Shown here: positions 1-64,000 of the stretch, piece by piece
Layout: every line of letters starts with the position of its first letter
How positions within the stretch are numbered: the first letter of the stretch is position 1
Source of the DNA: Candidatus Moraniibacteriota bacterium
GTDB lineage: Bacteria > Patescibacteriota > Minisyncoccia > Moranbacterales > UBA2206
Direction: 5' to 3'
DNA length: 64,000 bases
Assembly: GCA_030645735.1 (NCBI GenBank)
Contig: JAUSNP010000005.1
Span: 72,151-136,150, forward strand
Made by a program: the position numbers and the translations under genes
The notes under the pieces: generated by a model
The model's database searches: none
What the model was told of the DNA's origin: nothing
The model's input: only the letters and a program-made list of their open reading frames with translations

Positions 1-128
1 AGATCCCAAACTCCTTGCGTTAGCACAACCTTGTAGCCAGCTTCTTTGAGATTAGTTGCGATTTTTCCGATATCTTCTGTTGGTATAAGTCTGCCACTCC
101 CCAAAATACTTGTTATTTCAATGCTCAT
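1..128 (-). CDS. Partial CDS, N-terminal part of a cytidylyltransferase-like nucleotidyltransferase (gene continues beyond the window start)
   Basis: Reverse-complement translation starts MSIEITSILGSGRLIPTEDIGKIATNLKEAGYKVVLTQGVWDL, resembling the N-terminus of RfaE-domain-II/TagD-type cytidylyltransferases just before the HxGH motif. There is no stop codon inside the window. Confidence 0.45.
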   Translation of the reverse strand, partial: MSIEITSILGSGRLIPTEDIGKIATNLKEAGYKVVLTQGVWD

Positions 129-200
129 AAGGGCTTATAGTTATTATTTTTTTGTATAGCTATATTATCATTTTGATAGGATGTTGGCAATCAGTGAATT

Positions 201-245
201 TTGTGAAAACAAAAGGGCGGACAAGCTGATGCAGCTTGTCCGCCC
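201..245 (-). terminator. Rho-independent terminator downstream of the NUDIX gene
   Basis: Perfect hairpin GGGCGGACAAGCTG...CAGCTTGTCCGCCC (215-245) followed on the minus strand by a T-rich run. Confidence 0.5.
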
Positions 246-260
246 TGTCGGGCTACTTTT

Positions 261-764
261 TTAGCCCAAGGCGTGCTGGAGAGCGGTCTCCAGATCAATG
301 ACTGTTTCGAAGTCGGGTAATTCCCCAATTCGAATCCAGCGATGGTCATCATGCTCCCAGTCGAGCTTTATTGTGGGTTTCTTCCTCAGTTCGACCAGGA
401 CTGGAACCTTGATCCAGGTCTTTCCGGATTTTTTGTCGACGAATTCATAATGCTCGCGAATTTTGATTTCCGCGATTAGTCCTTGTAGCTGTTCTTCAGG
501 GATGCCTATTTCGGCGATGAGTTCCTCAAAGACTTTTTCTTGGATGAGTCCTTCGTTATCCAAGAAGCCAGCACTACCACTCCACTGGCCTTGATAGTTG
601 GACACCTTCTGGCTTCGTCGTAGAATCAAAAACTCATCGCCAACTTTGACGAAGATCAGTACAACTGGTGCACTGTTTGAAGTTGAATAATCGATTCGAC
701 CATCAGGGAATGCTGGTAATGTTTCCCGAAATCCCTTTATGATTTCCGCAATAGATATTCTCAA
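261..764 (-). CDS. NUDIX hydrolase
   Basis: 167 aa with a Nudix-box-like segment (GFLDNEGLIQEKVFEELIAEIGI, pattern Gx5Ex7REUxEExGU). Confidence 0.7.
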   Translation of the reverse strand: MRISIAEIIKGFRETLPAFPDGRIDYSTSNSAPVVLIFVKVGDEFLILRRSQKVSNYQGQWSGSAGFLDNEGLIQEKVFEELIAEIGIPEEQLQGLIAEIKIREHYEFVDKKSGKTWIKVPVLVELRKKPTIKLDWEHDDHRWIRIGELPDFETVIDLETALQHALG

Positions 765-989
765 CGCTTCACCCTCCTGTTTTTTTAGTTGTATAGGAAC
801 TAATGATCTTTTATTTTAGATAAATATAATAGCAAAAAGATTGCTTGAAGTCAAACGGATGGAATGATTGATTTTTAGTGTATTTATGGCATTAAAACCC
901 ACAATATTCAAGTTTTTCAATAAGTTTGGAAGGTTTTACGTCCTTATTTTTATATGGTAATATGGTTATATAAATAAAAGTTTGAAATT

Positions 990-1466
990 ATGATTTCACT
1001 TATAGCCGCCATCGGGAAAAACAATGCAATTGGCCGCAACAATCAGTTGCTTTGGAACATTCCGGAGGACATGAAACATTTCAAGGAAACCACCACTGGT
1101 CACACGGTGATTATGGGCGATCGAACCTATTCCTCAATTGGCAGACCATTGCCGAATCGAAAAAACATCGTGGTGAGTTTGGATGATAATTTTTCAGCGG
1201 AGGGTTGCGAGGTCAGTCATGATCTTTTCAAAACTCTGGACGAATATAAAAATAGTGAAGAAGAAGTTTTCGTGATTGGCGGGGGAATGATTTATAAACT
1301 TTCACTGCCTTTGGTGGATAAATTGTATCTGACAATTGTGGATGACGCGCCAGAAGACGCGGACACATTCTTTCCGGATTATGCTGAATTCAATCAAATT
1401 GTGAAAGAGGAAAATGTTGACAATGGACAGTATAAATTTAAATTTTTGGAATTAACGAGAAAATAA
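990..1466 (+). CDS. folA: Dihydrofolate reductase
   Basis: MISLIAAIGKNNAIGRNNQLLWNIPEDMKHFKETTTGHTVIMGDRTYSSIG is a classic DHFR N-terminus; 158 aa. Confidence 0.9.
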   Translation: MISLIAAIGKNNAIGRNNQLLWNIPEDMKHFKETTTGHTVIMGDRTYSSIGRPLPNRKNIVVSLDDNFSAEGCEVSHDLFKTLDEYKNSEEEVFVIGGGMIYKLSLPLVDKLYLTIVDDAPEDADTFFPDYAEFNQIVKEENVDNGQYKFKFLELTRK

Positions 1467-1468
1467 AA

Positions 1469-2158
1469 ATGAAGAAAGGCAAGTTGATTGTGATTGATGG
1501 AACCGATGGGAGTGGCAAAGCGACGCAGACAAAGTTGTTGGTAGCACATCTGCGAAAAAATAAAGTCAAAGTTAAATCAATTGATTTTCCGAGATACTAT
1601 CATAATTTTTTTGGGAAATTCATCGGAGAGTGTTTAGCAGGCGGACATGGAGATTTTTTGACAGTCAATCCGCGCATAGCCTCAGTGCTTTATGCGGCTG
1701 ATCGATTCGAATCGAGCAAGGATATCAAAAAATGGATTGATGCGGGCTATGTTGTTATTGCCGATCGTTATACTAGTTCCAATCAAATCCATCAGGGCGG
1801 AAAAATAAAAGATGAAAAAGAACGAATAGAATTTCTGGCATGGTTGGAAAAAATGGAATTTGAAGTTTTTGGAATTTCCAAACCTGACGCAATTGTCTAT
1901 TTGGATGTGCCGATTGAAGTTTCGCAAGAGCTTCTGAAAGAAAAAGGCAATAGTCACAAAAAAAGATATTTGAAAGGTAGAAAAGATGCAGCTGAAAATG
2001 ATTTGAAACACTTGCGAAATGCCAAGGATAACGCAATCAAGCTGATACGAAAAAATAATAATTGGAAGAGAATAAATTGTATTAAAAATAAAAAATTGAT
2101 GTCGATAGAAGAGGTCGGGGAAATTGTTTGGAATAAAATAGAAAAGATAATAAAATGA
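1469..2158 (+). CDS. tmk: Thymidylate (dTMP) kinase
   Basis: P-loop IVIDGTDGSGKATQ; 229 aa; lies between folA and dut. Confidence 0.9.
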   Translation: MKKGKLIVIDGTDGSGKATQTKLLVAHLRKNKVKVKSIDFPRYYHNFFGKFIGECLAGGHGDFLTVNPRIASVLYAADRFESSKDIKKWIDAGYVVIADRYTSSNQIHQGGKIKDEKERIEFLAWLEKMEFEVFGISKPDAIVYLDVPIEVSQELLKEKGNSHKKRYLKGRKDAAENDLKHLRNAKDNAIKLIRKNNNWKRINCIKNKKLMSIEEVGEIVWNKIEKIIK

Positions 2159-2577
2159 CAATACAAATTAAGAAATTAGAAGTTGATGCTAGACTTCCTC
2201 AATATGCGCTTGCTGGCGATGCTGGCATGGATATTTTTTCTTTGGAAAATTTAGAATTGCACCCGATGGAAAGGATAACTTGTAGAACTGGAATTGCTAT
2301 GCAAATCCCAAATGGATATGTGGGCTTGATTTGGGATAAGAGTGGAATTGCCGTTAATGGTGGAATAAAAGTTTTAGGTGGCGTTATTGATAGTGGATAT
2401 CGTGGCGAAGTTAAAGTGGGTTTGATAAATTTATCACAAGAGATATATAACATAAAAAAGGGAGATAAAATTGCGCAAATGCTTATTCAGAAAGTAGAAA
2501 ATTCAGACATAATTGAAGTGGTTGAATTAGATGAGACTGAGCGAGGTGCTAGTGGATTTGGGAGCACTGGAATTTAA
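2155..2577 (+). CDS. dut: dUTP diphosphatase
   Basis: 140 aa with AGDAGMDIF, GLIWDKSGIA and GYRGEV dUTPase motifs; start overlaps the tmk stop by 4 nt. Confidence 0.9.
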   Translation: MTIQIKKLEVDARLPQYALAGDAGMDIFSLENLELHPMERITCRTGIAMQIPNGYVGLIWDKSGIAVNGGIKVLGGVIDSGYRGEVKVGLINLSQEIYNIKKGDKIAQMLIQKVENSDIIEVVELDETERGASGFGSTGI

Positions 2578-2614
2578 AAAGTAATTTTATTGTAAATCAT
2601 AAAAATTAGATATT

Positions 2615-4105
2615 ATGACAAAATATATTCCAGTCATCGGCATGGAAATCCATGTTGAATTGAAGACAAAATCAAAAATGTTTTGCAGTTGCAAGAACGG
2701 CTTGGGCATGGAGACTGAACCGAACGTGAACATTTGCCCAGTGTGTACCGCGCAACCCGGAACATTGCCGGTGGCCAATGAAGAGGCTATCAAATTTGTG
2801 CAGATGGCTGGCTTGGCCTTGAATTGCCAGATTGCAGAAATTTCCAAATTTGATCGCAAGAACTATTTCTATCCAGACATTCCCAAGGGCTATCAGATCT
2901 CACAATATGATCAGCCTTTGTGTGGCTTGGGTCACATAGATATAATAACCAATGACCAAGAAACAATAACCAAAAAAATAGGAATTACACGCATTCACAT
3001 GGAAGAAGACACGGGCAAATTGGTGCATCCAAAAGGCGCCGATCATTCTTTGATTGATTTCAATCGGGCGGGGGTGCCTTTGATGGAGTTGGTGACTGAG
3101 CCGGATATTGAGACGGGTAAAGAAGCAAGATTGTTCTGCCAGAAGTTGCAGCAGATTTTTCGTTATTTGGAAATTTCTGAGGCTGACATGGAAAAAGGTC
3201 ATATGCGTTGCGAGGTGAACATTTCTTTGCACAAAGAAGGTGAAGAAAAATTGAGCGGCACCAAAGCGGAAATCAAGAATCTAAATTCTTTTCGCGTGGT
3301 GGAGCGTGCTGTTGATTATGAAATCAAGCGTCAGACTGAAATTTTGGAAAAAGGTGAAAAGGTCGTGCAGGAAACTATGGGTTGGGATGAAGCACGAGGC
3401 ATCACTGTGTCACAACGCAAGAAGGAATCAGCACATGACTATCGCTATTTCCCAGAGCCGGACATCCCGCCAATGCGATTTGCAACTGATTATGTAGAAA
3501 ATTTGCGCCGTCACTTGCCAGAACTGCCAGACGCCAAAGCGAAAAGATTTGTGGAAGAATATGGTTTGTCACGGGAAAATGTAGAGGTGATCGTGAGTGA
3601 CAAAAGTCTGGCCGAATATTTTGAGCAGGTTGTTTCTGAAATTGATGAAAAGATGCAATGCCAAGAGGTGATAGCTGACAAGGAAAAATGCACCAAGCTG
3701 GCAGCTAACTATATGGTTAGTGAATTGCAAAAGCATTTGGTGAAAAATGGTGAAACAATCGCGGATGTCAAAATCAGCGCAGAAAATTATGCAGAACTTA
3801 TTGGATTTGTGGCAGATGGAAAAATCAATTCCAGCGCGGCGCAAACTGTTTTGGAAGAGATGTATGCGACAGGTGGCGATCCATCACAAATCATTGAAGC
3901 CAAAGGTTTGTTGCAGGTTAGTGACGAAGGAGTTTTGGAAACAGTGGTGGATGAGGTTTTGGCCAAGAACCAAAAATCAGTGGAGGATTTCAAGGCCGGC
4001 AAACAAAACGCTTTGCAGTTTTTGATGGGCCAAGTGATGGCGGCTTCAAAGGGCAAGGCTAATCCAGCGATGGTGATTGAAATGTTGAAGAAAAAATTAG
4101 GCTAG
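2615..4105 (+). CDS. gatB: Asp/Glu-tRNA amidotransferase subunit B
   Basis: MTKYIPVIGMEIHVELKTKSKMFCSC...NVNICPVCTAQPGTLP N-terminus and a C-terminal GatB/YqeY-type domain; 496 aa. Confidence 0.9.
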   Translation: MTKYIPVIGMEIHVELKTKSKMFCSCKNGLGMETEPNVNICPVCTAQPGTLPVANEEAIKFVQMAGLALNCQIAEISKFDRKNYFYPDIPKGYQISQYDQPLCGLGHIDIITNDQETITKKIGITRIHMEEDTGKLVHPKGADHSLIDFNRAGVPLMELVTEPDIETGKEARLFCQKLQQIFRYLEISEADMEKGHMRCEVNISLHKEGEEKLSGTKAEIKNLNSFRVVERAVDYEIKRQTEILEKGEKVVQETMGWDEARGITVSQRKKESAHDYRYFPEPDIPPMRFATDYVENLRRHLPELPDAKAKRFVEEYGLSRENVEVIVSDKSLAEYFEQVVSEIDEKMQCQEVIADKEKCTKLAANYMVSELQKHLVKNGETIADVKISAENYAELIGFVADGKINSSAAQTVLEEMYATGGDPSQIIEAKGLLQVSDEGVLETVVDEVLAKNQKSVEDFKAGKQNALQFLMGQVMAASKGKANPAMVIEMLKKKLG

Positions 4106-4131
4106 TAAAATTAATTACTAATTTAAAAAAT

Positions 4132-4431
4132 ATGGTTAATATGTTAGAAAGAACTGTTGTTCCAGATAATAAGCTTAAAAAAGCACCAGAAAAACCAAAA
4201 GGACTGGAAGCTGTTTCAGATAAATTAGCTAAATATGTTGGCGGTGGCGGATTTTCTTTTACGCCTGAGGAAATAAGGGCTAGACTTGAGGCGGGCAAGC
4301 CAGTTAATGCTGATGAAATAGCTGAGCGTATTACAAATGAAATTCAAGAAAGAAATAGACGAGAAGCGATAAGAAGCCTGCGTGAAACTCTGGGTAAATT
4401 GCCAGACAGCACACTTGATAAAACAAATTAG
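4132..4431 (+). CDS. Hypothetical protein
   Basis: 99-aa ORF with coding-like composition; no recognisable motif. Confidence 0.35.
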   Translation: MVNMLERTVVPDNKLKKAPEKPKGLEAVSDKLAKYVGGGGFSFTPEEIRARLEAGKPVNADEIAERITNEIQERNRREAIRSLRETLGKLPDSTLDKTN

Positions 4432-4587
4432 ATTTACTTTATTGCCAATTTTTTGAAATAGGTGTATATTAGATATAATATGAAAAATTTTGAACTCAAA
4501 AAAGAAGAATTCAAAATAAGTGATTTGAAGAATCGCCCGTAGGGGTGATTTTTTTTGGCTCTTTAACTCAACTAGTGAGGTGGACAT

Positions 4588-4815
4588 ATGGCCAGCGTGG
4601 AATTACCAAAATTTTTGGCACAATGTAATTGCGGTAGGGTTTTAATGAGGGACGCTCCTCGTTATGACGATCCATACTGGACATTGCATCCAGTGGATAT
4701 TGCCCCTACTGATTTGTTGGCAGAAAATTGTCCTGTTTGTGGCGGAGACGAGAGGAGGCCAATGGGCAATTATTACTACAAGAGATCGGGAGTGCATCAG
4801 CAGGCAATGGCATGA
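4588..4815 (+). CDS. Small zinc-ribbon protein (CxC...CPVCGG)
   Basis: 75 aa with Cys pairs CNCG and CPVCGG; SD-like GAGGTGG 6 nt upstream; preceded by a leader ORF and hairpin (see findings). Confidence 0.5.
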   Translation: MASVELPKFLAQCNCGRVLMRDAPRYDDPYWTLHPVDIAPTDLLAENCPVCGGDERRPMGNYYYKRSGVHQQAMA

Positions 4816-4871
4816 TTGTTTTGAGCAACGCTCAGCAATCAAAAAGGGATCGAGATTTTCTCGGTCCCTGA

Positions 4872-5795
4872 TTATTTTATAAACTTTGTCACTGCTTTTT
4901 GTATATCAGAATATTTGGTCAGCCAGAGAATTTTTTTGTCTTTTTGAAACCAAGTCATTTGGCGCTTGGCATAATCTTTTTCGGCCAGATAGACGCGTTC
5001 ATATAATTCTTCCAGAGTTATTTCTTCTCGCAGATATTTAGGAATCCAAAAATATCCCAAGCCAAAGCTTTGAATTTTTTTCCAACTCAATCCAACTTTG
5101 TGCAATTTTTGCACCTCTTCAAGCATGCCATCTTTCCATCTTTGATCAAGACGTTTTTTGATTTTGGCGTGCAGTTTTTCTTTGCCAGGGTTGATGCCGA
5201 TTTTCAAGGACGCATAACGTGGAACGTGGAGCGTGGAACGATTGTCTGGAACTCGGCCAACGGCTTGGCAGATTTCGATGGCACGAATGAGGCGCACTTT
5301 GTTTTTGGCATCGATGTTTTCAGCACGGCGAGTATCTAGTTTTTTGAGTTTGGTGAATAATTCTTCAGTCGATTTTGTTTCTAAATCTTTGCGTAGCTCC
5401 CAGTTTGGCGCAACCTCTGGATAAACAATATTATCAACCACTGCATCAATCCAAAAGCCAGTGCCACCGCACAAGATGGGCAGCTTTCCGCGTTTCAAAA
5501 TGTCTGCAATAGCCTTGTCAGCTTTCTTCTTGAACTGTGCCACGCTGAAATTGGTTCTCGGACTAACAACATCGATCATGTGATGATCTATGCCTTCTGA
5601 TAAAAACGTTCCACGTTCCACGTTCCACGTTCCAGGAATTTTTCCCGTGCCCACATCCATGCCGCGATAAATCTGGCGTGAATCTACTGAGACCACCTCA
5701 CCGTCAAATTTTTTGGCAAGCTCAATAGCCACCGCTGATTTGCCGGCTGAGGTTGGGCCTAATATTACGATAACTTTATTTAATTTATCTTTCAT
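4872..5795 (-). CDS. miaA: tRNA dimethylallyltransferase
   Basis: P-loop GPTSAGKSAVAIELAKKF...VSVDSRQIYRGMDVGTGK; 307 aa; adjacent to miaB. Confidence 0.9.
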   Translation of the reverse strand: MKDKLNKVIVILGPTSAGKSAVAIELAKKFDGEVVSVDSRQIYRGMDVGTGKIPGTWNVERGTFLSEGIDHHMIDVVSPRTNFSVAQFKKKADKAIADILKRGKLPILCGGTGFWIDAVVDNIVYPEVAPNWELRKDLETKSTEELFTKLKKLDTRRAENIDAKNKVRLIRAIEICQAVGRVPDNRSTLHVPRYASLKIGINPGKEKLHAKIKKRLDQRWKDGMLEEVQKLHKVGLSWKKIQSFGLGYFWIPKYLREEITLEELYERVYLAEKDYAKRQMTWFQKDKKILWLTKYSDIQKAVTKFIK

Positions 5796-5803
5796 ATACC
5801 CTT

Positions 5804-5904
5804 TGTCATTCCGGCCTTGACCCGGAATCTACTTACCGTAATTGCGAATTTAAATTTATCTCATGAATTATTGAGAAGGTCCCGGGTCAAGCCCGGGATG
5901 ACAG
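5804..5904. repeat. Miniature inverted-repeat element (TGTCATTSC-TIR family), copy 1, in the miaA-miaB spacer
   Basis: Left arm tgtcattccggccttgacccggaatc and right arm ggtcccgggtcaagcccgggatgaca are mutual reverse complements (one mismatch), and each arm is itself a hairpin. The same termini recur at 22708, 34004 (half copy) and 56685. Confidence 0.55.
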
Positions 5905-5911
5905 ATATTTT

Positions 5912-7279
5912 TTAAATTACTTTACCTTCGAGATTCCATATTTTGATGCTAGTTATTTTCACTTTCACAAACTGGCCAACTAAATTATCTTTATTGGATG
6001 AAATCTTAATATTTTTTCCAGTTCTAGTCTTGCCAAAATAAATTATTAGTTTTGATTCGTTGTTGATTTGTTTGTCATTCGCGAGTTGCTTTTTTTCAAT
6101 TAAAACTTCTTGCACGGTGTTGAGATATTTTTTGTTGTTGGCGAAAGTGGTCTTTTTCAAAATTTCATTCAGGAAGGCTTCACGTTTTTCTTTTTCAGCA
6201 TCTGAAACATTGTCTTTCATAGTCCAAGCTACGGTGCCAGGGCGGGGTGAATATTGGCCAAAGAACACCATGTCGAATTTGGCTTTTTCCATAATCTCAG
6301 CCGAGCACAAAAATTGTTTTTTGGTTTCGCCAGGGAAACCAACAATGATGTCAGAGGTCAAGGCAAAAGGCACGCCAGGTTTGTATTTTTTGAAAGCAGC
6401 TTTGATTTTGCGTACCAAATTCATATAATGTTTGGCAGTGTATTTGCGATTCATTTTTTGGATGACTTCATCTGAGCCAGACTGAACAGGCAGATGCACA
6501 GCTTCGCAAACTTTTTTGGATCTGGCAACAACTTCAATCAATTCATCCGACATATCCTTTGGGTGGGAAGACACAAATTGAATCCAAAACTTCCCTGGAA
6601 TCGCATCAATCTTTTTTAGCAACTGAGCAAAATTAATTTCTTGCGCTCCACGTTTTGCGTTCCACGTTCCACGATATGAATTTACATTCTGACCAAGCAG
6701 AGTGATAGATCTATAGCCAAGTTTAATCAGGCTTTTTATTTCATCAATTATTTCTTCGGCTGGTCGGGAAGTTTCGCGACCGCGAGCATAGGGGACGACG
6801 CAGTAGGAGCAGAAGTTGTTGCAGCCAGTCATGATGGGAACCTGCGCAGAGAATCTGGTTGTGTATTTTGGTTGTATTTTTAGATATTGATTCAAGCCAT
6901 CGTCAAAAGTAGTTTGTAGTTTGTAGTTTGTAGTTGGTAGAATTTTTTCAATTTCGCTTGGAAAGTTTTTGATTTCACAAAACAAATCAACATTGCCCTT
7001 GAGTCGTCTTTGCACGTCTTTGCGATTGGCAATACAGCCTGTCAGCACGATTAGCGGTCTACATTCCACGTTTTGTATTCCATGTTTCCTGAGGTTGTGA
7101 ATCAGGCTGTAGGCTCGGTTTTCAGCCGCCTGACGTACTCCACAAGTGTTGAAAATGACCAAGGAGGCCTCTGTCATGTCGGAAGCCGTCTGATAGCCCT
7201 TCTCGTCCAAAAAGCCCGCAATTCGCTCAGAATCCGAGATATTCATTTGACAGCCGAAGGTTTTAATGTAATATTTCAT
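5912..7279 (-). CDS. miaB: tRNA-i6A37 methylthiotransferase (radical SAM MTTase)
   Basis: MKYYIKTFGCQMNISDSE N-terminus, radical-SAM CNNFCSYC motif and a TRAM C-terminus; 455 aa. Confidence 0.9.
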   Translation of the reverse strand: MKYYIKTFGCQMNISDSERIAGFLDEKGYQTASDMTEASLVIFNTCGVRQAAENRAYSLIHNLRKHGIQNVECRPLIVLTGCIANRKDVQRRLKGNVDLFCEIKNFPSEIEKILPTTNYKLQTTFDDGLNQYLKIQPKYTTRFSAQVPIMTGCNNFCSYCVVPYARGRETSRPAEEIIDEIKSLIKLGYRSITLLGQNVNSYRGTWNAKRGAQEINFAQLLKKIDAIPGKFWIQFVSSHPKDMSDELIEVVARSKKVCEAVHLPVQSGSDEVIQKMNRKYTAKHYMNLVRKIKAAFKKYKPGVPFALTSDIIVGFPGETKKQFLCSAEIMEKAKFDMVFFGQYSPRPGTVAWTMKDNVSDAEKEKREAFLNEILKKTTFANNKKYLNTVQEVLIEKKQLANDKQINNESKLIIYFGKTRTGKNIKISSNKDNLVGQFVKVKITSIKIWNLEGKVI

Positions 7280-7350
7280 TGGTAGTTCTTAGAAGCTAGG
7301 TATTTATTAGAATACCTTAAGATAACTATGAAATCAAGGAGGAATGCAGA

Positions 7351-7644
7351 GTGAGAGCTATTAGGAGAACCATTCTGGCGAGTATCATGTGGCAGAGTGA
7401 CAACGGGAAAGATGTTGCTAGCATGTCGCCGTTCGAAAAAGCTCGCATACTGGCATTGAATTCAAAAAATGTCGGAGCATGCAATTCGGCTATTTGGTGG
7501 CTCATGAAAAAGGGCTATGTGAGTAAGGAATTTTCGATTACGGCAAAGGGCAGGGCAAAGAGGCATGAGATAGGCTTCAAAATGGGAAGGGAATTATCTC
7601 TAAAAAGCGAGAGGCAATCTCATATCCTGTCTCGTCCACGATGA
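7351..7644 (+). CDS. Hypothetical protein (possible winged-helix); GTG start
   Basis: Strong SD AAGGAGGAATGCAGA immediately before GTG; GC content above neighbouring genes; 97 aa. Confidence 0.45.
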   Translation: MRAIRRTILASIMWQSDNGKDVASMSPFEKARILALNSKNVGACNSAIWWLMKKGYVSKEFSITAKGRAKRHEIGFKMGRELSLKSERQSHILSRPR

Positions 7645-7669
7645 ATTTTTATGAAGTATTGTTTTGAAA

Positions 7670-7706
7670 GGGCCAGCGGAAAACCGCCGGCCCTTGATTC
7701 TTTTTT
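7670..7706. terminator. Bidirectional intrinsic terminator between the 7351 ORF and thrS
   Basis: GGGCCAGCGG-aaaa-CCGCCGGCCC hairpin followed by TTTTTT. Confidence 0.5.
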
Positions 7707-7710
7707 AAAT

Positions 7711-9444
7711 TTATTTTTTGTCTTTTATTTCTAGTGTAATTTTTTCCACAAACTCATCCACACTCATCACAGTTTGATCTTTGGTGCTTCGCGGTCGCAT
7801 GGCTACAGTTTGAGATTCCATTTCTTTTTCACCGACTACGAGCATGTATGGAATTTTTTGTTTTTCGGCGTTTCTGATTCTCTTGCCCAAACCTTCAGCA
7901 GTAGCATCCACTTCAGCACGTACACCAGCGGCAATTAATTTTTCTTTTACTTCAATGGCATAGGCGCCAAATTTTTCTTCTGAAACTGGAATAATCATCG
8001 CTTGAACAGGGGAAAGCCAAGTTGGCAAATCTCCACCCGTGTGTTCAATGAAGATCCCAATAAATCTTTCTAGGGAACCAAAGATTGCAGCGTGTATCAT
8101 GACCGGAATTTGTTTACTGCCATCTTGAGATACATATTCAAGCTCAAATCTTTGCGGCAGTTGGAAGTCGAGTTGAATTGTAGCTAGTTGCCATCTTCTG
8201 CCTAGCGCGTCTTTCATGTCGATATCAATCTTGGGACCATAGAAAGCACCGTCGCCTTCTTTTAATTTATATTGAATATTTTCTTTTGCTAAGGCTTCCT
8301 TTAGATCTGATTCAGCTTTGTTCCAGGTCGGAATTTCTCCCATGAAATTTTCCGGTCGAGTTGAAAGATAAAATTCAGGTTCGATTTCAAAAACTGCATA
8401 ATATTCCTTTACCATTTTTAGCAAAGTCATAATTTCTTCTTCAATCTGACTTTCCATGGCGAAAATATGTGCGTCATCTTGTGTGATTGAGCGCACACGC
8501 AGAAGGCCATTGAGCTGGCCGGATTTTTCATTGCGCATAACTCGTCCAATTTCTGTGTAACGAATAGGCAGCTCTTTGTAGGATCTTTGCTTAGTCTGAT
8601 AAATTCTGATATTGAATGGGCAGTCCATTGGTTTCAAACAATATGTTTCCTCTTCGACATCAAAATAGAACATATCATCCTTATAATGATCCCAATGGCC
8701 GGAAGTTTTCCATAAGATACTTTTAGCTAGTTGTGGAGTTTGAATTTCTAAATTGCCATATTTTTTGCGGATTGATTTTCCAAATTTTTCTAGTTCATTC
8801 CAAATCAACATGCCTTTGGGATGCCAAAAGGCTGAGCCTGGAGCTTCAGGATGAAATGAAAACAGATCAAGTTCACGACCAAGTTTTTTGTGGTCTCTTT
8901 TTTCCGCCTCTTCAATCATGTGCAAATATTCTTTCAAATCGTTTTTGCTTTCAAAAGCCACGCCATAGACGCGTTGCATCTGATTGTTTTTTTCATCTGC
9001 TCGCCAGTACGCACCAGAAATCTTTGTTAGTTTGAAAGCATCAATTTTGATTTCACCAGTTGAATCAAGATGCGGTCCAGAACAGAGGTCAACAAAATGT
9101 CCAGATTTGTAGATTGAAATTTTTTCACCGGCCTCAGCCAATTCATTTAGCAATTCGAGTTTGTAGTCTTGTCTAAGTTTGGCGAAATCACTTTTGGCTT
9201 CCGAAGCTGAAATTTCAGCACGTTCAAATGGGTGATTGGCCTTGATGATGGCCTTCATTTTGTTTTCCAAAATTTCCAAATCTTCCGGAATCAAAGTTCT
9301 TGGCAAATCAAAGTCATAGTAGAAGCCATTTTCAATAGCTGGGCCTGTGCCAAATTTGGCTTCGGGAAACATTTCCAAAACGGCGGCCGCCAAAACATGG
9401 GCAGCGGAGTGGCGAAGAATTTCTAGTTTGTTTTGCTCGTTCAT
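7711..9444 (-). CDS. thrS: Threonine--tRNA ligase
   Basis: Class II aaRS core with HAAIFGSLERFIGIFIEH and an anticodon-binding C-terminus; 577 aa. Confidence 0.9.
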   Translation of the reverse strand: MNEQNKLEILRHSAAHVLAAAVLEMFPEAKFGTGPAIENGFYYDFDLPRTLIPEDLEILENKMKAIIKANHPFERAEISASEAKSDFAKLRQDYKLELLNELAEAGEKISIYKSGHFVDLCSGPHLDSTGEIKIDAFKLTKISGAYWRADEKNNQMQRVYGVAFESKNDLKEYLHMIEEAEKRDHKKLGRELDLFSFHPEAPGSAFWHPKGMLIWNELEKFGKSIRKKYGNLEIQTPQLAKSILWKTSGHWDHYKDDMFYFDVEEETYCLKPMDCPFNIRIYQTKQRSYKELPIRYTEIGRVMRNEKSGQLNGLLRVRSITQDDAHIFAMESQIEEEIMTLLKMVKEYYAVFEIEPEFYLSTRPENFMGEIPTWNKAESDLKEALAKENIQYKLKEGDGAFYGPKIDIDMKDALGRRWQLATIQLDFQLPQRFELEYVSQDGSKQIPVMIHAAIFGSLERFIGIFIEHTGGDLPTWLSPVQAMIIPVSEEKFGAYAIEVKEKLIAAGVRAEVDATAEGLGKRIRNAEKQKIPYMLVVGEKEMESQTVAMRPRSTKDQTVMSVDEFVEKITLEIKDKK

Positions 9445-9731
9445 AGTGTTGTAAAAATAAAATTATTTAAATATGACTGATCCGCCAGTGGGCGGATTTA
9501 TTTTTTCTAGCTAAATCAAAGATTTAGAGAAAAAATAAAAATGCCAAAAAATTATCTGATTTCGAGTCCAGTCGTTTGAGAGCGACGGGAGGTTCCACTC
9601 GAATTCCCATAATTTTTGGGCACTTTGTTGACCAGATTCGTCAGGTCCTACGGAGATTCCATGGTTGGTAGCCACTTCACAATCTCATTTGTTTGTAAGA
9701 TTAGTATAGTATAAAACCACTTTTTTTGCAA

Positions 9732-10241
9732 TTATGTGTTTTTCTTTTTCTTAGAATAGAAAAACCAGCCATAAAGAAGCGCCAAGAGGATTAAATTTGG
9801 AATGTATATAATTGGGTTGCCCCAGCTGATGCCATTGACATGAAAATCAGAGATTGGCCATAAAAATGGTGTTGGGAAGAAGGCATTTGAGTGGGATGGA
9901 ATGTCGATGAGAATATGCAGTCCCCATGCGCCAATTTCCCAAAGCGGTTTTTTTCTAATCAACCAGATTATGAAAAAAATTATCAAAAATATAATCAGAC
10001 TGTGAGTCAGATCGTAAAGGGGATTTACATAGAATGGAAGTGAAGCGTGTTCTGGGCGGAAAGATTGCACTGGCATATCTCCAGAAACAATTCCAAATCG
10101 GATCATGATTCTATGAAAAAAAAGAATGCCGAATGAAAAAAGATCTGGCATGATTCCGAAAAAGAAAGCCAGCCAAAAAAGTTTGTGACTTTTCTGTCCA
10201 AACACGCCGCTGCCCCAGAGTCCATGAGAGATTATATCCAT
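9732..10241 (-). CDS. Membrane-bound metal-dependent hydrolase-like protein (YdjM/DUF457-like)
   Basis: 169 aa, multiple TM segments, His-rich loops (HGLWG, HILIDIPSH); family assignment is tentative. Confidence 0.45.
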   Translation of the reverse strand: MDIISHGLWGSGVFGQKSHKLFWLAFFFGIMPDLFSFGILFFHRIMIRFGIVSGDMPVQSFRPEHASLPFYVNPLYDLTHSLIIFLIIFFIIWLIRKKPLWEIGAWGLHILIDIPSHSNAFFPTPFLWPISDFHVNGISWGNPIIYIPNLILLALLYGWFFYSKKKKNT

Positions 10242-10441
10242 AGGATTATTTTAGCATAAAATAGTTAAGCAGTCTTGGGTTTAGGGTTTATATGATCCGC
10301 TTGCATTTTAGTGGTTATGTCTGTTAGAATGCGGGTAGTTTGGTGGTTCGTTGAAAATATAGGCACATATAATATATGCGCTTTCAATATAAAAACTGGC
10401 TTAATTGAGTCAAAAACTTAACACGGAGGCTGGGTCTACTG

Positions 10442-11179
10442 ATGGCTACTACTAAAAAGAAGAATGGGAAAGTGCATAATAAAGGAAATGACATCTCGGA
10501 AGCCTATTATTTTATTATGCATGGGTGTGCTAATCCGGCACAGCTAAAGCCACACGACTGGCTTATTCTTATCGACTATTCTTTGAAGGCCTGTGCTTCT
10601 GTTATGCGTAAGGTGGCAGAAGAAAGGGGTAGTAAAGCAGTTCTTATGAAGGATATTCTAAATTGTTCAGTTGAGGGAGGGGAATATGGCGAAAAAAGAA
10701 TCACTCCTGATGAGGTCATTCGTGGTCTGCCGGGAGCACTGACCGTCAATGACAAGTGGCTTTTTATTCCTGTGCGCACCTTGGAGTCAAGGGAAAAAGA
10801 TGGCAAGTTTTTTGAAAGACGCTTGTTCATTCTCGCTGATTTCGCCCACCTCTTGATTGTGGATGTGGTATTTCGTAAAGAGCCACAGCCGAATCAACGA
10901 GAGGGTATTAAAAAGCCGTTGTTCGACGAGCATGTTCTGGAATGCAAGGTAATGATCGACAAGGAGTGTCTGAGTATGAAAGCAGATGGATTCTTCGAGA
11001 TCATCATGCGTCATCTCGGACATTCCAAGGATAAATTGGGTGAGTACATAATCAAAAATATCCTGGAAGATGCTGTAACTGAGTTAAGGAAAATACGAAG
11101 TAAGACTGAGAAGATTCAGAAAGAGATGCAGCCATTTCTTGATTTGCGGAGGCGGTTGGGAATTTCTGACTGCATCTGA
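10442..11179 (+). CDS. Hypothetical protein
   Basis: 245 aa; SD ACGGAGG upstream; GC higher than flanks; no recognisable motif. Followed by about 590 bp of non-coding sequence. Confidence 0.5.
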   Translation: MATTKKKNGKVHNKGNDISEAYYFIMHGCANPAQLKPHDWLILIDYSLKACASVMRKVAEERGSKAVLMKDILNCSVEGGEYGEKRITPDEVIRGLPGALTVNDKWLFIPVRTLESREKDGKFFERRLFILADFAHLLIVDVVFRKEPQPNQREGIKKPLFDEHVLECKVMIDKECLSMKADGFFEIIMRHLGHSKDKLGEYIIKNILEDAVTELRKIRSKTEKIQKEMQPFLDLRRRLGISDCI

Positions 11180-11735
11180 GTCGACGCTGCAATTAAAGGA
11201 CAGAGGGGTACTGGCAAAGTTATGCTGGCGCCCCTCTTGTATTTGGATTGTTCAGCGTTTTTATTTTTGCAAAATAAAACAAAGTGTCCATTTTCTTTGG
11301 CAGCAAAGGTCGGTTCTAACTTTCTTTTGGCACACAAAAGAAAGTTACAAAGAAAATGTGCCGCCCAGCAAAATTTAAAAATAAATTTTCAGTTTCTTCG
11401 CTAAAATTCCAATAAGTGTTAGAAAGGCTATCTAGTATGTAATTTTTTAACGCTCATGCGCTGAAATTTAGAAACGCACTTCGTTATGGGCGAATCGGTT
11501 TTTTTGAGTTGTTAGCTTAAAAACTTTTACGCACTCGCGGAATACCAAGATACAAATTGAAACTTACGAGCACTAAAAAATGCTGGTCCGGCGCGGGGCA
11601 ACCGGCATTTTTTTGCGAGAAAGTTGAAAATTTGTCTTGGTATGCAGCTGTGCGGCCTTTTTCTTTTTTGCCACTTTTCTTTTGGGAAAAGAAAAATGGC
11701 GAACTGTATTTTTATGAAATAAAAATAACGTGCAC

Positions 11736-11768
11736 TCAAAAAACTCACCCTTACGGATGAGTTTTTTA
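11736..11768 (-). terminator. Intrinsic terminator downstream of dnaE
   Basis: ACTCACCC-ttac-GG(A)TGAGT hairpin flanked by A/T runs on both strands. Confidence 0.5.
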
Positions 11769-11773
11769 TGTTT

Positions 11774-14700
11774 TTAGAAGATAGATATTTTTGCTTCCGG
11801 AATAATATTTTTCAAGTTTGTTTCGAGGTTGTTGGATTGGGTGATGCAATATGGCGTTTCAAGTTTTTGATTGTTGATGGAAAGATAGACTTTGAGGGCG
11901 CCAGCGTCACAGCGGTCGAAATATTGCGAAAGTTTTTTGAGGACATCTTGCTCGGCGTTGCTAGGTAGGGTGATGATCATTTTGGTGGCATCAGCTTTTG
12001 GCTCTGGTGTCTTTTCGTTCAATTTGCGCGTAGCCAAAATGCGGCTGAATTTTTCCACCTCAGCTTGGTTGATGACGGTGACAGTGTCGCACAGGATTTT
12101 GAAATTGCCATCTTTGTCAGAAATTTTTCCACCCACCAGTACGACCTTATCTTCTTCCCAAACTGCGCCAGTAGTGTCGAGAATTTTTGGGAAAACCAAA
12201 ATTTCCATAGCCGCATCCGTGTCTTCAATAGTCACAAACAACATGGTCTTTTGGGTTTTCAAATAGATTTTGTGAATTTTGGAAATAACGCCACCAACGT
12301 TGATATTTTGTCCGACGTGAGAAGAGTTGATATCTCGAATCGGCACACCCATCTGAGCAAAATAATCCTTGTATTCTCGCGCTGGATGATCACTGATATA
12401 GAGCCCCATCAATTCTTTTTCCCAACTCAGACGTTGTTTTTTGGTAGCCGGTTCACATTCAACCATGGCAATTTCTGGTAGGGCAATTTCCGAGGCACCG
12501 AACAGACTGCCTTGTTGTGAATTCTGATTTTTCTGAAAAGTCTTGGAATGGGAGATGATGTTTTCAATGGAAGCCACCACCTGATTTCTTTCAGCGAGTC
12601 CCTCCAGGGCGCCAACTTTGGCTAAAGCTTCAATAGATTTTTTGTTCAAATCTTTGGTTTGCACTCTTTCGACAAAATCAGTCAGAGATTTGAATTTGCC
12701 ACCTCTTTTTCTTTCCTCCACAATTTCATGCGCTACATTGTGGCCGACATTTTTGATAGCATTGAGTCCAAAACGAATGCGTTCTTTTTTGGTTTCTGGA
12801 TCAATAATTACTGCAAATTCTTCAAAACTTTCATTGATATGTGGCGCCATAACCTCAATGCCCATATCACGACACTCAGAAACTTCAATAGCGACACGAT
12901 CGATGTTGTCTTGGTCAGAAGTGAGTAGGGCGGCCATGAATGGCGCTGGAAAATGCGCTTTCAAGTAGGCGGTTTGATAACCAATGAGTCCGTAGCAAGC
13001 CGCATGAGAGCGATTGAATCCATAACCAGCAAATGGCTCAATGTATTCAAAAACTTTTTCACCAATTTTGCGATCCACACCTTGCGTTACACATCCCTCA
13101 ATGAATTTTATTTTCTGTTCGGCAATCAAGGCAAAAATTTTCTTGCCCATAGCCTTGCGCAAAACATCAGCTTCGCCCAAAGAGAAACCAGCCAAATCGC
13201 GCGCAATTTGCATAACCTGTTCTTGATAAACAGCTACGCCGTAAGTTTTTTTGAGAATCGGTTCCAAATTTGGATGCAGATAGGACATTTTTTTCTCACC
13301 ATGTTTTCGGGCGATGAAATCGGGAATCCAATCCATTGGTCCTGGGCGATAGAGAGCTACCATAGCAATGATGTCCTCTAACTCAGTCGGTTTCAAAAGT
13401 TTCAAGTATCTTTTCATACCAGAACTTTCTAGCTGAAAGACGCCAGTAGTTTCAGCTCGTTGCAAAAGTTCAAAGGCTTTGGCATCATCTAGTGGAATGG
13501 TATCAATATCAACTTCGAGACCTTCTAACTTTTTGACAATGCGCAAAGTGTTTTGAATGATGGTGAGATTTTTGAGTCCCAAAAAGTCCATCTTGAGGAG
13601 TCCAATTTTTTCTACAAAACTGGATTTGGTTGAGGATGAATATTGTGTTACTGTCCCGCCATTTTCACCACCCTTGATGATATTCTGCAAGGGAGTGTAT
13701 TCTGTCACAGGATCTTTGGTAATCACTACGCCACACGCATGCATTGAAGCATGACGAATCACGCCTTCTAAACGTTTAGCGCTGTCGATCAATTTTTTGG
13801 CGCTGGGATCCATGCCATAGAAATCTTTGAATTCTTTGGATTCTTCCAAGGCTTCTTCAATAGTAGAAAATTGCGGAATAAGTTTGGCAGTCTTGTCACA
13901 GAAATCATATGGAATGCCCAAAGCGCGGCCAGCATCACGAATGGCGGCGCGGGCGGCCATAGTTCCAAAGGTGATGATTTGGGCCACATGATCATTGCCA
14001 TATTTGCGACGCACATATTGCAAAACTTCATCACGTCGGTCATCAGCAAAGTCCATATCAACATCGGGCATAGAGACTCGTTCCGGATTCAAGAATCTTT
14101 CAAAGAGCAAATCATATTTGATTGGATCGATGTTAGTGATACCAGTCAGATAGGAAACGAAACTGCCAGCGGCACTACCACGGCCTGGGCCAACAATGAT
14201 GCCTTGGCTACGAGCCCAGTTGGTGAAATCTTGTACGATCAAAAAGTATGAGGCATAGCCAGTTTTTTCAATAACACTCATTTCATAATCCATTCGGTCA
14301 CGATGAATTTTGGTCACGTCGTCACCAAAACGTTTGATGAGACCATCCTCACAAAGTTTTTCCAAATAGGTTTGGGCGGTGAAGCCTGCAGGGAAATCGA
14401 AATGGGGGAGTTGCGTTTCGCCAAGCTTGATTTCCAAATTGCACTTGTCGACAATCTCCTGTGTATTGGCAATGGCTTCAGGAATATAGTCAAAATGCTC
14501 AGCCATTTCTTCTGGACTTTTCAAATACAATTCAAAATCCATCAGATTCATACGATCAGCCTCATCAACTTTGCGGTTGGTTTGGATGCACAAAAGAATG
14601 TCTTGAATTTCGGCGTCTTCTTTTTTGATGTAGTGAATGTCATTGGTCGCCACAACTTTGATGTCGAGTTTTTTGCCCAGCTCAATGAGTCCGCGATTGG

Positions 14701-15277
14701 CAACTTCTTGATTGGGATATTTGGGATGATGTTGAATTTCGAAATAGAAATCACCTTTGCCAAAAATGTCTTGATATTCTAGTGCCAATTCTTCGGCCTT
14801 GGCCAAATCACCCATGATGATGTGGGCGGGCACTTCACCTTGCGCGCAAGCAGAAAGACCGATGAGACCTTCGGAATATTTGCGCAAAGTTTGGCGATCG
14901 ATTCTCGGCTTGTAATAGAATCCTTCCAGATGAGCAATAGTGATGAGGCGCATCAAGTTTTTGTAGCCCGCTTCGTTTTTGGCTAGGATGATCAAATGAA
15001 ATCTTTTTTTATCTTCCGCCGTTGGATTCTTGCTGTGCAAATCATTGGCAGTCACATAGAACTCACAGCCAATAATCGGTTTGATGCCACGCTCTTTGGC
15101 TTTGATATAAAACTCAATGGCGCCATAGAGAACCCCATGATCAGTGATGGCCAAAGAATCCATGCCCAACTCCTTGGCATGATCAAGAATTTTGTCAACT
15201 TTGGCCAAGCCGTCGAGAAGGCTGTAATGAGTATGAACATGTAAGTGGGTAAATTTTGTTTTAGTAGATTCAGACAT
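11774..15277 (-). CDS. dnaE: DNA polymerase III alpha subunit
   Basis: 1167 aa; PHP-domain N-terminus HLHVHTHYSLLDG, polymerase core, OB fold. Confidence 0.95.
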   Translation of the reverse strand: MSESTKTKFTHLHVHTHYSLLDGLAKVDKILDHAKELGMDSLAITDHGVLYGAIEFYIKAKERGIKPIIGCEFYVTANDLHSKNPTAEDKKRFHLIILAKNEAGYKNLMRLITIAHLEGFYYKPRIDRQTLRKYSEGLIGLSACAQGEVPAHIIMGDLAKAEELALEYQDIFGKGDFYFEIQHHPKYPNQEVANRGLIELGKKLDIKVVATNDIHYIKKEDAEIQDILLCIQTNRKVDEADRMNLMDFELYLKSPEEMAEHFDYIPEAIANTQEIVDKCNLEIKLGETQLPHFDFPAGFTAQTYLEKLCEDGLIKRFGDDVTKIHRDRMDYEMSVIEKTGYASYFLIVQDFTNWARSQGIIVGPGRGSAAGSFVSYLTGITNIDPIKYDLLFERFLNPERVSMPDVDMDFADDRRDEVLQYVRRKYGNDHVAQIITFGTMAARAAIRDAGRALGIPYDFCDKTAKLIPQFSTIEEALEESKEFKDFYGMDPSAKKLIDSAKRLEGVIRHASMHACGVVITKDPVTEYTPLQNIIKGGENGGTVTQYSSSTKSSFVEKIGLLKMDFLGLKNLTIIQNTLRIVKKLEGLEVDIDTIPLDDAKAFELLQRAETTGVFQLESSGMKRYLKLLKPTELEDIIAMVALYRPGPMDWIPDFIARKHGEKKMSYLHPNLEPILKKTYGVAVYQEQVMQIARDLAGFSLGEADVLRKAMGKKIFALIAEQKIKFIEGCVTQGVDRKIGEKVFEYIEPFAGYGFNRSHAACYGLIGYQTAYLKAHFPAPFMAALLTSDQDNIDRVAIEVSECRDMGIEVMAPHINESFEEFAVIIDPETKKERIRFGLNAIKNVGHNVAHEIVEERKRGGKFKSLTDFVERVQTKDLNKKSIEALAKVGALEGLAERNQVVASIENIISHSKTFQKNQNSQQGSLFGASEIALPEIAMVECEPATKKQRLSWEKELMGLYISDHPAREYKDYFAQMGVPIRDINSSHVGQNINVGGVISKIHKIYLKTQKTMLFVTIEDTDAAMEILVFPKILDTTGAVWEEDKVVLVGGKISDKDGNFKILCDTVTVINQAEVEKFSRILATRKLNEKTPEPKADATKMIITLPSNAEQDVLKKLSQYFDRCDAGALKVYLSINNQKLETPYCITQSNNLETNLKNIIPEAKISIF

Positions 15278-15317
15278 GATATTTTAATGTGTAATTTTTT
15301 TAATTAATTTTTTCTGT

Positions 15318-15438
15318 TAGATAAGTCTAAGGTCTAATATCTAAAGACTAAATGAAGTCTAAAATATTTAAGTCTAATTTCTTTTTACTTTATACTTTAG
15401 ATTTGTTTTAGTCTTTAGTCTTTGAAATTTAGACTTAT
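15318..15438. repeat. Palindromic array of AAGTCTAA/TTAGACTT motifs (locus A)
   Basis: The left half carries aagtctaa-type units and the right half the reverse-complement ttagtctt/ttagactt units around an AT-rich centre. The same architecture and motif recur at 17841 and 62976. Confidence 0.6.
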
Positions 15439-15665
15439 AAAAAATAAAAAAACCACTATTCTAAAAAATAGGGCTTATGCGTCAAAAACTAATAAAAACT
15501 TTTTCATATGATTGTCTCTTCCTTCATAGCCCGGATTGCTCACTGGGTTTTGCAAGGTAGATTGATATGAAACAAGTATAGCATGGTTTGGAAAATAAAA
15601 GAACCCGCTAGAGACACGCATGAAATGTTCTTCATGGGTCTAGCGGGTTCTGGCGGGCAGGAGCA

Positions 15666-16061
15666 TCACGTAGGGATGCATCCTTGAATATTTTTGCGCA
15701 TTTCATTCTCTCCGGGGTGGGTTAAGGATAGGTTTCGCAGCATTTCATGTGGCTGCGTAATTCTTTGACTAACGCCTTTTTGCCAGTCGGCGTATTGTCG
15801 TCTGGCGATGATGTTTAGGGCGGTATAATAAATAAACCGTCCAACGACATATGCGTAATAGTGTATTGTCGGAATGGTGTTACGCATACATTTTGCAACA
15901 ACACGGCGATTGCGCCATGCCATCACGACACCGATAATGCTGCTGATGCCGGCGACTACCCATGCCATAAAAATTGGGTAGTGAACAACAACCACCGGAC
16001 CCATGGTGACTAGCGCCACCACGAAAATCGGAAAAACAGGAAAAGGGTTGGCCTCTTTCAT
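15666..16061 (-). CDS. Hypothetical membrane protein
   Basis: 131 aa with hydrophobic helices; SD AAAGGAGACAGAGAAAC before the ATG; GC elevated; nested hairpin at 15593-15645 downstream. Confidence 0.45.
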   Translation of the reverse strand: MKEANPFPVFPIFVVALVTMGPVVVVHYPIFMAWVVAGISSIIGVVMAWRNRRVVAKCMRNTIPTIHYYAYVVGRFIYYTALNIIARRQYADWQKGVSQRITQPHEMLRNLSLTHPGENEMRKNIQGCIPT

Positions 16062-16297
16062 GTTTCTCTGTCTCCTTTAATTTTAAAAAAACAAATGTGC
16101 GATTGCAATAAATTATTCAGTCGCACGCTCCAATCTGACTTCAATTGTCGCATAAAAATGAATAAAAGTCAATAGATAAAGACCAATTGGAAGATTGTGG
16201 CTTAAATAAGGGTAAAATTAGCAAAAATTCCAAGTAATAATTTCTACTTATAAGATTGCTACTTAAATATTAGATATCAAGGTATAATTTATTTATT

Positions 16298-16984
16298 ATG
16301 ACAAAACAAAACGCATCTTCATTTGATTTAGAGAAAAAACTTTTGACCAAGGGCTATGTTTTTGTTATTGGTACGGATGAGGCAGGACGTGGACCTTTGG
16401 CTGGACCAGTAGTGGCGGCCGCGGCGATTTATCGCGGGGCAAATTTTGAAATTCCAGAGGAAAAAAAGAAGCTGATGGACTTTGTGCGCGATTCAAAAAC
16501 AGTTTCGCACAAAAAGCGTGAAGAACTTTTTGATTTCATCCATGAAAATTTCTATATCGGTGTGGGAATGTGTGATCACAAAACCATTGATGAAATCAAC
16601 ATTTTGGAAGCTAGCTTTTTGTCGATGAAAAAAGCGCTGTCGGATTTGAAAACAAAGTTTCGCCACGAGATGCCAAATTTTGATAACAATATTATTCTAG
16701 TAGACGGCAACAAAAAAATTCCTAACCTGTCGCTCTATCAAGAAGCGGTCATTGGTGGCGACCGAATTTCCAAATCCATCTCAGCGGCGTCAATCATTGC
16801 CAAAGTCATGCGTGACCGCCTGATGCTCGAGATGCACGAGAAATATCCGCAATATGGTTTCGACAAACACAAAGGCTATGGCACCAAACTGCACATGGAC
16901 GCCCTGCAACAATTTGGCCCATGCGAAATCCACCGCCAAACCTTCGAACCTATGCCCAGCCTTGCTAAAAATAGTAAAAGATGA
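16298..16984 (+). CDS. rnhB: Ribonuclease HII
   Basis: VFVIGTDEAGRGPLAGPVVAAAAI catalytic motif; 228 aa. Confidence 0.9.
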   Translation: MTKQNASSFDLEKKLLTKGYVFVIGTDEAGRGPLAGPVVAAAAIYRGANFEIPEEKKKLMDFVRDSKTVSHKKREELFDFIHENFYIGVGMCDHKTIDEINILEASFLSMKKALSDLKTKFRHEMPNFDNNIILVDGNKKIPNLSLYQEAVIGGDRISKSISAASIIAKVMRDRLMLEMHEKYPQYGFDKHKGYGTKLHMDALQQFGPCEIHRQTFEPMPSLAKNSKR

Positions 16985-17035
16985 TAAATTAGTAAGTAAG
17001 TAAATAAAACTTAATCAGAGAATAATAATAACACT

Positions 17036-17236
17036 ATGTCAACACAGAAACAGAGACACACCAAAGGGCGAAGAGACCGAGCGAGAGCTGAATTGAAGCT
17101 CGTTTCAACTAAACTTGTAACTTGCACAAAATGTGGAGCCAAGATCAAAGCTCACATTACTTGTCCGAAATGCGGATTCTACAAGGGCGTAGAAGTTGTA
17201 GATACGATGAAAAAAGTAAAAAAACTCGCTAAGTAA
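17036..17236 (+). CDS. rpmF: 50S ribosomal protein L32
   Basis: 66 aa, basic N-terminus HTKGRRDRARA, zinc ribbon CTKCG...CPKCG. Confidence 0.85.
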   Translation: MSTQKQRHTKGRRDRARAELKLVSTKLVTCTKCGAKIKAHITCPKCGFYKGVEVVDTMKKVKKLAK

Positions 17237-17320
17237 AAGCGAATTTTAAACTAATAAAAACTAATGAGTGCGTTCGTTCTTATTTGCTCAATATTAGTTC
17301 AGAATTTGTGAGTTATATTT

Positions 17321-17827
17321 ATGGCTAATAGACACCTAGCACGTTCCATCGCAATGCAATCTCTTTATGAATGGGATTTCAAGGGCAAGAAGAACGAGAA
17401 TTTAGATGAGATTGTCAAAAAAAATATTGAAGAATTTGCTCCTGGACTTGAGGACAGTTCTTTTGTTTGTCATTTGGTGAAAAACACAGTAGCCAACCAA
17501 GGCAAAATTGATCCATTGATTGAAAAATGCGCGCCAGAATGGCCGTTGGATCAGGTGACAGTGGTGGATCGCAACATTTTGCGTTTGGGAATTTATGAAC
17601 TTTTGTTTGGCAATTATGAAGATGTTCCACCAAAAGTGGCCATCAACGAAGCCATCGAATTGGCCAAATCTTTTGGCGGTGAATCTTCCGGACGATTTGT
17701 GAATGGTGTACTTGGAACTATCTATCGAGAATTGGGCGAGCCGATGAAGAATGATACATCGAAAAAGAATAAACAGGTTGCGGAGGTCAAGTGTGATGGG
17801 GGTGAAGTGGTGGCCGAGGGGGTATAA
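17321..17827 (+). CDS. nusB: Transcription antitermination factor NusB
   Basis: [14 protein letters not shown]...[21 protein letters not shown] is a NusB fold signature; 168 aa. Confidence 0.85.
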
Positions 17828-17840
17828 TTAGTTTTTTTTA

Positions 17841-17968
17841 AATCTAAAGTCTAATTACTAAAGTCTAAATAAAGGCTAAAGTTTGAAAGTATAAAGTTTA
17901 AATAAAAAATATTTTAGACTTTAGACTTTAGAACTTCCTTTGGACTTTAAACTTTAGAATTTAGACTT
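17841..17968. repeat. Palindromic array of AAGTCTAA/TTAGACTT motifs (locus B, nusB-rnc spacer)
   Basis: Left half aatctaaagtctaattactaaagtctaaataaaggctaaag; right half ttagactttagactttagaactt...ggactttaaactttagaatttagactt. Confidence 0.6.
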
Positions 17969-17977
17969 CCAAATTTT

Positions 17978-18667
17978 GTGATTGAGGAATTAGCTGAAAA
18001 AATCGGCGTAAAATTTAATAATATTGAACTTTTGCAACAAGCTTTGACGCATCGTTCCTATTTGAATGAGCATCGAGACTACAAACTTGAGCACAATGAG
18101 CGCTTGGAGTTTCTGGGTGATGCTGTTTTGGAGTTGGTAGTGACCGAATATCTATATGCAAAATTTTCCAATCCAGAAGGTGAGCTGACCAATTGGCGCG
18201 CGTCATTGGTCAATGGTGAAATGTTGGCTAAGATTTCTGGTCGGATTGGTGTGGAAGAATTTTTGTTGATGAGCAAAGGTGAAGCCAAAGACACTGGCAA
18301 GGCGCGGCAATATTTGTTGGCCAACGCTTTCGAAGCTATTATCGGCGCAGTCTATTTGGATCAGAAAGAAAAAGGCTATGATGTTTGCAAAGAATTTATT
18401 TTGAAAAATGTTGTCTCTGAATTGGCTGAAATCATTGAAAACAAATCATATATGGATCCGAAAAGTCTTTTTCAAGAAAAGGCGCAGGAAAAAGTCAGTG
18501 TGACCCCGTCATACAAAGTCATTGAAGAGAGTGGCCCAGACCATGCGCGAAAATTTGTAGTTGGAGTCTATCTTGATCATGAACTGATTGCGTCTGGCGA
18601 AGGCATGTCCAAACAAGAAGCGCAAAGGAATGCGGCTGCTGCTGGGTTGGAGGCGAAAAAATGGTAA
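17978..18667 (+). CDS. rnc: Ribonuclease III (likely GTG start)
   Basis: RNase III signature ERLEFLGDAVLELVV and a C-terminal dsRBD; 229 aa. Confidence 0.9.
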   Translation: MIEELAEKIGVKFNNIELLQQALTHRSYLNEHRDYKLEHNERLEFLGDAVLELVVTEYLYAKFSNPEGELTNWRASLVNGEMLAKISGRIGVEEFLLMSKGEAKDTGKARQYLLANAFEAIIGAVYLDQKEKGYDVCKEFILKNVVSELAEIIENKSYMDPKSLFQEKAQEKVSVTPSYKVIEESGPDHARKFVVGVYLDHELIASGEGMSKQEAQRNAAAAGLEAKKW

Positions 18668-18704
18668 TATAGAATTATATAATATCAATCTGCAAAAATA
18701 AAAA

Positions 18705-21050
18705 ATGTTTCTCAAAAAATTAGAAATTTCAGGATTTAAATCTTTCGCCAACAAGACTTCGTTGGATTTTTCGATTTCTCACGATGGCGTGCGGGGCATC
18801 ACGGCAGTGGTTGGACCAAATGGCTCTGGCAAATCAAACATTGCTGATGCTTTGCGTTGGGTGATGGGTGAGCAGTCGATGAAAAATTTGCGTGGCAAGA
18901 AATCTGACGACATCATTTTTGCTGGTTCTGGAAAGAAAGCCCGTCTCGGTAGTGCGCAAGTAACTTTGTATTTCGACAATGCGGACAAAAAAATTCCTTT
19001 GGAATTTGACGAAGTTTCCATTACACGAAAAATATATCGCAGTGGTGAAGGTGAATATTTGATCAACGGTTCACGGGCACGTTTGCAAGACGTGGTGGAT
19101 ATTTTGGCTAAGGCTGGGATTGGCAAGGAAAGCTATTCAATTATCAATCAAGGTATGGCCGATGCAGTTTTGAATGCCACACCACTTGATCGTCGTTCAA
19201 TCATTGAAGAGGCAGCTGGCGTGAAGCAATATCAAATCAAGAAAGAAAGATCTTTGCGTAAACTGGATTCAACTCGTGAGAATTTGGACAAGGCGCGTAG
19301 TTTGGCCGAAGAAATCAAACCGCATTTGAAGATGCTCAAGCGTCAAGCGGAAAAAGCTTCTCAAAGTGAAGGGGTCATCAAAGAACTGCGGGAAAAACAA
19401 CTCACTTTGTATACCTATTTGTGGAACAATTTCCAACAAGAAAAAAACACTTTTAATCTTGCTAAGGAAGAAATGGGCCGCACGATGATGAATATGCAAC
19501 GTGATGTGGACAAATTGGCGGATGAGCTCAATCGTGAAGCGAAAGTGGATGAGGTGAATGTTGCGTTAGGAGAATTGGAAAAACAGAAAAGTGAAAAAAG
19601 AAATCAGCTCAATCAGCTTGATCGCGATTTGATTGTGACTGAAGGCCGCATTGAAATTGAAAAAGAAAAACAGAAGAACATTGAAATGATTGAGGAAATC
19701 AAGGTGCAAAGTATCCCAGTGGATTTGCACTATGTGCGCAAGGGTATTGAGGATATTCGCGCGGAACAAGAAAAATTGATTGCCCAAATTGAAAACGCTG
19801 AAAGCCTGGATGACTTGCAAGATATCAAAGAATTCGCCCGTTCCATCCAGCAACGATTGTTTGAACTCAAGGCAGATATTGAAAATGGCAAAAAAGATAA
19901 AAATGTTGTAGAGACGCCCCAACGGGACGTCTGTACGGCTAAACCAGTTGTGGTTGCAACGGTTGATTCAACGGCAATTATTGAATTCAAAGAAAAGACT
20001 ATCAAATTGCGTGAAGACATTGCCAAAATTGAAATTGAAATCAAAGACATCGAACAAAAAATTGAAGCCGAAATTCAAGCTGATCGACAGAAGCGACAAA
20101 AATTCTTTGAAGTGGAGAGAAGTTTCCGCGCCAAGCAGGAAGAGTTGAACAAAATGAAAGACCAGTTCAATGATTCCAAGGTGGCTTTGGCGCGTGTGGA
20201 GGTGCATGAAGAGGATTTGCGCGCGGATGTTTTGAAAGAATTGAGCTTGAATGTGGAAGAATTGAAACAAGAAATTTCACAAATTGATCGTGGACAATTG
20301 GAACGAGACATTACTCGGCTCAAGGGTCAGATGGAACAGATTGGTGGCATCGATCCGTTGGTGGTGGAAGAATATGAAGAAACCAACAAGCGTTTCGAAT
20401 TTTTGACCAAAGAGTCTGAGGATTTGGAGAATGCCATCGTGTCATTGCGAGAAATCATCAAGGAAATGGATCAAAAAATCAACGGTGAGTTTTCAGCAAC
20501 TTTTGAAGAAATCAACAAGGAGTTCACAAAATATTTCCGTATCATCTTTGGTGGTGGCAATGCCAGTTTGAAAAAAGTTGAGGTTAGAAAACGATCATAC
20601 AAATCCAAAGATGAAGTTGAAGGTGGTGCCGAAGAAGGTGAGGAGTTGCCAATTGAAACTGAAGAGGAACGACGAGAAAAATCAGATATTGGGATTGACA
20701 TCTCGGCTTCACCTCCGGGCAAGAAAATTAGCAACCTCTCAATGCTTTCTGGTGGCGAAAGATCATTGACTTCGTTGGCCTTGCTCTTTGCTATCATTGC
20801 GCACAATCCACCGCCATTTGCGGTTTTGGATGAAGTTGAAGCTGCTTTGGACGAGGCCAATTCCAAGCGCTTTGGCCGTATCATTCAAGAGCTTTCAGGC
20901 AGCACGCAGTTTGTGACCATCACGCACAATCGTGAAACTATGCGCCAAGCTTCAGTTTTGTATGGCGTGACAATGGGTGATGAAGGAATCTCCAAGCTCT
21001 TGTCAGTTCGTTTGGACCAAGTTGGTCAAGGAGGTCGAATTTTGCAATAA
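18705..21050 (+). CDS. smc: SMC-family chromosome segregation ATPase (unusually short, 781 aa)
   Basis: N-terminal Walker A GPNGSGKSN, long coiled coil, C-terminal LSGGERSLTSLALLFAI...AVLDEVEAALD signature/Walker B; no obvious canonical hinge. Confidence 0.8.
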   Translation: MFLKKLEISGFKSFANKTSLDFSISHDGVRGITAVVGPNGSGKSNIADALRWVMGEQSMKNLRGKKSDDIIFAGSGKKARLGSAQVTLYFDNADKKIPLEFDEVSITRKIYRSGEGEYLINGSRARLQDVVDILAKAGIGKESYSIINQGMADAVLNATPLDRRSIIEEAAGVKQYQIKKERSLRKLDSTRENLDKARSLAEEIKPHLKMLKRQAEKASQSEGVIKELREKQLTLYTYLWNNFQQEKNTFNLAKEEMGRTMMNMQRDVDKLADELNREAKVDEVNVALGELEKQKSEKRNQLNQLDRDLIVTEGRIEIEKEKQKNIEMIEEIKVQSIPVDLHYVRKGIEDIRAEQEKLIAQIENAESLDDLQDIKEFARSIQQRLFELKADIENGKKDKNVVETPQRDVCTAKPVVVATVDSTAIIEFKEKTIKLREDIAKIEIEIKDIEQKIEAEIQADRQKRQKFFEVERSFRAKQEELNKMKDQFNDSKVALARVEVHEEDLRADVLKELSLNVEELKQEISQIDRGQLERDITRLKGQMEQIGGIDPLVVEEYEETNKRFEFLTKESEDLENAIVSLREIIKEMDQKINGEFSATFEEINKEFTKYFRIIFGGGNASLKKVEVRKRSYKSKDEVEGGAEEGEELPIETEEERREKSDIGIDISASPPGKKISNLSMLSGGERSLTSLALLFAIIAHNPPPFAVLDEVEAALDEANSKRFGRIIQELSGSTQFVTITHNRETMRQASVLYGVTMGDEGISKLLSVRLDQVGQGGRILQ

Positions 21051-21158
21051 ATTGGTAATTTGAGGTCAATAATTGACAACTTTAGGAGGATAGTATAAAC
21101 TGGTTAAGTAACTAAAAATAAGCTTTAAATTAGGAATAAAATATTCCCGAATTGAATT

Positions 21159-21533
21159 ATGTTAACTATAAGATTTGCAAGAGTTGGAAAAAGGAATATG
21201 GCTCAATTTAAGATCATGCTACAAGAGCACACAATCGCTCCTGGTGGTCGTCACATTGAGGTTTTGGGTAGTTATAACCCACATTCAAAAGAGGCTGTTT
21301 TGAAAGCAGATCGAATTCAATATTGGGTTTCCAAGGGAGCTCAAATGTCTGATACAGCTTGTAATCTTTTTGTGAAAAAGGGTGTTATTGAAGCAACAAA
21401 AAGACGAGTTAAGGTGCCAGCTAAGAAAGTTGAGGCGGTTGTTGAAGAAGTTAAGGCTGAAGCTGCTCCAGTTGCTGAGGAAGTGAAGACAGAAGCTGCT
21501 CCAGTTGCGACTGAAGAGCCAAAAGCTGAATAG
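21159..21533 (+). CDS. rpsP: 30S ribosomal protein S16 with an Ala/Glu-rich repetitive C-terminal tail
   Basis: MLTIRFARVGKRN...; tail repeats EEVKAEAAPVAEEVKTEAAPVA. Confidence 0.9.
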   Translation: MLTIRFARVGKRNMAQFKIMLQEHTIAPGGRHIEVLGSYNPHSKEAVLKADRIQYWVSKGAQMSDTACNLFVKKGVIEATKRRVKVPAKKVEAVVEEVKAEAAPVAEEVKTEAAPVATEEPKAE

Positions 21534-21539
21534 TTTGAC

Positions 21540-21674
21540 AAAAGACAAATTTCATATAGAATAAATATAATATCCGTAGACAGTAGGCATCCATAAGCCC
21601 TACCGAGGAAGGCCAAAGTGGCTTTTTAGTCTGCGATCAAACGCAGATTTTAATTTTTTAAAGGCACTATCAAT
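21540..21674 (+). promoter_or_regulatory. Candidate structured ribosomal-protein L10 leader (autoregulatory 5' UTR of rplJ-rplL)
   Basis: 135-nt untranslated region with hairpins gcc-aaagt-ggc+TTTTT and tctgcg-atcaaa-cgcaga+TTTT directly before rplJ; position matches known L10-leader regulation in other bacteria. Confidence 0.4.
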
Positions 21675-22190
21675 ATGCAAACTAAAGTACAAAAGGAAGT
21701 TATCATAAAAGATCTAGTTGAAAAATTGAAGGTCTCCAAGGCAGTTGTTTTTTCTGACTACAAAGGATTGAATGTGAAAGACATGACTCAACTTCGTCGC
21801 GATTTGCGAGCTGAGGGTGTGGATTTGCAAGTTTTGAAAAAAACTTTGATGAATCGAGCCTTGAAAGATGCTGGTATTGAAATGGATGCCAAGAAATTGG
21901 AAGGACAAGTGGCCATCGCTGTTTCAAGCAAAGATGAAGTGGCTGCAGCTAAGATTATTGCTAAGCTTGCTAAGATTAATGAAAATTTGAAAATTGTTGG
22001 AGGAATTTTGGGAACCAAAGAATTGTCAGCAGAGGAAGTGAACGCTTTGGCGAAACTTCCAAGCAAGGAAGAATTGTTGTCCAAATTGGTTGGAACTCTT
22101 AATGCTCCAGTTTCAGGATTCGTTAATGTTTTGGCTGGCAATATGAGAGGATTTGTGACTGCCTTGCAGGCAATTGCAGACAAGAAATAA
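21675..22190 (+). CDS. rplJ: 50S ribosomal protein L10
   Basis: 171 aa; L10 N-terminal pattern KDLVEKLKVSKAVVFSDYKGLNVKDMTQLRRDLR. Confidence 0.9.
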   Translation: MQTKVQKEVIIKDLVEKLKVSKAVVFSDYKGLNVKDMTQLRRDLRAEGVDLQVLKKTLMNRALKDAGIEMDAKKLEGQVAIAVSSKDEVAAAKIIAKLAKINENLKIVGGILGTKELSAEEVNALAKLPSKEELLSKLVGTLNAPVSGFVNVLAGNMRGFVTALQAIADKK

Positions 22191-22237
22191 TAAAGAGTTA
22201 ATTAAGTAATTTTTTAATAAATCATTAATCAAAAAAT

Positions 22238-22642
22238 ATGACAGAAGAAAAAAAGGACGTAGTAGTGCCAGAAAAATTCCAAAAGCTTGTTTCTGAAATC
22301 GAAACAATGAGTGTTTTGGACCTAAGTGAGTTGGTGAAAGTTCTAGAAGAAAAATTTGGTGTTAGCGCTGCTGCTCCAATGATGATGGGTGCTGCTCCTG
22401 CTGCTGAGGCTGGTGCTGCTGTAGAAGAAAAATCAGAATTCGATGTTGAAGTGACTGCTTCAGGTGCTTCAAAAATCAACGTAATCAAGGTTGTACGAGA
22501 AGTGACTGGTCTTGGTTTGAAAGAAGCTAAGGATCTAGTTGATGCTGCTCCAAAAGTTATCAAAGAAAAGGTATCAAAGGCTGATGCTGACGCTATGAAG
22601 AAGAAATTGGAAGAAGCTGGTGCAACTGTAACTTTGAAATAG
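22238..22642 (+). CDS. rplL: 50S ribosomal protein L7/L12
   Basis: Ala/Gly hinge and C-terminal domain [24 protein letters not shown]...[11 protein letters not shown]; 134 aa. Confidence 0.92.
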
Positions 22643-22664
22643 TTTTCAAAAAACTTTCAATACA

Positions 22665-22700
22665 AAAAAGAAGCTCGTAATTGAGCTTCTTTTTTTTGTT
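22665..22700 (+). terminator. Intrinsic terminator after rplL
   Basis: AAGAAGCTC-gtaatt-GAGCTTCTT followed by T8. Confidence 0.65.
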
Positions 22701-22707
22701 TTTCTTC

Positions 22708-22807
22708 TGTCATTGCGAGCGACTGAAAGGAGCGCGGCAATCCCATGATTCGTGCATCAGAACTAGAGATTGCCACAGTCGTTCTGCGGAACTCCTTCGC
22801 AATGACA
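22708..22807. repeat. Miniature inverted-repeat element (TGTCATTSC-TIR family), copy 2
   Basis: Termini ctgtcattgcgag...ctccttcgcaatgacaa; internal inverted repeat gcggcaatc...gattgccac. Confidence 0.55.
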
Positions 22808-22826
22808 ATTGTTGTTTAGTTCTTTT

Positions 22827-23885
22827 CTAAAGCAAATGATAAATCAATTTTATAATTGGGAAAATCAGATAATCAACCAGGCTCATTTTATATCTCCGGG
22901 GGTTGTAAATAGATGCTTCTTTTTCCCAGCGTAGAATTATTTTACGCAATTCTGCAACAATGTTCTTTTGTTTGAAGAAGACGCCAGATTCAGCATTGAA
23001 ACTGAAGGATAGGAAATCGATATTTTGTGAACCAACTAGACCTTCCTGATCATCAATTAGCATGATTTTGGCATGATTCATTTCGCGACCAAGAAAAAAC
23101 TTCACACCAAGTTGAGACAGATTGTAAATATGATGTTGATTGGCGCGGTCAACCAGTGGTAAATCGGTTTTTCTAGGTATGATTATTTCAACTTTAACTC
23201 CGCGTCTGACGGCACCATCCAGAAGAGCGGCGAACCAGCGTGGAGGAGTGAAATAAGGGGTGACAATGCGAATGCTTTTTTGAGCTGACAAGATTTTGCG
23301 AGTATAAATTGATTTCAAAGAATACATGCCTAATACTGGCCAATGTTCCAAAAACCAAAATTTTAATTTGCTAGTCAAAGTTTTTTTGCGGAGCATTAGA
23401 ATATGTTTGTTTTTGCCACCCGCCATTTCATATGTATAGGCAAAAGAGGTGACAACAGGTCGAATGACCTTGCCTTTCAATTTCAATTGCAAATCGTTCC
23501 AGGCAGCGAATTTCTTGCCGATGTTGACGCCTCCGACAAAAGCCACATTTTCATCGACAATCAAAATCTTGCGGTGAATGCGTCGCAACCAATCGCTGAA
23601 AAAGACAACTTCAATGCCAGCTGACTGCATAGATTTGATAGATTTTTCACTAAGGTCTGAACTGCCAAAAGCATCTAGCACTAGAATCACCTTGATGCCT
23701 TGTTTGGCTTTTTTTGTGAGTTTGCCAATGAAATCATGACTGCTCGTTGTATCTTCTTGAAAAATATACATTTCCAAAAAGATTGATTTTTTGGCTTGGT
23801 CGATTTCGCTCAGCATAGCATCCCATGCCTTGGTTGAAGTTGTATAAATTTTATATGCCATAGTTTCAATTATATAGCATCTCAC
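22827..23885 (-). CDS. Cardiolipin synthase / phospholipase D family (two HKD motifs); true start probably an internal Met (MAYKIY)
   Basis: HRKILIVDENVAFVGGVNIG and HAKIMLIDDQEGLVGSQNID HKD motifs. Confidence 0.8.
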   Translation of the reverse strand: MRCYIIETMAYKIYTTSTKAWDAMLSEIDQAKKSIFLEMYIFQEDTTSSHDFIGKLTKKAKQGIKVILVLDAFGSSDLSEKSIKSMQSAGIEVVFFSDWLRRIHRKILIVDENVAFVGGVNIGKKFAAWNDLQLKLKGKVIRPVVTSFAYTYEMAGGKNKHILMLRKKTLTSKLKFWFLEHWPVLGMYSLKSIYTRKILSAQKSIRIVTPYFTPPRWFAALLDGAVRRGVKVEIIIPRKTDLPLVDRANQHHIYNLSQLGVKFFLGREMNHAKIMLIDDQEGLVGSQNIDFLSFSFNAESGVFFKQKNIVAELRKIILRWEKEASIYNPRRYKMSLVDYLIFPIIKLIYHLL

Positions 23886-23922
23886 CGTTAGCGCAATTTT
23901 TTAAATAGAGTAGAATGGAAAT

Positions 23923-24531
23923 ATGAATAAAATCGTCCGAATATTTGTCGCCATTTCAATTTTATTGATTATAATTTTATTGCCAATTTTTGTGTTGGTT
24001 TGGCAGGGGGATGTTGTGGTGCAAAAAGTTGCAGCTTTACAAAACAGCGAATCGTCTAAAGCAGATGCTCAAATTTATGCTGAGCATACCCTAGGATTTT
24101 TATTGAACACTGACAATCTGCCAGCGCAAATGACTGAATCAGAGGCAGCCCATATGCAGGATGTGAAAAATTTGTTTGTGGTAGGGGAGTGGATGCTGGT
24201 GATTTCGATAATGATTTTAGTAGGGAGTTATTTTATATTAAAAAATCCGCAAACTTATTGGTGCAGTCTACGAGCCGGATCAGTTTTGACAATTATTATA
24301 ATAATTTTGTTGGGTATTTTTATGTTGTTTGATTTTGAAAATATTTTCATCCACTTTCACCAAATCTTCTTCCCGCAAGGCAACTGGATTTTCCCCTCAA
24401 ATTCATTGATGATTCAGATTTTTCCTGAGAGTTTGTTTGAGTGGTTGGGGATGATGAGCACTTCGGCCAGTTTATTTTTGGCTGGTATTATAGCTATTTT
24501 TTCACAATACAAAATAAAGAAAGGCACATAG
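23923..24531 (+). CDS. Hypothetical polytopic membrane protein
   Basis: 202 aa with several hydrophobic helices. Confidence 0.45.
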   Translation: MNKIVRIFVAISILLIIILLPIFVLVWQGDVVVQKVAALQNSESSKADAQIYAEHTLGFLLNTDNLPAQMTESEAAHMQDVKNLFVVGEWMLVISIMILVGSYFILKNPQTYWCSLRAGSVLTIIIIILLGIFMLFDFENIFIHFHQIFFPQGNWIFPSNSLMIQIFPESLFEWLGMMSTSASLFLAGIIAIFSQYKIKKGT

Positions 24532-24580
24532 CTTGTTAGCTTTGTGCCTTTCGGAGTGTTATAACGATAGCAGGGTGTTT

Positions 24581-25174
24581 TTATGATTTATCCTGCTTCC
24601 AGATTATGACATTGTTATCGTTGAGATGAGCGGCGGCGGTATCGAGTATAGTAGTTGGATTGCCACCGCGGACAGTGATCTTGTTTTGGCCTTCAGTTTT
24701 CGCGAGAAGTGTAGTGGCCAATTCTCGCAAGGCGGGTATATCTTGCGGGTCAATATGTCCCGTACAAGAAATAAGTGCCGTGTCCTTTGGACTGATACTG
24801 AACCAGCTTCGTGGCTTGCTATCAGCAGAAAGACGTACGACCTTGTAGTCATCGCGGATAGCGATGCCATGCGGGCACTTGATGTCGAGATTAGCCCAAA
24901 TGGTTTCCCAGAGCATTTTATAGAAGTTTCCAGTTAAGCGAGGCCCTTCAGACAAACATAGTCCAGTGTAGAGAGCTTTTTCTTTGACGGTGAGCTCTCG
25001 GACGATGACCTCACTACTTTTATCAACTGAATCTGCCGGCGCTGGTGTTGGCTCGAATGAGTCACCACCTCCAGTAAGCATGGCCTCAAAAGCTGACCAA
25101 AACGGCAAGAGCTCTTTGAGCATGCCAAGAAGATCCATAAGAGAAACTCTTTCCTGCGGATTGATGTTGTCCAC
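24581..25174 (-). CDS. Hypothetical protein (GC-elevated island gene; GTG start with strong SD)
   Basis: 197 aa; GAGGAGG 7 nt before GTG; about 50% GC versus about 35-38% in the surrounding core; no known motif. Confidence 0.5.
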   Translation of the reverse strand: MDNINPQERVSLMDLLGMLKELLPFWSAFEAMLTGGGDSFEPTPAPADSVDKSSEVIVRELTVKEKALYTGLCLSEGPRLTGNFYKMLWETIWANLDIKCPHGIAIRDDYKVVRLSADSKPRSWFSISPKDTALISCTGHIDPQDIPALRELATTLLAKTEGQNKITVRGGNPTTILDTAAAHLNDNNVIIWKQDKS

Positions 25175-25222
25175 TTCATTTCCTCCTCGTACTTTTTTTG
25201 AGTTTGTGTTGCTTTGTGAATT

Positions 25223-25438
25223 TCACAGTGATCCTAAAAGAGTATTGATTGCATCTCGTAACTCATCATATCCAAAAAAACGTCCTTTGGATTTGACATC
25301 TCCGATTTCATTGCCCTCCTTGTATATCCTAAATGTTTGGTTGCGGATAGTTTTGAGCGTATCTGCTGGGCCAATAAGTACTCCCAGCTCTAGGTCAATA
25401 GTCATCAAATCATGAACAGTTAATTCTGTCCTTCTCAT
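25223..25438 (-). CDS. Hypothetical small protein (probably starts at the internal ATG, MRRTEL...)
   Basis: SD GGGGGTG 9 nt upstream of the ATG at 25436-25438; co-oriented with and just upstream of the 24581 ORF. Confidence 0.4.
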   Translation of the reverse strand: MRRTELTVHDLMTIDLELGVLIGPADTLKTIRNQTFRIYKEGNEIGDVKSKGRFFGYDELRDAINTLLGSL

Positions 25439-25689
25439 GTGAATTTTCACCCCCAGTTGATTTTTTCATATTGTTAAAGAATTAATAAATTCTAGCAAGG
25501 GTGGGGTGGAAAGTCAATGTTGATTGGAAAAACTAAAAACCTATTCTTTGGGAATGAATCCATACTTTGTTATGGCTATATAGTGGGACGAAGCTAGAAC
25601 TTGCCTTTTTGAATTAGCGCAGTCGTAAGGCTTAGTAGGGTTTTTATGATATAATAAGGCTATATTTATTCAAAAAGATAATTTTTTTT

Positions 25690-26022
25690 ATGTCTAAAAT
25701 AACGGCATTTTTACTCGCGATAGCTCTATCAGTTATTACTGTACTTGCGGACTATTTCATCAAGGAGGCATCATTGAAAACTTCAGTTTGGAGCAAAGCG
25801 CTCTTAGTAGGGAGTTTGATTTATGGGCTGACAGGTCTTGGATGGGTGTTTGTCACGAGACACATGAAACTTTCAACTCTGGGTGTTGTCTACGGAGTAA
25901 GTTGTATAAGTTTATTGGTTCTAGTGAGTGTGTTTACATTTAATGAGAAAATAACTACTATAGAAATTTTTGGAATCATTCTCGGCATGAGTTCTATTAT
26001 AATTTTATATAGATTTGCTTAA
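25690..26022 (+). CDS. Small 4-TM membrane transporter, SMR/DMT-like
   Basis: 110 aa, four hydrophobic helices, EmrE-like size and architecture. Confidence 0.45.
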   Translation: MSKITAFLLAIALSVITVLADYFIKEASLKTSVWSKALLVGSLIYGLTGLGWVFVTRHMKLSTLGVVYGVSCISLLVLVSVFTFNEKITTIEIFGIILGMSSIIILYRFA

Positions 26023-26069
26023 TTTAAAAGCGCCCTTGAGGGGCGCCTTTAAATTTGATTGGGTTGGGG
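26021..26069. repeat. 49-bp direct repeat, copy A (terminator hairpin plus flank)
   Basis: aatttaaaagcgcccttgaggggcgcctttaaatttgattgggttgggg; 48/49 identical to 27544-27592. Confidence 0.7.
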
Positions 26070-26207
26070 CTATGGGACGAAGTTGGAACTTTGTCGTCCT
26101 CAGATTTAGTTATGCGTGAACAACACATTTGCAAAAATGCACAGAGATGGTAATATAATACATTGTTCTTTAATTTATGAATAAACTAATCACGAAGGAG
26201 ATATAGC

Positions 26208-27428
26208 ATGAGCATAAAGGCCATTATAGTGAAAATCCTTCCTGCATTTAAAGGACGGAATTATCGCCTCCATGTTTGGGGACAATTAATCTCATCTTCC
26301 GGCACTTGGCTTCAAAATGTCACCATGGGCTGGTACATTTGGGATCTGACTCATTCGGAGAGTCTAACTGCTTTGATTTTGGCAATGCCACGCTGTGTCA
26401 GCGCATGTCTGACGATATTTGGAGGAATAATTTCAGACAAGTTTGACAAGAGAGCAGTGCTATATGTCACTAATTTTCTGGGCATGGCACAAGCGATGTT
26501 ACTGGGCTATATGGTAATTAATAATGTTTCGCGTATATGGATTGTTATATTACTTTCCATTTGCTTGGGACTAATTAATGCCATTGACGGACCGGCTCGC
26601 CATTCTTTTCTCCCTGAAATTGTTGACCGAACTGAAATAAGACAAACGAGTTCGTTTAATTCCGCCATCGGTCAGTCGTCTCAATTTGTCGGTTCGAGTC
26701 TTGGCGCAGTGCTACTTGGATTAATCGGAACTGGCTGGACATTTGTCTTGAACGGTCTATCATTTATGGCTGTTATAATTATGCTTAGGATGATGAAAAT
26801 CGACAAGAAAACGGAGATTAGGAAAGACCAGAATAACTATTTCAGGATGTTTAAGGAGGGCGTGGCATATGTCGCTCGTCAACCAAAGATTCGCTGGTAT
26901 CTGGTACTTATTGGAAGTCTAAATTTTTTCGGCTTTTCATACCGAGGGATACTTCCTGTCGTAGTTGAGCAAATTTTTCATTCCGGGGCGAAAAATTATG
27001 CAGTGCTTATGGCTTGTGCCGGAATAGGTGCTCTTATCGGATCCACATTGTCCTCAGCAAAATCAAAGATTTCATTGAATTTTTTTGTTGTTTGCGGAAG
27101 CTTGATTGTTGGTTCCGCATTAATCCTGTTTACTTTGACATCTGTTTTTATACTGGGCATGTCGCTTATGTTTGCTGCAGGTTTCGGTTTAACCCTAAGC
27201 TCATCTAGTGTGCGAGGGGAGTGTCAGGAAGTGATGTCATCGGATATGCGAGGCAGAGTCAATGGCTTTGTTATGATGTTTGCGCTCGGTGGCACAGGTC
27301 TTGGAGGCATAGTAACGGGAAAATTAGCAGAGCTATTTGGAAGCCAATTAGCGCTGATAGTAAGCGGCGTTATGCTGATTATTATCGCCATCATTGTTTT
27401 TGTATTAGACAGGCTTTCAAAACATTAA
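26208..27428 (+). CDS. MFS transporter (EntS/macrolide-efflux-like)
   Basis: 406 aa, about 12 TM segments, MFS-type motifs; SD AGGAG upstream; terminator hairpin GTCCTTTCC...GGAAAGGAC at 27470-27498. Confidence 0.8.
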   Translation: MSIKAIIVKILPAFKGRNYRLHVWGQLISSSGTWLQNVTMGWYIWDLTHSESLTALILAMPRCVSACLTIFGGIISDKFDKRAVLYVTNFLGMAQAMLLGYMVINNVSRIWIVILLSICLGLINAIDGPARHSFLPEIVDRTEIRQTSSFNSAIGQSSQFVGSSLGAVLLGLIGTGWTFVLNGLSFMAVIIMLRMMKIDKKTEIRKDQNNYFRMFKEGVAYVARQPKIRWYLVLIGSLNFFGFSYRGILPVVVEQIFHSGAKNYAVLMACAGIGALIGSTLSSAKSKISLNFFVVCGSLIVGSALILFTLTSVFILGMSLMFAAGFGLTLSSSSVRGECQEVMSSDMRGRVNGFVMMFALGGTGLGGIVTGKLAELFGSQLALIVSGVMLIIIAIIVFVLDRLSKH

Positions 27429-27543
27429 TTTTATGTAGTAAAATCAGAAATAAAGCAAAGTCCTTTCCTATTGTATGGGAAAGGACTTTCTTAATTGTCT
27501 GCATCCATATACACCCGTCCGAATCCCTCTCTAAAATAAATCA

Positions 27544-27592
27544 AATTTAAAAGCGCCCTTGAGGGGCGCCTTTAAATTTAATTGGGTTGGGG
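27544..27592. repeat. 49-bp direct repeat, copy B, abutting the tRNA-Gln 3' end
   Basis: Near-identical to 26021-26069; the last bases overlap the acceptor 3' end of the minus-strand tRNA. Confidence 0.7.
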
Positions 27593-27658
27593 AGGAGGGA
27601 TTCGGACCCCCGGATGCATGGACCAAAACCATGTGCCTTACCACTTGGCTACTCCCCA
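27587..27658 (-). tRNA. tRNA-Gln (anticodon UUG inferred)
   Basis: Reverse complement TGGGGAGTAGCCAAGTGGTAAGGCACATGGTTTTGGTCCATGCATCCGGGGGTCCGAATCCCTCCTCCCCA folds as a cloverleaf: 7-bp acceptor, D-loop AAGTGGTAA, anticodon stem CATGG/CCATG with loop UUUUGGU, T-arm GGGGG-UCCGAAU-CCCUC. The T-loop is slightly atypical (C55). Confidence 0.6.
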
Positions 27659-27782
27659 ATGTAATAAAATTCGAAATTCGAACATCGAAATTCGAGACAA
27701 TATCTAATATTAAAATTTTAAATAATTAAACAATTCTGTATCTTTTGAATTTGTTTCGGATTTCTTATTTCGTGCTTTGAAT

Positions 27783-29417
27783 TTACTCCTCAGTCACTAC
27801 TTTCGCTCCCATGATTTCCATGGCGGAGCTTAGGAGTGAATTTTGCTCGCCAGGTGTGTTGTCGGTGGCTTGTTCCTCGGGCATTTTCGGAGCTTCGACA
27901 ATTCCAGCTTCTTTATAGGTGACGATTTTCAGACGAATTTGCAACCCTAAAATTTTACCAAGAACTGACTCGACTGTCAACTTATTGGCATGATCATTCA
28001 ATTTTTCTTTGTAAAAGTCGTATGGCGTAGCTAGGGTAATTTCGTTGCCAACAACTTCAATGGCTTGCCAATTGGAAGCTAAAAGAGCCGCCAAGGAATG
28101 ATTGTGGCTTTTGATTTCAGTTAGGAGTCTTTTCCAATTGCTTTTCACTGTGTGTAGGTCGGTGTCGCCATCTGGCAAGACTTGTTCTGTGATTGGTGTT
28201 TCTTGCGGGACAACAATTTCTGCCTGCATTGGTGCGGACATTTGCGGCGTTTGAATGGTTGGTGCAGTTGCTTGCAAATTGATGTTGCTTTTGGTTTCTT
28301 GGGTTGTGTAGTTCACTGAGTTGGCTGGAAAAGTGTGAGTGGCGCGGATGATGGCAATCTCCAATGGTAACTGTGGCAACATGGAAGCGGCAATTTTGTT
28401 TTGCGCTTCAAGCAAAAGATTCAAGGTCAAGATGATGCTTGGCAATTCCGCTTTCTCAATCTGAGACACCATAGTTTTGATTTGGTCTTGCGTGGCTTCA
28501 TAGGAAAAATTGTTTTTGAGTTCGGGGTTGATTTTCAACAGCATCAATTGTCGCGTGTAATTAATCAAAGATTTAGTGAAAATTTGCAGGTCATAGCCAT
28601 TGTTCAAAAGTTCATTGATTTTGGCAATGGCACTAGTGGCATCTTTGGCCAAAATCATGCCGGCCACTTCAGCGGAAAATTTGCGATCGGTGGTGCCCAA
28701 AATTTCTTCCACTTCTTTAGCGGTGATATTTTTGTCTTCCAAGGCGATGATTTGTCCAAAAAGACTTTCAGCATCGCGCATACCACCTTCAGCTGAAATA
28801 GCAATCATCTCCAATGAATCAGCGTCGATGTTGATTTTTTCTGCCTTGGCGATCAAGGTCAATTTTTCAATGATATTTTCAATGGGCAGACGCGTGAAAT
28901 CAAAGCGCTGACAGCGTGAAAGAATAGTGGCAGGCACTTTGTGAATTTCTGTGGTGGCTAGAATGAAAATCACATGCGCTGGCGGTTCTTCCAAAGTTTT
29001 CAGTAGGGCATTGAAAGCGCCCGTGGAAAGCATGTGGACTTCATCAATAATGTAGACTTTGTATTTCAAAGCGGTCGGTGGTAAACCAATAGTTTCACGC
29101 AATTCACGAATGTTGTCCACACCCGTATTGGAAGCGGCATCAATTTCGATGATGTCGAGTGATTTGTTTTCAGCAATCATTTGGCAGTTGCGACATTTCT
29201 CGCAAGTCACCGCATCTTTGAGATCTGTGCAGTTAACTGTCTTAGCTAGAATTCTGGCGATGGAGGTTTTGCCTGTGCCGCGTGGGCCAGTGAAAAGGTA
29301 GGCTTGGCCAATGCGATTGTTTTTGATGGCATTAGAAAGAGTCTGGACAATATGTTTTTGTCCGATTATTTCCGAAAAATTTTTGGGTCGATATTTTCTA
29401 TATAAAGTCGTAGACAT
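27783..29417 (-). CDS. dnaX: DNA polymerase III subunit gamma/tau
   Basis: YRPKNFSEIIGQKHIVQTLSNAI...GPRGTGKTSIARILAK AAA+ clamp-loader; zinc-module Cys; 544 aa. Confidence 0.9.
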   Translation of the reverse strand: MSTTLYRKYRPKNFSEIIGQKHIVQTLSNAIKNNRIGQAYLFTGPRGTGKTSIARILAKTVNCTDLKDAVTCEKCRNCQMIAENKSLDIIEIDAASNTGVDNIRELRETIGLPPTALKYKVYIIDEVHMLSTGAFNALLKTLEEPPAHVIFILATTEIHKVPATILSRCQRFDFTRLPIENIIEKLTLIAKAEKINIDADSLEMIAISAEGGMRDAESLFGQIIALEDKNITAKEVEEILGTTDRKFSAEVAGMILAKDATSAIAKINELLNNGYDLQIFTKSLINYTRQLMLLKINPELKNNFSYEATQDQIKTMVSQIEKAELPSIILTLNLLLEAQNKIAASMLPQLPLEIAIIRATHTFPANSVNYTTQETKSNINLQATAPTIQTPQMSAPMQAEIVVPQETPITEQVLPDGDTDLHTVKSNWKRLLTEIKSHNHSLAALLASNWQAIEVVGNEITLATPYDFYKEKLNDHANKLTVESVLGKILGLQIRLKIVTYKEAGIVEAPKMPEEQATDNTPGEQNSLLSSAMEIMGAKVVTEE

Positions 29418-29528
29418 AGTAGTTTCTAAGGTTATGAAGCTATTATAGCATTAAAATAAATTGTCCGCCAAAACCAGTTAGAGACGCGATTAATCGCGTC
29501 TCTACAGCGTATTTATAGAAAAATTGGG

Positions 29529-29981
29529 CTATTTTTTGAACACCCAGAATTTGTAACCAACGAAGTTCCACAATAGGCCAGAAGCGCTTCCACAGATAGC
29601 ACCGATGTTGCCCCAAATGATGCCTGAAATAGCCGCGCTGGTTAGCATTGGTTTAATGAAGCTCACCACGAGGGTGGCTGCAGTGACATTGATGAAAGCA
29701 CCTACAATGCTGACACCAATGAATTGATAGAATTTCTTGTCGTTGTTTTCAGTAGATTTGTCTTGGAAGGTCCAATGCTTGTTGATGTAGTAGCTCATGA
29801 TGACCGCAGCAATGAAGGATAACGCTTTGAAAAATGCATAGGGAAGTCCAGAATTCTGTTTAGTGGTGTACATTAGGATGTTGAGGATGGTGAAATCTAC
29901 GCCGGTATTCATCACACCAACTACAAAAAATTTAGCAAATTGTTTGATGAAAGGAAAGCGTGCGAAAAAATTCTTAAACAT
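29529..29981 (-). CDS. GtrA-family membrane protein
   Basis: 150 aa; FAKFFVVGVMNTGVDFTILNIL GtrA-like N-terminus; 4 TM. Confidence 0.65.
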   Translation of the reverse strand: MFKNFFARFPFIKQFAKFFVVGVMNTGVDFTILNILMYTTKQNSGLPYAFFKALSFIAAVIMSYYINKHWTFQDKSTENNDKKFYQFIGVSIVGAFINVTAATLVVSFIKPMLTSAAISGIIWGNIGAICGSASGLLWNFVGYKFWVFKK

Positions 29982-29983
29982 AT

Positions 29984-30727
29984 TTATTCGTTTAGAGGCT
30001 TGTTAAGTTCTTTGCGAAGTTCTTCGATGTCGGGAGCCCATTCATCGATGATAGAAAAATCTTTTTTGGGTTCTTCTTGAATTGGAGTTGCTTCTGGTTC
30101 GTCGACAGTTGGTTTTTTGTCATTGATGATGTCGTCAATGTCGGTGTTTCTTTCTTGCGCTTTCATTGAAGCGAAACTGCGCATAGCACTGCCTTTCTGA
30201 ATTACATTTTCAATGGATGCCCAATCTGAATCGATGTCGCGTGGAGTCACCAAAGTCACTTCATCGCCTGGTTCAACTTTGAAATAGGTGATGGAAGCCA
30301 AAAGTACGCGATAGGGTTTGCCATTAGCGATGATGAAAAAATTGCCATCAGCATCTTGATTCACAATTCCAATTAGACGGGTTCTTTCGATGGGTCCAAT
30401 TTGTTTGTAGATGAATGATCCGTCTGGAGTGATGGTCAATTTCAACATATCACCCTCGATCAATTTTGATTTTGAAGCATAGTTGGCTGGCACGGGATAT
30501 TGCTTGTCATCAGTGCCCAACATAATTTGACCATCGAAAGTTCCTTCGATGACTCGGCCTTCTTCATCATCATCCATCTTTTTCTTGCGGCCAACTTTTT
30601 TCTTGCCTTCCAGTTGCAAAAGCATTGCCTTGGCGGATTGCAAGCTCTTTTCAGAGTTATAAATCATCTCACGCAAAGCTTGAACTTTATCAGAAATATT
30701 TTCTTGTGGATCCCTTTCTTCAGTCAT
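29984..30727 (-). CDS. Hypothetical protein (acidic termini, central beta-rich region)
   Basis: 247-aa ORF immediately upstream of the GtrA-like gene; no motif recognised. Confidence 0.45.
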   Translation of the reverse strand: MTEERDPQENISDKVQALREMIYNSEKSLQSAKAMLLQLEGKKKVGRKKKMDDDEEGRVIEGTFDGQIMLGTDDKQYPVPANYASKSKLIEGDMLKLTITPDGSFIYKQIGPIERTRLIGIVNQDADGNFFIIANGKPYRVLLASITYFKVEPGDEVTLVTPRDIDSDWASIENVIQKGSAMRSFASMKAQERNTDIDDIINDKKPTVDEPEATPIQEEPKKDFSIIDEWAPDIEELRKELNKPLNE

Positions 30728-30866
30728 TTTATTTTTTTTGATTTGTTTTTATTTTATATATAAATTATACAATCATTTTACTAGGCATGCAAGGCTTGCT
30801 CGGGTGTGGATAACATAATATAATAGAATCGTTGAGAAGATGTGGGTTTATATTTTCTAAAAAAAT

Positions 30867-31190
30867 ATGACTAATCAAAATTGTTGGGAATTCAAAAAAT
30901 GCGGACGAGAAATCGATGGCGCCAATGTTGATAAGTATGGAGTTTGTCCAGCCGCGGACAATGTTTCAGCAGATGGATTTTGCGGTGGCAAAAATGGCGG
31001 GCGCGCTTGTGTGTATATTATTGGTACGCTATGCGATGGCATTTGCCAGGTGTCACTGCGCAACAAAGAAAAAAAATGTGAAGAATGTGAATTCCACAGC
31101 CAACTCAAAAAAGAACATCCAGATGAAATGAACATTTTTGCCTATTTGGATTATGTAAACAAAGACAAGAAAAAGTTGAGTGAAAAATAG
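30867..31190 (+). CDS. Cysteine-rich small protein (9 Cys; CWEFKKCG...CEEC)
   Basis: 107 aa; Cys at 6, 11, 27, 39, 48, 56, 60, 71, 74; lysine-rich C-terminus; GTGTGGATAAC motif 50 bp upstream. Confidence 0.5.
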   Translation: MTNQNCWEFKKCGREIDGANVDKYGVCPAADNVSADGFCGGKNGGRACVYIIGTLCDGICQVSLRNKEKKCEECEFHSQLKKEHPDEMNIFAYLDYVNKDKKKLSEK

Positions 31191-31345
31191 TTTCAGCATC
31201 AGCGTTTGAGGCAGGGAATTGAACCCTGTTTTTTTGTTGACAAAGCTCATGGTTTTGCTAGGATTATCGTCAGCAGCAGTACCTTAAACTAGTTTAGCTA
31301 ATAGCTAAATATAATCTAATAAAAGTCAGAAAGGGAGATGCGGTC

Positions 31346-31879
31346 ATGACGAAATACTTGCTAGATAACTATGCATGGTCTTGTTTGGCTTTTGGCTTGA
31401 TTGCTTTTCTGTGCTTGGATGGGTGGATTACTAAATTTATTCATGCTATGAGTGAGCGGTTTCAACAGAAGTATGGTTGGGACAATATGCTGTTGGCAAA
31501 ATACTTAGCCGGAGCGCTTATGTCCATCTGGATTTTTATTGCTTTGGTGGCGACATTGTCGGATTTGCGAACGCTAGTGCTAAACATGTGTGTGGCTGGG
31601 TTGCTTAGTATCCCACCAGCCTCCCTTCTGCTTCTGGGCAAAAAGGCAAGAGGTAACTCATTATCTGCAAAAGTAATGCTTATTATTTTTAAGCAAATCC
31701 TTTGGATAGCTTTGATTGCGGTCGTCAGGATAAACTACATTGAAGAACAGCCACTGCAATGGGTTGCAATCATGGCGTTGGGAGTAATCGCCTTGATTGG
31801 TATTATCTATCTGGTTGCTCCAATCAACAAGAAATGCACGGACAATTTGCCGTGCCGTTATCCGGGAATTTCTGCTTGA
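31346..31879 (+). CDS. Hypothetical membrane protein
   Basis: 177 aa, 4-5 hydrophobic helices; SD GGGAG; GC elevated; GC-rich terminator hairpin at 31906-31950. Confidence 0.5.
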   Translation: MTKYLLDNYAWSCLAFGLIAFLCLDGWITKFIHAMSERFQQKYGWDNMLLAKYLAGALMSIWIFIALVATLSDLRTLVLNMCVAGLLSIPPASLLLLGKKARGNSLSAKVMLIIFKQILWIALIAVVRINYIEEQPLQWVAIMALGVIALIGIIYLVAPINKKCTDNLPCRYPGISA

Positions 31880-32040
31880 CCATGCTCAGGCGCGCGCCAC
31901 CCCAAAGCCCGACCTTGTTTTCACAAGAGGTTGGGCTTTTCTTATTATTTGACGCGCTGATTATTTCTTGTTATTCTGCATCAATGCCAAACTTGGCATA
32001 CAGATTGTTCTTACTAATAATTTTAGATTGAGGGGGTGAG

Positions 32041-32376
32041 ATGGCAGAGACAATAATTAGAACATTTGAAGATCTGGTCAAGCTAATTATGTTGGGCAAT
32101 CCCGATCCAGCAGCTGGAGGGCTTGTGCTATTAGATCGCCAGCTCTGGAATCAACGCTGGGTCAAGTGTTCGATTTATCTGGGCGATGATAGCCCTGATG
32201 TGCTGTTGAGCGATTCTGCTGATAAAAATATTCGCACGACTAGCGAGGGAGGAGTTGAGCTGAGGGTCAATATGCTAGTTGATCAACATAAAAAGTTAAT
32301 CGTGTATAAGGTCGAAGCAGACGGCCGACCCAGAAAGTTCATTTGGGAGATGGACTATAAAAAGAGTAGCAAATAA
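32041..32376 (+). CDS. Hypothetical protein
   Basis: 111 aa; SD GGGGGTGAG; GC elevated. Confidence 0.4.
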   Translation: MAETIIRTFEDLVKLIMLGNPDPAAGGLVLLDRQLWNQRWVKCSIYLGDDSPDVLLSDSADKNIRTTSEGGVELRVNMLVDQHKKLIVYKVEADGRPRKFIWEMDYKKSSK

Positions 32377-32663
32377 ATATTTGCTGCCACCACACGCGGG
32401 GTGCTTCTTTATGAGGCGCCCCTGTTTTTTATGTTTAAAAATAATTTTTTTAGGATTTGAAACCGAAGTGGCAATTTTTGGGTGATTGACACAAATTGCA
32501 TAGTTTTCTAAGATATAAATATCAAGAAGTAATTCAAGTTCTTTAATCCCCACTGTGGGGTTTCGCAAATGCGAAATAACAAAGCCGAAAAGGAGGCGGC
32601 GAAGTCTAGTCTAGTTTTTTTGTGAGAGGTAAAATAAAATAAATCTCAACAAAAAGCGAGGCA

Positions 32664-33110
32664 ATGATGGAACAGATTAAATTGATGAAGCATAAGCTTT
32701 TATCGGCGCTGATGGCAGCACTCGTTCTCTTGTCCGGTGGATTCGTTGCATCTGCAACCGCCGTGCCTAATGGCGTGACGGGATTGGCGACAAATGCCCT
32801 GGTGGTGATGCCCAACACCGAGAAGGGACAAATCGCGGCTACTTCACATGACGCTGGCGTCATCATGTTGCTCATGGCCAAGGCGGGTCCGGCAGATCAG
32901 GAGGGTCTCGACCAGCGGAGTCTGGGGAATGACTCCTGGGGCGACAAGGTGATGGTCAAGGACGGATCGGCGGCCGACTGGGAACATCTCGGCAAAGCGG
33001 GCGGTCAATGGGTGGCCCATGGTTCATCCCGCAGTATCTATAAGGCGATGGCAGTGCAGGTCGGCGATCAGATCAACTACAGCGGCAAGGTCGAGAGCGC
33101 CATCATCTGA
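32664..33110 (+). CDS. Secreted hypothetical protein (signal peptide) of strongly elevated GC
   Basis: Signal-like N-terminus MKHKLLSALMAALVLLSGGFVASATA; about 58% GC; GC-rich terminator (ATAGCCAGA...TCTGGCTAT+T6) at 33149-33197. Confidence 0.55.
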   Translation: MMEQIKLMKHKLLSALMAALVLLSGGFVASATAVPNGVTGLATNALVVMPNTEKGQIAATSHDAGVIMLLMAKAGPADQEGLDQRSLGNDSWGDKVMVKDGSAADWEHLGKAGGQWVAHGSSRSIYKAMAVQVGDQINYSGKVESAII

Positions 33111-33237
33111 TTCCCGGGCGAATCCCTCAACACAAGCTACACTCGTGGCAAACATAGCCAGAGCCCTCATCCGGGGGTTTCTGGCTATCTTTTTTATTTA
33201 AAGAAATTTTAGTGTTCCTAATGGAGCGCTTTTTTAT

Positions 33238-33840
33238 TTGCCCAAAGCTGGGTTTTGGAATAAAATTTTTAGTAGAATACAAAATAAAAATAATTTCAAA
33301 AACAAAAACATGGGCGAGCCTGCTTATAAAAATCTTTTGACTTACAAATATGCCGTGCTTATTTATGATATGAACAAAGAATTCATCGCACGATTTGTTT
33401 CTGGGGCAGAAAACATGAGGCAACGTCAACAGATGGACCAAGCGGCACGCTCATCCAAACAATGCATCGTCGAAGGCGCGATGCAGGGCACGAGTCTCAA
33501 GGGTTATATCAAAATGCTTGGAGTTTCGCGAGGGAGTTGGGAGGAATTGCTGGAGGATTATAAGGATATTGCCAGGCTTGGGAAAATTGAGGTTTGGAAT
33601 TCTGAGGGGTTGAGGAGGGAAAGGGGGTTCAGGGTTTTCGTGAAAGACAACGAACCTCTACCTCCTACACCTCCGCTACCTCCTGACTTCGCTGTGTCGG
33701 TCAACATTATGATTGATCTCATCACAAGGACAAACTTTCTTCTGGATCAACAAAAAAGAGCGCTAGAAGAAAAGTTTTTGAGAGAGGGTGGTTACACTGA
33801 AAATTTGTACAAAAAACGCAGAGAAACGAGAGGGTTTTAG
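33238..33840 (+). CDS. Four-helix-bundle protein (23S rRNA intervening-sequence protein family-like); real start probably MGEPAYK
   Basis: The segment YKYAVLIYDMNKEFIARFVSGAENMRQRQQMDQAARSSKQCIVEGAMQGTSLKGYIKMLGVSRGSWEELL matches the general pattern of the family; terminator at 33862-33888. Confidence 0.45.
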   Translation: MPKAGFWNKIFSRIQNKNNFKNKNMGEPAYKNLLTYKYAVLIYDMNKEFIARFVSGAENMRQRQQMDQAARSSKQCIVEGAMQGTSLKGYIKMLGVSRGSWEELLEDYKDIARLGKIEVWNSEGLRRERGFRVFVKDNEPLPPTPPLPPDFAVSVNIMIDLITRTNFLLDQQKRALEEKFLREGGYTENLYKKRRETRGF

Positions 33841-34003
33841 TTTGTAATATTGAATATCCAGCAGCCTTGTTAGGGCTGTTTTTTTGTCGCTCGACCTGTG
33901 GATAACTCGCCCTTGCCAATGTGGGTGAGTGGAGTAAAATAGGGAGGTAGGTAACTCAAGTGGTACATTGTGGGGATTCACAATTAGATACTACTGAATA
34001 AGC

Positions 34004-34047
34004 GCGAGATTGCCACGTCGTCCGCGGCGGACTCCTCGCAATGACAA
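34004..34047. repeat. Half copy (right arm) of the TGTCATTSC-TIR element family
   Basis: gagattgccacgtcgtccgcggcggactcctcgcaatgaca is about 85% identical to the right arm of copy 2 (22766-22807); no left arm detectable. Confidence 0.45.
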
Positions 34048-34052
34048 TAAAG

Positions 34053-34487
34053 ATGTTCATAGGCGAATACCAACATTTAGTTGACGAGAAAAAAAGATTG
34101 GCGGTGCCAAGCAAGTTTCGAGTCGAGTTGAAAAACAAAGTTGTGGTGACACGCGGACTTGATAAATGTTTGTTTGTCTATCCAATGAAAGCTTGGGAAG
34201 AGTTGGCCAGCAAATTGGGAACCTTGCCAGTCGGAGAAGCTGGCACCCGAAGTTTCACGCGTTTGATGTTGGCTGGAGCAGTGGATGTGGATGTGGACAA
34301 GCAAGGAAGAATTTTGATTCCAGATTATTTGAAAGAATATGCAGGACTGGCGAAAAATGTTGTGATTGCAGGACTGTATAATCGTTTAGAAATTTGGGAT
34401 GAAAAGAAATGGAACGCATACAAGAAAGGTGCTGAGAAAAATTCAGATGAGATTGCGGAACAGTTGGGCAAGTTAGGAGTATATTAG
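34053..34487 (+). CDS. mraZ: Transcriptional regulator MraZ
   Basis: MFIGEYQHLVDEKKRLAVPSKFR and a second SpoVT/AbrB-like repeat; the ORF-track start at 34041 would overlap the repeat element, so the ATG at 34053 is preferred. Confidence 0.85.
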   Translation: MFIGEYQHLVDEKKRLAVPSKFRVELKNKVVVTRGLDKCLFVYPMKAWEELASKLGTLPVGEAGTRSFTRLMLAGAVDVDVDKQGRILIPDYLKEYAGLAKNVVIAGLYNRLEIWDEKKWNAYKKGAEKNSDEIAEQLGKLGVY

Positions 34488-34488
34488 G

Positions 34489-34610
34489 AAATTCAAAATC
34501 CAAAATCTCAAATTCCAAATAAATACAAATATCAAAATCCAAAATGTTTTGAGTTTAGAAAATTGTAATTTTGAATTTATTTGGGATTTGTAATTTATAA
34601 TTTGTAATTT
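34489..34610. repeat. Palindromic array of AAAATCCAAAAT-type motifs (mraZ-rsmH spacer)
   Basis: Left half aaatccaaaat/aaatctcaaattccaaat repeats; right half the reverse-complement attttgaattt/atttgggattt units. The architecture matches the AAGTCTAA arrays with a different unit. Confidence 0.5.
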
Positions 34611-34612
34611 AG

Positions 34613-35551
34613 ATGGTTATTCATAAACCGGTTTTGTTGAAAGAAAGTATAGAACGATTAAATTTGAAATCTGAGTCCATTGCTGTGGACGCCACTCTGG
34701 GGGGAGGCGGACACAGCATTGGCATGTTAAATATAATTGGCAGAAGTGGAAAGCTCGTTGGTATCGATCAGGACACAGTGGCGGTGGAAAATTTCCGACA
34801 GAAAAATTCCGCGGACAATGTGATTTTGGTCAAAGACAATTTCGCTAATCTGAAAAATGTTTTGACAGAATTTGGTCCGCCAGCTGGCGGAGAAAAAGTA
34901 GATGCGATTCTGGCTGACCTAGGATATTCTTCCATGCAATTGGAAGACACAGGGATTGGCATGAGTTTTCTGCAAGATGCGCCATTGGACATGCGCCTTG
35001 ATCGTGATGGTAAGTTGTCTGCTAAGGCGGTAGTCAACACCTATTCACAAGGCGAGTTGAGCAGGCTTATCAAAAATTTTGGCGAAGAAAGATTTGCCAG
35101 TATCATTGCCAAGCGAATTGTGGATGCTCGCAAGAAAAAAGAAATTGAGACGACCACTGATTTGGTGGAAATCATCAACACGGCTATTCCAGAAAAATTC
35201 AAGCACGGCAAACTGCATCCAGCCACTAAAACATTTCAGGCATTGCGCATCGAAGTCAATCATGAATTGGAGGTTCTGGAAAAATTCATTCCGCAAGCAA
35301 TTGAAGCATTGAATCCGGGCGGACGATTGGCCATCATTTCATTTCATTCATTAGAAGACAGAATAGTTAAGGATATATTTCGGACACATGCTAGGGGATG
35401 CATCTGTCCAGCTGATTTTCCGATTTGCCAATGTGGCCAAATGGCGAAGGTCAAAATCATCACTAAAAAACCAGTTGAGCCAAGCGTTGAGGAGATTGCA
35501 GAAAATCCGAGATCACGCAGTGCCAAACTGAGAGTTTGTGAGAAGTTATAA
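34613..35551 (+). CDS. rsmH: 16S rRNA (cytosine1402-N4)-methyltransferase
   Basis: HKPVLLKESIERL...DATLGGGGHS; MraW family; 312 aa. Confidence 0.9.
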   Translation: MVIHKPVLLKESIERLNLKSESIAVDATLGGGGHSIGMLNIIGRSGKLVGIDQDTVAVENFRQKNSADNVILVKDNFANLKNVLTEFGPPAGGEKVDAILADLGYSSMQLEDTGIGMSFLQDAPLDMRLDRDGKLSAKAVVNTYSQGELSRLIKNFGEERFASIIAKRIVDARKKKEIETTTDLVEIINTAIPEKFKHGKLHPATKTFQALRIEVNHELEVLEKFIPQAIEALNPGGRLAIISFHSLEDRIVKDIFRTHARGCICPADFPICQCGQMAKVKIITKKPVEPSVEEIAENPRSRSAKLRVCEKL

Positions 35552-35665
35552 TCCCAGTTAAATAGCCAGCTACGCTGGCCTGTCCACTACGGAGACAGAA
35601 TTTAACGGGATAAAAAACAAACATAAATATAAACAAACAATTTATTGTCAGGGGGCTGAAAATAA

Positions 35666-36094
35666 ATGTCGCGAGTTTTGATTCTAAACAAATCTGCATC
35701 GAGCTTGAAGAACGCTCGCTTGCAACGAAATTCGACCTATAGCAATGGCGCCTTTTGCGCTGTGCGCAGGAGCTTTTCGGAAAAGAGGAAATCTTTCAGT
35801 GCTGGCAGTGCCAATTTGAATTTGGTGTCTTTGGTTTTTGTGATGGTGTTCTGTGTTTGCATCGGTGGTGCGGCCTATCTCTATCAAGTGAATGATATCG
35901 CCACTAAGGGCTATGAAATTCGTGATTTGGAAAATCAGATTCAAGATTTGAGCAAGGAAAGCAAAAAGATGGAAATTCGGGAAGTGGAATTGCGCTCGAT
36001 GTATAATATTGAAAAAGCTTCACAAGACTTGAATCTAGTTAACTCAAATGATGTGACATATGTAGAAATCGACGGGCCAGTAGCTATGCGATAA
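35666..36094 (+). CDS. ftsL: Cell-division protein FtsL-like (single TM plus coiled coil)
   Basis: Sits between rsmH and ftsI; TM segment LVSLVFVMVFCVCIGGAAYL followed by a coiled coil. Confidence 0.55.
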   Translation: MSRVLILNKSASSLKNARLQRNSTYSNGAFCAVRRSFSEKRKSFSAGSANLNLVSLVFVMVFCVCIGGAAYLYQVNDIATKGYEIRDLENQIQDLSKESKKMEIREVELRSMYNIEKASQDLNLVNSNDVTYVEIDGPVAMR

Positions 36095-36096
36095 TG

Positions 36097-36283
36097 GAGC
36101 TAGATTTCTTATCTCACCGCTTATTTTAAAAACTTCTATATTGCTTGCCTGCTAAAATTTTCTAATTTTGGCTGCAAACCCTTCAAAGCTCGTCAGGTTA
36201 TCTCTATAGCCTTCCTCACTTTTCATGGTTTTCGCTCAAAATTATAAAATTCTATCTAGGCATGAGATAAGAAATCTAGCTCT
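36097..36283. mobile_element. 187-bp element with perfect 21-bp terminal inverted repeats filling the ftsL-ftsI spacer
   Basis: ggagctagatttcttatctca (36097-36117) versus tgagataagaaatctagctct (36263-36283); no ORF inside. Confidence 0.6.
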
Positions 36284-36292
36284 CGCATCTTT

Positions 36293-38164
36293 ATGTTTAA
36301 TATACACAAAAAAAATTCAGAGGATATCGCAAACTGGCGGATTTATACATTAGTTTTTGTATTTTTTGCAATCGTAGCGGTTCTCTTTCTTCGTTTTTAT
36401 AGTTTGCAGTTTGTGCAACAGGAACAATACCGTGCTTTGGCGGAAGGACAACATTCTTTTTTTCAAAATCTGATTCCCAAGCGTGGTGAGATTTTCATGA
36501 AAGACAAAAATGGAATCTATCCGGCCGCGGTCAATCGAGAAACAAAGCTGGCCTATGCAGTGCCAAAGGAGATTGAGAATCCAGCTGACGCAGCTTTTGC
36601 GGTGGCGCAAGTTTTGCAGATGGACGCAACTGAGCTCAAAGAAAAGTTTTCCAAAGAAAATGATTCTTATGAACCTTTGAAACACAGATTGAGTGATGAA
36701 GAAATTGCGAGCATCAACAATTTGAAACTGAAAGGATTGCATTTGTCGGATGAAAGTTATCGCTATTATCCTTCCAATGAATTGGCCGCTAATGTGATTG
36801 GGTTTGTGGGCTGGAAAGATGATAAATTAGGCGGTCGCTATGGATTGGAATCATATTTTGATGAAGAGTTGCGAGGCACAGAAGGTTCGCTGTTTCATCA
36901 GCGTGACGCTTCAGGTAGCTGGATTGGCGTGGGGCAGAAAGAAATCACTGCCGCGAGAGATGGAGATACGCTTTTTTTGACCATTGACCATATTGTACAA
37001 TATCAAACGGAAAGAATTATTAAAAGCGCCGTGGAAAAATATGGCGCGGATGGTGGGAACATCACGGTGATGGAGCCAGCTACCGGCAAGATATTGTCTA
37101 TGGCAAGCTTTCCAACTTTCAATCCAAATGATTATGCCAAGACCGAAGATATCAATGCTTTCAGGAATCCAGCTGTGAGTGATGCCTATGAATCTGGTAG
37201 TGTTTTCAAAACTTTCACCATCGCGGCGGGGCTAGATAGTGAAAAGATTGCGCCAGATACAACTTACACCGACACAGGCGCCGTGAGTGAAGCAGGCTAC
37301 ACCATCAAGAATTCTGATTTGAAAGCCAATGGCGTGCAAACTATGACAGAAGTTTTAGAAAAGTCATTGAATACTGGCGTGATTTATGTAGAAAAATTGT
37401 TAGGCAATAAAAATTTTGCGGATTACATCACTAGGTTTGGATTTGGCGAGCGCACGGGCATCGATTTGATTGGCGAGCCCAAAGGCAATCTTAACAATTT
37501 AAAAAATTTGAAAAGTGACATCCAGTTTTTTACAGCTTCATTTGGTCAAGGCATCACGGTTACGCCGATTCAGTTGGCGGTAGCTTATAGTGCCATTGCT
37601 AATGGTGGTACACTGATGAAGCCACAGGTTGTGGAGAAAGTAGTTCATGGGGATGGTCGCGAAGAGATTATTGATGCGCAAGAGGTGCGACGGGTTATTT
37701 CCCAAAAAGCGGCCGCACAAACCTCACAAATTTTGCGCAGTGTGGTGGTGAATGGCCATGGCAAAAGAGCCGGTGTGCCAGGCTTTCTGGTAGGTGGCAA
37801 AACTGGCACAGCGCAAATTGTAGATGCGGAAACGAAAAATTATGCTGAAGGAAAATCTACAGGATCTTTTGGCGGCTTTGCGCCAATCAATGATCCAAAG
37901 TTTACTATTGTAGTCAAACTTGATAATCCAAGGAATGTGGAGTGGGCAGAATCGAGTGCGGCGCCAGCCTTTGGAGAATTAATGAAATTTTTGCTAGAAT
38001 ACTATAATATAGAACCAACCGAAGCGTATACTCAAAAAGATTTAGATGCTTTCAATCAAGCGCACAACTTGATTCAATTTAAGAAAGAAGAGACAGAGGC
38101 TAAAGATGAAGTGGTTGCGCTAAAGCCTGAAGTAGCGGAAATTAAGAAAGATAAAAAGAATTAG
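36293..38164 (+). CDS. ftsI: Penicillin-binding protein 2B/3 (FtsI transpeptidase)
   Basis: N-terminal TM, dimerisation domain, transpeptidase motifs SVFKTF (SxxK), SxN, KTGTA; 623 aa. Confidence 0.9.
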   Translation: MFNIHKKNSEDIANWRIYTLVFVFFAIVAVLFLRFYSLQFVQQEQYRALAEGQHSFFQNLIPKRGEIFMKDKNGIYPAAVNRETKLAYAVPKEIENPADAAFAVAQVLQMDATELKEKFSKENDSYEPLKHRLSDEEIASINNLKLKGLHLSDESYRYYPSNELAANVIGFVGWKDDKLGGRYGLESYFDEELRGTEGSLFHQRDASGSWIGVGQKEITAARDGDTLFLTIDHIVQYQTERIIKSAVEKYGADGGNITVMEPATGKILSMASFPTFNPNDYAKTEDINAFRNPAVSDAYESGSVFKTFTIAAGLDSEKIAPDTTYTDTGAVSEAGYTIKNSDLKANGVQTMTEVLEKSLNTGVIYVEKLLGNKNFADYITRFGFGERTGIDLIGEPKGNLNNLKNLKSDIQFFTASFGQGITVTPIQLAVAYSAIANGGTLMKPQVVEKVVHGDGREEIIDAQEVRRVISQKAAAQTSQILRSVVVNGHGKRAGVPGFLVGGKTGTAQIVDAETKNYAEGKSTGSFGGFAPINDPKFTIVVKLDNPRNVEWAESSAAPAFGELMKFLLEYYNIEPTEAYTQKDLDAFNQAHNLIQFKKEETEAKDEVVALKPEVAEIKKDKKN

Positions 38165-39475
38165 ATGACAAACGAAAAATCTCAAAAAATATTAATTTTA
38201 CAGAAAATCATGCGCTTCATGGCTGTTTCGGTTTTGAAAAAATATAATCCAAAAATCATCAGCATTACTGGCTCAGTCGGCAAAACTTCAACCAAGGAGG
38301 CAATTTCAACTGTTTTGGCGAGCAAATTTCGCGTCAGAAGGACGGAGAAGAATTATAACAATGAAATCGGTTTGCCATTGACCATCATTGGCGCCACCAG
38401 TGGCGAAAGCTCTTTAGTGGGCTGGTTTTTGGTTTTTTTGAAATGGTTGTGGATTATGCTTGCCCCGATTGAATATCCGGAAATTTTAGTTTTGGAAATG
38501 GGCGCTGACCGACCTGGCGACATTCAATATCTGACCAGCTTTATAAAGTCCAACGCGGGTGTCATCACTGACATTTCCTATAGTCACGTGGAATATTTCA
38601 AAGGCATCGAGGGCGTGGCCAGAGAAAAAGGTACCTTGGTCAAAGAATTGGATGAAAAGGGTTTGGCAGTTTTGAATGCGGACAATGAGTTTGTGGCTAA
38701 ACTTGCCAGTCAAATCAAATGCAATGTGATCTCCTTCGGTTTTTCCGAAGAGGCGCAGATGCGCGTTAGCGATGTCTGTTTGGGTTGCGCAGGCCAAGCA
38801 GGTGATTTGAAAGGCCTGAGTTTCAAATTAAATTATAAAGGCACGACTATTCCAGTTCGTCTTAATAATATTTTAGCTAAGCATCAAATTTATGCGGTGT
38901 TAGCGGCGATAGCGGTGGGTGATGGTTTTGGCATCAATCTGGTTGAAGCTGGCGCAGCTTTGGAAAACTTCTCTTTGCCGGTTGGGCGCATGAATTTGCT
39001 CTCTGGCCTCAAAAACACGCATATAATCGATGATACCTACAATTCTTCACCCACCTCAGCTTTGGCAGCCTTGGAGGCCTTGGGCGAAATCAAAGCGACC
39101 AGAAAAATCGCAGTCTTGGGTGATATGTTGGAATTGGGTGAGGAGTCTGAAAATGGGCATAAATCCTTGGGCAAAAAATTTGCGCAAATCAAAGGGAGCA
39201 TTTTTCTGGCCGTCGGCAATCGAATGAAGCAGACTGGCAAGGAATTAGAGAAAAATAATTTTCCAACTAAAAATATTTTTTATTTTGACAGTCCAGATGA
39301 GGCTGGCAAAAAGTTACAAGAAATTATGCAAGCGGGTGATTTGATTCTGGTGAAAGGTTCACAGGGCATGCGTATGGAAAAAGTGGTGGAAGAGGTGATG
39401 GCCGATTCAGCACAAGCCAAAAAACTTTTGTGCCGTCAAACAGAAGCATGGCGCACCACGCCTTTTGTGGGATAA
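38165..39475 (+). CDS. murF: UDP-MurNAc-tripeptide--D-Ala-D-Ala ligase
   Basis: ITGSVGKTSTKE P-loop; Mur ligase middle and C-terminal domains; 436 aa. Confidence 0.88.
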   Translation: MTNEKSQKILILQKIMRFMAVSVLKKYNPKIISITGSVGKTSTKEAISTVLASKFRVRRTEKNYNNEIGLPLTIIGATSGESSLVGWFLVFLKWLWIMLAPIEYPEILVLEMGADRPGDIQYLTSFIKSNAGVITDISYSHVEYFKGIEGVAREKGTLVKELDEKGLAVLNADNEFVAKLASQIKCNVISFGFSEEAQMRVSDVCLGCAGQAGDLKGLSFKLNYKGTTIPVRLNNILAKHQIYAVLAAIAVGDGFGINLVEAGAALENFSLPVGRMNLLSGLKNTHIIDDTYNSSPTSALAALEALGEIKATRKIAVLGDMLELGEESENGHKSLGKKFAQIKGSIFLAVGNRMKQTGKELEKNNFPTKNIFYFDSPDEAGKKLQEIMQAGDLILVKGSQGMRMEKVVEEVMADSAQAKKLLCRQTEAWRTTPFVG

Positions 39476-39567
39476 TTGACGCCTGCGCCCCCACACTAAC
39501 TTTGCATTGGCCTGTGGCCATCACCTTTGGTGATATGCAAGGTTAGTGTGGGGGTGTGGATAACTTT

Positions 39568-39598
39568 TTGACATACAAAATCAAAATGGGTGTATAAT
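39568..39598 (+). promoter_or_regulatory. Sigma70-type promoter (TTGACA-19-TATAAT, TG-extended)
   Basis: ttgaca at 39568 and tgtataat at 39591-39598; preceded by a long imperfect hairpin (39487-39558) and a GTGTGGATAAC box. Confidence 0.45.
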
Positions 39599-39764
39599 AT
39601 AGATAGTAGAAAAGAAAAATAAATACACAATTGAATAGGGGGAAATCAAAGTCGCACTTTGAAAACAAAAGACAGTTTCTTGTGATAGGATATTGTCTTT
39701 TGTTTTTTTACAGAGGTCAAAACAAAAACCAAAACCAACAGCAAAACAACGAGGGAGGAGAAAA

Positions 39765-39929
39765 ATGTCTGGACATAGAATAGACGTAGTTCCCGAGGAA
39801 GTTTTGAGCAGGAAGAAGGCTGCTTTGGCTGCTTTGGAGCATGGCTTAACTGGAGATATCAGTAAAGAAGATCTTCGTAAAGCCAGGCGGGTTTTTATTG
39901 AACAAAATTGTCGTGGTGCGGAACATTGA
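39765..39929 (+). CDS. Hypothetical small protein (54 aa; MSGHRIDVV...)
   Basis: SD GGGAGGAG 6 nt before the ATG; the ORF-track start at 39693 is less likely. Confidence 0.35.
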   Translation: MSGHRIDVVPEEVLSRKKAALAALEHGLTGDISKEDLRKARRVFIEQNCRGAEH

Positions 39930-40116
39930 AATATTCCAGCGCCAAACAGCCCCAGAGAAACTTCATCAACATATTGAATCTAATATGTCGAAATTTCTCC
40001 GGGGCTCTATTTTTTTTGTAATAAATATTTTTAGGCGAAATAAAAAAAGGACCGACGAGCAGAAGTTGCTGTTGTCGATCCTTTCATCTAAAAATGTTCT
40101 TCAACTCGAATTATCC

Positions 40117-40566
40117 TTATCTGAAAATTGGTCTGTCCAGGAAAAAGTTTTTCCCTGGTCTGCCTTTTCTTAGCATGCCTATGCATTGGCCTGGTGCATC
40201 GACGACGATAACCACGAGTTCTTGAATATGGTTTTTACCAATAACCATATACTGGACTCCTGATGCGAGACATTCCCAGAGTTGGCCACTGATGTATACC
40301 CCAGTATTCACGGGGCGGATACCTTCCTGTAACCGAAAGGTCCGGCACTTTAAGTCGTTTTTAGGCAAAAGACCAGCATACATTTCTGGTCGCGTGCCAA
40401 CAAAGTTCAACAAACCAGACCAAGTTAATCGCATGACTCGAGTCATAAGATATCCTTTTGCAAGAGGTTGATAAATAAGAACTACGCCAAATAAAACTGC
40501 CTGCAGTATTGCATCAATTTGCAAAAATGTCAATTTAAAATGCTCACCCTTTGATTTTTTTCTCAA
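40117..40566 (-). CDS. Truncated bacterial sugar transferase (PglC/WbaP-type phosphoglycosyl transferase with the central catalytic region missing); possible pseudogene
   Basis: N-terminal TM followed directly by LNFVGTRPE...IRPVNTG, resembling the C-terminal (M)SxVGPRP...RPGITG motifs, with no KFRTM-type middle region; minus-strand terminator at 40040-40090. Confidence 0.4.
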   Translation of the reverse strand: MRKKSKGEHFKLTFLQIDAILQAVLFGVVLIYQPLAKGYLMTRVMRLTWSGLLNFVGTRPEMYAGLLPKNDLKCRTFRLQEGIRPVNTGVYISGQLWECLASGVQYMVIGKNHIQELVVIVVDAPGQCIGMLRKGRPGKNFFLDRPIFR

Positions 40567-40698
40567 CTCGTGTAAACTAGTTTTAGGCTCAAAGTGTGCC
40601 AGATTAGTGTTGTGTATGGCCTCATCGTCTAGCGGCTAGCCCGCCTCGCATCGACGAGCGGTCGTCTCCGCGAGTCGAGGCGGGGACGCTAAACAATT

Positions 40699-40947
40699 AT
40701 GGCAATATTTATCTATCAATTAATTAGCGAAGATAGAACGAAAACATATATTGGCTTTTCGGATGATTTAGATAGAAGAATTTCTGAACATTTAGCTGGT
40801 AAGGTAAAAACAACAAAGAATTTCGGTGAGTTTAGCCATAGAATTTTAGAGAAAGTTAATGATATCAGGTTAGCTAGAATTGCTGAAAAATATTGGAAAT
40901 CAGCATCTGGCAGGAAAAAATTAAAAGAACAGTTTGATGTAGAATAG
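40699..40947 (+). CDS. GIY-YIG nuclease superfamily small protein
   Basis: IFIYQLISEDRTKTYIGFSDDLDRRISEHLAG: GIY...YIG, conserved Arg and E/H; 82 aa; resembles free-standing UPF0213/Slx1-like GIY-YIG proteins. Confidence 0.7.
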   Translation: MAIFIYQLISEDRTKTYIGFSDDLDRRISEHLAGKVKTTKNFGEFSHRILEKVNDIRLARIAEKYWKSASGRKKLKEQFDVE

Positions 40948-40954
40948 GAAACAT

Positions 40955-41029
40955 GCCGCCATCGTCTAGCCCGGTCAGGACGCCAGGTTCTCATCCTGGA
41001 AATCAGGGGTTCGAATCCCCTTGGCGGTA
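40955..41029 (+). tRNA. tRNA-Glu (anticodon CUC)
   Basis: GCCGCCATCGTCTAGCCCGGTCAGGACGCCAGGTTCTCATCCTGGAAATCAGGGGTTCGAATCCCCTTGGCGGTA: 7-bp acceptor, Glu-type D-arm TCGTCTAG, anticodon loop TTCTCAT, T-loop GGTTCGAATCC. Confidence 0.8.
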
Positions 41030-41053
41030 CTTTTAAAAATAATTTCAAACTTT

Positions 41054-42121
41054 GTGGATGCGAGAAAGGCGTTAGCAGAATTTAAGCAGAAAGTTGATCC
41101 GGAATTGGATGCTTTTTTTGACCGCGTAATTGCAGAAAATGAAAAGGTAGATAGAAACATTACAGATGCCATCAAATATGCCCGCAAGATCACAATGTCA
41201 GGTGGCAAAAGAGCGCGCGCTGCTTTCATTTACTATGGCTATTTGGCGGCTGGTGGAAAAGAAAAAAAGAAAATTATTGAGGCTAGTGTTTGCATTGAAC
41301 TTATTCATTCCTATTTGTTGATGCATGATGATATCATCGATCAAGATGAGTTGCGCCATGGTGTGAAAACCACGCACATTCACTATGCGCAGATGGCAAG
41401 AAGATATTTTAGACACAAGAACGCGGAACATTTTGGGAATTCAATGGCTATCATTATTGGCGATATGCTAAACAGCTTGGGCAATCGGGTTTTGTTTGAA
41501 TCAAAATTTGCCCCAGAATTGATAATCAAAGCTTTGTATCGTATGCAGGACATCGTTTCTTTCACAATTATTGGTGAGACGGAAGATGTGATGATTGAAA
41601 ATCGCGGCCGAGCGACCGAAAAAGAAATCATGCGAATGTATGAAAATAAGACGGCGAAGTACACCATTGAAGGCCCATTGCATTTGGGGGCAATTTTGGC
41701 AGGAGCTGACAACAGGTTTTTGCAAACTTTGAGCGCCTATTCAATCCCAGCTGGCATCGCTTTCCAGATTCAGGATGATATCCTGGGTGTTTTTGGATCA
41801 GTGGGCAAAACTGGCAAGCCAGTTGGTTCAGATGTGCGACAGGGCAAGCAAACTATCTTGGTAGCCAAAGCGCTTGAAAAAGCGGATAAGAAGCAAAAAG
41901 AAATTTTAAAAAGATGCTTGGGCAACAGCAAGCTGACTAAAAAAGACCTAGAAGAATTTAGGCAAGTTATCATAGAAACAGGTTCACTAAAATACGCGCA
42001 AGATTTAGCTAAAAAATTAATTTTGGAAGCTAAAGAAAAAATACAAAAAGTCACTATTGCTGTTGAGGCCAAAGAATTTTTATTAGGCATTGCCGACTAT
42101 ATGCTGAATCGGGAGGTTTAA
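41054..42121 (+). CDS. Polyprenyl diphosphate synthase (trans-isoprenyl diphosphate synthase)
   Basis: First DDxxD LLMHDDIIDQDELRHG and second FQIQDDILG aspartate-rich motifs; start uncertain (the ORF-track TTG start overlaps tRNA-Glu; the GTG at 41054 is used here). Confidence 0.8.
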   Translation: MDARKALAEFKQKVDPELDAFFDRVIAENEKVDRNITDAIKYARKITMSGGKRARAAFIYYGYLAAGGKEKKKIIEASVCIELIHSYLLMHDDIIDQDELRHGVKTTHIHYAQMARRYFRHKNAEHFGNSMAIIIGDMLNSLGNRVLFESKFAPELIIKALYRMQDIVSFTIIGETEDVMIENRGRATEKEIMRMYENKTAKYTIEGPLHLGAILAGADNRFLQTLSAYSIPAGIAFQIQDDILGVFGSVGKTGKPVGSDVRQGKQTILVAKALEKADKKQKEILKRCLGNSKLTKKDLEEFRQVIIETGSLKYAQDLAKKLILEAKEKIQKVTIAVEAKEFLLGIADYMLNREV

Positions 42122-42211
42122 TTATGCATCTATCGTAGAGACGCCTCGTCGGGGCGTCTCTACATTTGTCCGGATTGCCTATTTCCTAATTTCAAGGTAA
42201 AATGCGTATAT

Positions 42212-42928
42212 ATGACTGAAGAAATATTAAACAATATACCAAAGCATTTAGCTATTATACCAGACGGAAATCGTCGTTGGGCCAAGGAAAGAGGATTGCA
42301 ACCTTGGGACGGGCATGAGGCTGGCGCTGAAAATACTGAAAAGCTCATCCGGTTCGCCCTGAAAAAAGGGGTCAGTTGTATGACTATTTGGGGATCATCC
42401 GTTGACAACCTAACAAAGAGACCTTTCCAAGAAAAAAAGGCGCTGTTGGATGTGTATAAAAAATATTTTGAAAGACTTTTGAATGGGACTGACATTGATG
42501 AGAATGAAGTTAGAGTTAACTTTATTGGCCGTTGGGAAGAGCAATTTCCAGATTCTTTGAAAAGCATCATCTATGTCTTGATTGAAAAAACCAAGAAATA
42601 TGAAAAGAAAATATTGAATTTCATGTTGGCTTACAATGGTGATGATGATATGCTGTCGGCCATTGCCAAAATTCACAACAAATATGAAAAAGGCATTGAG
42701 ATAACCGCGGAACTTTTGAAAGAAAATTTGATGACTGCCGAATTGCCAGCTGTGGATTATCTGATTCGCACAGGCGGGGACGCTCATTTAAGCACGGGAT
42801 TTATGATGTGGGACACGGCCAACGCACAACTATACTTCTCTCCAGAAAAATATCCAGATTTCAATGATGAAAAATTGGATGAAGCCTTGAAAGAATATGC
42901 TAATCGACAACGCAGGTTTGGGAAATAA
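42212..42928 (+). CDS. uppS: Undecaprenyl diphosphate synthase
   Basis: HLAIIPDGNRRWAKERG cis-prenyltransferase signature; 238 aa. Confidence 0.9.
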   Translation: MTEEILNNIPKHLAIIPDGNRRWAKERGLQPWDGHEAGAENTEKLIRFALKKGVSCMTIWGSSVDNLTKRPFQEKKALLDVYKKYFERLLNGTDIDENEVRVNFIGRWEEQFPDSLKSIIYVLIEKTKKYEKKILNFMLAYNGDDDMLSAIAKIHNKYEKGIEITAELLKENLMTAELPAVDYLIRTGGDAHLSTGFMMWDTANAQLYFSPEKYPDFNDEKLDEALKEYANRQRRFGK

Positions 42929-42934
42929 ACTTAT

Positions 42935-44038
42935 ATGAATACAATGAAAAAATTAGCTTTAGTCATCTTAATTTTATTGTCTTTGCCAGTTTTTTCCTTT
43001 GGGCAGGAAAAAAAGAAAGCCGTCTATTTCTATTCAGAAACTTGCGCGCACTGCAAAATAGTAAACGACTATTTTCAAGCTAATAATATCTATGACAAAT
43101 ATGATATTCAGAAAATAGAAGCAACTGGCCCATATAATATTGATTATTTGAATAAGTTTTTTGACGCTTTTAATGTTGACGCTGAAAAGCGCGGATTCCC
43201 AGTGATATTTTTTGCTGACAAGATGATTTTCGGCGATCAGCCGATTATCAAAAATTTTGAAACGGAAATCGGAAAAATTGATGCCTCTGAATTTTCAACA
43301 CCGGAAAATATCAAAGCATCATTAATTAATAAAAATGATGGAATTGAAACTGAAAAACCTGTGGCTAGCGTTTCGTTGCCGGTTTTATTTTGGGCGGCAC
43401 TTGTAGATGCAATCAATCCTTGCGCTTTTGCTGTTTTGATTCTGCTGGTGGCGACGGTCATTTCAGCCAAAGGCAAGAAAGAAGGACTTTTGTCAGGATT
43501 GTTATTTTCGCTTTCAGTTTTCATCTCATATTTTTTGATGGGCTTGGGGATTTACAAAGCAATTGGCGCTTTTAATTTGCCACAGATATTTTCTATAGTG
43601 ATTGGTGGCTTGGCTGTTTTGATTGGGCTGGCAAATTTGAAAGATTTTTTCTGGTACGGAAAAGTTTTTGTGATGGAGGTGCCATTCAATTGGCGGCCAA
43701 AAATGCAAGCTATTATAAAAAGAGTGACAAGTCCATTGGGTGCAATGGGAGCCGGATTTTTGGTGAGCTTGTTCCTTTTGCCTTGTACAAGTGGTCCATA
43801 CATCGTTATTTTGGGGCTTTTGGCACAGAAAGAAGACTTGAAGCGGTCAATCTCTCTGCTTGCGATTTATAACTTTATTTTTATTCTGCCAATGATCATA
43901 ATAACCATTGGAATGTATTTTGGAATCAGAGCGAAAAGACTGGAAAATTGGAGACAACAAAACATCCGACTATTGCATTTGATTGCTGGCTCAATAATGT
44001 TGTTCATCGGCGCATATTTGATTTATACTTGGATCTAA
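42935..44038 (+). CDS. Thioredoxin-like domain fused to a DsbD/CcdA-type transmembrane thiol-disulfide transporter
   Basis: N-terminal signal plus CxxC (ETCAHCK); TM domain with AINPCAF and LLPCTSGP motifs typical of CcdA/DsbD; sits beside trxA-trxB. Confidence 0.7.
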   Translation: MNTMKKLALVILILLSLPVFSFGQEKKKAVYFYSETCAHCKIVNDYFQANNIYDKYDIQKIEATGPYNIDYLNKFFDAFNVDAEKRGFPVIFFADKMIFGDQPIIKNFETEIGKIDASEFSTPENIKASLINKNDGIETEKPVASVSLPVLFWAALVDAINPCAFAVLILLVATVISAKGKKEGLLSGLLFSLSVFISYFLMGLGIYKAIGAFNLPQIFSIVIGGLAVLIGLANLKDFFWYGKVFVMEVPFNWRPKMQAIIKRVTSPLGAMGAGFLVSLFLLPCTSGPYIVILGLLAQKEDLKRSISLLAIYNFIFILPMIIITIGMYFGIRAKRLENWRQQNIRLLHLIAGSIMLFIGAYLIYTWI

Positions 44039-44210
44039 AAAATTTAAATTATAATAGTAAAGATTTTTGAATTTATTCGAAACCAAACTCGAATCACAAA
44101 TTTTATAGCTGAAATTTTGCCTCAATCTACACGACCATAGCAAAATTTCAGATAAAATTAGGACTCTCGAACAGTGCTTTCTCATAAATTTAAAAAATCT
44201 TTTCAAAATT

Positions 44211-44525
44211 ATGGCAATGGAATTTACTGATCAAAATTTTGATCAAGAAGTGTTGAAAGCTGACAAACCAACTCTAGTTGATTTTTGGGCGCCATGGTGT
44301 GGGCCATGTCAAATGATGGGACCGATCATTGATCAATTGGCGACTGAAATGGGGGACAAAGCCAAAGTTGGCAAAATCAATGTCGATGAAAATTCAGAAA
44401 TCGCTTCAAAATATGGAGTGATGTCCATTCCATCCATAAAAATTTTCAAGGGTGGGCAAGTCGTAGCGGAGTTTGTGGGTGTGCAAAATTTAGATGGCCT
44501 AAAAGAAGCTTTGAATAAGGCATAA
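44211..44525 (+). CDS. trxA: Thioredoxin
   Basis: WAPWCGPCQM active site; 104 aa. Confidence 0.92.
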   Translation: MAMEFTDQNFDQEVLKADKPTLVDFWAPWCGPCQMMGPIIDQLATEMGDKAKVGKINVDENSEIASKYGVMSIPSIKIFKGGQVVAEFVGVQNLDGLKEALNKA

Positions 44526-44547
44526 AAATTGTTTTGAAAATAAACAC

Positions 44548-44582
44548 GGCAACCCTAAAATTCAGGGTTGTTTTGTTTTTTG
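44548..44582 (+). terminator. Intrinsic terminator after trxA
   Basis: CAACCCTgAAtTCAGGGTTG followed by a T-rich run. Confidence 0.55.
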
Positions 44583-44622
44583 GAGAGTGTTAAAATAGAG
44601 GGGTAGTTAATAAAAATTAAGA

Positions 44623-45564
44623 ATGTTAGATATGGAAACAGAAAACAAGGTTTATGATTTGATTATTGTGGGAGCGGGTGTGGCAGGATTGACAGCGTCA
44701 GTTTATGCTTCGCGCTATAAGCTGAATCATTTGATTTTTGGTGTGGAGCCAGGCGGACAAATCAATGAAATTCACAGCTTGGAAAATTGGCCAGGCATTA
44801 TTGCTATTCCTGGGCGGGATTTCATTGGCAATTTAGTTGCGCAGGTCAATAATTTTGGCGTGCAAATTAAAAATGAATCAATCAGTTCCGTTGTGAAAAA
44901 TGAAGACGGAACTTTTGAGGTGGAAACTGGCAAGGAAAAATATCAAGCCAAAGCAGTCATTATGGCGATGGGTAGTAGTTATAAAAAAATGAACATTCCT
45001 GGGGAAAAAGAATTCACCGGCAAGGGTGTGTCCTATTGCGCCACTTGTGACGCGATGTTTTTCCGCAACAAAGTTGTGAGTGTGATTGGTGGAGGAAATT
45101 CAGCGGTGGTGGTGGCCTTGGAGTTGACGGATTTTGCGAGCAAGGTTTATTTGGTATATCGCGGTGAAAAATTGAAAGCTGATCCGGTCTGGTTGGATAA
45201 ATTAGAAACTAATCCAAAAATTGAAGTTATTCGAGAAACTAATGTCATCGAAATCAAAGGTGAAACCAAAGTGGAGAAATTGATTTTGGACAAGCCCTTG
45301 GCAGATGACAAAACATTTTTGCTGACGGATGGTGTTTTCATTGAAATTGGCAGTGAGCCAGGTGTTGAGTTGGCGCGTAAATTGGGTGTGGAAACTGATG
45401 AACAAAATTTCATCAAAGTCGATGCGAATCAGAGCACAAATGTGCCTGGAGTTTTTGCGGCAGGCGACATCACTACTGGTTCAAACAAATTTCGCCAAGT
45501 CATCACCGCCGCTTCTGAAGGTGCCTTAGCAGCCAATGGTGTATATAAAAAATCAAAATTATAA
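44623..45564 (+). CDS. trxB: Thioredoxin-disulfide reductase
   Basis: FAD site IVGAGVAGLTA, redox CATCD, NADPH site GGGNSA; 313 aa. Confidence 0.9.
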   Translation: MLDMETENKVYDLIIVGAGVAGLTASVYASRYKLNHLIFGVEPGGQINEIHSLENWPGIIAIPGRDFIGNLVAQVNNFGVQIKNESISSVVKNEDGTFEVETGKEKYQAKAVIMAMGSSYKKMNIPGEKEFTGKGVSYCATCDAMFFRNKVVSVIGGGNSAVVVALELTDFASKVYLVYRGEKLKADPVWLDKLETNPKIEVIRETNVIEIKGETKVEKLILDKPLADDKTFLLTDGVFIEIGSEPGVELARKLGVETDEQNFIKVDANQSTNVPGVFAAGDITTGSNKFRQVITAASEGALAANGVYKKSKL

Positions 45565-45568
45565 TTAT

Positions 45569-46693
45569 ATGAAACCAATCGAAATAGCTAAGAAGTTTGG
45601 TGGCAGAATTGAGGTTAATTCTAAAATTAAATTGACCAAAGAAAATTTGGCGATTTTGTATACCCCTGGCGTGGCGGATGTTTGTCGCGCGATTGCTAAA
45701 AATAAAAAACTTTCTCTGCAGTATACGATTCGCAAAAATTGTGTGGCAGTGGTTTCAGATGGTTCAGCGGTGTTGGGCTTGGGCAATATTGGCCCTGAGG
45801 CGGGTTTGCCGGTGATGGAAGGCAAATCATTGCTGTTCAAAGAATTGGCGGGTGTGGATGCCTTTCCAATCGTGCTGGCCACGCAAGATGTGGAAGAAAT
45901 CATTCGAACGGTGAAGCTTTTGGAACCAACTTTTGGTGGCATCAACTTGGAAGACATTTCTGCGCCACGCTGCTTTGAAATTGAGGAACGCTTGAAAAAA
46001 GAAATGAACATTCCCGTGATGCACGATGATCAACACGGCACCGCTATGGTGGTCTTGGCTGGACTCATCAATGCATTGAAAGTTGCTAAAAAAGAAATCA
46101 AGAAAATTAAAATCGTTATTTCTGGCACAGGTGCGGCTGGCACGGCGATTGCCAAGTTGCTTTTGAAATATGGCGCAAAGAATATTGTGATGGTGGACAC
46201 GCAAGGAATCATTTTTCAGGAACGCGCCGGCGGACTCAATCCTGCCAAGATGGAAATTGCCAAGTTGACCAATCCATACAAATTGCAAGGCACAGTCGAA
46301 GAGGCCTTGATTGGTGCGGATGTGTTCATTGGAGTTTCTGCACCCAACATTTTGCAACACATCCACATTGCTAAAATGAATCCAAGGGCGATTGTATTCG
46401 CCATGTCTAACCCAACGCCAGAAATCATGCCAGAAGAAGCCAAGCGAGGCGGCGCGCTTGTTGTAGCTACGGGTCGTTCTGATTATGCCAATCAATTAAA
46501 TAATGTTCTGGCTTTTCCGGGAATTTTTCGTGGAGCACTCGACAACGGGGTGAAAAAAATCACGGACGCGCACAAATTGAAAGTGGCGCAAGCGATTGCT
46601 GGTTTGATTAAAAAGCCAACTGTTGATAGAATAATACCAGAAGCACTTGATCCGCGAGTAGTGAAAGTTGTTTCGAGGGTATTTAAAAAATAA
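45569..46693 (+). CDS. NAD(P)-dependent malic enzyme (MaeB-like, short form)
   Basis: LAILYTPGVADVCRAI and GTGAAGTAIAKLL Rossmann motifs; the ORF-track start at 45536 overlaps trxB, so the ATG at 45569 is preferred. Confidence 0.85.
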   Translation: MKPIEIAKKFGGRIEVNSKIKLTKENLAILYTPGVADVCRAIAKNKKLSLQYTIRKNCVAVVSDGSAVLGLGNIGPEAGLPVMEGKSLLFKELAGVDAFPIVLATQDVEEIIRTVKLLEPTFGGINLEDISAPRCFEIEERLKKEMNIPVMHDDQHGTAMVVLAGLINALKVAKKEIKKIKIVISGTGAAGTAIAKLLLKYGAKNIVMVDTQGIIFQERAGGLNPAKMEIAKLTNPYKLQGTVEEALIGADVFIGVSAPNILQHIHIAKMNPRAIVFAMSNPTPEIMPEEAKRGGALVVATGRSDYANQLNNVLAFPGIFRGALDNGVKKITDAHKLKVAQAIAGLIKKPTVDRIIPEALDPRVVKVVSRVFKK

Positions 46694-46724
46694 AAATAAA
46701 TATTACAAGATATACAACACAAAA

Positions 46725-46808
46725 CATGTAACATGAAACATGAAACAAGGTATTCCCACAAAGTTATCTTAAAAATGTTACATGTTTCATGCTTCATGTT
46801 GCATGAAT
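46725..46808. repeat. Palindromic array of CATGAAACA/TGTTTCATG motifs
   Basis: catgtaacatgaaacatgaaaca ... tgttacatgtttcatgcttcatgttgcatg; the halves are reverse complements. Confidence 0.5.
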
Positions 46809-46812
46809 AATT

Positions 46813-47253
46813 ATGAAAATACACAAACAAACCATTGAAATAAAAAGCACAACTCAAGTAGAGTTTATTGACATCACCGACAAGGTTTCTGAAGTCATCG
46901 ACAATTCCGGCGTGCGCGAAGGGCAAGCCTTGATTTATTCGCCACACACTTCAGCCAGCATTGTGATCAATCACAACGAGTCAATGCTCATTCAAGATTT
47001 TATGCGCGTGCTCTATCGACTAGTCCCAATCACTGATCGCTATTCGCATGATGTGTTTGAGCTCAATCGTTCGCACAAATCAGATGGACGAAGCAATGGA
47101 CATTCACACTGCAAAAGTATGCTGCTGGGAGTCAGCGAAACTGTTCCAATTGAAAGAGGCAAGATGCTGTTAACAGAAAAACAAAATGTATTTCTAGTTG
47201 AAATGGATGGTTCACGGACGCGAGATGTAATTATTCAAGTTATGGGTTTATAA
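46813..47253 (+). CDS. YjbQ/UPF0047 family protein
   Basis: 146 aa with a YjbQ-like pattern (ALIYSPHTSASIVINHNES...). Confidence 0.65.
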   Translation: MKIHKQTIEIKSTTQVEFIDITDKVSEVIDNSGVREGQALIYSPHTSASIVINHNESMLIQDFMRVLYRLVPITDRYSHDVFELNRSHKSDGRSNGHSHCKSMLLGVSETVPIERGKMLLTEKQNVFLVEMDGSRTRDVIIQVMGL

Positions 47254-47258
47254 AAAAA

Positions 47259-47879
47259 ATGAGCAAATTGGTTAATGATTTGATGCAGAACGGATATCTC
47301 AAGAGTGATGCAATCATCGAAGCCTTTGAGCGCGTCAATCGAATTGAGTTTGTGCCAGAAGAACTTGAACTTCAGGCCAATGCAGATGTGGCTTTGCCGA
47401 TTGGCTATGGTCAGACAATTTCCCAGCCGTTAGTAGTGGCTTTTATGCTAGAGCTTTTGGAGCCAAAAAAAGGACAAAAAATTATGGATGTTGGTAGTGG
47501 CTCTGGTTGGACCACTGCTCTGTTGTCGGATATCGTCAAACCAGACGGCAAGGTGATTGCTGTTGAGTTGGTCTCAGAGTTATGCGAGTTTGGCAAAAAC
47601 AATGTGGACAAGTTTGGGTTCGTTAAACAAGGCATTGCGCAGTTTCATAATGTGGATGGCAGTCAGGGTTTTCCAGAACAAGCGCCCTATGATCGAATTA
47701 TGGTTTCTGCTGCGGCGATGGATGAGATTCCGCAAGCATTGAAAGATCAGTTGAAAATCGGTGGCAAGATGGTCATTCCAGTCGGTAGTAGTATAATTTA
47801 TATCGAAAAAGAAGGTGAAGATAAATTTTTCAAAGAAGAATTCCCCGGATTCACTTTTGTGCCACTCATTCTTTGTTAG
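47259..47879 (+). CDS. pcm: Protein-L-isoaspartate O-methyltransferase
   Basis: GYGQTISQPLVVAFMLELL and SAM motif VGSGSGW; 206 aa. Confidence 0.85.
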   Translation: MSKLVNDLMQNGYLKSDAIIEAFERVNRIEFVPEELELQANADVALPIGYGQTISQPLVVAFMLELLEPKKGQKIMDVGSGSGWTTALLSDIVKPDGKVIAVELVSELCEFGKNNVDKFGFVKQGIAQFHNVDGSQGFPEQAPYDRIMVSAAAMDEIPQALKDQLKIGGKMVIPVGSSIIYIEKEGEDKFFKEEFPGFTFVPLILC

Positions 47880-47910
47880 ACGCTAGTGTATAATCCTAAA
47901 TTGATATGTA

Positions 47911-48918
47911 ATGAAAAAAATAAGCATAGCATTAATCATAATTGCAATCACTGTCAGCAGTGGATTTTTTTATCTACGCTCGCAAATTTATTTTTCGCAC
48001 GGCGCGCAAAATCAGAACAGTCTTTTTGAAATCAAGAAGGGGGAGGGCAGCGCGCAGATTGCCACCAATCTTAAGGAAAAAGGGATTATTTCCGGAAAAG
48101 TTTATTTTTGGTTTTATTTAAAAACAAATAATTTACTCGACAAAATTTATCCGGGTGAATATTTGTTGAATGGCGATATGACAATTCCGGAAGTTGCCGC
48201 AATTATCACCAATCCAAAAAAAGTTTTTGAACAAGTTTTGTTCAAAGAAGGTTGGACGGCGGCGCAAATGGCGGAGCAGCTGCAGGCGCACGGTTTTGAT
48301 GGCCAAGCTTTTTTGGAGATTGTGAATAAGCCATCGCAAGATTTGATTTCTCAATTTAGCGTGCTGTCTGACAAACCAAAATTAGCGTCGTTGGAAGGCT
48401 ATCTTTTCCCTGATACCTATTATTTTGCCAAAGAAGCGACGCCGGAAGGAATTGTGAAAAAGATTTTGAATAACACAGAAATAAAATTTGACAGCAATTT
48501 GCGAGCGGAAATCAAAAAACAAAGCAAAACAATTTTTGATGTTTTGATTATGGCCAGTATCGTTGAGCGAGAAGTGAGTACTGATGCTGACCGCGCGCTG
48601 GTGAGTGGGCTCTTTTGGAATCGTCTGAAGATTGGGCAAGCATTGCAAAGTGATGCGACCCTGACATATATTTTTGGTGACAAAGAGGGTGCACACAGTT
48701 TGGCGCAAACCAAAACTGATTCGCCCTACAACACTTATGCCAATCCAGGTTTGCCAATCGGACCAGTTTCCAACCCAGGACTTTCAGCCATCAAAGCCAC
48801 GATTTATCCCAAAGATTCACAATACAACTATTTCTTGAGCGATCCCAAGACTGGCCAAACCATTTTCTCAGCAACTTTTCCCGAGCATGTGGCCAACAAA
48901 AATAAATACGGATTATAA
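47911..48918 (+). CDS. mltG: Endolytic murein transglycosylase MltG (YceG family)
   Basis: N-terminal TM plus YceG domain (GEYLLNGDMTIPEV...EREV...DATLTY); 335 aa. Confidence 0.8.
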   Translation: MKKISIALIIIAITVSSGFFYLRSQIYFSHGAQNQNSLFEIKKGEGSAQIATNLKEKGIISGKVYFWFYLKTNNLLDKIYPGEYLLNGDMTIPEVAAIITNPKKVFEQVLFKEGWTAAQMAEQLQAHGFDGQAFLEIVNKPSQDLISQFSVLSDKPKLASLEGYLFPDTYYFAKEATPEGIVKKILNNTEIKFDSNLRAEIKKQSKTIFDVLIMASIVEREVSTDADRALVSGLFWNRLKIGQALQSDATLTYIFGDKEGAHSLAQTKTDSPYNTYANPGLPIGPVSNPGLSAIKATIYPKDSQYNYFLSDPKTGQTIFSATFPEHVANKNKYGL

Positions 48919-48942
48919 TTTCAGCTGAACAATTTTACATAC

Positions 48943-48982
48943 AAAATCCCCTTCGAAAAGATGGGGATTTTTGGCTTAAAAT
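48943..48982 (+). terminator. Intrinsic terminator after mltG
   Basis: AAAATCCCC-ttcgaaaagat-GGGGATTTT followed by a T run. Confidence 0.55.
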
Positions 48983-49024
48983 AGGAAAAATGCAATACTA
49001 CTAGAGTAGCAGATAAATTTATAC

Positions 49025-49054
49025 TTGCTTTGATATGCGAATCTGTGCTATAAT
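49025..49054 (+). promoter_or_regulatory. Sigma70-type promoter (TTGCTT-18-TATAAT, TG-extended) for the 49155 ORF
   Basis: ttgctt at 49025 and tgctataat at 49046-49054, followed by a small hairpin catcaga-aat-ctgatg. Confidence 0.45.
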
Positions 49055-49154
49055 ATAAAATCATCAGAAATCTGATGTTGAAGTTGTAACTGTAACTTGA
49101 CAATTTATGTGCGGTGAGCTTTTTTGGCTATAAAACCAATGCAGGAGAGGAAAA

Positions 49155-50060
49155 ATGGCGCATGTAACTCGGCAGTTGATAAGAGGTATCAAGTTAGGCG
49201 ATAAACTATCTATAAATCAGCATAACCAAGAAGGTGGTAGTCCATATGCCTTGCCTGATATGTTACGCAAGGCTTATCTGGATGCGGGCTATGGGGATTT
49301 GCCAACCAATCGAGATGAGGCAGTTGATCGGGGGGCAAAAACATGGAATGGAGCGCAGGTAGCCATTAATAAACTGGCTGTTGTAGACGGTGTAATTCAC
49401 GGGAATTTGGTGACTTTACCCTGGATGTACTCCCAGGCGATGAACGATTTGTACAACATGCGTATGCCCAACACTTTGTTGGCTCGCATAAGTCCAAATT
49501 TTCTCCACGTATCGCTCTTGGCGCAGGTTATGTACAAGGGAGCGTTGTGCCTGGTAGGGCAGGTTCGCGGAGATGTCATCGGTAAAGGTGAATTGCAAAC
49601 AGCATTATGTGCTGGGAGCATGAACAAGGCGTGTGCCATTGCCGGTGACGACATGATTATACAGGGACTGGAAGATAATCTGATGCGTGAAATCGGACTC
49701 AATCTCGGCTGTCTCAATATCAAGCCGGGAAAGATTCTCTTTCATGAACCAGAAGTCGGCCGCGTCAATCTGGCCAGTGTGTCAGAAGTATATGACTTCG
49801 AGCATGTAAGGATGGTTTTTCAAGCCCATCATGACTCTATGGTCACTAGTGGCAGCAAGCCGGAATGTGCTAGGCTGGCACTAATACCGGTAGCGACTGA
49901 TCCGTTTAATGTGGTTTGCGACAATGGCGACTCGCGGAGATATGTTGCGAAAGCCATTGAATTTTACGACCCGATAACAAAGGATTTCGGGGTTGCGGAT
50001 TTTCTTTGCCGATATCTCACGCAGGCAGTTATAGATCATCTGATCGAAGCTGACCTGTAG
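49155..50060 (+). CDS. Hypothetical protein (orphan, GC-elevated, own promoter and terminator)
   Basis: 301 aa; SD GGAGAGG; about 50% GC; no recognisable domain; 7 Cys. Confidence 0.5.
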   Translation: MAHVTRQLIRGIKLGDKLSINQHNQEGGSPYALPDMLRKAYLDAGYGDLPTNRDEAVDRGAKTWNGAQVAINKLAVVDGVIHGNLVTLPWMYSQAMNDLYNMRMPNTLLARISPNFLHVSLLAQVMYKGALCLVGQVRGDVIGKGELQTALCAGSMNKACAIAGDDMIIQGLEDNLMREIGLNLGCLNIKPGKILFHEPEVGRVNLASVSEVYDFEHVRMVFQAHHDSMVTSGSKPECARLALIPVATDPFNVVCDNGDSRRYVAKAIEFYDPITKDFGVADFLCRYLTQAVIDHLIEADL

Positions 50061-50083
50061 TGCAGTAGCTATGTTTTCGTGTT

Positions 50084-50130
50084 AATCCTCCTGGTTTACG
50101 GTATTCCGTAAATCAGGAGGATTTTTTTTA
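50084..50130 (+). terminator. Strong nested intrinsic terminator after the 49155 ORF
   Basis: AATCCTCCTG-gtttacggtattccgtaaat-CAGGAGGATT followed by T8. Confidence 0.7.
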
Positions 50131-50202
50131 TTTCAAATTGGATATACTTTATAATTTGAGAAAATAGTGAGCTCGGTTTTTTAAATTTTTTTAATAAAAA
50201 AA

Positions 50203-51066
50203 CTAGCCAAGTATGGCTATAAAAATAACTCCGGCTACCATTATGGCAGAACCAAGCAATCTTTCCTTGAGTCCTTTTTCTTTGAAAATTAGTCCGCCCA
50301 TAAAAACAGTCATAACAACGCCCAGTCTTTTGATGGCGATTACATAGGCAACCAGAGTCATGCTGATAGCAACCATTTGAAGGGATATGGCAACGGCAGT
50401 GAATGAGCCCATAATCGAAATGGTTTTGAAATTTTTGATGAAATATTGTTTGTTTATTTTTTTATAAACAAAAGGCAACAAAAATACAGCCGTGGCCATG
50501 TTGAGAGCGAAAACCCAAAAAAGCGGATAGGAAGCTTTGACTCCAATTTTGTCGATGCTGGAAGTTATGCTCCAGACAAAAGCAACAAAAAGCATCAGGC
50601 GCGGACCTTCATTTTTTAACAAAGCCTTGAATGGCGCCGTCCAATGTTCATGGCGCATTTCAATGTTCAGGACATAAGAGCCGAATGTGATGAGTAGCAC
50701 GCCAAAAAATCCGAAAGCATTGGGAAATTCTCCAGTTATTAGTGGCGATATTCCCAGTAGAAAAAGCGGAGTGAAAGTTGACATCGGCGCCACCAGGGAA
50801 ATGTCGGATTTTTTCAAGGCTCGTGTGGCCGTAGTAGCTGTCACGACGCTAAGAATGCCACCTATGATTAGGAAAATAATAAATTCTTGTTTGATTTCAG
50901 GGAAACCTAAAAAAATAATCACAGGCAAAAGTAATATTGTTGCAACAGAACTGCTTCCCCAAATAAGGGAGTATCCACTCTCTTCAGGATCGCGCAGTTT
51001 GCCTTTGAAAAAAACCTCCCGAAAGGAGACAATGACTGCTGTTGCAAAGGCAAATACGAACCACAT
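50203..51066 (-). CDS. EamA/DMT-family transporter
   Basis: 287 aa, about 10 TM helices, duplicated EamA-like halves. Confidence 0.65.
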   Translation of the reverse strand: MWFVFAFATAVIVSFREVFFKGKLRDPEESGYSLIWGSSSVATILLLPVIIFLGFPEIKQEFIIFLIIGGILSVVTATTATRALKKSDISLVAPMSTFTPLFLLGISPLITGEFPNAFGFFGVLLITFGSYVLNIEMRHEHWTAPFKALLKNEGPRLMLFVAFVWSITSSIDKIGVKASYPLFWVFALNMATAVFLLPFVYKKINKQYFIKNFKTISIMGSFTAVAISLQMVAISMTLVAYVIAIKRLGVVMTVFMGGLIFKEKGLKERLLGSAIMVAGVIFIAILG

Positions 51067-51145
51067 AAATGTTTTTTTAAATACATATTTATATTAAGAC
51101 ACTTCGGTATAATTCACAAGGAATTTTGTTGAATCACGCAAGTCC

Positions 51146-51175
51146 TTGACAAACACATCCATTGTGTGGTAATAT
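51146..51175 (+). promoter_or_regulatory. Sigma70-type promoter (TTGACA-18-TAATAT) upstream of the 51206 gene
   Basis: cttgacaaacacatccattgtgtggtaatat. Confidence 0.4.
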
Positions 51176-51205
51176 GGTTTGAACTAAAAAATATAACATT
51201 TACAT

Positions 51206-52264
51206 ATGAAAAAAGGCAACAAATCAAGCGAAAACACAACAAAAGGCTCAATGCCGAGCTTCTTTGAATTGGCCAATTCTTTGTTGGCAAATTTGCCACA
51301 ACGATCACAAGAAATTGTGAAAAAGCGCTTTGGCTTGGTGGATGGCCGAGCGGAAACTCTGGAAAAAATCGGTCAAGACTATGACATCACTCGTGAGCGA
51401 GTGCGTCAAATTATTGCAGATGCGATCAAGAAGATTTCCAAATATTCTGATATGGAAGCTTTTCGTGAGGCGGAAGAGAAAATAGTTTTTGCAATCAGTC
51501 AAAGAGATGGTATAATAAATGAAGAAAAGTTGATTGAGGATTTGGGTTTCGACCATCCAGGCGAAGCTAACTCAGTTGTATTTTTTGCGGTTTGTTCAAA
51601 CAAGATTATTGAAATTGAAGAAAAAGGATCTTTGAAAAAATCACGCGCTCTTTCCAATGATATTTTGATCAAGGTGGCAGATACGGCTGAAGCAGCCAAA
51701 CATGTTTTGACTGCCGCAGGAACCCCGCTGACTGATGATGAAATCGCACATGAAATTGGCAAGAAAAAAGGTGAATTGAGCAAGAGCGAGATCTTGAATT
51801 TCTTGAGCATTCTTTCAAACATTTCAAAAAATAAATTTGGCAAATGGGGTTTCACCAATTGGATGGAAATCAATCCAAAAGGAACTCGCGAGCGAATTTA
51901 TTTGGTTTTGAAAGAACACAAAAAATCTTTGCATTTCACGGAAATCGCCAAAATTATTGATGATTTGGGAATCAGCAAGAGGAAGTCTCACCCACAAACA
52001 GTCCACAATGAATTGATCAAGGATGATAGATTTGTGTTGATTGGCCGAGGGACTTATGCCTTGCGTGAATGGGGATATTCTCCAGGTGCCATCAAGGATG
52101 TTTTGGAAGATATTTTGAAAAAGAGCGGACGACATATGAGCAAGGATGAGATTCTGGAAGAAGTGGCAAAATTGCGCAAGGTCAAAAAAACAACTGTGAT
52201 GATAAACTTGAATAACAACGCTAAATTTGAAAAACACGGTGACAAATATGCTTGGAAAGCATAA
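51206..52264 (+). CDS. Sigma-70 region-4-like HTH plus HARE-HTH domain protein (putative DNA-binding regulator)
   Basis: N-terminal LPQRSQEIVKKRFGL...TLEKIGQDYDITRERVRQIIADAIKKI (region-4 HTH); C-terminal KSLHFTEIAKIID...RFVLIGRGTYALREWGY, resembling the HARE-HTH seen in RpoE-delta proteins; 352 aa. Confidence 0.55.
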   Translation: MKKGNKSSENTTKGSMPSFFELANSLLANLPQRSQEIVKKRFGLVDGRAETLEKIGQDYDITRERVRQIIADAIKKISKYSDMEAFREAEEKIVFAISQRDGIINEEKLIEDLGFDHPGEANSVVFFAVCSNKIIEIEEKGSLKKSRALSNDILIKVADTAEAAKHVLTAAGTPLTDDEIAHEIGKKKGELSKSEILNFLSILSNISKNKFGKWGFTNWMEINPKGTRERIYLVLKEHKKSLHFTEIAKIIDDLGISKRKSHPQTVHNELIKDDRFVLIGRGTYALREWGYSPGAIKDVLEDILKKSGRHMSKDEILEEVAKLRKVKKTTVMINLNNNAKFEKHGDKYAWKA

Positions 52265-52315
52265 TTGCAATCACCAAATCTTTGTATAAGCACAAAAAAA
52301 TAAAAAAAAGTTAAT

Positions 52316-53569
52316 TTGCAACGACAAATGACTGAACAAATTGAAATCATAAAAAGCATCCTGCAACCACTTGCCCAATTTTGGTGGCTAATATTGCCGG
52401 TACTTTTTTATTATGTCTTTTATCTGATTTGGATGGATTTTGTGATGGATAATTGGTCAGGTAAACAAGAGTGGACAATTATTGAACTTATTCCACCTAA
52501 GGACTTAGAGAAAGGCCCTAAACCGATGGAGTCTGTGTATCATGGCTTGATGGGTTCAGTAAAGAGTTATCATGCAGTAGAGGAATTTGTCTATGGTATG
52601 GATACAGACAAATTCAGTTTTGAGCTGGTTGGTTTGGGCGGAGAAGTCCATTTTTATGTCAGGGTGCAGAAATATCTGCGAGTCTTTTTGGAATCGCAAA
52701 TTTATGCTCAATATCCGGGAATTGAAATTTTAGAAGTGCCAGATTATATGGATAATTTTCCAAAGATTGCGCCGAATCGCGATTGGAAAGTGTGGGGATC
52801 AGATTTGATTTTAGTTGCTGATGATGCGATTCCAATCAGAACTTATGACAAATTTGAAGAAGATATCACCGGCACTATGATTGATCCGTTGGCTGCTTAT
52901 ATCGAGCTCTTTGCTTCTTTGCCACCTGGACAAAATATTCTATTGCAACATATCGTAAAACCTTTACCCGAAGCTTGGATAAAAAAAGAGAGAAAAAAAT
53001 TGATAGATAAATTGGCTGGCCGAACATCCTCTTCATCAAAAAGTGTTTGGCAACATTTTCTGGAAGTGTTTGTTTATATGCCAGCTGGCTTGCTGGGCTT
53101 AGTGGAATTTCCAACAGAGACCAAGAAAGAACAACAGCCCCTAGCCTTCCGTTTGACTCCAGGTGAACAAGAGCAATTGAAAGCCATCGAAGAAAATATG
53201 GGTAAAACCATGTATAAAGTGAAAATACGCTTTGTGTGTATTGGAAAGAAAGAAGGATTCGACATGGCCAATGTTGGCGGATTTTTTGGTGTGATGCGTC
53301 AATTCGGTGATTTAAATTTGAATACTCTCAAACCGGATAAAACCAAAACTTCAGCCTATTTCATCAATATAGAGGCCAGAGGTTTAGCGATGAAGAGAAG
53401 GTTGCTGAATCGTTATCGCAAGAGAAATACGGATGGTAACAATGTGATTCTTTCGTCCTCAGAATTGGCAACTTTGTATCATATTCCCGATATGGGAGTT
53501 ATGACGCCAGCTTTGCCAAGAGTTGAATCTAAAAAGGGCACGGCGCCTTCTAATTTGCCTATCGGGTGA
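52316..53569 (+). CDS. Hypothetical membrane-anchored protein (N-terminal TM, large soluble domain)
   Basis: 417 aa; TM FWWLILPVLFYYVFYLIWM; co-directional with and immediately upstream of the FtsK/HerA-superfamily ATPase gene. Confidence 0.5.
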   Translation: MQRQMTEQIEIIKSILQPLAQFWWLILPVLFYYVFYLIWMDFVMDNWSGKQEWTIIELIPPKDLEKGPKPMESVYHGLMGSVKSYHAVEEFVYGMDTDKFSFELVGLGGEVHFYVRVQKYLRVFLESQIYAQYPGIEILEVPDYMDNFPKIAPNRDWKVWGSDLILVADDAIPIRTYDKFEEDITGTMIDPLAAYIELFASLPPGQNILLQHIVKPLPEAWIKKERKKLIDKLAGRTSSSSKSVWQHFLEVFVYMPAGLLGLVEFPTETKKEQQPLAFRLTPGEQEQLKAIEENMGKTMYKVKIRFVCIGKKEGFDMANVGGFFGVMRQFGDLNLNTLKPDKTKTSAYFINIEARGLAMKRRLLNRYRKRNTDGNNVILSSSELATLYHIPDMGVMTPALPRVESKKGTAPSNLPIG

Positions 53570-53681
53570 TGATATAAATCGCAAATCAATCACGAATCTT
53601 TCCCGAATGATCACGAATGAAATCTGAAAAATTAGAGATTATTAGAGTTTAATTAGTGTAATATTAGAGATTTATAACATC

Positions 53682-55664
53682 ATGCCAGAAATAAATTTTT
53701 TTGCTAAAACTAATTTCAGAAATCAGGAAGTGAGCTTCGGTATCAAGCGCGATGATCGAAGGCGGCACATGTATGTGATTGGAAAGACTGGAATGGGAAA
53801 ATCTAATCTTTTGGAGAATATGGCTATTCAGGATATTCGCAATGGCGAAGGTGTTTGTGTAGTTGATCCGCACGGTGAGTTTGCGGAAAAGATGTTGCAA
53901 GCAGTGCCAGCGGAGCGCATCAACGATGTAGTCTATTTCAATCCGTCGGATGCGGAATTTCCAATCGCTTTCAACATTTTGGAATCAGTGGCGGATGATA
54001 AGAAAAATCTCGTGGCTTCCGGTATGATGGGCGTGTTCAAAAAGATTTGGCCGGATGTGTGGAGCGCTCGAATGGAATATATTTTGAGCAATACAATTTT
54101 GGCACTTTTGGATTTTCCGGGTTCAACTATGCTGGGAGTGAATCGCATGATGTCTGACAAAGATTTTAGAAAACGAGTCTATCCAAAAATCAAAGATCCA
54201 GTGGTAAAATCTTTTTGGCTCAATGAGTTTGACAAGTGGGAGGATAAGTTTCGAAAAGAAGCGGTGGCAGCTATTCAAAACAAAGTCGGACAGTTTTTAT
54301 CTTCTTCAGTCATTCGCCATATTGTGGGGCAACCAAAATCGACCATTGATATGCGTGACATTATGGACAATCAAAAAATCTTGATTGTGAATTTGTCCAA
54401 AGGTCGGATTGGTGAAGACTCGATGCGACTTTTGGGTGGAATGCTGATCACAAAAATTCAGTTGGCAGCTATGAGTCGTGTAGATATGCCAGAGGAAGAC
54501 AGAGTAGATTTTTATTTATATGTGGATGAATTCCAAAACTTTGCCACAGAATCTTTTGCTAACATTTTGTCTGAAGCCAGAAAATATAAATTGAATCTGA
54601 TTTTGGCGCATCAATATATCAATCAGTTGATTTTTGATGGCAATGCCACGGTGCGTGACGCTGTGTTTGGCAATGTGGGAACGATTGTGTCTTTCCGTGT
54701 GGGCGCGGAAGATGCGGAAGCCTTGGAGAAGGAATTTGAGCCAGTTTTCATGATGAATGATATTGTGAATCTTTCTAAATATCACATCTATCTGAAATTG
54801 ATGATTGATGGCGTGGCAGGGGATGCTTTTTCAGCCACAACTTTGCCTCCACTTGATCTGACTGGAACAAGTGGCAATGAAGAAAAAATTATTCGCGTGA
54901 CACGGGAGAAATGTGGCCGGCCAAAAAGTGAGGTGGAGGATCGCATTGCTCGCTGGAGTGGTATGGAAGTTTTCAAAGAAGCACCCGCTGGTGGACAAGA
55001 AGAGGCTGATGATATGGATTCAGAATTGTATGAAGGACCAAGCGTGACAATTGAACCGCCTCCAGCTTCAACCCCAACGCTTATTTTTAGACCAACCAAT
55101 CCGCCGGTTGAGTCACCAGTTATTCGACCAGTAGTGACTCCAGTAGCAAGACCAATCGCTGTGCCTGTCGCTCAAAAGTCAGTAGCTCCGGTAGCAAAGA
55201 CTGTTGTGCAAACAGCAGTGTCTGCCACAATGCAAAAAATTGAATCGGCATTGAGTCAACCATCTGCACCAGCTGAGGTTGCAGTTGAAAAACCAAAGGA
55301 AATGTATTCAACTATTTGCGCGACTTGTGAAGAAATAATTACGGTGCCGTTCAAACCAGATCCCGCCCGTCCAGCTTTTTGTCGAGAGTGCTTGAAAGAG
55401 CATCAGCGCATGATGGCCAGAAAGAAAAATGAATTGGCGGAACAACAAGCTCCAGCAGTGCGAGTGAATCCAATTGTGGCTAAGATTGAACCAGAAAAAA
55501 ACATTGCGCCAGAATCACAGCGAGTGGTGCATGCTCCGCAAGACAAGCCGATGAGCCTGTCTCAAATGTCTCACATTGCTCCCAAAGCTTTCCGTTCACA
55601 AAAGCAAAAGCCAGACCTGGGCGCAATCCGAAGCATCATTCAGGAGGCTAGAACTGAGAAATAG
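53682..55664 (+). CDS. FtsK/HerA/VirD4(TraG)-superfamily P-loop ATPase with a Pro/Val-rich linker and C-terminal CxxC...CxxC zinc ribbon
   Basis: Walker A YVIGKTGMGKSNLLE, Walker B FYLYVDEFQNFA; C-terminus CATCEEIITVPFKPDPARPAFCRECL; 660 aa. Confidence 0.65.
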   Translation: MPEINFFAKTNFRNQEVSFGIKRDDRRRHMYVIGKTGMGKSNLLENMAIQDIRNGEGVCVVDPHGEFAEKMLQAVPAERINDVVYFNPSDAEFPIAFNILESVADDKKNLVASGMMGVFKKIWPDVWSARMEYILSNTILALLDFPGSTMLGVNRMMSDKDFRKRVYPKIKDPVVKSFWLNEFDKWEDKFRKEAVAAIQNKVGQFLSSSVIRHIVGQPKSTIDMRDIMDNQKILIVNLSKGRIGEDSMRLLGGMLITKIQLAAMSRVDMPEEDRVDFYLYVDEFQNFATESFANILSEARKYKLNLILAHQYINQLIFDGNATVRDAVFGNVGTIVSFRVGAEDAEALEKEFEPVFMMNDIVNLSKYHIYLKLMIDGVAGDAFSATTLPPLDLTGTSGNEEKIIRVTREKCGRPKSEVEDRIARWSGMEVFKEAPAGGQEEADDMDSELYEGPSVTIEPPPASTPTLIFRPTNPPVESPVIRPVVTPVARPIAVPVAQKSVAPVAKTVVQTAVSATMQKIESALSQPSAPAEVAVEKPKEMYSTICATCEEIITVPFKPDPARPAFCRECLKEHQRMMARKKNELAEQQAPAVRVNPIVAKIEPEKNIAPESQRVVHAPQDKPMSLSQMSHIAPKAFRSQKQKPDLGAIRSIIQEARTEK

Positions 55665-55893
55665 TAAAAATGTTGCTTGTATAACTCAAAAACCCTGCAC
55701 TGGCAGGGTTTTTGGCTTAAATAGGTCGTATTATCGCCGTGACCTTGACTTTTATATTAAAATGTGCTAGTATTCACAATTAGTACATTAACAACCACCA
55801 CCTATGTGGCAATAAGCAGATTAGGCTCGACCTAGTCTTTTTGTTGCCACAGTTGGGTGGTTAGAAGTTAAAAAGATATTTTAGGAGAGAAAG

Positions 55894-56571
55894 ATGAAAA
55901 AGTTGAGTGTTGTATCTATATTGGCAATGGCTTTGGCTTTGGTGGGAATGATTGCTTCTTCGGCACTTGCCGACGGAGCGGACATTCTTCCCTGGTCATA
56001 TCCGAATGGCCAGGAGGGACAGACTTTTGCCTTCGGTATTTCCCAGAAGATTTCCAATCCACAAATAAGAATCAATGTCGGAGGCGGGAATCGCAAGAGT
56101 GTCTCCGCCGTTACGCTTGATGAGGACAATTGGGCGGAGGTGTCAATCCTTAAAGAGGGTGCGTATAATATTCGCGTCACTGTAAAGGGTGAAGAGCAAC
56201 TCACTCAAAACCTTTCTCGGAGCGTGCATGTGCACATTGAATACCCAGTCAAAGTGGGTAAGGTGTATTTCCGAGATCATTATCGGATGCACCTCGCCAA
56301 TGGCAACATCGGCTACACCTTTATGGTTTATCCGCAGTTCGGCTACGAGATGCCGGATCGCATCGACGCCGAGGTTACTTTTGGCGATGTGATTAAGGAA
56401 GTCTCTTTCAGCTGCGGACAGAACTACATCCGCAACCAGGGGTATTGCGAGACTAACATCGTCGAGCTCACCCCGAGTGAATATGTAGAGGTGTTGGGTG
56501 AAACCTACACCTGTTTAAAAACTGATGAAACGGAAAGCTGTCAAAACATCCGTTTTGTCAATTTCCAATAA
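55894..56571 (+). CDS. Secreted hypothetical protein (signal peptide; 4 C-terminal Cys)
   Basis: MKKLSVVSILAMALALVGMIASSALA signal; SD AGGAGAG; about 50% GC; no known domain. Confidence 0.5.
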   Translation: MKKLSVVSILAMALALVGMIASSALADGADILPWSYPNGQEGQTFAFGISQKISNPQIRINVGGGNRKSVSAVTLDEDNWAEVSILKEGAYNIRVTVKGEEQLTQNLSRSVHVHIEYPVKVGKVYFRDHYRMHLANGNIGYTFMVYPQFGYEMPDRIDAEVTFGDVIKEVSFSCGQNYIRNQGYCETNIVELTPSEYVEVLGETYTCLKTDETESCQNIRFVNFQ

Positions 56572-56684
56572 GTGGCTAAGGAGGGAGCTATGAGCAACTA
56601 TGTTTCGAAGATTCATTCGAAACCTCTAGTTGCTTTTTTTATTTACACAAAAGGCTAAATATAATATGATTACTCTATGATCGC

Positions 56685-56763
56685 TGTCATTCCCGCGTAG
56701 GCGGGAATCTAGGGTAGAAACTTAATGATGCATGACTGGATTCCCGTTTCCACGGGAATGACA
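56685..56763. repeat. Miniature inverted-repeat element (TGTCATTSC-TIR family), copy 4, just upstream of mnmA
   Basis: tgtcattcccgcgtaggcgggaatc ... gattcccgtttccacgggaatgaca; same arm architecture as copy 1. Confidence 0.55.
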
Positions 56764-56772
56764 ATTATACAA

Positions 56773-57924
56773 ATGAAAAAAATGGCAAAAAAACCTAGAG
56801 TAATTGTGGGTATGTCCAGTGGAGTTGATTCTTCGGTGGCAGCGGCGCTTTTGAAAAAACAGGGCTTTGATGTCGTGGGGGTTTTTATGCATTTTTGGAA
56901 AGAACCGACACAAGATAGTTTAATTGAAAACAAATGTTGTTCCTTGGAATCCTTGGAAGATGCGCGCAAAGTGTGTCAGATTTTGGGTATTCCGCTCTAC
57001 ACAGCTAATGCTGAGAAAGAATTCAAGAAAGAAGTGGTGGACTATTTTTTGCAAGAATATGCCGAAGGGAGAACTCCCAATCCATGTGTGGCCTGCAATG
57101 AGCACATCAAGTTTCATGTGTTGATGAAGAAAATGTTGGAAATGGAAGGGGATTACATCGCTTCAGGGCATTATTCAATTAATGAAATGGGCAAGGATGG
57201 AAAATATCATCTGTTCCAGGGCAAGGATGAAGAAAAAGATCAGTCTTATTTTTTGTATAATTTCAATCAAAAGCAATTGGCGAAAATTTTGTTTCCAGTC
57301 GGGAAATATAAGAAGCTGGAGATTCGAAAAATTGCTGAGAAATTGAAGTTGCCAGTTTTCAACAAAGATGATTCACAAGGCTTATGTTTCACGCCGGAAA
57401 AATATCCAGAAAACTTTTTGCGCCGAAATTTGCAATTGAAAAAAGGCAAAATTCAAAACACCGCTGGCAAAGTGGTGGGTGAGCATGATGGTTTGCCACT
57501 CTACACCATTGGCCAAAGACGCGGCATCAATATCGGAGGCGACGGTCCATATTTTGTAGTGGGCAAAGATTTGACCAAAAACATTTTGATTGTGACTAAT
57601 GATGAAAAAGATCCAAATCTGGTTTGCTCGCAAATGCAGGTGGAAAAGGTCAATTGGATTGTTTCCGAACCGAAATTGCCTTTGAAAATATTGGTCAAAA
57701 CCCGATACCGGCATCAGGCGGTTTCTGCTATAATAGAAAGCGTAGAACGTGGAACGCAAAACGTAAAACGTAAAATGCAGGATGCTGGGCGATCCACGAT
57801 CAACGATCCACGATCAACGTATACAGTCGTGTTTGATGAACCGCAGCGGGCAATTTCACCAGGGCAGTCGGCAGTTTTTTATACTAAACAAGGCGAAATG
57901 ATTGGTGGTGGCAGAATAATCTAA
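56773..57924 (+). CDS. mnmA: tRNA-specific 2-thiouridylase
   Basis: PP-loop VIVGMSSGVDSSVAAALL, catalytic Cys, C-terminal VVFDEPQRAISPGQSAVFY; the ORF-track start at 56725 lies inside the repeat element, so the ATG at 56773 is preferred; contains an approximately 19-aa repeat-encoded insertion. Confidence 0.88.
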   Translation: MKKMAKKPRVIVGMSSGVDSSVAAALLKKQGFDVVGVFMHFWKEPTQDSLIENKCCSLESLEDARKVCQILGIPLYTANAEKEFKKEVVDYFLQEYAEGRTPNPCVACNEHIKFHVLMKKMLEMEGDYIASGHYSINEMGKDGKYHLFQGKDEEKDQSYFLYNFNQKQLAKILFPVGKYKKLEIRKIAEKLKLPVFNKDDSQGLCFTPEKYPENFLRRNLQLKKGKIQNTAGKVVGEHDGLPLYTIGQRRGINIGGDGPYFVVGKDLTKNILIVTNDEKDPNLVCSQMQVEKVNWIVSEPKLPLKILVKTRYRHQAVSAIIESVERGTQNVKRKMQDAGRSTINDPRSTYTVVFDEPQRAISPGQSAVFYTKQGEMIGGGRII

Positions 57925-57939
57925 AAATAGAAAACACAA

Positions 57940-58566
57940 ATGGGAATATTATTTAATAGAAAATCAGCAGCAGGCTTTACTACAAATAAGAAATTTTTAG
58001 CAGCTAATGAATTACATAGGAAGGACATTAAAGAAATTAGTCGTAATGTTGGAATTCATAAGATAGCTGGCCAGCATGAGTTCAAGAAAATGCTAACAGA
58101 AAGTCGGCATGGTGGAGTGACGCGAGATGAGATTCATGATAATTTGCAAAAATTGATCGGAGAGGGTTATATCAAAACTACATCTCAGGCCAGAGGAATT
58201 GCCAGTGATTTGGGGTTGAAAGGACGAAGCTTGTTGAAATTTAAAAACCTACATAATTATTTACGCTCAGAAAGAGCGGTTGTGGGAAAGAGTGTTGAAA
58301 TGACAGGCGGAAATAATGAGGCACTCCATAAGGAAGTCGTCAGCAATAATAATCATCCAGCTATAAAAAGTAATTTGGGGCCAATAATTCCAGAAAAAAA
58401 GATTGTGCAACCTTCAGCACCAACAAATTTGCAATTCAAGTCATTTCAGAATCCTTCGGTTGGAATGACGGAGGGTTTTGAGGTTAGCAATGGCAGGCCA
58501 AAAAGTGTTTGGGATATTTTGAATAAATCTAGAGTGCATGAATCAGAGGATGAAACTAATAGTTAA
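57940..58566 (+). CDS. Hypothetical protein
   Basis: 208-aa ORF, AT-rich like the core genome; no motif. Confidence 0.4.
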   Translation: MGILFNRKSAAGFTTNKKFLAANELHRKDIKEISRNVGIHKIAGQHEFKKMLTESRHGGVTRDEIHDNLQKLIGEGYIKTTSQARGIASDLGLKGRSLLKFKNLHNYLRSERAVVGKSVEMTGGNNEALHKEVVSNNNHPAIKSNLGPIIPEKKIVQPSAPTNLQFKSFQNPSVGMTEGFEVSNGRPKSVWDILNKSRVHESEDETNS

Positions 58567-58586
58567 TTTCCATAAATTTTTTTAAT

Positions 58587-58868
58587 ATGCAAGATTATAA
58601 TAATCAAGGCAATCAATCAGAACAAGACAAGCGTCGAAAATTGACTGACATTCAAAGAAATATTATTATGGCGGAAGCGGATTTGAAAAAAGTGACTAAT
58701 GAAAAAATGATGATTGAGTCTGCGATGTCACGCACAAAAAGAGAGATCGATCATCTGAAATTAGGCATGCAGGCAGAGGAACAGAAATTAAAGAAGATTG
58801 AGCAGGATATGATGATGAAACAAGTTGAAATTTCTAAATTGAAAAAGCAATTAAATTCGGTGCAATAA
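58587..58868 (+). CDS. Hypothetical coiled-coil protein
   Basis: 93 aa, heptad-rich (KLKKIEQDMMMKQVEISKLKKQL). Confidence 0.35.
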   Translation: MQDYNNQGNQSEQDKRRKLTDIQRNIIMAEADLKKVTNEKMMIESAMSRTKREIDHLKLGMQAEEQKLKKIEQDMMMKQVEISKLKKQLNSVQ

Positions 58869-58911
58869 TTAATTTTTTTAATACGCCCTAATTTAGTAGG
58901 GTAAAAAATAT

Positions 58912-59127
58912 ATGATATCAAATCTAAGAAAAATCGTCAGCGCTGTTGCTGAACAAAGAGGGCTTAAGGTAGAAAGCTATAAAATGGATGATTTAAAACT
59001 GGCAGAGATGCATTTGGATAAAAGTGGGGATGTTGATGCCGCCATGAATGAATTAAAGGGAATTTTAGATTATAAATGGAAAGAGAAAGCTTTTCCAGAA
59101 ATTGAAGAACAGCTAAAAAAGAAATAA
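58912..59127 (+). CDS. Hypothetical small protein
   Basis: 71-aa ORF directly upstream of alaS. Confidence 0.3.
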   Translation: MISNLRKIVSAVAEQRGLKVESYKMDDLKLAEMHLDKSGDVDAAMNELKGILDYKWKEKAFPEIEEQLKKK

Positions 59128-59134
59128 ATAATTT

Positions 59135-61039
59135 ATGACAGCGCAAGAATTACGTCAGAAGTATTTAGATTTTTTCAAGTCGAAGGGTCACACGATCATT
59201 CCTTCGGCGTCTTTGGTGCCCCGCGAAACTGACACCTCGACGCTTTTCACGACCGCTGGCATGCACCCGTTGGTGCCTTACCTGTTGGGCGAAGAGCATC
59301 CAGGGGGCAAAAAGGTTGCCAATGTCCAAAAATGCGTCCGTACGGGCGACATAGATGATGTTGGGGACAATCGACACCTCACTTTTTTTGAAATGATGGG
59401 GAATTGGAGTTTTGGCGACTATTTCAAAAAAGAAGCCATCGAGTGGAGCTTTGAGTTTTTGACGGGCAAGGAGTGGTTGGGATTGGATCCAAATAGATTG
59501 TACGTCACAACTTTCAAAGGAGAAAACGGAATTCCACGTGATGAAACCGCCGTGCAAGTTTGGTTGGAAACTTTTGCCAAAGCTGGCATGAATGTGGCTG
59601 TGGCTGGCGAAGATGAAATCGTTCGAGACAACGTGCGCATCATTCCATTGGGAACTGATGACAATTTTTGGATTGCTGGCGCGACTGGTCCATGCGGAGG
59701 CGACACGGAAATGTTTTATGATACTCGACCAGAAGAAGGAAAATTGGAAGGCAAGTTTGGTGATCTTGTGGATTCATTTCGTTTGATTGAAATTTGGAAC
59801 GATGTGTTTATGGAATTCAATAAGACTGAGGATGGGCAATATGAAAAACTAGCCAAACCAAATGTTGACACTGGTATGGGCGTGGAACGAACATTGGCAG
59901 TTTTGAATGGCAAAGAGAATGTTTTTGAAACGGAATTGTTTCAACCACTCTTCAGAAAAATCGAAGAACTATCAAAATTAGAATATGGCGACAAGTCTGA
60001 CGTGGAATATATAAAAGATGATAAACAATGCTGGGTTGATGTTAGAAAACAATTCAGAATCGTTGCTGATCATGTTAAGGCCAGCGTTTTCATGTTGGCT
60101 GATGGTGTGACACCACTCAACGTTGGACGCGGATACGTTTTGCGTCGCATTATTCGTCGTGCAGTGCGTTATGGAAAATTGCTTGGCATCGAAAAAAACT
60201 TTACCAAAGAAATTGCGGAAGTGGTGATTGAAATGCACAAAGATTTTTATACTGAACTCGAAGAAAATAAAAAAATTATTTTTGAAGAATTGGAAAAGGA
60301 AGAAAATAAATTTAAAAAAACATTAAATGACGGCCTTAAACAGGTTGATAAATTTATAAATTATATAGAGCAACAAAAGGCAAATAACGCTGAAGTTGAT
60401 TATATAAAAGCTGGGTGGCTTACATTTGATTTATATCAGACTTACGGATTTCCATTAGAATTAATTTTTGAAGAGTTGGATAGTAGAAACATAGATTGCA
60501 ATAAAAGTGCAATTGGTAAGGGTTTTGCAGATGAATTAATACGACATCAAGATCTTTCCCGCACCGCTTCAGCCGGCGCTTTCAAGGGCGGTTTGCAGGG
60601 CACGGGCGAAATGGAAACGAAATATCACACTGCCACTCATCTTTTGCTGGCGGCGTTGCGACAAATCATCGGAGCAGAAACCTATCAAAAAGGCAGCAAC
60701 ATCACGGCGGAACGCATGCGTTTCGATTTCAACTACCCAGAAAAAATGACGCCGGAACTCTTGAAGCAGGTGGAAGATTTGGTGAATGAAAAAATTCAAC
60801 AAAACTTGCCAGTGGAGCTGCAAGAAATGTCCAAAGACGAAGCATTGAAATTGGCCAAAGTTTCTTTCGATCCGGCTAAATATGGTGACATGGTGAAAGT
60901 CTATTCAATCGGTGATTTCAGCACTGAGCTTTGTGGTGGCCCACACGTGCAAAATCTTTCTGAGCTTGGCCACTTCAAAATCACCAAAGAAGAGGCATCT
61001 TCTTCCGGCGTGCGCAGAATTAAGGCAATACTTGAATAG
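59135..61039 (+). CDS. alaS: Alanine--tRNA ligase, short form (catalytic, tRNA-binding and editing domains; no C-Ala domain)
   Basis: MTAQELRQKYLDFFKSKGHTIIPSASLVP; editing-domain HTATHLL...CGGPHV; 634 aa versus about 870 aa for canonical AlaRS. Confidence 0.9.
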   Translation: MTAQELRQKYLDFFKSKGHTIIPSASLVPRETDTSTLFTTAGMHPLVPYLLGEEHPGGKKVANVQKCVRTGDIDDVGDNRHLTFFEMMGNWSFGDYFKKEAIEWSFEFLTGKEWLGLDPNRLYVTTFKGENGIPRDETAVQVWLETFAKAGMNVAVAGEDEIVRDNVRIIPLGTDDNFWIAGATGPCGGDTEMFYDTRPEEGKLEGKFGDLVDSFRLIEIWNDVFMEFNKTEDGQYEKLAKPNVDTGMGVERTLAVLNGKENVFETELFQPLFRKIEELSKLEYGDKSDVEYIKDDKQCWVDVRKQFRIVADHVKASVFMLADGVTPLNVGRGYVLRRIIRRAVRYGKLLGIEKNFTKEIAEVVIEMHKDFYTELEENKKIIFEELEKEENKFKKTLNDGLKQVDKFINYIEQQKANNAEVDYIKAGWLTFDLYQTYGFPLELIFEELDSRNIDCNKSAIGKGFADELIRHQDLSRTASAGAFKGGLQGTGEMETKYHTATHLLLAALRQIIGAETYQKGSNITAERMRFDFNYPEKMTPELLKQVEDLVNEKIQQNLPVELQEMSKDEALKLAKVSFDPAKYGDMVKVYSIGDFSTELCGGPHVQNLSELGHFKITKEEASSSGVRRIKAILE

Positions 61040-61057
61040 ATATTTTTGCAAATTTAA

Positions 61058-61096
61058 AACACCCTCAAACGAGTTTCTCGCTGAGGGTGTTTTTTG
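61058..61096. terminator. Bidirectional intrinsic terminator after alaS
   Basis: ACACCCTCA...TGAGGGTGT hairpin with T runs on both strands. Confidence 0.6.
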
Positions 61097-61119
61097 AAGA
61101 ATAGGTTTGAGATATTGGG

Positions 61120-61551
61120 TTATTTGCCTTGTAGACCCCAACGCATTCCGGTAATGATGGCTATCTCCTCCTGCTGTGAATTAAGGACAGCGCCGTTTAA
61201 GGCAAAGAACTCACTCATTGCGGGATTTTGTTCAAGTTCGACGGTAATGAAAATAGAAATACTAGTATGCTTACCCGTGCCTGATTTTATCTGGCCGATG
61301 CTCTCAATGATGAGTGGCACTGATTCGATTTCAGGCACCGCATTGAGAAGGAGTATGTTGGCTAAACGCAAGCAAAGGAGTTGGTATTGAACCTGTAAAC
61401 ATGGGCTGCTAGGGTCAAGTTCAACGCTTGCCGCAATTGTTCGGGGAAAAGCTGGGTTCGTGAAGATGATAACGATTGGGCTTTTTTGATCCTCAAAAAA
61501 AGTATTGTTGAGCGCTTGCATTATTTCGTGGAGTTGGTTGGAATTCATCAA
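61120..61551 (-). CDS. Hypothetical protein
   Basis: 143-aa ORF; weak support. Confidence 0.35.
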   Translation of the reverse strand: MMNSNQLHEIMQALNNTFFEDQKSPIVIIFTNPAFPRTIAASVELDPSSPCLQVQYQLLCLRLANILLLNAVPEIESVPLIIESIGQIKSGTGKHTSISIFITVELEQNPAMSEFFALNGAVLNSQQEEIAIITGMRWGLQGK

Positions 61552-61640
61552 ATCACCTCAATTGTTTGGGTTAATTGAAATTGGTTGATTGTGGAATGGC
61601 TATTGTAAAAGAATAATAAATTATAGCAATTCGGCTGAAT

Positions 61641-61669
61641 TTGTCAATAACCACCTTTTGTTTTATAAT
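61641..61669 (+). promoter_or_regulatory. Near-consensus sigma70 promoter (TTGTCA-17-TATAAT) upstream of ftsA
   Basis: ttgtcaataaccaccttttgttttataat. Confidence 0.5.
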
Positions 61670-61706
61670 TAACTCAATAAACAAAAATAAAATTCTCTAT
61701 CTAGGA

Positions 61707-62975
61707 ATGTCAATTTTTTCTAAAATTTTAGGTTCACACAGGGGATCTTCGGATTTCATTCTGTCTCTTGATATTGGAACTGAAGTGGTTAAAGCTTTGG
61801 TTTTCAAGATTGATCCAGAGACTGGCAATGGCATTGTGACGGGCGTGGGACGAGCGCGACAAAGATTGGGTGACATGCAAAGTGGTGCAGTGTCTGACAT
61901 TGCGGGCGTGATTGAAAACTCCAAACGCGCGATTGCTTTGGCCAAGCAAATGGCTGGTGCCAAAAAAGTGGAAAAGGCTATCATTGGCATTGCGGGTGAA
62001 CTGGTGAAAGGCACCACGACCACTGTGCATTATGAAAGAATCAAACCAGAAATCAGAATTGATTTGCCGGAATTGAAAAACATCATTCAGAAAGTGCAAT
62101 GGAAAGCATTTGATCGCATTCGTCAACAATTGGCTTGGGAAACTGGTCACAGTGAAATTGAAGTGAAATTGATCAACGCAGCCATAGTGGACGTGCGCAT
62201 CGATGGCTATCGCGTGACCAACCCAGTTGGTTTTCAAGGACGCGATGTTTCCATTTCAGTTTTCAATGCCTATGCGCCGATGGTACATTTGGGTGCCTTG
62301 CAATCCATTGCCGAAGAATTGAAATTGGATTTGTTGAGCATTGCTGCTGAGCCATATGCGGTGGCGCGTTCCATGGGCATTGAAGATGTGTTGGATTTCA
62401 ATGCAGTTTTCATTGACATTGGTGGAGGCACCACTGACATTGCGGTGGTCCGAAATGGTGGATTGGAAGGCACCAAGATGTTTGCGCTGGGTGGCCGCGC
62501 TTTCACCAAACGATTGGCGCAAGAATTGGGCATCACTTTTGAAGAAGCTGAAATTTTGAAAATCAAATATGCTGAAGGACGACTCGGAAGGGATGTATCA
62601 ATCAAAATTGAAAAAATGTTGGAACAAGATTGCAGTGTGTGGTTGTCGGGCGTGGAATTGTCACTGGCTGAATTTGCTGAATCTGATACTTTGCCATCTA
62701 GGTTTTTCTTGTGTGGTGGTGGCTCAGGTTTGCCAGGAGTCAAGAAAGCTTTGATGAATACCAAATGGACGAAAAATTTGCCGTTTGCCAAGATGCCACA
62801 AGTCAGCTTCTTGCAACCAAAAGACGTAGTGAATATAGTTGACAGAACTGGCGAATTGCGCGACCCTCAAGACATCACCCCAATGGGCTTGGCCAATCTA
62901 GCACTTGATTTGGCCGGCGAAGAAAAAGTGATGGCGGGTATTTTGAGGAGGGCGGTCAAGATGATACAGAAATAG
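61707..62975 (+). CDS. ftsA: Actin-like ATPase FtsA (or PilM-like); start at the ATG at 61707 preferred over the ORF-track TTG
   Basis: LSLDIGTEVVKALVF phosphate-1 and IDIGGGTTDIAVV phosphate-2 actin-fold motifs. Confidence 0.75.
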   Translation: MSIFSKILGSHRGSSDFILSLDIGTEVVKALVFKIDPETGNGIVTGVGRARQRLGDMQSGAVSDIAGVIENSKRAIALAKQMAGAKKVEKAIIGIAGELVKGTTTTVHYERIKPEIRIDLPELKNIIQKVQWKAFDRIRQQLAWETGHSEIEVKLINAAIVDVRIDGYRVTNPVGFQGRDVSISVFNAYAPMVHLGALQSIAEELKLDLLSIAAEPYAVARSMGIEDVLDFNAVFIDIGGGTTDIAVVRNGGLEGTKMFALGGRAFTKRLAQELGITFEEAEILKIKYAEGRLGRDVSIKIEKMLEQDCSVWLSGVELSLAEFAESDTLPSRFFLCGGGSGLPGVKKALMNTKWTKNLPFAKMPQVSFLQPKDVVNIVDRTGELRDPQDITPMGLANLALDLAGEEKVMAGILRRAVKMIQK

Positions 62976-63082
62976 TCCGTAAAGTTAAAAGTCTATAAAG
63001 TCCATAAAGTATAACTATGACTTTAATAGACTGCAAATAATAAGACTTTATGAACTTTAAGGACTTTAGACTTTAAACTAAA
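62976..63082. repeat. Palindromic array of AAGTCTAA/TTAGACTT-type motifs (locus C, after ftsA)
   Basis: aaagttaaaagtctataaagtccataaagt ... gactttatgaactttaaggactttagacttt. Confidence 0.55.
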
Positions 63083-63086
63083 ATTT

Positions 63087-64000
63087 ATGCATCAAACGTT
63101 TTACATTGATATAGACGAAGAAATCACTTCCATTGTGGATCGATTGAGAAAATCGAAATCACGGGAGGTGGTGATTGTCGTGCCAAAAAGAGCAATTCTC
63201 ATTCAGAGTATTGTGAATTTGAAATTGCTCAAAAAAGAAGCGGATGATTTGAAAAAAGAAATTATTATTGTGACACAAGATAAATTTGGCAAGATGATTA
63301 TTGAAAAAGCTGGCATTGTGGTGGAGCAACGTTTGGATGATGTAGAGGGCCAAGAAGTTCAAGAATTGGAAATTGATGACAAAAAAATTAAAATTGGATC
63401 TGACGCAGGCGCAGCAGAATCCGCAGACAATCAGCAAAGAAGAAAACGATTGGATAAGATTGGTTCCGATGGCTATTATCAAGCAGAAAATTTAGATGCT
63501 ATTTTGGGACGAGAAGCGGTGATTACGGAACAGGACAATGAGCCAGCCAGAAAAGGCAATGAAAGCGGTGAGCGAATTTTGAATAAAGAGTTGGTGATTG
63601 ATATGGGTGACGATTTGCGTCACCAGCAATCATCTTTCAAAAAAAATATAGCCAAACGAGGAACGTTTGCGCCAATGGATATGATTCGCAATGTAGAAAT
63701 GAGTGAAGATGGTCTGACCCAAGAGGATGAGGAAATAACAAAACCAACAGAAATATTAATCAAAAAATCTCGCCAATCATTCAGACAAGAGGAATTGTCT
63801 GAGTTTGAGGAGGAAGTTGAGGATGACGCGCCAAAAATGCAAAGAGCGGGCAGTTTTTTTGAGCATCAAAAATCAATCAATGCCAATGAGTATAAAAATA
63901 TAAATATTGGCGGCGGTACTTGGAAATATTTCGTGACTTTCGGTATTTTCGCAGCGGTTGTGATTTTTGGCGCAGTGGGCTATTTGTATTTGCCTAAAGC
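63087..64000 (+). CDS. Partial CDS (open to the window end), hypothetical protein with acidic low-complexity regions and a C-terminal TM segment
   Basis: ATG at 63087 with no stop codon through position 64000; ends with the hydrophobic stretch WKYFVTFGIFAAVVIFGAVGYLYL. Confidence 0.4.
   Translation, partial: MHQTFYIDIDEEITSIVDRLRKSKSREVVIVVPKRAILIQSIVNLKLLKKEADDLKKEIIIVTQDKFGKMIIEKAGIVVEQRLDDVEGQEVQELEIDDKKIKIGSDAGAAESADNQQRRKRLDKIGSDGYYQAENLDAILGREAVITEQDNEPARKGNESGERILNKELVIDMGDDLRHQQSSFKKNIAKRGTFAPMDMIRNVEMSEDGLTQEDEEITKPTEILIKKSRQSFRQEELSEFEEEVEDDAPKMQRAGSFFEHQKSINANEYKNINIGGGTWKYFVTFGIFAAVVIFGAVGYLYLPK

Follow-up and report, generated by a model that had tools for sequence, protein, structure and literature searches.

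Intergenic hairpin repeats in a Candidatus Moranbacteria genome: probable members of the SRM/NTS-dRS3 class

Four intergenic loci of a Candidatus Moranbacteria genome probably consist of SRM hairpin repeats, to which the NTS and dRS3 repeats of Neisseria also belong. They lie in a 64-kb stretch of DNA, the whole of which we call the window. It holds seven GC-rich hairpin units, each built as (T)GTCAT-stem-loop-stem-C; six of them face outward in three inverted pairs, and one stands alone. A preliminary description had presented the loci as a new family of miniature inverted-repeat transposable elements (MITEs). The repeat class is already described (SRM/NTS in 2025, dRS3/NIME since about 2000) and very widespread, and the units do not constitute a new family; in its place stands a specific and testable identity, namely targets of the single-stranded DNA (ssDNA) nuclease Ssn. 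What is new here is a member of the SRM/NTS-dRS3 class in a new host lineage, the Moranbacteria (Patescibacteria/CPR).

We scanned the window with the regular expression GTCAT[TC][GC]C...G[GC][AG]AT[CT]. It matched six units (5805-5829, 22709-22742 and 56686-56709 on the plus strand; 22768-22806, 34008-34045 and 56739-56762 on the minus strand), compared with about 1.0 in Markov shuffles. A seventh, slightly degenerate unit, TGTCATCCCGGGCTTGACCCGGGACC, was located at 5880-5903 on the minus strand. With these counts the inverted-repeat elements first noticed at four sites proved to be real, and their placement at gene boundaries was confirmed, all seven units being intergenic.

Copy 1 spans 5804-5903; its start is as first described and its end lies at 5903, not 5904. 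Its left hairpin unit, TGTCATTCCGGCCTTGACCCGGAATC, is of a CTTGAC-loop subtype (5804-5829, plus strand; ssDNA hairpin of -5.6 kcal/mol, z -3.3) and its right unit, TGTCATCCCGGGCTTGACCCGGGA on the minus strand (5880-5903; z -4.4), fits the published SRM pattern. The AT-rich spacer between them (5830-5879, 28% GC) has no kinship to the other spacers. Copy 1 is also contained in the Logan assembly of SRR13727526, together with an identical MiaA protein. Copy 2 (22708-22807) pairs two units of a GCGAG subtype, the left one at 22708-22742 on the plus strand (TGTCATTGCGAG...GGCAATC; regular expression, alignment and folding) and the right one at 22768-22807 on the minus strand (regular expression), around a spacer at 22743-22767 that was delimited by the element alignment. 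Copy 3, found by the regular expression at 34008-34046 on the minus strand, belongs to the same subtype; it had been taken for a half copy, yet it is a unit standing alone rather than a broken half. In copy 4 (56685-56763), the left unit TGTCATTCCCGCGTAGGCGGGAATCTAG (56685-56712, plus strand; z -5.1) and the right unit TGTCATTCCCGTGGAAACGGGAATCCAG (56736-56763, minus strand) enclose an AT-rich spacer, again placed by the alignment (56713-56735). The window arms thus comprise three subtypes. Their GC content is 52-67%, that of the spacers 28-44% and that of the window 40.7%.

A full-text literature search with the CC-type head GTCATTCCCGC led to the work of Chenal et al. (Nat Commun 2025; PMC11893778), while the head string of the GCGAG type gave no relevant literature match. 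In that work the NTS is CGTCATTCCCGCGMAVGCGGGAATCYRG, which contains the dRS3 core ATTCCC-N8-GGGAAT, and a generalised Ssn-related motif (SRM) is defined beside it. Binding of Ssn to the hairpin requires single-stranded DNA, and the enzyme makes a strand-specific cut a few nucleotides 5' of the hairpin. Cleavage depends on the three bases that precede the palindrome, and for SsnA binding no base matters more than the C that follows it (PMC11893778).

The window units share this architecture. Each is an oriented module with a 5' (T/C)GTCAT, a G+C-rich stem-loop whose stem starts as ATTSC...GSAAT, and a 3' C, and in this, as in their intergenic position, they resemble SRM/NTS (PMC11893778). When the seven units were aligned with the NTS and with units from a Rhodocyclaceae genome, the columns that never varied were GTCAT, the base of the stem and the C following the palindrome, that is, the positions reported to be critical for SsnA cleavage and binding (PMC11893778). 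GTC(A) 5' of the palindrome together with the 3' C, by which SRMs are oriented, was present in all seven. The left unit of copy 4 agrees with the NTS consensus at 26 of 28 positions, where zero such units were expected by chance. Its right unit has four mismatches by hand count, two of which amount to a compensatory exchange of C:G for T:A. Neisseria NTS in the strict sense (CGTCATTCCCGCGMAVGCGGGAATCYRG with at most one mismatch) was not found, the best window unit having two mismatches, and the window units are therefore SRMs and not NTS proper.

The dRS3 core occurs exactly in both arms of copy 4, 31 bp apart (two versus 0.01 expected); copies 1-3 do not fit it. The published SRM search pattern, HGTCWYN(0-2)YYVSBRHN(0-5)WNVSBRGN(0-2)RNCYNB, fitted two of the seven units, at 5875-5903 on the minus strand and 56685-56712 on the plus strand (0.08 expected). 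It missed the other five because of their longer loops or their longer or different stems, which exceed the published pattern. The window units further depart from SRM/NTS in that their first base is T instead of C, their density in the window is low and no ssn gene lies within the 64 kb. Their host, too, is different: the CPR group, here Moranbacteria, is absent from the main text of PMC11893778.

Palindromes that arose by chance, without a common origin, could in principle mimic such a set, and the bare 8-mer GTCATTSC is indeed only about twofold enriched in the window (10 observed versus 5.4 expected). The shuffles already refute this reading, whose probability is close to nil: six full units stand against about one, and dRS3 cores and SRM pattern matches likewise exceed their expected numbers. 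The three pairs all face outward, and exact unit identity recurs in at least 120 other stretches of DNA.

If each arm is itself a hairpin, as first described, then it should fold better than shuffled sequence. This held for the four CC-type arms, which as ssDNA form clean hairpins of 7-8 bp (z -3.3 to -5.1 versus shuffles), but hardly for the three GCGAG-type arms, which folded no better than their shuffles (z -0.3 to -0.9) and consist of a 5-bp closing stem, ATTGC/GCAAT, with an imperfect inner hairpin. The ATTSC/GSAAT stem was closed in the predicted ssDNA fold of all seven units, in keeping with SRM/NTS repeats, which are inverted repeats of 20-50 nt that can fold into a hairpin as ssDNA. 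The full elements align at their termini and stem bases, common to the copies, and their spacers are unalignable. The termini themselves are as first described save in one place: the right terminus of copy 1 is GGGATGACA, with GGTCCC as its inner end, rather than GSAATGACA and GATT.

Terminal inverted repeats, a size of 80-100 bp, intergenic sites and presence/absence relative to related genomes are what a classical MITE family would display, its non-autonomous members being derived by deletion from an insertion sequence that has TGTCATT... as terminal inverted repeats, and being moved by a DDE-type or TnpB/IS200-associated transposase acting in trans. We nevertheless consider such a family improbable. 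A search for target-site duplications found none, as the flanks of the copies share no direct repeat; those of copy 4 have only ATG/ATG at some distance, and those of copy 1 about 25 nt of gene overlap, apparently duplicated and since diverged. The three full copies lack homology over their whole length and have no common interior, only hairpin modules, with arms of three subtypes, and at copy 3 the unit has no partner. Since target-site duplications are absent and the spacers unrelated, the loci are to be seen as REP/NIME-like repeats of modular build and not as copies of a classical MITE. The earlier notion of a non-autonomous mobile or REP-like element family survives in part, in that the elements are repeated, hairpin-armed and inserted relative to related genomes, but not as far as target-site duplication and a common interior are concerned.

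NIMEs (dRS3-RS-dRS3), which have been described as Neisseria-specific, are built in a similar manner, with GC-rich, 20-bp dRS3-type repeats that bracket a short, variable 'RS' spacer of lower GC (PMC1797815). Only copy 4 has ATTCCC-N8-GGGAAT units around an RS spacer of 19-214 bp, and in the 64-kb window the units are isolated instead of forming long arrays next to variable genes. Inverted hairpin pairs with variable spacers and no target-site duplication, for which an ssDNA-specific enzyme is proposed, are likewise reminiscent of REP/BIME-RAYT systems and of the 'peel and paste' of IS200/IS605 elements on ssDNA; the REP/BIME analogy for SRM repeats is drawn by PMC11893778 itself. That the loci are REP/BIME-type repeats serviced by a RAYT, that is, an IS200-like Y1 transposase, is nevertheless highly improbable. 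They carry the GTCAT...C signature of SRM/NTS and not the GTAG head of REPs, and the gene associated with them is of the GIY-YIG and not of the HUH/Y1 type: in at least 27 loci examined, such units flank GIY-YIG genes, not RAYTs. Among the six-frame ORFs of the window we detected no Y1 homologue with phmmer, using a single Y1_Tnp query from a relative (L137), a search of limited sensitivity; this also speaks against a MITE family moved by such an enzyme.

We then looked at the association with ssn genes in other genomes. Ssn-family proteins are single-domain GIY-YIG proteins of the cd10448 type, about 95 aa long, and an Ssn query consensus matched a very large family of proteins of this length with the PF01541 domain. 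In a Rhodocyclaceae genome, the Ssn-family gene P0130 is preceded by an NTS, 5 nt from its ATG, and its stop is followed by a double hairpin of the window type, NTS(+)-7 nt-unit(-). Scanning metagenomes with the exact 24-mer of the right arm of copy 4 yielded at least 120 stretches. Among those listed, the GC content of the hosts ranged from 30 to 67%, (+,-) pairs with spacers of 7-62 bp were present in 47, and canonical Ssn genes (141-168 bits) stood as unit(+)-ssn-unit(-) in four. In L279, perfect 28-nt ends, TGTCATTCCCGTGAAAACGGGAATCCAG, surround a unit(+)-ssn-unit(-) cassette. Within the IMG/VR viral contigs, 23 of 52 ssn loci had GTCA-hairpins on both sides, versus none of 96 shifted controls. 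The same units as in the window therefore flank canonical ssn genes on both sides in other contigs, as SRM/NTS do. No SsnA structure was available in the PDB for comparison.

The other two subtypes were found in similar surroundings. The CTTGAC-loop subtype, represented by the left unit of copy 1, flanks ssn genes in L307, L308, L311, L335 and L345, and in L351 an ssn homologue is flanked by units of the GCGAG subtype, to which copies 2 and 3 belong. A GC-type arm was paired with a CC-type arm in 12 of 59 pairs, and pairs faced outward in 59 cases versus 9. From the flanking of ssn genes and the mixing of arms we conclude that all three window subtypes form one Ssn-associated repeat system. 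Both observations also weaken the MITE reading, for arms are mixed and matched in the wider samples and every coding cassette found between such ends has a GIY-YIG gene. The paired form is a very common, modular and gene-less counterpart of the ssn cassette, and the window pairs are best read as gene-less miniatures of unit(+)-ssn-unit(-), comparable to isolated dRS3-RS-dRS3 elements (NIMEs). In 120 viral loci with unit pairs we found no Ssn gene, and when viral contigs were scanned for pairs of GCGAG heads in direct orientation, spaced by about 310 bp, none of the 15 loci had a GIY-YIG ORF. A looser scan for GTCA followed by any 7-bp stem was too noisy for use.

Two further arrangements were seen in these samples. 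Beside the canonical ssn gene of L292, positions 1000-1340 contain short tandem arrays of truncated unit heads, with TGTCATTCCAGTCCTTTCTTCTCACCT repeated about four times and additional GCGGGAATGACATGTGAAAATGGA-like repeats. In the phage-like IMG/VR contigs L064, L053 and L036, hairpin units occupy many successive intergenic regions, and the stretches examined held no GIY-YIG gene.

The mobilising enzyme had been supposed to lie outside the window, and we found neither a canonical ssn gene nor a Y1 homologue within the 64 kb. As to its nature, the suggested TnpB, IS200-like or Y1 enzyme gives way to a small GIY-YIG Ssn nuclease as the likely partner. The sole GIY-YIG gene of the window (40700-40948) encodes a single-domain protein of 82 aa (PF01541, E 2.5e-13; Y6, Y17 and E63). 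We set it aside as the partner nuclease, given its weak match to the Ssn HMM built here (16.8 bits), its conserved tRNA-Glu context and its unit-free relatives: no GTCATT units were found near its homologues in three of them.

This gene looks like a cassette resident in a tRNA-Glu gene. In the region 40618-41030 a pseudo-copy of the initial ~22 nt of tRNA-Glu(CTC), a GC-rich hairpin (CCCGCCTCG...CGAGGCGGG) and part of the anticodon stem lie ahead of it, in this order, and the intact tRNA-Glu(CTC) lies 7 nt after its stop. The same layout is present in L136, L137 and L138, with proteins 83-58% identical.

A different GIY-YIG gene was found in L175, a Moraniibacteriota relative whose MnmA is 63% identical. 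Here a unit pair, the left arm of which equals the right arm of copy 4 save for one base, lies 35 bp from a gene for an 84-aa, UPF0213-like GIY-YIG protein with a GAKYT motif, which scored 32 bits against the Ssn HMM built here. Pair and gene (9563-9955 of L175) are situated just upstream of the mnmA promoter, in the same intergenic region as copy 4. Viral contigs contained no relatives of this GIY-YIG protein that we could find.

To place the elements in their genomic context, we compared the four loci with those of relatives. Pfam confirmed miaB, rplL, a PLD-like gene, mraZ and mnmA beside the elements. Copy 1 occupies a 116-bp gap between the co-directional genes miaB and miaA. In L127 (MiaA 89% identical) and in L122/L123 (81%) this site is empty, and miaB overlaps miaA by 25 nt. 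Copy 2 follows the rplL terminator (22664-22695) and precedes the stop of the convergent PLD-like gene (22827). Copy 3 lies between a promoter-like sequence, TTGCCA-16-TAAAAT (33913-33940), whose counterpart is also present in the relative L136, and the mraZ ATG at 34053. Copy 4 lies between the promoter and the start codon of mnmA. An association with tRNA-modification genes had been proposed; the other two sites adjoin rplL/PLD-like gene and mraZ, so that coincidence is the simplest explanation.

At mnmA, relatives reveal what the locus may have looked like before. In about 20 relatives of the Moranbacteria clade, the promoter TTTACA-17-TATGAT is followed 6 nt on by the mnmA ATG, without any element, and judged by its sequence mnmA appears to be leaderless in these genomes. 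The window retains this promoter together with a probable ancestral ATG of the leaderless type at 56677 (56642-56679, plus strand), as recognised from the mnmA starts of the relatives. In the window this ATG opens a 7-codon ORF, MIAVIPA and a stop, which ends in the left hairpin of copy 4, and the conserved MnmA N-terminus MAKKPRVIVGMS is found 105 nt downstream, at 56782 (or MKKMAKK at 56773). An in-frame ATG at 56725, inside copy 4, gives rise to a longer automatic mnmA ORF that is probably spurious. The reported overlap of elements with the start codons of mraZ and mnmA accordingly applies to the longest ORFs (ATG 34041 and 56725), but the conserved starts come after the elements, that of MraZ being MFIGEY at 34053. 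Because related Moranbacteria have no element where miaB meets miaA and none at the mnmA promoter, the elements were gained in this lineage; the loci of the closest relatives had no genuine units, versus seven in the 64 kb of the window.

Other features of these regions were recorded. A comparison of 5780-5930 with L127 and L122 shows miaB and miaA with intact ends around copy 1, as if the overlap had been duplicated and had then diverged. The window MiaA starts with MKDKLNKVIV.. where its relatives have MESRGKIVV.., and a new AAGGG box lies upstream. A ribosomal protein L10 leader is present upstream of rplJ/rplL (21556-21662; Rfam RF00557, 45 bits, just above the gathering score), and upstream of mraZ a 200-aa ORF (33238-33840) gave a weak match of 21 bits, below the threshold, to Pfam PF05635 (23S rRNA-intervening-sequence protein).

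The positions of the elements invite another explanation, namely that the double hairpins persist since the host selects them as RNA leaders, stabilisers, attenuators or sRNAs. Copies 3 and 4 are located between promoter and start codon and copy 1 between co-directional genes, and whole-element folding is strong for copies 1 and 4 (z -4.7 to -5.9). Furthermore, two Rfam families resemble copy 4. WsnRNA46 (RF02625, Wolbachia sRNA 46) has the double-hairpin consensus TGTCAT..GGATCCAG-spacer-CTGGATCC..ATGACA, to which copy 4 gave a sub-threshold match over the full length (E 1.6e-5), and the consensus of FtrB (RF02748, Francisella sRNA B) contains GTCATTCCCGCGTAGGCGGGAATCT, identical to the left unit of copy 4. 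However, when 56666-56782 was searched in Rfam E-value mode, the scores of 33.2 and 26.3 bits fell far short of the gathering thresholds (65.3 and 66), and the likeness therefore reflects common repeat modules and not family membership. At gathering thresholds, an Rfam scan of the window returned nothing beyond two tRNAs and the L10 leader. The elements lack a T-tract for termination, copy 2 stands downstream of a terminator between convergent genes, and in every relative examined the orthologous sites are devoid of elements. The same units also occur in hosts of 30-67% GC and in arbitrary contexts. Selection for an RNA function is thus an unlikely cause of their persistence; an RNA effect is more likely a by-product, and the RNA reading is compatible with an SRM identity. 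Judged by their consensus sequences, WsnRNA46 and FtrB may themselves be largely repeat elements.

How might SRM units have come to these sites? An Ssn-family nuclease, encoded elsewhere in the genome or formerly present, would recognise the units when the DNA becomes single-stranded during replication, repair or DNA uptake. The units would then spread by an Ssn-dependent process, either ssDNA-based or recombinational, that leaves no target-site duplication. Once inserted, they would ride passively in transcripts, namely in the leaders of mnmA and mraZ and between the cistrons miaB and miaA, with stable RNA hairpins as a side effect. Counting against this account, no mechanism explains the extra bases that the inserted blocks of copies 1 and 4 carry beyond their hairpins. 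To our knowledge, repeat mobilisation by Ssn has been demonstrated by nobody, and the literature has established no mechanism of spreading. Chenal et al. raised possible mobility of the cassette as an idea and took it no further (PMC11893778). A bolder version, which we put forward only tentatively and rate as doubtful, is that the pairs are non-autonomous transposable elements, that is, gene-less derivatives of the cassette that a GIY-YIG Ssn moves in trans via an ssDNA intermediate.

These findings bear first on annotation. SRM hairpin modules seem to be the building blocks of at least two Rfam 'sRNA' families, and gene callers should be aware that the elements create spurious N-terminal extensions, as at mraZ and mnmA. 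Candidate-phyla-radiation bacteria depend on DNA uptake. That the repeat class reaches these bacteria is relevant as SsnA and NTS modulate transformation in Neisseria. The free combination of arm subtypes in gene-less double hairpins is the kind of picture one would expect of a cassette that is, or once was, mobile. If the pairs were indeed moved in trans by Ssn, this would represent a bacterial IS/MITE system driven by a GIY-YIG enzyme, with recent activity in a CPR (Moranbacteria) genome, and its insertions would have severed the leaderless mnmA start from its ORF and split the overlapping miaB/miaA pair.

Follow-up and report, generated by a model that had tools for sequence, protein, structure and literature searches.

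The bacterium examined here, from a Candidatus Moranbacteria MAG (CPR/Patescibacteria), appears to run two modes of translation start side by side: a conserved core that begins translation without a Shine-Dalgarno (SD) sequence, and a flexible set of SD-led genes in which the SD is maintained. We favour this reading with moderate confidence for the 64,000 nucleotides analysed (the window), which belong to a tiny-genome groundwater bacterium. The original prediction had likewise separated SD-less, AT-rich core genes from SD-bearing, GC-richer ORFs, and had interpreted the latter as laterally acquired genes still carrying the signals of a donor, possibly a host or partner organism; this interpretation is partly supported by our results.

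Two classes of gene start

We scored the 20 nt before each longest-ORF start (-20 to -1) with the anti-SD probe ACCUCCUUA, and 12 of the 64 ORFs in the window reached the cut-off of dG <= -7, where random 20-mers would give about 1.8 and the stretches that precede all ATGs of the window about 2.5. After start corrections, SD scores are bimodal and 15 ORFs stand as a separate SD-led class from the 51 others (median extended anti-SD duplex energy -11.4 versus -1.5 kcal/mol; Table 1). The two classes also differ in GC (0.457 versus 0.404, Mann-Whitney p = 2e-6), as originally predicted, in GC3 (0.469 versus 0.400, p = 3e-4) and in the use of TGA as stop codon (8/15 versus 3/51, Fisher p = 1.3e-4). 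The 12 ORFs that had been listed as having strong, correctly spaced SDs all carry an SD-like motif, but the spacer of hyp245 is long and the motif of the ORF at 32664 is weak. The other three members of the class are the ORFs at 261-764, 4588-4815 and 61120-61551. A ftsL/DivIC-like gene at 35666 was considered as a further SD gene and rejected, its score being due to a conserved, non-canonical CAGGGGGCTG motif.

Table 1. Positions of the SD-led ORFs and associated elements in the window.
Feature	Position	Strand	Motif before start	Promoter-like site or terminator	Remarks
NUDIX-domain protein, 167 aa, TTG start, SD-led	261..764	-	acAGGAGGGTGAagcg before TTG; dG -12.4 with extended anti-SD	promoter-like 854-826; strong terminator 246-214	Pfam NUDIX E 1.4e-07; GC 0.458
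hyp75b, 75 aa, TGA stop	4588..4815	+	tagtGAGGTGGacat before ATG		adjoins miaA; GC 0.469
Intergenic block upstream of miaB	7280..7350	-			complement bears hyp97 SD; conserved in window, L167, L168
hyp97, 97 aa, GTG start, TGA stop	7351..7644	+	AAGGAGGA 7 nt from start		antisense in thrS/miaB gap; GC 0.456
hyp245, 245 aa, TGA stop, SD-led	10442..11179	+	GGAGG, 12-nt spacer		
hyp131, 131 aa, TGA stop	15666..16061	-	AAGGAGA 9 nt upstream	promoter-like 16172-16144 and 16108-16080	dnaE/rnhB gap; two N-terminal hydrophobic segments; GC 0.472
hyp197, GTG start, SD-led, consecutive with hyp75	24581-25174	-	GAGGAGG 7 nt upstream	hairpin 24520-24551, common to the hyp75/hyp197 unit and the converging Lit gene	GC 0.480
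hyp75, TGA stop, SD-led	25223-25438	-	GGGGGTGA 8 nt upstream, taking ATG at 25438 as start	promoter-like 25517-25489 (hyp75/hyp197 pair)	
Left copy, 49-nt direct repeat (att-like)	26021..26069	+			98% identical to 27544-27592; terminator hairpin plus TTGGGTTGGGG, the tRNA-Gln end
MFS_3 transporter, 406 aa, SD-led	26208..27428	+	AAGGAGA 7 nt upstream		within repeat-bounded islet; Pfam MFS_3 E 2e-44
Right repeat copy (27544-27592) overlapping 3' end of tRNA-Gln (27583-27659)	27544..27659	-			tRNA called by both ARAGORN and Rfam
Variable 3.2-kb block between hyp247 and mraZ	30704..33896	+		terminators 31208-31232, 32398-32422, 33211-33230	replaced by 178 bp in L084
SD-led ORF in 3.2-kb block	31346-31879	+	AAGGGAGA	promoter-like 31237-31264	
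SD-led ORF in 3.2-kb block	32041-32376	+	GAGGGGGTGAG	promoter-like 31993-32021	
SD-led ORF in 3.2-kb block	32664-33110	+	GAGG merely 2-5 nt from start	promoter-like 32486-32514	weakest SD
hyp54, 54-aa mini-ORF, TGA stop	39765..39929	+	GAGGGAGGAG 5 nt before ATG	TTGACA / 19 nt / TATAAT at about 39571-39601	annotated frame scores best
hyp301, 301 aa, orphan, SD-led	49155..50060	+	AGGAGAGGA 4 nt upstream	terminator with 18-bp stem 50084-50123	GC 0.478
hyp225, 225 aa, predicted signal peptide	55894..56571	+	AGGAGAGA 4 nt upstream	promoter-like 55745-55773	hydrophobic N-terminal segment; GC 0.475, GC3 0.549
hyp143, 143 aa, probable SD-led	61120..61551	-	GAGGTGAT abutting TTG-ATG; dG -12.2 with extended anti-SD		annotated frame scores best; GC 0.442

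SD-led genes, at least 15 in the window, are small (median 148 aa) and lie in the spaces that separate syntenic blocks of core genes, in many cases antisense to the adjacent genes. Several have a promoter-like site and a terminator of their own and thus look monocistronic; the promoter-like sites, scanned over the first 60 kb in three 20-kb segments, are in two of these segments barely more frequent than in shuffled sequence. ORFs with an SD tend to have no Pfam hit (Fisher p = 7e-4), and the SD-led ORFs have no matches in PHROGs, PADLOC or NCBIfam, which agrees in part with their earlier description as ORFs of unknown function, although the one at 26208 encodes an MFS_3 transporter. The division into annotated and hypothetical genes fits less well, as the annotated NUDIX gene has an SD and hypothetical genes lacking one are core-like, with a low GC of 0.383, so that the compositional split tracks the SD and not annotation status. 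Membrane or secreted proteins occur within the set (MFS, hyp177, hyp131, hyp148, hyp225), and no function or domain shared across it was found.

That these ORFs could be an artefact, through spurious ORFs, chance or non-SD purine motifs, a chimeric contig or a misread genetic code, is highly improbable and largely refuted. Several of them are indeed short (54-111 aa) and without homologues, the apparent SD of the ftsL-like gene is no more than the conserved CAGGGGGACTG motif that precedes it, and one ORF of the 15, hyp75b, has an ambiguous frame score. In the other 14, however, a codon-frame model built from core genes ranks the annotated frame first of six; the 12 SD-led ORFs observed compare with about 2 expected; chance would very rarely produce ORFs of 197-406 codons at such GC (about 1e-7 for 300 codons, by our own estimate); and hyp245, MFS and NUDIX belong to real protein families. 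A separate Logan assembly (run SRR13727526) contains the window DNA with 100% identity, and the genetic code of the window is standard, with in-frame TGA absent from the long conserved genes. The spacing between the GGAG core and the start codon also argues against chance motifs, peaking at 6-9 nt across the lineage (35/45 cases).

The same partition is found in relatives, sampled as a few genomic neighbourhoods rather than whole genomes. In 673 kb of related low-GC DNA from 51 loci (genes present in at least three loci were counted as conserved), a canonical SD precedes 29 of 325 locus-specific ORFs (8.9%), a set that includes spurious ORFs and some wrong starts because genes were called naively (longest ORF, greedy non-overlapping choice), and 3 of 333 conserved genes (0.9%), against a chance rate of 2.0% (odds ratio 10.8, p = 6e-7). 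The predicted lack of SDs in core genes is thereby borne out. Across 357 conserved genes, the leaders reach an A frequency of 0.61 at -6, with G at 0.08-0.10 over -7 to -1, and genes internal to operons (tmk, dut, Mur ligase) also lack an SD. One locus, L170, shows the pattern in full, with a higher GC and TGA stops in its SD-led genes; a response regulator belongs to its SD-led set. The anticipated link between SD and composition holds for GC and GC3 in the window, but over the 51 loci SD-led genes show no significant excess of GC (+0.013 versus +0.005, p = 0.9). No 16S gene lies in any of the loci sampled.

Location in the variable part of the genome

Several SD-led genes lie in the variable part of the genome: in slots filled with unrelated ORFs in each relative, in a tRNA-linked islet and in a 3.2-kb block that holds three of them. 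Five genomes, including that of the window, have an antisense SD-led ORF in the slot between thrS and miaB (75-118 aa in L165, L167, L168 and L170), and the five proteins are mutually unrelated (pairwise z <= 1.1). The conserved block upstream of miaB reads, on the miaB strand, CCTCCTTGATTTCA, a 17-nt spacer, TATTCT and a hairpin (AGGTAT..ATACCT), and looks like a promoter with a putative -35 element TTGATT and -10 element TATTCT. The gap equivalent to that between dnaE and rnhB in L165 likewise contains an SD-led ORF, of 90 aa and unrelated to hyp131. The tRNA-Gln that borders the MFS islet lies downstream of dnaX also in L084, L093 and L095, and beyond it the last two carry different cargo, partly SD-led. 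Finally, the block between hyp247 and mraZ, which comprises hyp107, three SD-led ORFs and a gene for a four-helix-bundle 'IVS' protein, is missing from L084, the closest relative, even though the two share 80-90% DNA identity.

Genomic islets, tRNA-linked islands and phage 'morons' are self-contained promoter-gene-terminator units of atypical GC that sit between conserved genes. The SD-led single-gene units resemble them in their promoter-like sites and terminators, their atypical GC3, the variation of slot content between relatives and the duplicated tRNA 3' end that flanks one gene. They differ in that the window has no integrase, phage gene or PHROG hit, and in the stable inheritance of several SD-led genes, which relatives have in the same place.

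These features bear on an explanation that develops the original prediction, namely that an SD-using host or partner passed on the genes laterally in the recent past and that their SDs are unselected leftovers which will decay with time. Besides the atypical GC3 and TGA usage, it draws on the 98%-identical att-like repeat that brackets the MFS gene at tRNA-Gln, on the absence of the 3.2-kb block from L084, and on hyp148 in that block, with a GC of 0.570 and GC3 of 0.685. It also draws on the six SD-led ORFs of the 0-27 kb part (NUDIX, hyp75b, hyp97, hyp245, hyp131, hyp197), for which BLASTP detected no homologue in four relatives whose dnaE is 85-89% identical and whose other flanking core genes are 50-91% identical. 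Further points are hyp301, an orphan whose sole match among 5.8 billion proteins is itself, and, in L107, an SD-led glutamine synthetase with a GC of 0.467 in a locus of 0.354. The higher GC3 and frequent TGA stops do suggest that many SD-led genes would derive from GC-richer, SD-using genomes.

Conservation of the SD and the search for donors

As a whole, the donor-relic explanation is nonetheless unlikely, since it predicts that SDs decay in older copies and the opposite is seen there. Every SD-led family for which homologues exist (MFS, hyp245 and hyp75b) has them at comparable positions in other Moranbacteria-type contigs, and at 46-67% protein identity all of these retain the SD amid altered flanking bases. 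The MFS homologues in L163 and L164 (67% identity) keep AAGGAGA at unchanged spacing; those of hyp245 have GAGGAG 5 nt upstream in L170, where the gene adjoins thrS, and AAGGAGG 6 nt upstream in L169; and that of hyp75b in L170 (779-1030) again adjoins miaA and has ctacGGAGGGGtt before ATG. In L170, the hyp245 homologue has moreover reached the local GC (0.375 versus 0.381) with its SD intact. In line with this, an SD in one of two homologous genes is matched by an SD in the other in 17% of cases, where the base rate is 1.0% (odds ratio 22.7, p = 2e-15). The families MFS (3/3), hyp245 (3/3), hyp75b/h83 (2/2) and L113/L126 (2/2) are concordant, and nearly all discordant pairs stem from three large core families, each with a single sporadic SD-like member. 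Conservation of the SD in the face of divergent protein and flanking DNA argues that it is maintained and contradicts its passive retention.

The searches for a source also speak against the donor-relic explanation. We found no donor lineage for any SD-led ORF and no pointer to a host or partner organism; homologues outside Moranbacteria, or in phage, plasmid and defence libraries, were absent from the searches made, which included viral contigs (hyp301, hyp197, hyp225) and plasmids (hyp148, hyp301). Outside the Moranbacteria-type group, the nearest MFS relatives are just 35-40% identical. By exhaustive HMMER search, hyp245 belongs to a small, lineage-restricted family (12 clusters, 34-47% identity over the full length), and its AlphaFold2 model (pLDDT 86) has no Foldseek match in the PDB or BFVD. 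As no donor lineage was found, the case for foreign origin is one of composition and patchy distribution. Nor does foreignness in itself entail an SD, as genes that clearly belong to mobile elements are SD-less and low in GC in relatives; among them are a recombinase, a replication protein, a GIY-YIG protein and a DGR reverse transcriptase with bAvd. Conversely, ordinary cellular genes can have an SD in relatives, as does dnaA in L145, so core and flexible genes are not absolutely divided.

Comparison with known initiation systems

SD-independent initiation from A-rich leaders is known from the 'group B' genomes of GeneMarkS-2 (bioRxiv 10.1101/193490) and from Bacteroidia, whose ribosomes disregard SDs and depend on upstream adenines (PMC13000453, PMC13000457). 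In Flavobacterium johnsoniae, the anti-SD is sequestered by bS21/bS18/bS6, rpsU is the lone gene with a strong SD, and ribosomes without bS21 translate it (PMC13000453, PMC9976891, PMC13000457). As in Bacteroidia, most window genes, ribosomal and operon-internal ones included, are SD-less with adenine-rich, G-poor upstream regions, and a minority have a strong extended SD. Unlike in Flavobacterium, a member of the Bacteroidota, that minority amounts in this CPR bacterium to about 15 of 66 ORFs in 64 kb, and consists of non-core genes of diverse or unassigned function, with no ribosomal protein gene among them.

This precedent, with its sequestered anti-SD and specialised initiation complex (PMC13000453, PMC9976891, PMC13000457), lends some appeal to the idea that the SD marks a regulated class, in which accessory, membrane and secreted genes are switched together translationally because the anti-SD is accessible in certain conditions or on a subset of ribosomes only. 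SD status passing down by gene family in an all-or-none manner, its frequency in core genes at or under chance (0.9% versus 2.0%), and the inclusion of membrane or secreted proteins and of the L170 response regulator in the SD-led set would fit. We regard this as quite unlikely, however, given that the set has no common function or domain and that regulation alone leaves the difference in GC3 and TGA stops unexplained.

Within the same superphylum, a subgroup of Parcubacteria has lost the anti-SD motif, which was detected in just 48% of Parcubacteria (Tsurumaki et al., 2022, RNA; PMC9297842), a published explanation of why core genes in CPR may be SD-less. That study covers rRNA features and does not assign Moranbacteria to either anti-SD group; the partition of genes within a genome is a feature of the present analysis. 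The conserved SDs described here argue that this Moranbacteria lineage still has a reader of the motif.

Under the two-mode reading that we prefer, core genes, including those internal to operons, would start SD-independently from A-rich, G-poor leaders in the manner of Bacteroidia. Judging from the conservation of the SD, the organism would possess a functional anti-SD whose pairing with the SD drives the translation of SD-led genes, since these lack the A-rich leader of the core type. The SD of these genes is maintained in the lineage, and would thus be in use and more than the leftover of a donor.

Two classes of translation start in the window

When the region from -20 to -1 relative to the first in-frame start of each ORF was probed for pairing with the anti-Shine-Dalgarno (anti-SD) sequence, 12 of the 64 ORFs in the window fell at or below our threshold of -7 kcal/mol, against 1.8 expected from random 20-mers and 2.5 from the regions upstream of all window ATGs. 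This confirms the originally predicted split between SD-led and SD-less genes, which we could also extend to the lineage. In the final comparison, carried out with an extended anti-SD probe, the median duplex energy is -11.4 for 15 SD-led ORFs and -1.5 for 51 others, with distributions that scarcely touch, and the only ORF outside the SD-led set that scores below -6.7 is an ftsL/DivIC-like gene. Three members of the class (NUDIX, hyp75b and hyp143; hypothetical ORFs are named by their length in amino acids) are additions to the set first proposed.

The two classes also differ in composition. GC content is 0.457 in SD-led ORFs and 0.404 in the others (p = 2e-6), GC3 is 0.469 and 0.400 (p = 3e-4), and TGA stops, a feature that was not part of the original prediction, terminate 8 of 15 and 3 of 51 ORFs, respectively (p = 1.3e-4). 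Hypothetical genes that lack an SD have a GC content of 0.383, as low as that of core genes, so the dividing line is the SD and not the annotation status. The SD-led set had been described as one of hypothetical ORFs, but three of its members belong to clear protein families, namely those of an MFS_3 transporter, of a NUDIX protein and of hyp245.

Support for these ORFs being genes comes from a codon log-odds model built on 40 core genes, which ranked the annotated frame first of six in 14 of the 15, the 75-codon ORF hyp75b being the only ambiguous one. The homologues of hyp245 fall into 12 clusters (34-47% identity) with motifs conserved along the full protein, and every homologue inspected for its context comes from a Moranbacteria-type contig; its confident structure model matched no known fold and a BFVD fold search was likewise empty. 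Several SD-led ORFs have an N-terminal hydrophobic stretch or multiple hydrophobic segments, and an all-against-all BLASTP revealed no paralogy within the set.

The window, with a GC content of 40.7%, belongs, by exact protein matches, to a 142.6-kb contig of a MAG labelled Candidatus Moranbacteria bacterium with locus tags Q7T51_*, and Logan contigs of run SRR13727526 contain its DNA with 100% identity. Pfam annotation gives a gene set typical of small-genome CPR bacteria, comprising, on the basis of Pfam and the gene tables, nucleotide and tRNA genes (folA, tmk, dut, gatB, miaA, miaB, thrS, mnmA, alaS), replication and RNA processing genes (dnaE, rnhB, nusB, rnc, a short smc, dnaX), ribosomal protein genes (rpmF, rpsP, rplJ, rplL), cell division and envelope genes (mraZ, rsmH, a PBP, a Mur ligase, uppS, ftsA) and the redox genes trxA and trxB. 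The genetic code is standard: dropping TGA as a stop lengthens many ORFs, all of them off-frame, and the long conserved genes contain no in-frame TGA and nearly all stop at TAA or TAG, which rules out a recoded UGA (codes 4 or 25).

Positions in the window of SD-led ORFs and of other features discussed in the text
Feature	Position	Remarks
NUDIX	261-764	SD-led
hyp75b	4588-4815	SD-led
hyp97	7351	SD-led
hyp245	10442	SD-led; spacing outlier (12 nt)
hyp131	15666	SD-led
hyp197	24581	SD-led
hyp75	25223	SD-led; most likely start ATG at 25438, with GGGGGTGA 8 nt upstream
MFS	26208-27428	SD-led
ORF at 32664	32664	SD-led; spacing outlier (2-5 nt)
hyp54	39765	SD-led; 54 codons, GAGGGAGGAG 5 nt upstream (DNA read directly)
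hyp301	49155	SD-led
hyp225	55894	SD-led
hyp143	61120-61551	SD-led
3.2-kb variable block	30.7-33.9 kb	
200-aa ORF in variable block	33238-33840	
ftsL/DivIC-like gene	35666-36094	
Motif upstream of ftsL-like gene	35640-35665	directly before the ATG
(GGAACGT)n runs in miaA	5214-5240; 5593-5637	one copy inverted
(GGAACGT)n runs in miaB	6644-6674; 7055-7085	
(GGAACGT)n run in mnmA	57732-57820	
Conserved block beside the thrS/miaB slot	7280-7350	
Imperfect inverted repeat	15308-15451	between the dnaE start and the hyp131 end
Palindromic element	19907-19937; 29479-29504; 42134-42164	first copy inside smc
L10_leader	21556-21662	upstream of rplJ
mraZ-side repeat element	34000-34045	spans the mraZ start and the bases right before it
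tRNA-Glu	40955-41030	
Polyprenyl synthetase gene	41021-42121	longest ORF, TTG start

Some further features concern the starts and leaders of individual genes. The ftsL-like gene is preceded by the motif tCAGGGGGaCTGaaaat(a/t)a, which was scored as an SD but is not canonical; it is conserved in at least 10 relatives (among them loci L084, L087, L088, L091, L093, L112, L123, L126 and L131) and may form a small CAG/CTG hairpin with a G-rich loop. The repeat element GTCATTGCGAGGAG...GACGTGGCA at mraZ holds an SD-like GAGGAG and has a related copy in the thrS/miaB gap of locus L167. The TTG start of the longest polyprenyl synthetase ORF overlaps the 3' end of tRNA-Glu; the real start is probably further downstream. 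The genes rplJ-rplL follow rpsP, with no rplK-rplA upstream, and are preceded by a match to the Rfam L10_leader (45 bits, gathering score 44), a context that may bear on the presence of uL1 in the lineage.

Distribution and retention of the SD among relatives

A metagenome scan with hyp247, the conserved neighbour protein to the left of the 3.2-kb block, yielded 80 related loci at 49-91% identity, and nine extra relative loci were obtained through homologues of MFS, dnaE and hyp245; all of these loci are SD-poor. For the lineage-wide test we used 51 low-GC related loci (673 kb, 757 ORFs) and defined a canonical SD as a GGAG or GAGG that ends 3-12 nt before the start and has a duplex energy of ≤ -7. 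Such an SD precedes 8.9% of the ORFs without a homologue in any other locus and 0.9% of the genes conserved in at least three loci (odds ratio 10.8, p = 6e-7; chance rate 2.0%), and in 35 of the 45 lineage-wide cases the spacing between the 3' end of GGAG and the start lies in the peak of 6-9 nt. The predicted association of the SD with higher GC, by comparison, holds in the window but does not generalise statistically across the 51 loci.

The GC excess does reappear clearly in locus L170, where seven SD-led genes alternate with SD-less miaA, miaB, thrS, hrcA, grpE and dnaK; six of the seven have a GC content of 0.42-0.49 in a locus of 0.381, and four end in TGA. Elsewhere, SD-led genes include a glutamine synthetase (GC 0.467 in a locus of 0.354), an SPFH protein, an epimerase, a CDP-alcohol transferase and one dnaA. 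Obvious mobile-element genes of relatives, namely those for a serine recombinase, a replication protein, a GIY-YIG protein, a DGR reverse transcriptase with bAvd and a HepT/MNT pair, are SD-less and low in GC, which counts against the SD as a passive donor relic.

Where SD-led genes have homologues, the signal is kept. Two MFS homologues at 67% identity (L163 and L164) retain AAGGAGA and its spacing while adjacent bases have changed, the one in L163 lying downstream of rplL within the same core order from rpmF to rplL. Homologues of hyp245 at 46-47% identity retain their SD (GAGGAG, AAGGAGG), and one of them lies beside thrS, as in the window, with its GC content already at the local level; the hyp75b homologue in L170 is SD-led and sits beside miaA. 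SD status is shared by all members compared in the families of MFS (3/3), hyp245 (3/3), hyp75b/h83 (2/2) and L113/L126 (2/2), and across all homologous pairs it is strongly concordant (odds ratio 22.7, p = 2e-15), the discordant pairs being traceable almost entirely to three large core families, each with a single sporadic motif.

Five genomes (the window, L165, L167, L168 and L170) have an antisense SD-led ORF of 75-118 codons in the gap between thrS and miaB. The stretch AAATCAAGGAGG is identical in three of the five, and the five proteins are unrelated (z ≤ 1.1). Three genomes share a conserved SD and start region but have wholly different ORF bodies, which suggests replacement just downstream of the SD. 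A conserved block beside this slot resembles a promoter of miaB (TTGATT, 17 nt, TATTCT) and is followed by the hairpin AGGTAT..ATACCT. Within the coding regions of the tRNA-modification genes miaA, miaB and mnmA we observed runs of the 7-nt repeat (GGAACGT)n, which code for short inserts such as GTWNVERGT, RGTWNAKRG and VERGTQNVKR.

Variable, partly inserted genes and their possible sources

Among relatives, the order of core genes is conserved and the content of the gaps differs. Locus L084, with proteins 84-97% identical to their counterparts in the window, has 178 bp in place of the 3.2-kb block, which carries hyp107, three SD-led ORFs and the gene of a four-helix-bundle protein. This block, hyp97, hyp131, hyp197 and NUDIX are absent or replaced in close relatives, and MFS, hyp245 and hyp75b occur at comparable positions in other relatives. 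A BLASTP of NUDIX, hyp75b, hyp97, hyp245, hyp131 and hyp197 (0-27 kb) against four relatives with dnaE 85-89% identical gave no match.

The MFS gene lies between two 49-nt repeats that are 98% identical, each consisting of a terminator hairpin and the final bases of tRNA-Gln, an arrangement that classically points to integration at a tRNA. The tRNA-Gln downstream of dnaX is also present in L084, L093 and L095, and in the latter two it is followed by different, partly SD-led cargo. No integrase was found anywhere in the window, and around the remaining SD-led ORFs we saw no convincing flanking repeats.

Other repeats and variable features were noted in passing. The palindromic element GTAGAGACGCC...GGCGTCTCTAC occurs in three copies, of which those outside smc sit at gene ends and are terminator-like, and an inverted repeat of 60 nt, imperfect at 75% complementarity and with a loop of 24 nt, is rich in TAGTCT/AGACTA units. 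The 200-aa ORF of the variable block has a weak match, below the Pfam cut-off, to the 23S rRNA intervening sequence protein family (PF05635), a four-helix-bundle fold family that includes the DGR accessory protein bAvd; in L165, a reverse transcriptase with bAvd occupies another variable gap.

As to sources, hyp301 has no homologue among 5.8 billion proteins, and the nearest MFS homologues are from Moranbacteria, beyond which identity falls to 35-40%; for neither of these nor for the hyp245 family did we find a donor with closest homologues in another lineage. For an origin as a prophage, moron or defence island we found no support in homology to known viral or defence proteins: SD-led ORFs gave 0/10 matches in both PHROGs and PADLOC and none in NCBIfam, viral contig scans with hyp301, hyp197 and hyp225 gave no match (the hyp245 alignment being too divergent for a scan pattern), BFVD was empty for the hyp245 model, and tblastn of hyp148 and hyp301 against plasmids found nothing. 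The original prediction had read the SD-led ORFs as lateral acquisitions that retain donor signals, possibly those of a host or partner. What stands of this is that the genes are flexible and partly inserted; no link to a donor or host emerged, so that import from a host receives no support, and the SD is maintained rather than residual.

Proposed initiation regimes and their implications

Across 357 genes conserved among the related loci, the frequency of A is 0.43-0.61 from -11 to -2, with a peak of 0.61 at -6, and that of G is 0.08-0.10 from -7 to -1. Leaderless transcription could in principle account for core genes without an SD, but the operon-internal genes tmk, dut and a Mur ligase have the same A-rich, G-poor upstream regions, which excludes it. 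The core-gene pattern matches group B of GeneMarkS-2. Bacteroidia ribosomes disregard SDs and depend instead on adenines before the start (PMC13000453, PMC13000457). The SD-less core genes of the window lineage, with their A-rich upstream regions, resemble this mode, and the SD-blind regime of Bacteroidia, with its lone SD-led rpsU, is the closest known system; however, only rpsU and the prfB frameshift site have strong SDs in that regime, whereas the window has about 15 in 64 kb, before unrelated non-ribosomal genes, and the SD-led accessory genes of this lineage are many and heritable. Sequestration of the anti-SD in Bacteroidia involves bS21, bS18 and bS6.

We propose that two initiation regimes exist side by side, with core genes on SD-independent A-rich leaders and a flexible set of small genes on canonical SD pairing. 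The higher GC3 and the TGA stops make an ultimately foreign origin, from a GC-richer, SD-using source, likely for many SD-led genes, the SD then being held by selection. Several of these genes may have their own promoter-like site and terminator, although a consensus promoter scan stayed near the shuffled expectation in two of three segments and the individual sites are at most suggestive. Retention of the SD by selection would imply that the ribosome can read it. An intact 16S anti-SD tail would read ...GAUCACCUCCUUA, with the core CCUCC; neither the window nor any related locus contains a 16S gene, a search for the 3' end of 16S rRNA in the collected loci found it only in two unrelated bacteria, and a scan for genome contigs with DnaX, through a universal motif, matched unrelated phyla and no Moranbacteria. 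A survey reported a detectable anti-SD in 48% of Parcubacteria and is silent on the Moranbacteria group (PMC9297842).

A more far-reaching scheme, which we consider rather unlikely, is that one cell has two initiation channels, an SD-blind, adenine-dependent one for the core and an SD-dependent one for a host- or environment-facing flexible pool, with access to the anti-SD, which could depend for example on differences in bS21 content between ribosomes, acting as a global switch for the SD-led class and with incoming genes needing or gaining from an SD if they are to be expressed. If this were true, the SD would durably mark genes that are not ancestral and would filter the foreign genes able to take hold.

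CPR bacteria are uncultured, and the one published hint we found on how they start translation is that about half of Parcubacteria lack a detectable anti-SD. Our results have the consequence that the anti-SD is probably still functional in this lineage, that the SD is usable as a simple sequence marker of the flexible gene pool in these genomes, and that gene callers with one start model per genome misplace the starts of one of the two classes. With this pattern it becomes directly testable whether a Bacteroidia-style SD-blind ribosome had an independent origin in CPR bacteria.

Follow-up and report, generated by a model that had tools for sequence, protein, structure and literature searches.

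The intercistronic sites of phage T7 are RNase III mRNA processing sites, and the RNA hairpins of two extragenic repeat families are also cut, those of Correia elements by RNase III and those of ERIC elements by RNase E. The RNase III of Escherichia coli cuts a stem in its own 5′ untranslated region (5′UTR) and the rpsO–pnp spacer, and excises intervening sequences (IVSs) from rRNA (PMC8708148). Very little is known about the organization of transcription units and about RNA processing in the reduced, uncultured Patescibacteria (CPR). Short insertions other than introns occur in their rRNA genes at the tips of stem-loops and are suspected IVSs (PMC11270868). The palindromic arrays described here share with the E. 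coli rnc leader and other RNase III sites a long double-stranded stem directly upstream of rnc or between cistrons. In contrast to the E. coli rnc leader, the predicted stem here is 35–50 bp long, about 80% A+U and built of tandem heptamers, and the arrays are repeatedly replaced and dispersed. With REP/BIME/REPIN, ERIC, Correia (NEMIS) and BOX/RUP elements they have in common that they are extragenic, form hairpins, lie in transcription units and differ in presence or absence between strains, and the size of ERIC and Correia elements (100–150 bp) is also that of the arrays. Unlike these families, however, they lack a conserved consensus, a GTAG/CGTC head and a target duplication and have a low copy number per family, and an internal tandem-heptamer architecture is seen in the arrays but not in the REP, ERIC, Correia or BOX families. 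An identity with REP/BIME/REPIN was rejected because no unit is tagged with GTAG/CGTC, the arrays consist of direct 7-mers rather than alternating palindromic units, and no RAYT was seen.

The TAACTGA repeats of Beggiatoaceae and cyanobacteria, STRR and the long simple sequence repeats (SSRs) of Mrazek likewise have 7-nt units in intergenic DNA and a sporadic phylogenetic distribution, and TAACTGA-type repeats likewise end a few nt from start codons that lack a Shine-Dalgarno sequence (PMC4679880). One passage of that paper, citing Mrazek 2007, gives heptamers as the commonest long simple repeats in bacteria and attributes them to polymerase slippage. TAACTGA-type repeats are direct repeats of one fixed heptamer, with 169 direct sets and one indirect set (PMC4679880), whereas the present arrays are imperfect, use many units and combine an array with its inverted copy. 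TIGR arrays, in which two alternating 8–12-nt repeats with 9-nt spacers lie beside a Nop-domain tas gene (PMC12045711), were also considered and rejected, since the units here are contiguous 7-mers without spacers and the neighboring genes are dnaE, nusB, rnc and ftsA. Full-text searches of a library of papers found no description of such arrays in CPR/Patescibacteria.

Three palindromic arrays and their counterparts in the window

The window, a stretch of 64,000 nt from a Candidatus Moraniibacteriota bacterium, contains three loci that the initial annotation had described as long imperfect palindromes between co-directional genes, and both the complementarity of the arms and the folding z scores agree with this description. 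Locus 1 (15318–15438) consists of five AAGTCTA-like units, an AT-rich centre and five inverted units in the leader of dnaE; it is upstream of dnaE as had been stated, but on the minus strand (dnaE, 11774–15277), about 40 nt before the start. Locus 2 (17838–17969), with six plus six units, fills the spacer between nusB (17321–17827, plus strand) and the RNase III gene rnc (17978–18667, plus strand), so that one of the loci indeed lies directly upstream of the RNase III gene. Locus 3 (62976–63082), with AAAGTCYAT-type units spaced by 9 nt, follows ftsA (61704–62975, plus strand), as reported; it lies between the ftsA stop codon and an ATG at 63087, to which the start of the next gene had to be corrected. 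The genes flanking the loci are dnaE, rnhB, rpmF, nusB, rnc and smc, with ftsA at locus 3. Homologues of Rnc carry the names Candidatus Moranbacteria or Parcubacteria, which places the genome in the Patescibacteria. All three loci are AT-rich palindromes of 110–130 bp with units of 7–9 bases, and their G+C content is 18–25%, compared with 40.7% for the window. An independent public run assembly includes an 11-kb contig (L001) that matches the window at 100% identity over both locus 1 and locus 2.

The unit is of the AAGTCTA type, as the initial annotation had it, but is better described as a 7-mer whose final A is common to the next unit, and locus 3 holds only a single exact copy of AAGTCTAA. 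An excess of this motif was found in the window for exact copies, of which there are 11 on both strands against 1.8 expected (the maximum in 100 shuffles being 5), but not when one mismatch was allowed (59 against 53.5 expected). Ten of the 11 exact copies, and 26 of the 59 one-mismatch matches, fall inside loci 1–3, which total about 360 bp; the AAGTCTAA signal is thus one of clustering. A scan of the 64 kb for clusters of AAGTCTA returned three clusters only, namely loci 1–3. In each, the left side holds the plus-strand copies and the right side the inverted ones, in the patterns +++++----- at locus 1 and ++++++------ at locus 2, with six units at locus 3. The units are spaced by 7, 11, 14 and 15 nt in loci 1 and 2, which have the series 7-14-11-15 in common, and mostly by 9 nt in locus 3.

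On alignment, the two halves proved reverse-complementary, as expected from the initial description: the arms of locus 1 (60 nt) are 75% and those of locus 3 (39 nt) 79% complementary, and locus 2 has several segments of 20–24 nt in slipped registers that are 83–87% complementary. RNA folding gave −28 to −38 kcal/mol for loci 1–3, with z scores of −4.0 to −6.4 on either strand (−4.8/−4.0, −5.6/−5.3 and −5.0/−6.4 for loci 1, 2 and 3, respectively), and none of 200 shuffles folded as well. The predicted hairpins comprise 36–47 bp; that of locus 2, with 47 bp, ends 9 nt before the GTG of rnc. Rfam gave no match in the arrays, either in the whole window at gathering thresholds or in 15250–15700 at E-value thresholds.

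The initial annotation had overlooked that AAGTCTAA is one among many interchangeable units. A palindromic array of CAAAATC/GATTTTG (34488–34612, z −3.3) fills the mraZ–rsmH spacer, and another of ACATGAA/TTCATGT (46725–46805, z −5.3) lies between the genes for malic enzyme and a UPF0047 protein. A weaker heptamer array with AAATTCG units (27660–27782), between dnaX and tRNA-Gln, folds only as plus-strand RNA, the z score of the minus strand being 0. In a further spacer (53570–53681), which measures 3–17 nt in relatives, two arrays of short units are not complementary and form no palindrome (z −0.2). MraZ boxes, the GTGG repeats expected upstream of mraZ, are present and were rejected as relatives of the arrays.

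Turnover and dispersal of the arrays

Inverted repeats were found with a purpose-written ungapped scan of the window and relatives' sequences, which returned 153 of them in 1.36 Mb, compared with 3 after block shuffling. Among 35 strict arrays, the period is 7 in both arms of 21 and 8 in six. Tandem direct 7-nt copies in intergenic DNA, the mark of heptanucleotide SSRs, are therefore present, but we rejected an SSR with one fixed direct unit, because the units are imperfect, specific to the locus and paired with an inverted array.

Comparison of the same spacers in relatives, as the initial annotation had suggested, showed that palindromic arrays recur, but with other units, or that the spacer is absent. 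In four relatives with 82–86% identity in Rnc, the nusB–rnc spacer measures 127–151 nt and contains a palindromic array in every case; the units are AAATCCT, CAATTTT, AAATCCG and AAATTCC, none of them AAGTCTA. The dnaE leaders of the same four relatives likewise carry palindromic arrays of other units. In more distant Patescibacteria, the nusB–rnc units include GATTTAC, CAAATGA, TAAACTGC and AAAGCTC, and the arrays sometimes surround a G+C-rich central hairpin. Even in L088, which is 92–93% identical to the window at the DNA level in rnc and smc, the nusB–rnc array is unrelated to locus 2, and it is 96% identical over 57 nt to an array in L084, where coding DNA is only about 78% identical. The contig of this closest relative ends inside the nusB–rnc array (L088, 1–93), which suggests that the palindromes break short-read assemblies. 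In relatives at 87–88% Rnc identity, the nusB–rnc spacer is 0 or 31 nt long, and the junctions downstream of ftsA, between the DUF8128 and T4CP genes and between rplM and rpsI measure 3–38 nt in relatives, the short spacers consisting of two to four T/A-rich heptamers. Elements are thus gained, lost and replaced quickly, and the sequence of the unit is interchangeable. The two arms of one locus nevertheless belong to the same unit family, though the family differs between lineages. Arms of the same family fit copying at the DNA level as well as they fit selection for pairing.

Whole arrays were further compared for collinearity, with shuffles of 7-mer blocks as the control. The mraZ–rsmH array of the window is collinear over its full length with the nusB–rnc arrays of L085 and L086 (z 15), the array downstream of ftsA in L215 is collinear with the rplM–rpsI array of L217 (z 9.6), and loci 1 and 2 align with a z score of 6.9. 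Since arrays are collinear across loci and genomes, they are dispersed elements and not only local expansions. An array family has two or three copies in 64 kb, which are about 75% alike. The suggestion of a further MITE family gains from the dispersal, the differences in presence or absence and the collinearity; against it, no target-site duplication was found at the edges of loci 1–3 or in comparisons of filled with empty sites, and the gene annotations of some 20 related loci include no transposase. The terminal inverted repeats of a MITE are present trivially, the whole element being palindromic.

A GTDB scan with the Rnc alignment gave, among the matches listed, mostly distant relatives. 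A scan of metagenomes for AAGDCTA arrays gave at least 120 loci, nearly all of them direct heptamer microsatellites in unrelated organisms; about nine of those listed are palindromic, in contigs that were selected for heptamer repeats and are therefore not a fair control set. Heptamer arrays in palindromic pairs were seen at L115 4151–4221, L160 683–768, L154 1818–1931 and elsewhere, and because these metagenome contigs come from unrelated, partly G+C-rich organisms, the form is not confined to Patescibacteria.

Enrichment in front of rnc and a candidate role in RNA processing

AT-rich palindromes occur in 17 of 75 nusB–rnc spacers and in 25 of 799 other co-directional spacers (odds ratio 9, p = 6 × 10⁻⁹). 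Among spacers of at least 60 nt, 17 of 37 at nusB–rnc and 25 of 416 elsewhere carry one. At the level of clades, defined by 70% Rnc identity, a palindrome is found at nusB–rnc in 9 of 42 (p = 5 × 10⁻⁶), where a position before rnc is not separable from one after nusB, since every case checked has nusB in front of rnc; the nusB–rnc order is conserved in all Patescibacteria sampled. Downstream of rnc, no enrichment of AT-rich palindromes was found. The predicted nusB–rnc stems have 47 pairs at locus 2 and 24–47 in 15 further lineages, and end 7–15 nt before the rnc start.

The spacers at the same junctions are only 0–3 nt long in relatives, which implies co-transcription of the neighboring genes as operons. 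In L029, a promoter (TTGCAA-17-TATACT) is followed by the whole array and then by the ATG of rpmF, and a promoter-like TTGACG-16-TAGAAT lies upstream of the whole locus 1 array. tRNA genes directly adjoin arrays in L019 and in the window. The sites occupied by arrays are otherwise very short operon spacers, 5′UTRs, pre-tRNA leaders and one rRNA helix tip. Judging from these positions, the arrays are very probably transcribed as hairpins.

The rRNA case is in the 16S rRNA gene of L023 (16766–18915), in which a 140-nt palindromic heptamer array (16853–16992) makes up the end of a lengthened helix 6; the 213-nt helix 6 region folds at −86.8 kcal/mol (z −11). With its 140-nt AU-rich stem at a stem-loop tip, this array resembles rRNA IVSs and matches the description of short, uncharacterized CPR rRNA insertions (PMC11270868), whereas the loci of the window sit in mRNA spacers and not in rRNA. 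The same gene has a separate insertion of 741 nt near model position 510.

We consider it roughly 45% probable that the arrays are generated by processes acting on DNA and that RNase III cuts the RNA transcribed from them, the copy preceding rnc being a feedback site. The class would consist of AT-rich elements of 100–150 bp, each with four to six imperfect units of 7–9 nt, an AT-rich centre and the units inverted. Such arrays might arise by heptamer slippage together with inverted duplication or exchange between loci or arms. By virtue of their position they would be transcribed, and the RNA would form an AU-rich hairpin of 35–50 bp, with a few nt left between its end and the start codon that follows. 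RNase III would then cut the hairpins, separating or destabilizing the cistrons, and cleavage of the hairpin before rnc would place RNase III under negative feedback, in the manner of the E. coli rnc leader. The predicted 47-pair stem is well above the length of an RNase III substrate (at least 20 bp, about two helical turns), and the position in the rnc leader is recurrent, with transcription deduced from the 0-nt spacers of relatives. RNase III sites are defined by structure over sequence (PMC8708148), which would explain the free turnover of units. From their placement in gene spacers and their concentration in front of rnc, the arrays probably act as RNase III-cleavable RNA hairpins. The substrate for RNase III or for processing that the initial annotation listed among several roles is thus favored by the enrichment at the rnc junction and the positions in transcribed spacers, as a candidate role.

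If the arrays are RNase III sites, they mark the points at which operon transcripts are cut, and they would offer the annotation of CPR genomes a signal that is independent of sequence and easily recognized. They would also show how a simple mutational process, heptamer slippage with inverted duplication, can repeatedly create a functional RNA element.

Several results limit this reading. The arrays are dispensable, being absent at each junction in some close relatives, and some occur in convergent spacers. One array of the window folds only on the antisense strand and one spacer has arrays that are not complementary, which speaks against a role as an RNA hairpin. Among 29 oriented arrays, the sense strand has 50 G·U and 48 A·C mismatches, and folding energies do not differ between the sense and antisense strands. 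When the units of the right arm were permuted exhaustively, 12–46% of the orders folded as well as the actual one, so that unit order has no significant effect on folding; an earlier test of mirror order was underpowered owing to poor splitting of the units. Because permuted units fold as well, hairpin potential follows from unit content and selection position by position is unnecessary.

The lack of a strand-specific G·U signature means that a neutral or selfish reading remains serious, although we hold it to be doubtful. The arrays would then be by-products of slippage and hairpin formation or template switching, or a MITE- or REPIN-like family, and the RNA hairpin would be incidental. Besides the absence of a G·U bias over A·C and of a sense-strand advantage, this reading is favored by the unit order, which is not optimized for pairing, by the variation in presence and the replacement of arrays among close relatives, and by the occurrence of one array family at different loci. 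The "empty" spacers of two to four T/A-rich heptamers suggest growth in place, and palindromic heptamer arrays are also found in unrelated heptamer-rich metagenome contigs. The reading does not account for the ninefold concentration at one conserved junction in nine independent clades, nor for an array of 120–150 nt that is kept at nusB–rnc and in the dnaE leader of five Moranbacteria with streamlined genomes, nor for one array arm that is 96% conserved where the adjacent coding DNA is 78% identical. A mobile family is further opposed by the low copy number and by the failure to find a transposase or a terminal target duplication. Even if neutral, the arrays would break assemblies, and their evolution is rapid enough for use in telling strains apart.

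An unlikely extension of the RNase III reading is that the arrays are an undescribed, self-renewing and spreading class in Patescibacteria, acting as modular RNase III "punctuation", with a near-universal feedback hot spot at rnc and with IVSs in rRNA. Arrays that spread in this way would in effect make RNA-processing signals mobile.

As unusual AT-rich intrinsic terminators or attenuators, the arrays would derive from bidirectional terminators, by way of their A- and T-tract flanks, and would halt or reduce transcription from one cistron to the next; we regard this proposal, of which the initial annotation named the terminators, as very improbable. In most arrays the A-rich arm precedes the T-rich one, which is also the order in bidirectional terminators, but this polarity is reversed in some arrays (L084 and L022). 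A G+C-rich hairpin stands at the array centre in the relatives L006, L010, L023 and L028, but loci 1–3 have AT-rich centres, 18–25% G+C and no G+C-rich stem. Nor does a T run follow the stem, the sequence 3′ of the hairpin being ccaaattttGTG at locus 2, aaactaaaatttATG at locus 3 and atctaacagaaaaaatt at locus 1 on the minus strand. A terminator scan of 15000–18500 gave no site in locus 1 or 2, although ordinary terminators, with a G+C-rich hairpin and a T run, are present elsewhere in the window. Arrays begin directly after stop codons, as terminators would; they also lie between promoter and start codon (L029 and locus 1) and immediately precede tRNA genes, which termination there would leave without a promoter, and the 0–3-nt spacers of relatives imply that transcription continues through these junctions.

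A protein-binding array, whether for a binder of single-stranded RNA with a 7-nt footprint (a cold-shock protein or S1, a proposal made for TAACTGA repeats) or for a nucleoid protein on DNA, is less probable still. The 7-nt period fits such a protein, CspB binds heptamers with one protein per unit (PMC4679880), and a CSD gene is present in a relative. The spacing is, however, irregular (7, 9, 11, 14, 15 and 19 nt) and without helical phasing, and the mirror arm is left unexplained. A binding array for a protein that reads AAGTCTAA, in line with the nucleoid or regulatory protein initially suggested, is not supported, because the unit changes from locus to locus in one genome and, in orthologous spacers, from one close relative to the next; an iteron or transcription-factor array was rejected on the same grounds of spacing and conservation. 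Start codons without a Shine-Dalgarno sequence follow the T-rich arm at a distance of a few nt, but this absence is the norm of the genome, and its specificity for genes after arrays was rejected (1/13 versus 19/112). A likeness of the T-rich arm to the BoxA or CspB consensus is confined to the AAGTCTA family and was treated as coincidence.

AT-rich promoter islands, with a promoter in the centre, the A-rich arm as an UP-like element and the T-rich arm as an unstructured leader, are the least probable reading: locus 2 has a weak central match (TTGAAA-16-AAAAAT) and TAnnnT hexamers are numerous in the T-rich arms, but the region has 8 promoter-like matches against 9.3 in shuffles, the array centres of relatives lack a consistent −35/−10 pair, good promoters precede the whole array in L029 and at locus 1, and one array lies inside a 16S rRNA helix.

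Other elements in the window

Upstream of locus 1 and dnaE, a small conserved unit (15443–15620, minus strand) is conserved in all of the five Moranbacteria that were compared. A −10-like TATAMT box comes first, followed by a core of 45 nt (ATCTACCTTGCAAAACCCAGTGAGCGATCCGGGCTATGGAGGAAGA) and then by a hairpin with a T run, and variation in the stem takes the form of compensatory changes; the promoter-like sequence upstream of locus 1 overlaps its end. Rfam gave only a weak match to a PyrR site in 15443–15620 (E 0.86). The unit may serve dnaE as a leader or attenuator, or it may encode a small RNA. An ORF of 131 aa (15666–16061, minus strand) matches nothing in Pfam and is unusual in being hydrophobic and repetitive in composition; it is possibly not a real gene, because the position is non-coding or occupied by other genes in relatives.

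Two further kinds of repeat were observed in the window. Between two co-directional genes (36095–36292), about 150 nt are flanked by the two halves of a perfect 21-nt inverted repeat (ggagctagatttcttatctca ... tgagataagaaatctagctc), a different, MITE-like structure. G+C-rich palindromes at 5796–5911, 22740–22810, 33990–34040 and 56690–56724, with cores of gtcattcc/ggaatgac or cattgcgag/ctcgcaatg, are a second intergenic palindromic family that is unrelated to the heptamer arrays. Rfam also identified a ribosomal protein L10 leader (21556–21662) upstream of rplJ, with a score of 45 bits against a gathering threshold of 44.

Follow-up and report, generated by a model that had tools for sequence, protein, structure and literature searches.

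Direct repeats that include the 3' end of tRNA-Gln bracket a one-gene transporter module in a variable accessory slot of a Moranbacteria-like genome

Islands and integrative elements associated with tRNA genes are bounded by attL and attR direct repeats that include the 3' end of the tRNA, and a tRNA sublocation preference was reportedly described by Williams in 2002. Integron cassettes (attC) and the pdif modules of Acinetobacter are gene modules without a recombinase that are bounded by short sites. In the tyrT operon of E. coli, the tRNA is followed by RtT repeats (RF00391), whose units each end by repeating the 3' end of the tRNA. Free-standing GIY-YIG homing endonucleases are also found in tRNA gene regions, as for SegB of phage T4 (PMC2330249, PMC13096335).

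Here, we analyzed a 64-kb stretch of DNA (the window) from an uncultured Moranbacteria genome, in which a tRNA-Gln(UUG) gene is the anchor of an accessory locus (Table 1). Our preferred reading, on which we are evenly divided, is that this locus is the tRNA-proximal end of a hypervariable accessory slot (rplL to tRNA-Gln-dnaX) in Moranbacteria-like bacteria of the Candidate Phyla Radiation (CPR) and that a 1.47-kb one-gene module entered it by recombination at the tRNA 3' end. In a synteny check suggested by a preliminary description of this DNA, the adjacency of tRNA-Gln and dnaX proved to be conserved in relatives (L092, L109, L121, L134, L146, L152, L167, and others).

Table 1. Features at the tRNA-Gln end of the slot, in window coordinates
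Feature	Coordinates	Strand	Evidence or remarks
Lit gene	23923-24531		Convergent with the 197-aa gene
197-aa lineage-specific hypothetical protein (MDO8240906.1)	24581-25174	-	AGGAGG SD; 48.0% GC
71-aa ORF (MDO8240907.1), first gene of the operon	25223-25438	-	39.4% GC
Predicted sigma-70-type promoter of the 71/197-aa operon, TTGACT-N17-TAGAAT	25489-25517	-	Sequence; same 29-mer in L090
D4-1, degenerate second motif copy with a 4-nt insertion	25566-25602	+	Sequence comparison
110-aa half-size DMT/SMR-like membrane protein, 4 TM	25690-26022	+	Weak EamA match
Repeat copy A	26021-26069	.	48/49 identical to copy B; terminator of the SMR-like gene
D4-2, conserved motif mimicking the tRNA 3' end	26064-26093	+	TTGGGGCTATGGGACGAAGTTGGAACTTTG; 16-nt core common to other contigs
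MFS transporter, MFS_3/DHA3-type (EntS-like), 406 aa	26208-27428	+	Pfam PF05977 E=2e-44, PF07690 E=2e-30
Intrinsic terminator of the MFS gene	27457-27489	+	-22.8 kcal/mol, z -6.5
Truncated start (~25 nt) of an RtT-like palindromic element	27500-27535	-	Sequence match to relatives
Repeat copy B	27544-27592	.	Last 6 nt of tRNA-Gln, 4-nt trailer, palindromic intrinsic tRNA terminator
tRNA-Gln(UUG), intact	27587-27658	-	Rfam tRNA 61.8 bits; ARAGORN 27583-27659
dnaX	27783-29417	-	Upstream of tRNA-Gln, same strand

The interval from rplL to tRNA-Gln-dnaX is hypervariable across relatives. It may hold PLD alone, restriction-modification, toxin-antitoxin, AbiU2, GIY-YIG cassettes, or an element with Rep and a serine recombinase, and at 50-70% identity its content differs in every relative. 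PLD directly adjoins tRNA-Gln in L092 and L124, and L085, L136, L146, L147, and L152 each have a different cargo. The DNA of L085 and L089 is 87% identical up to TTGGGGAGGAAGG; beyond this point, L089 has an intact tRNA-Gln, and L085 continues with a pseudo-tRNA lacking its T-loop, a GIY-YIG cassette, the motif D4 described below, and a Rep plus large serine-recombinase element. Small GIY-YIG ORFs stand directly beside tRNA-Gln in many relatives, flanked in L085, L109, and L146 by copies of the tRNA 3' end; in the window, one stands beside tRNA-Glu and none at tRNA-Gln. The databases contain no relatives above 90% identity, and all four proteins of the locus are singletons at 90% identity. When dnaX was used to probe genome contigs for synteny, matches to a universal motif predominated, and the best match was 38% identical. 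In the 64-kb window, no recombinase Pfam domain was found in ORFs of 200 aa or more, no tyrosine recombinase was found, and the serine recombinase and Rep of L085 had no tblastn match. These results support a recombination hotspot at the tRNA flank with no integrase remaining; the preliminary description had seen here the signature of site-specific integration or recombination at a tRNA.

Next to the tRNA, the two copies of the direct repeat match at 48 of 49 bases, the sole mismatch being G at 26057 against A at 27580; the positions given in the preliminary description were right, but the copies are not identical as it had stated. The window contains exactly two instances of a 31-nt core, and 100 shuffles gave none. 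Three parts make up the repeat: the final 6 bases of tRNA-Gln(UUG), its 3' trailer, and an intrinsic terminator that is bidirectional. As had been noticed, copy B runs into the 3' end of tRNA-Gln, by 6 nt with Rfam boundaries or 10 nt with ARAGORN boundaries, and on the tRNA strand it forms a 20-bp hairpin (-26 kcal/mol, z -8.7). Copy B occupies the ancestral position, because distant relatives (L166 and L111) have a trailer and terminator homologous to its own downstream of tRNA-Gln. Copy A begins within the stop codon of the SMR-like gene, an overlap that suits an ancestral convergent pair with one bidirectional terminator. It overlaps D4-2 by 6 nt, the TTGGGG with which copy A ends and D4-2 starts. 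At present, the repeats terminate the SMR-like gene (copy A) and the tRNA (copy B). They bracket 1,474 bp (26070-27543) that hold the MFS gene with its 5' region, its own terminator, and a short tRNA-like fragment.

The MFS gene has an AAGGAG Shine-Dalgarno sequence (SD), and its product matches PF05977 over residues 25 to 399 at 152.3 bits (cutoff, 27) and PF07690 at 106.1 bits (cutoff, 33.4). The match to TIGR00900 (170.7 bits) is below the cutoff of 319.6, and no NCBIfam equivalog cutoff was reached; efflux is a function predicted from family membership only. The closest homologues, 67-71% identical, are in the same slot of related Moranbacteria; the one in L089 lies two genes from tRNA-Gln(UUG). 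The terminator of the gene is homologous to those after the MFS genes of L085, L088, and L089. The module has 40.7% GC (window, 41.2 +/- 4.0%) and the MFS gene 40.3% GC3 (window, 41.3 +/- 7.2%). A foreign origin of this module is not supported, given its native GC and the homologues in the same slot of relatives. Because L085 and L089 have the MFS gene and terminator in the slot with no D4 upstream, the gene may be an older resident there.

The short tRNA-like fragment had been described as an inverted copy of the tRNA 3' end at 27514 to 27531. It is present, one base further on (27515-27532), and 13 nt within it (27517-27529, GTCCGAATCCCTC) match the tRNA T-arm exactly, as does an upstream TGCATCC. 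It is best read as the remnant of an RtT-like element: on the minus strand, TTAGAGAGGGATTCGGACGGGTG matches TTAGAAAGGATTCGAACGGGTGG of L124 and GGAGGGATTCGAACGGGCAG of L111, and the remnant agrees with that element (ACGGG) and not with the tRNA (ACCCCC). In relatives, the full palindromic element is ~140 nt long, and one to three such structured units follow tRNA-Gln in tandem, with unit ends that copy the acceptor and T-arm. The element of L108 matches RtT weakly (30.1 bits against the Rfam gathering score of 45), and the window has no Rfam match to RtT.

At the other edge of the module, D4-2 joins copy A to the MFS module; D4-1 is in the region from which the 71/197-aa operon and the SMR-like gene diverge. 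The first bases of the motif (TTGGGG) resemble the tRNA end in reverse complement; beyond them the likeness is lost, and conservation of the motif ends after ~33 nt. At least seven other CPR contigs carry D4 at this locus. The 16-nt core is identical in seven other contigs with proteins that are only 50-70% identical, and it is found in L085, L091, L101, L136 (twice), L147 (twice), and L161; no copy was found in viral contigs. Each time, a terminator or T-run plus TTG stands before D4, the same arrangement as downstream of tRNA-Gln in relatives. A one-gene slot beside tRNA-Gln has D4 as its far edge in the window, L161, and L136, with unrelated cargo in each, and L091 also has a copy upstream of its 197-aa homologue. 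Dyad symmetry of the attC or dif kind is absent from D4. A riboswitch or leader upstream of both transporters was considered and rejected: D4 has no Rfam match even at E<=10, its orientation and distance to genes vary at other loci, and its conservation ends at ~33 nt. A cryptic tRNA was likewise rejected, as neither ARAGORN nor Rfam called one and an acceptor partner strand is missing.

Beyond copy A, the SMR-like gene lacks an SD. Its product matches EamA (18.4 bits; cutoff, 28.2), QacJ (17.5 bits; cutoff, 210), and YedA weakly and the Pfam SMR family not at all, so the label holds only loosely; 25 homologues of ~110 aa occur in differing genomic contexts. The 197-aa protein has a conserved CPHGIAIR motif, only two homologues among 1.84 billion representatives, and no family, PDB, or phage match; its AlphaFold2 model, built on three sequences, is unusable (pLDDT 41). 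Its gene and the convergent Lit gene have a terminator in common (24519-24552). In L090, which is from a different metagenome, the homologue keeps both the Lit neighbor and an identical promoter 29-mer upstream, which argues for vertical descent and not for the foreign origin that had been suggested. The 197-aa gene appears to be an old, fast-evolving resident of the tRNA-Gln flank, and the 71/197-aa operon is outside the MFS module. Both ORFs had been given about 50% GC and a strong GGAGG SD. These values suit the 197-aa ORF, with 48.0% GC (1.7 standard deviations above the window mean of 41.2 +/- 4.0%, the sole ORF raised at the locus) and AGGAGG, but the 71-aa ORF is near the window mean at 39.4% and has only the imperfect GGGGGTGA. 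Core genes do roughly lack SDs, since a 4-nt SD core is missing from 58 of 71 ORFs. An SD combined with higher GC is no mark of an island, however, as this class of ORF is found genome-wide (8/71; p=5.6e-5).

The preliminary description had also proposed that the two ORFs could be a toxin/immunity or other accessory pair, and we considered whether such a two-component unit came in with the island. The ORFs have one orientation and one promoter, lie 48 nt apart, and are both without annotation, as such a pair might be, but we consider this highly improbable. Neither has a match in Pfam, PHROGs, NCBIfam, PADLOC, PDB, or phage genomes; the 71-aa protein has no homologue in family libraries, phage genomes, or the loci compared here; no 71-aa ORF lies between promoter and 197-aa homologue in L090, and the homologue in L091 is also partnerless. 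The conserved Lit neighbor of the 197-aa gene points to vertical descent. The two proteins are better seen as lineage-specific residents.

How, then, did the repeat arise? If the module was inserted, "copy A plus D4" and "copy B plus tRNA" would be attL-like and attR-like junctions, and the module would consist of D4, the MFS gene, its terminator, the RtT-like remnant, and a terminator copy. It would have entered between the tRNA and a terminator common to the SMR-like gene and the tRNA, either by site-specific recombination at the tRNA 3' end, with the enzyme in trans or since lost, or by a Campbell-type single crossover of a circle from the tRNA-Gln flank of a related strain. We counted for insertion the confinement of the 48/49 repeat to this locus, its tRNA end with a strong terminator, the homologous trailer and terminator of L166 and L111, the overlap of copy A with the SMR-like stop codon, the recurrence of D4, the turnover of the slot, the divergence of L085 from L089 after TTGGGGAGGAAGG, and duplications of the tRNA-Gln 3' half in L146, L167, and L109. 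We counted against it that the databases offer neither an empty site nor a strain-level relative for comparison, the native composition of the module (40.7% GC), and the MFS gene with homologous terminator in the slot of relatives, without D4 upstream in L085 and L089. The RtT-like remnant, expected in a native tRNA flank, sits inside the supposed insert, so that the insert must derive from another tRNA-Gln flank. The repeat holds only 6-10 nt of tRNA, far below classical tRNA att sites; no recombinase was found in the 64 kb among ORFs of 200 aa or more; and D4, without dyad symmetry, has only a putative role.

Several of these points would suit a local duplication or gene conversion without mobile DNA, a doubtful but possible alternative. 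MFS gene and D4-2 would already have stood beside tRNA-Gln, and template switching or microhomology-mediated repair would have placed a copy of the 43-nt trailer and terminator beside the TTGGGG of D4-2, where it would have been kept as terminator of the SMR-like gene. L089 has its MFS gene beside tRNA-Gln, all relatives have a homologous MFS terminator, the composition of the module is native, copy B and the left flank with its RtT-like remnant look native, and copy A ends exactly at the TTGGGG common to D4 and the tRNA. Yet the microhomology is just 6-10 nt, and both the D4 junctions beside tRNA-flank-like terminators in many genomes and the fast turnover of the slot are left unexplained. 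An assembly or population artefact, in which the true genome reads SMR-repeat-tRNA and a separate MFS-repeat segment (episomal or from another strain) was threaded through the repeat, is highly improbable. An independent Logan assembly of run SRR13727526 has three contigs here (window positions 22713-26050, 26027-27573, and 27550-36199) that end right at the 36 nt over which the two copies match perfectly; the repeat is therefore present in the reads, and the MFS segment forms a 1,547-bp contig of its own. The k=31 graph is ambiguous at the repeat, so the order of the pieces cannot be confirmed from it, but reads of 100-150 nt trivially span 49 bp, the MAG contig is 142.6 kb long, each variant of the G/A difference goes cleanly with its own flank and the graph shows no additional branch, and relatives have the MFS gene in the same chromosomal slot. 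Hardly credible is a common terminator reused at unrelated loci. The hairpin is strong, palindromic, and active on both strands, but only two copies exist in 64 kb at up to 3 mismatches, both at one locus 1.5 kb apart, and their identity runs 13 nt beyond the hairpin into the trailer and tRNA acceptor end, and we rejected this explanation.

On a further reading, unlikely as a whole, Moranbacteria-like CPR bacteria would have an undescribed cassette system with D4 as its recognition arm. One-gene modules would excise with the trailer and terminator of a donor tRNA-Gln and re-insert at the TTGGGG end of tRNA-Gln, building head-to-tail arrays; the array here would be D4-SMR-repeat, then D4-MFS-repeat, then the tRNA. 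Supplied in trans, the enzyme might be, for example, the large serine recombinase beside D4 in L085 or a tRNA-flanking GIY-YIG nuclease. Such a system would be analogous to the gene shuffling of integrons or pdif modules, with a tRNA as its anchor.

In CPR bacteria, with their tiny genomes, the exchange of accessory genes is little understood. Taken together, our results describe a fairly ordinary tRNA-side recombination hotspot with one unexplained conserved junction motif, D4. In the Moranbacteria-like clade, the tRNA-Gln 3' flank from rplL to dnaX is a fast-turnover slot with edges that bear fragments mimicking the tRNA end; its cargo in various relatives includes transporters, restriction-modification, toxin-antitoxin, an Abi gene, and orphan genes. 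If D4 is a true recombination site, these organisms would have a simple means of exchanging single genes with no integrase of their own. The message for the window is modest: homologous recombination between the repeats could delete the MFS gene.

Compared with tRNA-associated islands, the window likewise has accessory DNA 3' of an intact tRNA, bracketed by a direct repeat that takes in the 3' end of the tRNA, at a locus that varies among relatives and in L085 holds a recombinase-bearing element at the same tRNA. Unlike them, the segment is a single gene (1.47 kb) with no integrase, no recombinase among window ORFs of 200 aa or more, and no atypical GC or GC3, and the repeated tRNA portion is much shorter than usual (6-10 nt), the remainder being trailer and terminator. 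The likeness to RtT repeats is architectural only: tandem ~140-nt units of relatives end in tRNA copies and the window keeps a ~25-nt remnant, but the L108 match is below the gathering score of 45, tRNA and phylum are not the same, no more than a fragment is left in the window, and the 49 bp do not themselves form an RtT unit. The predicted GIY-YIG ORFs beside tRNA-Gln in relatives, flanked by tRNA 3'-end copies, resemble SegB, although these are cellular CPR genomes and not phage, and the window's tRNA-Gln has none. Unlike integron cassette arrays, with IntI, attI, and paired-core attC, the window gave no IntI or Xer evidence, its genes carry their own promoters and terminators, and D4 is asymmetric (~33 nt), without attC-like or dif-like dyad symmetry. 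Like integron cassettes and pdif modules, however, its one-gene modules have a short motif at one edge and no recombinase inside, and these putatively mobile units stand head to tail beside a fixed anchor, as D4-SMR-repeat, D4-MFS-repeat, and tRNA.

The MFS transporter gene beside tRNA-Gln was initially described as flanked by an identical 49-bp segment. A direct repeat does lie at 26021–26069 (copy A) and 27544–27592 (copy B), but the copies agree at 48 of 49 positions, the sole difference being G at 26057 and A at 27580. In the orientation of the tRNA, copy B comprises the last six bases of the tRNA (CCCCAA, acceptor stem and discriminator), a CCCA trailer, a palindromic hairpin, and a T-run. 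The copy B hairpin folds with 20 pairs at −26 kcal/mol (z = −8.7), and the repeat hairpin scores as a terminator on the plus strand too. The first bases of copy A overlap the stop codon of the 110-aa membrane protein gene, so copy A serves as the terminator of that gene and copy B as that of tRNA-Gln. In the gap between tRNA-Gln and dnaX (27660–27782) are three close copies of AAATTCGA(A/G) (aaattcgaaattcgaacatcgaaattcgag), in what is likely the tRNA promoter region.

Features of the tRNA-Gln locus, SD-led ORFs of the window, and the ~140-nt element in related loci
Feature	Position	Strand
rplJ-rplL	21675–22642	
PLD-type protein	22827–23885	−
Lit-family protein	23923–24531	+
197-aa ORF (MDO8240906.1, locus tag Q7T51_02935)	24581–25174	−
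71-aa ORF	25223–25438	−
110-aa membrane protein	25690–26022	+
MFS transporter	26208–27428	+
MFS gene's own terminator	27457–27489	
tRNA-Gln(UUG)	27587–27658	−
dnaX	27783–29417	−
SD-led ORFs (examples)	261–764; 7351–7644; 15666–16061; 24581–25174; 49155–50060; 55894–56571	
~140-nt element, L108	129–560	
~140-nt element, L111	~970–1115	
~140-nt element, L124	1381–1510	
~140-nt element, L161	~5950–6095	
~140-nt element, L086	9740–9880	
~140-nt element, L119 and L160		

For the polarity of the two copies, metagenome contigs were scanned with the tRNA-Gln 3′ end, which returned 80 loci. In locus L166, AATTAAATTTGAAGGCGCCCACGAAAAGGCGTTTTT follows tRNA-Gln; in L111, a hairpin of similar form comes after the tRNA, with a structured element behind it. 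Both show homology with copy B and the sequence around it, so copy B is in the ancestral position and copy A is secondary.

Whether dnaX directly adjoins tRNA-Gln in relatives had been raised as a question, and the adjacency is conserved in L092, L109, L121, L134, L146, L152, L167, and others. What lies between rplL and the tRNA differs in every genome compared. L092 has a PLD gene alone, followed by tRNA-Gln, a small GIY-YIG ORF, and dnaX; in L124, a PLD gene adjoins the tRNA; and L152 has three orphan genes. The L146 interval holds a PBP, a methylase and a likely restriction-modification set, a large orphan (281 aa), a copy of the tRNA 3′ half, and GIY-YIG; that of L147 holds two copies of a motif that we call D4, an AbiU2-like protein, orphans, and GIY-YIG. 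L136 contains a pentapeptide-repeat protein, what on sequence judgement only is a likely nucleotidyltransferase/HEPN toxin-antitoxin pair, and two D4 copies, and L085 (ERZ27315072 k141_1039298) contains Nramp, PBP, MFS, a pentapeptide-repeat protein, a pseudo-tRNA, GIY-YIG, D4, Rep, a 526-aa serine recombinase, AAA_21, and a methylase. The DNA of L085 and L089 is 87% identical across the pentapeptide gene and tRNA trailer, ending at TTGGGGAGGAAGG; beyond this point, L089 has an intact tRNA-Gln and L085 has a T-loop-deleted remnant and, after it, the recombinase element preceded by the GIY-YIG cassette and D4. Because of this divergence point and the duplications of the tRNA-Gln 3′ half in L146, L167, and L109, recombination at the tRNA-Gln 3′ end is recurrent in the clade. 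The view that no integrase remains agrees with our search, in which no ORF of at least 200 aa in the 64-kb window had a recombinase domain; by tblastn, the L085 serine recombinase and Rep had no match in the window.

The window also has a small GIY-YIG-like ORF (40699–40932, plus strand), directly upstream of tRNA-Glu(CUC) (40955–41030), with 37% identity to the L147 ORF (E = 4e-7). ORFs of the same kind directly adjoin tRNA-Gln in L092, L136, L146, L147, L152, and L161, and some GIY-YIG ORFs are flanked by tRNA 3′-end copies and ~22-nt inverted repeats (CCGTAGCTTTAGCGAAGGATTG; L085, L088, and L109).

D4 (TGGGACGAAGnTnGAACTT) occurs in the window at 25584 and 26073, the second copy beginning 4 nt past copy A. 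With its left flank it reads TTGGGGCTATGGGACGAAGTTGGAAC, in which likeness to the reverse-complemented tRNA end (TTGGGGAGGAGGGATTCGGAC) is confined to the first six bases, which are the same. A 16-nt core, often identical, recurs in L085, L091 (upstream of a homologue of the 197-aa ORF), L101, L161, and, with two copies each, L136 (spaced by 517 bp) and L147 (spaced by 415 bp, directly after rplL). The consensus is TTGTTGRGGCTATGGGACGAAGTTGGAACTTAT, and conservation stops at its end. D4 has no dyad symmetry, drew no call from Rfam or tRNA models, and is absent from IMG/VR. In every case its left flank is a terminator or T-run plus TTG, as found downstream of tRNA-Gln in relatives, and in L136 the flank of one copy matches that of the resident tRNA (TTTTCTTTGTTGRGG). 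In the window, L161, and L136, a slot holding one gene adjoins tRNA-Gln and has D4 at its far edge, and the cargo is unrelated among them (MFS, a 216-aa orphan, and a 220-aa orphan).

The preliminary description also placed an inverted copy of the tRNA 3′ end just left of copy B. On the tRNA strand, the segment 27535–27500 reads TTAGAGAGGGATTCGGACGGGTG, and its inverted likeness to the T-arm is real; past the T-loop, however, it has ACGGG rather than the ACCCCC of the tRNA and so tracks a ~140-nt element, the start of which it matches, that lies 3′ of tRNA-Gln in L108, L111, L119, L124, L160, and L161 (L124 counterpart, TTAGAAAGGATTCGAACGGGTGG). At its start this element repeats the T-arm and acceptor of the tRNA in inverted orientation, and at its end in direct orientation; it folds into a long hairpin with compensatory changes in 13 of 34 consensus pairs. 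Relatives carry one to three tandem copies after tRNA-Gln (three in L108), and the ends of the L086 version match that contig's own tRNA-Gln(CUG). The window retains ~25 nt of the element.

The two minus-strand ORFs of the locus had been called foreign-looking, but its genes show no sign of recent foreign origin. The MFS gene has 42.1% GC and 40.3% GC3, and the module containing it (26070–27543) has 40.7% GC, equal to the window value. Its best homologues (67 to 71%) come from related Moranbacteria, and all are followed by a homologous terminator hairpin; the homologue lies in the same slot in L085 and two genes from tRNA-Gln(UUG) in L089. In L085, L089, and L136, a convergent gene for a 192-aa pentapeptide-repeat protein (PF13599, PF00805) follows the MFS homologue, a pairing lost in the window. 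The 110-aa protein is one of a DMT-like family whose members are ~110 aa long and occur in diverse settings; it reached no SMR or EamA cutoff. Among 1.84 billion representatives, the 197-aa ORF, on a 142.6-kb contig of this Candidatus Moranbacteria MAG, has just two homologues (~50% identity; conserved motif ANLDIxCPHGIAIR). In L090, from a different metagenome, its homologue and a Lit gene (70% identical) converge on a similar terminator; ahead of the homologue lie a GGAGG SD and a promoter, TTGACTTTCCACCCCACCCTTGCTAGAAT, that is identical over 29 nt. This arrangement indicates that the 197-aa gene, a fast-evolving one, is vertically inherited. The 71-aa ORF has 39% GC and an imperfect SD; no homologue was detected, and it is absent from L090 and L091. 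Neither the 197-aa nor the 71-aa protein had family, PDB, or phage matches, and the structure model of the 197-aa protein was unusable (pLDDT 41). An SD site is missing from most ORFs in the window; the 8 of 71 with an SD core of at least 5 nt average 45.9% GC versus 40.6% for the rest (Mann-Whitney p = 5.6e-5) and mostly lack a Pfam domain. Such SD-led, GC-richer orphan genes are a distinct class scattered through the genome. By far the strongest compositional outlier is a 148-aa ORF at 32664–33110 (plus strand), with a signal-peptide-like N terminus, no Pfam match, 57% GC, and 68.5% GC3 versus 41% for the window; no gene of the tRNA-Gln locus is as good a candidate for horizontal transfer.

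The anatomy of the locus fits att-like junctions on either side of the MFS module. At one, D4 meets copy A, which bears the 110-aa gene's native flank; at the other, the tRNA meets copy B. Ancestrally, the 110-aa gene and tRNA-Gln would have been convergent on one common bidirectional terminator. A circular DNA with D4, MFS, and a copy of a tRNA-Gln trailer and terminator, probably from the tRNA-Gln flank of a related strain, would then have arrived and recombined at the tRNA end or close to it. Such an insertion is the most economical history, and we judge it about equally apt to be right or wrong; three points weigh against it, namely the native look of the MFS gene, its occupancy of the same slot in relatives, and the position of the RtT-like remnant of the ~140-nt element within the DNA that would have been inserted. 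The same sequence would arise without mobility if the terminator had been copied locally to a place beside the second D4 copy, an account that we find rather unlikely, though deserving of consideration.

The repeat itself is present in the reads of SRR13727526, the Logan assembly of which has three contigs corresponding to 22713–26050, 26027–27573, and 27550–36199. Because the Logan graph is k=31, these split precisely at the 36-nt exact portion of the repeat and leave the order of the three pieces unconfirmed; we see a slim chance of misassembly through the repeat. A generic terminator is excluded in practice, the 31-nt repeat core occurring twice in the window at up to three mismatches and never in shuffles. 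A Logan contig also ends at the start of a palindromic element directly past the rplL terminator (22713–22810; CATTGCGAGCGA...GGCAATC...GATTGCC...TCGCAATGAC), which suggests that this palindrome is repeated elsewhere in the sample.

Taken together, these results show that the direct repeat beside the tRNA is real, as is the hotspot that contains it; with a slot that varies among relatives and no recombinase found among ORFs of at least 200 aa in the window, the proposed signature of tRNA-side recombination without an integrase is supported. The ~140-nt element has a single resemblance in Rfam, to RtT, which is sub-threshold (30.1 bits versus a gathering score of 45); RtT is the repeat after tRNA-Tyr in E. 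coli tyrT, whereas the CPR element follows tRNA-Gln. The general kind of locus, a variable island at a tRNA with its integrase no longer present, is already known, and its only potentially new part is the conserved D4 junction motif with the cassette-like layout that it suggests.
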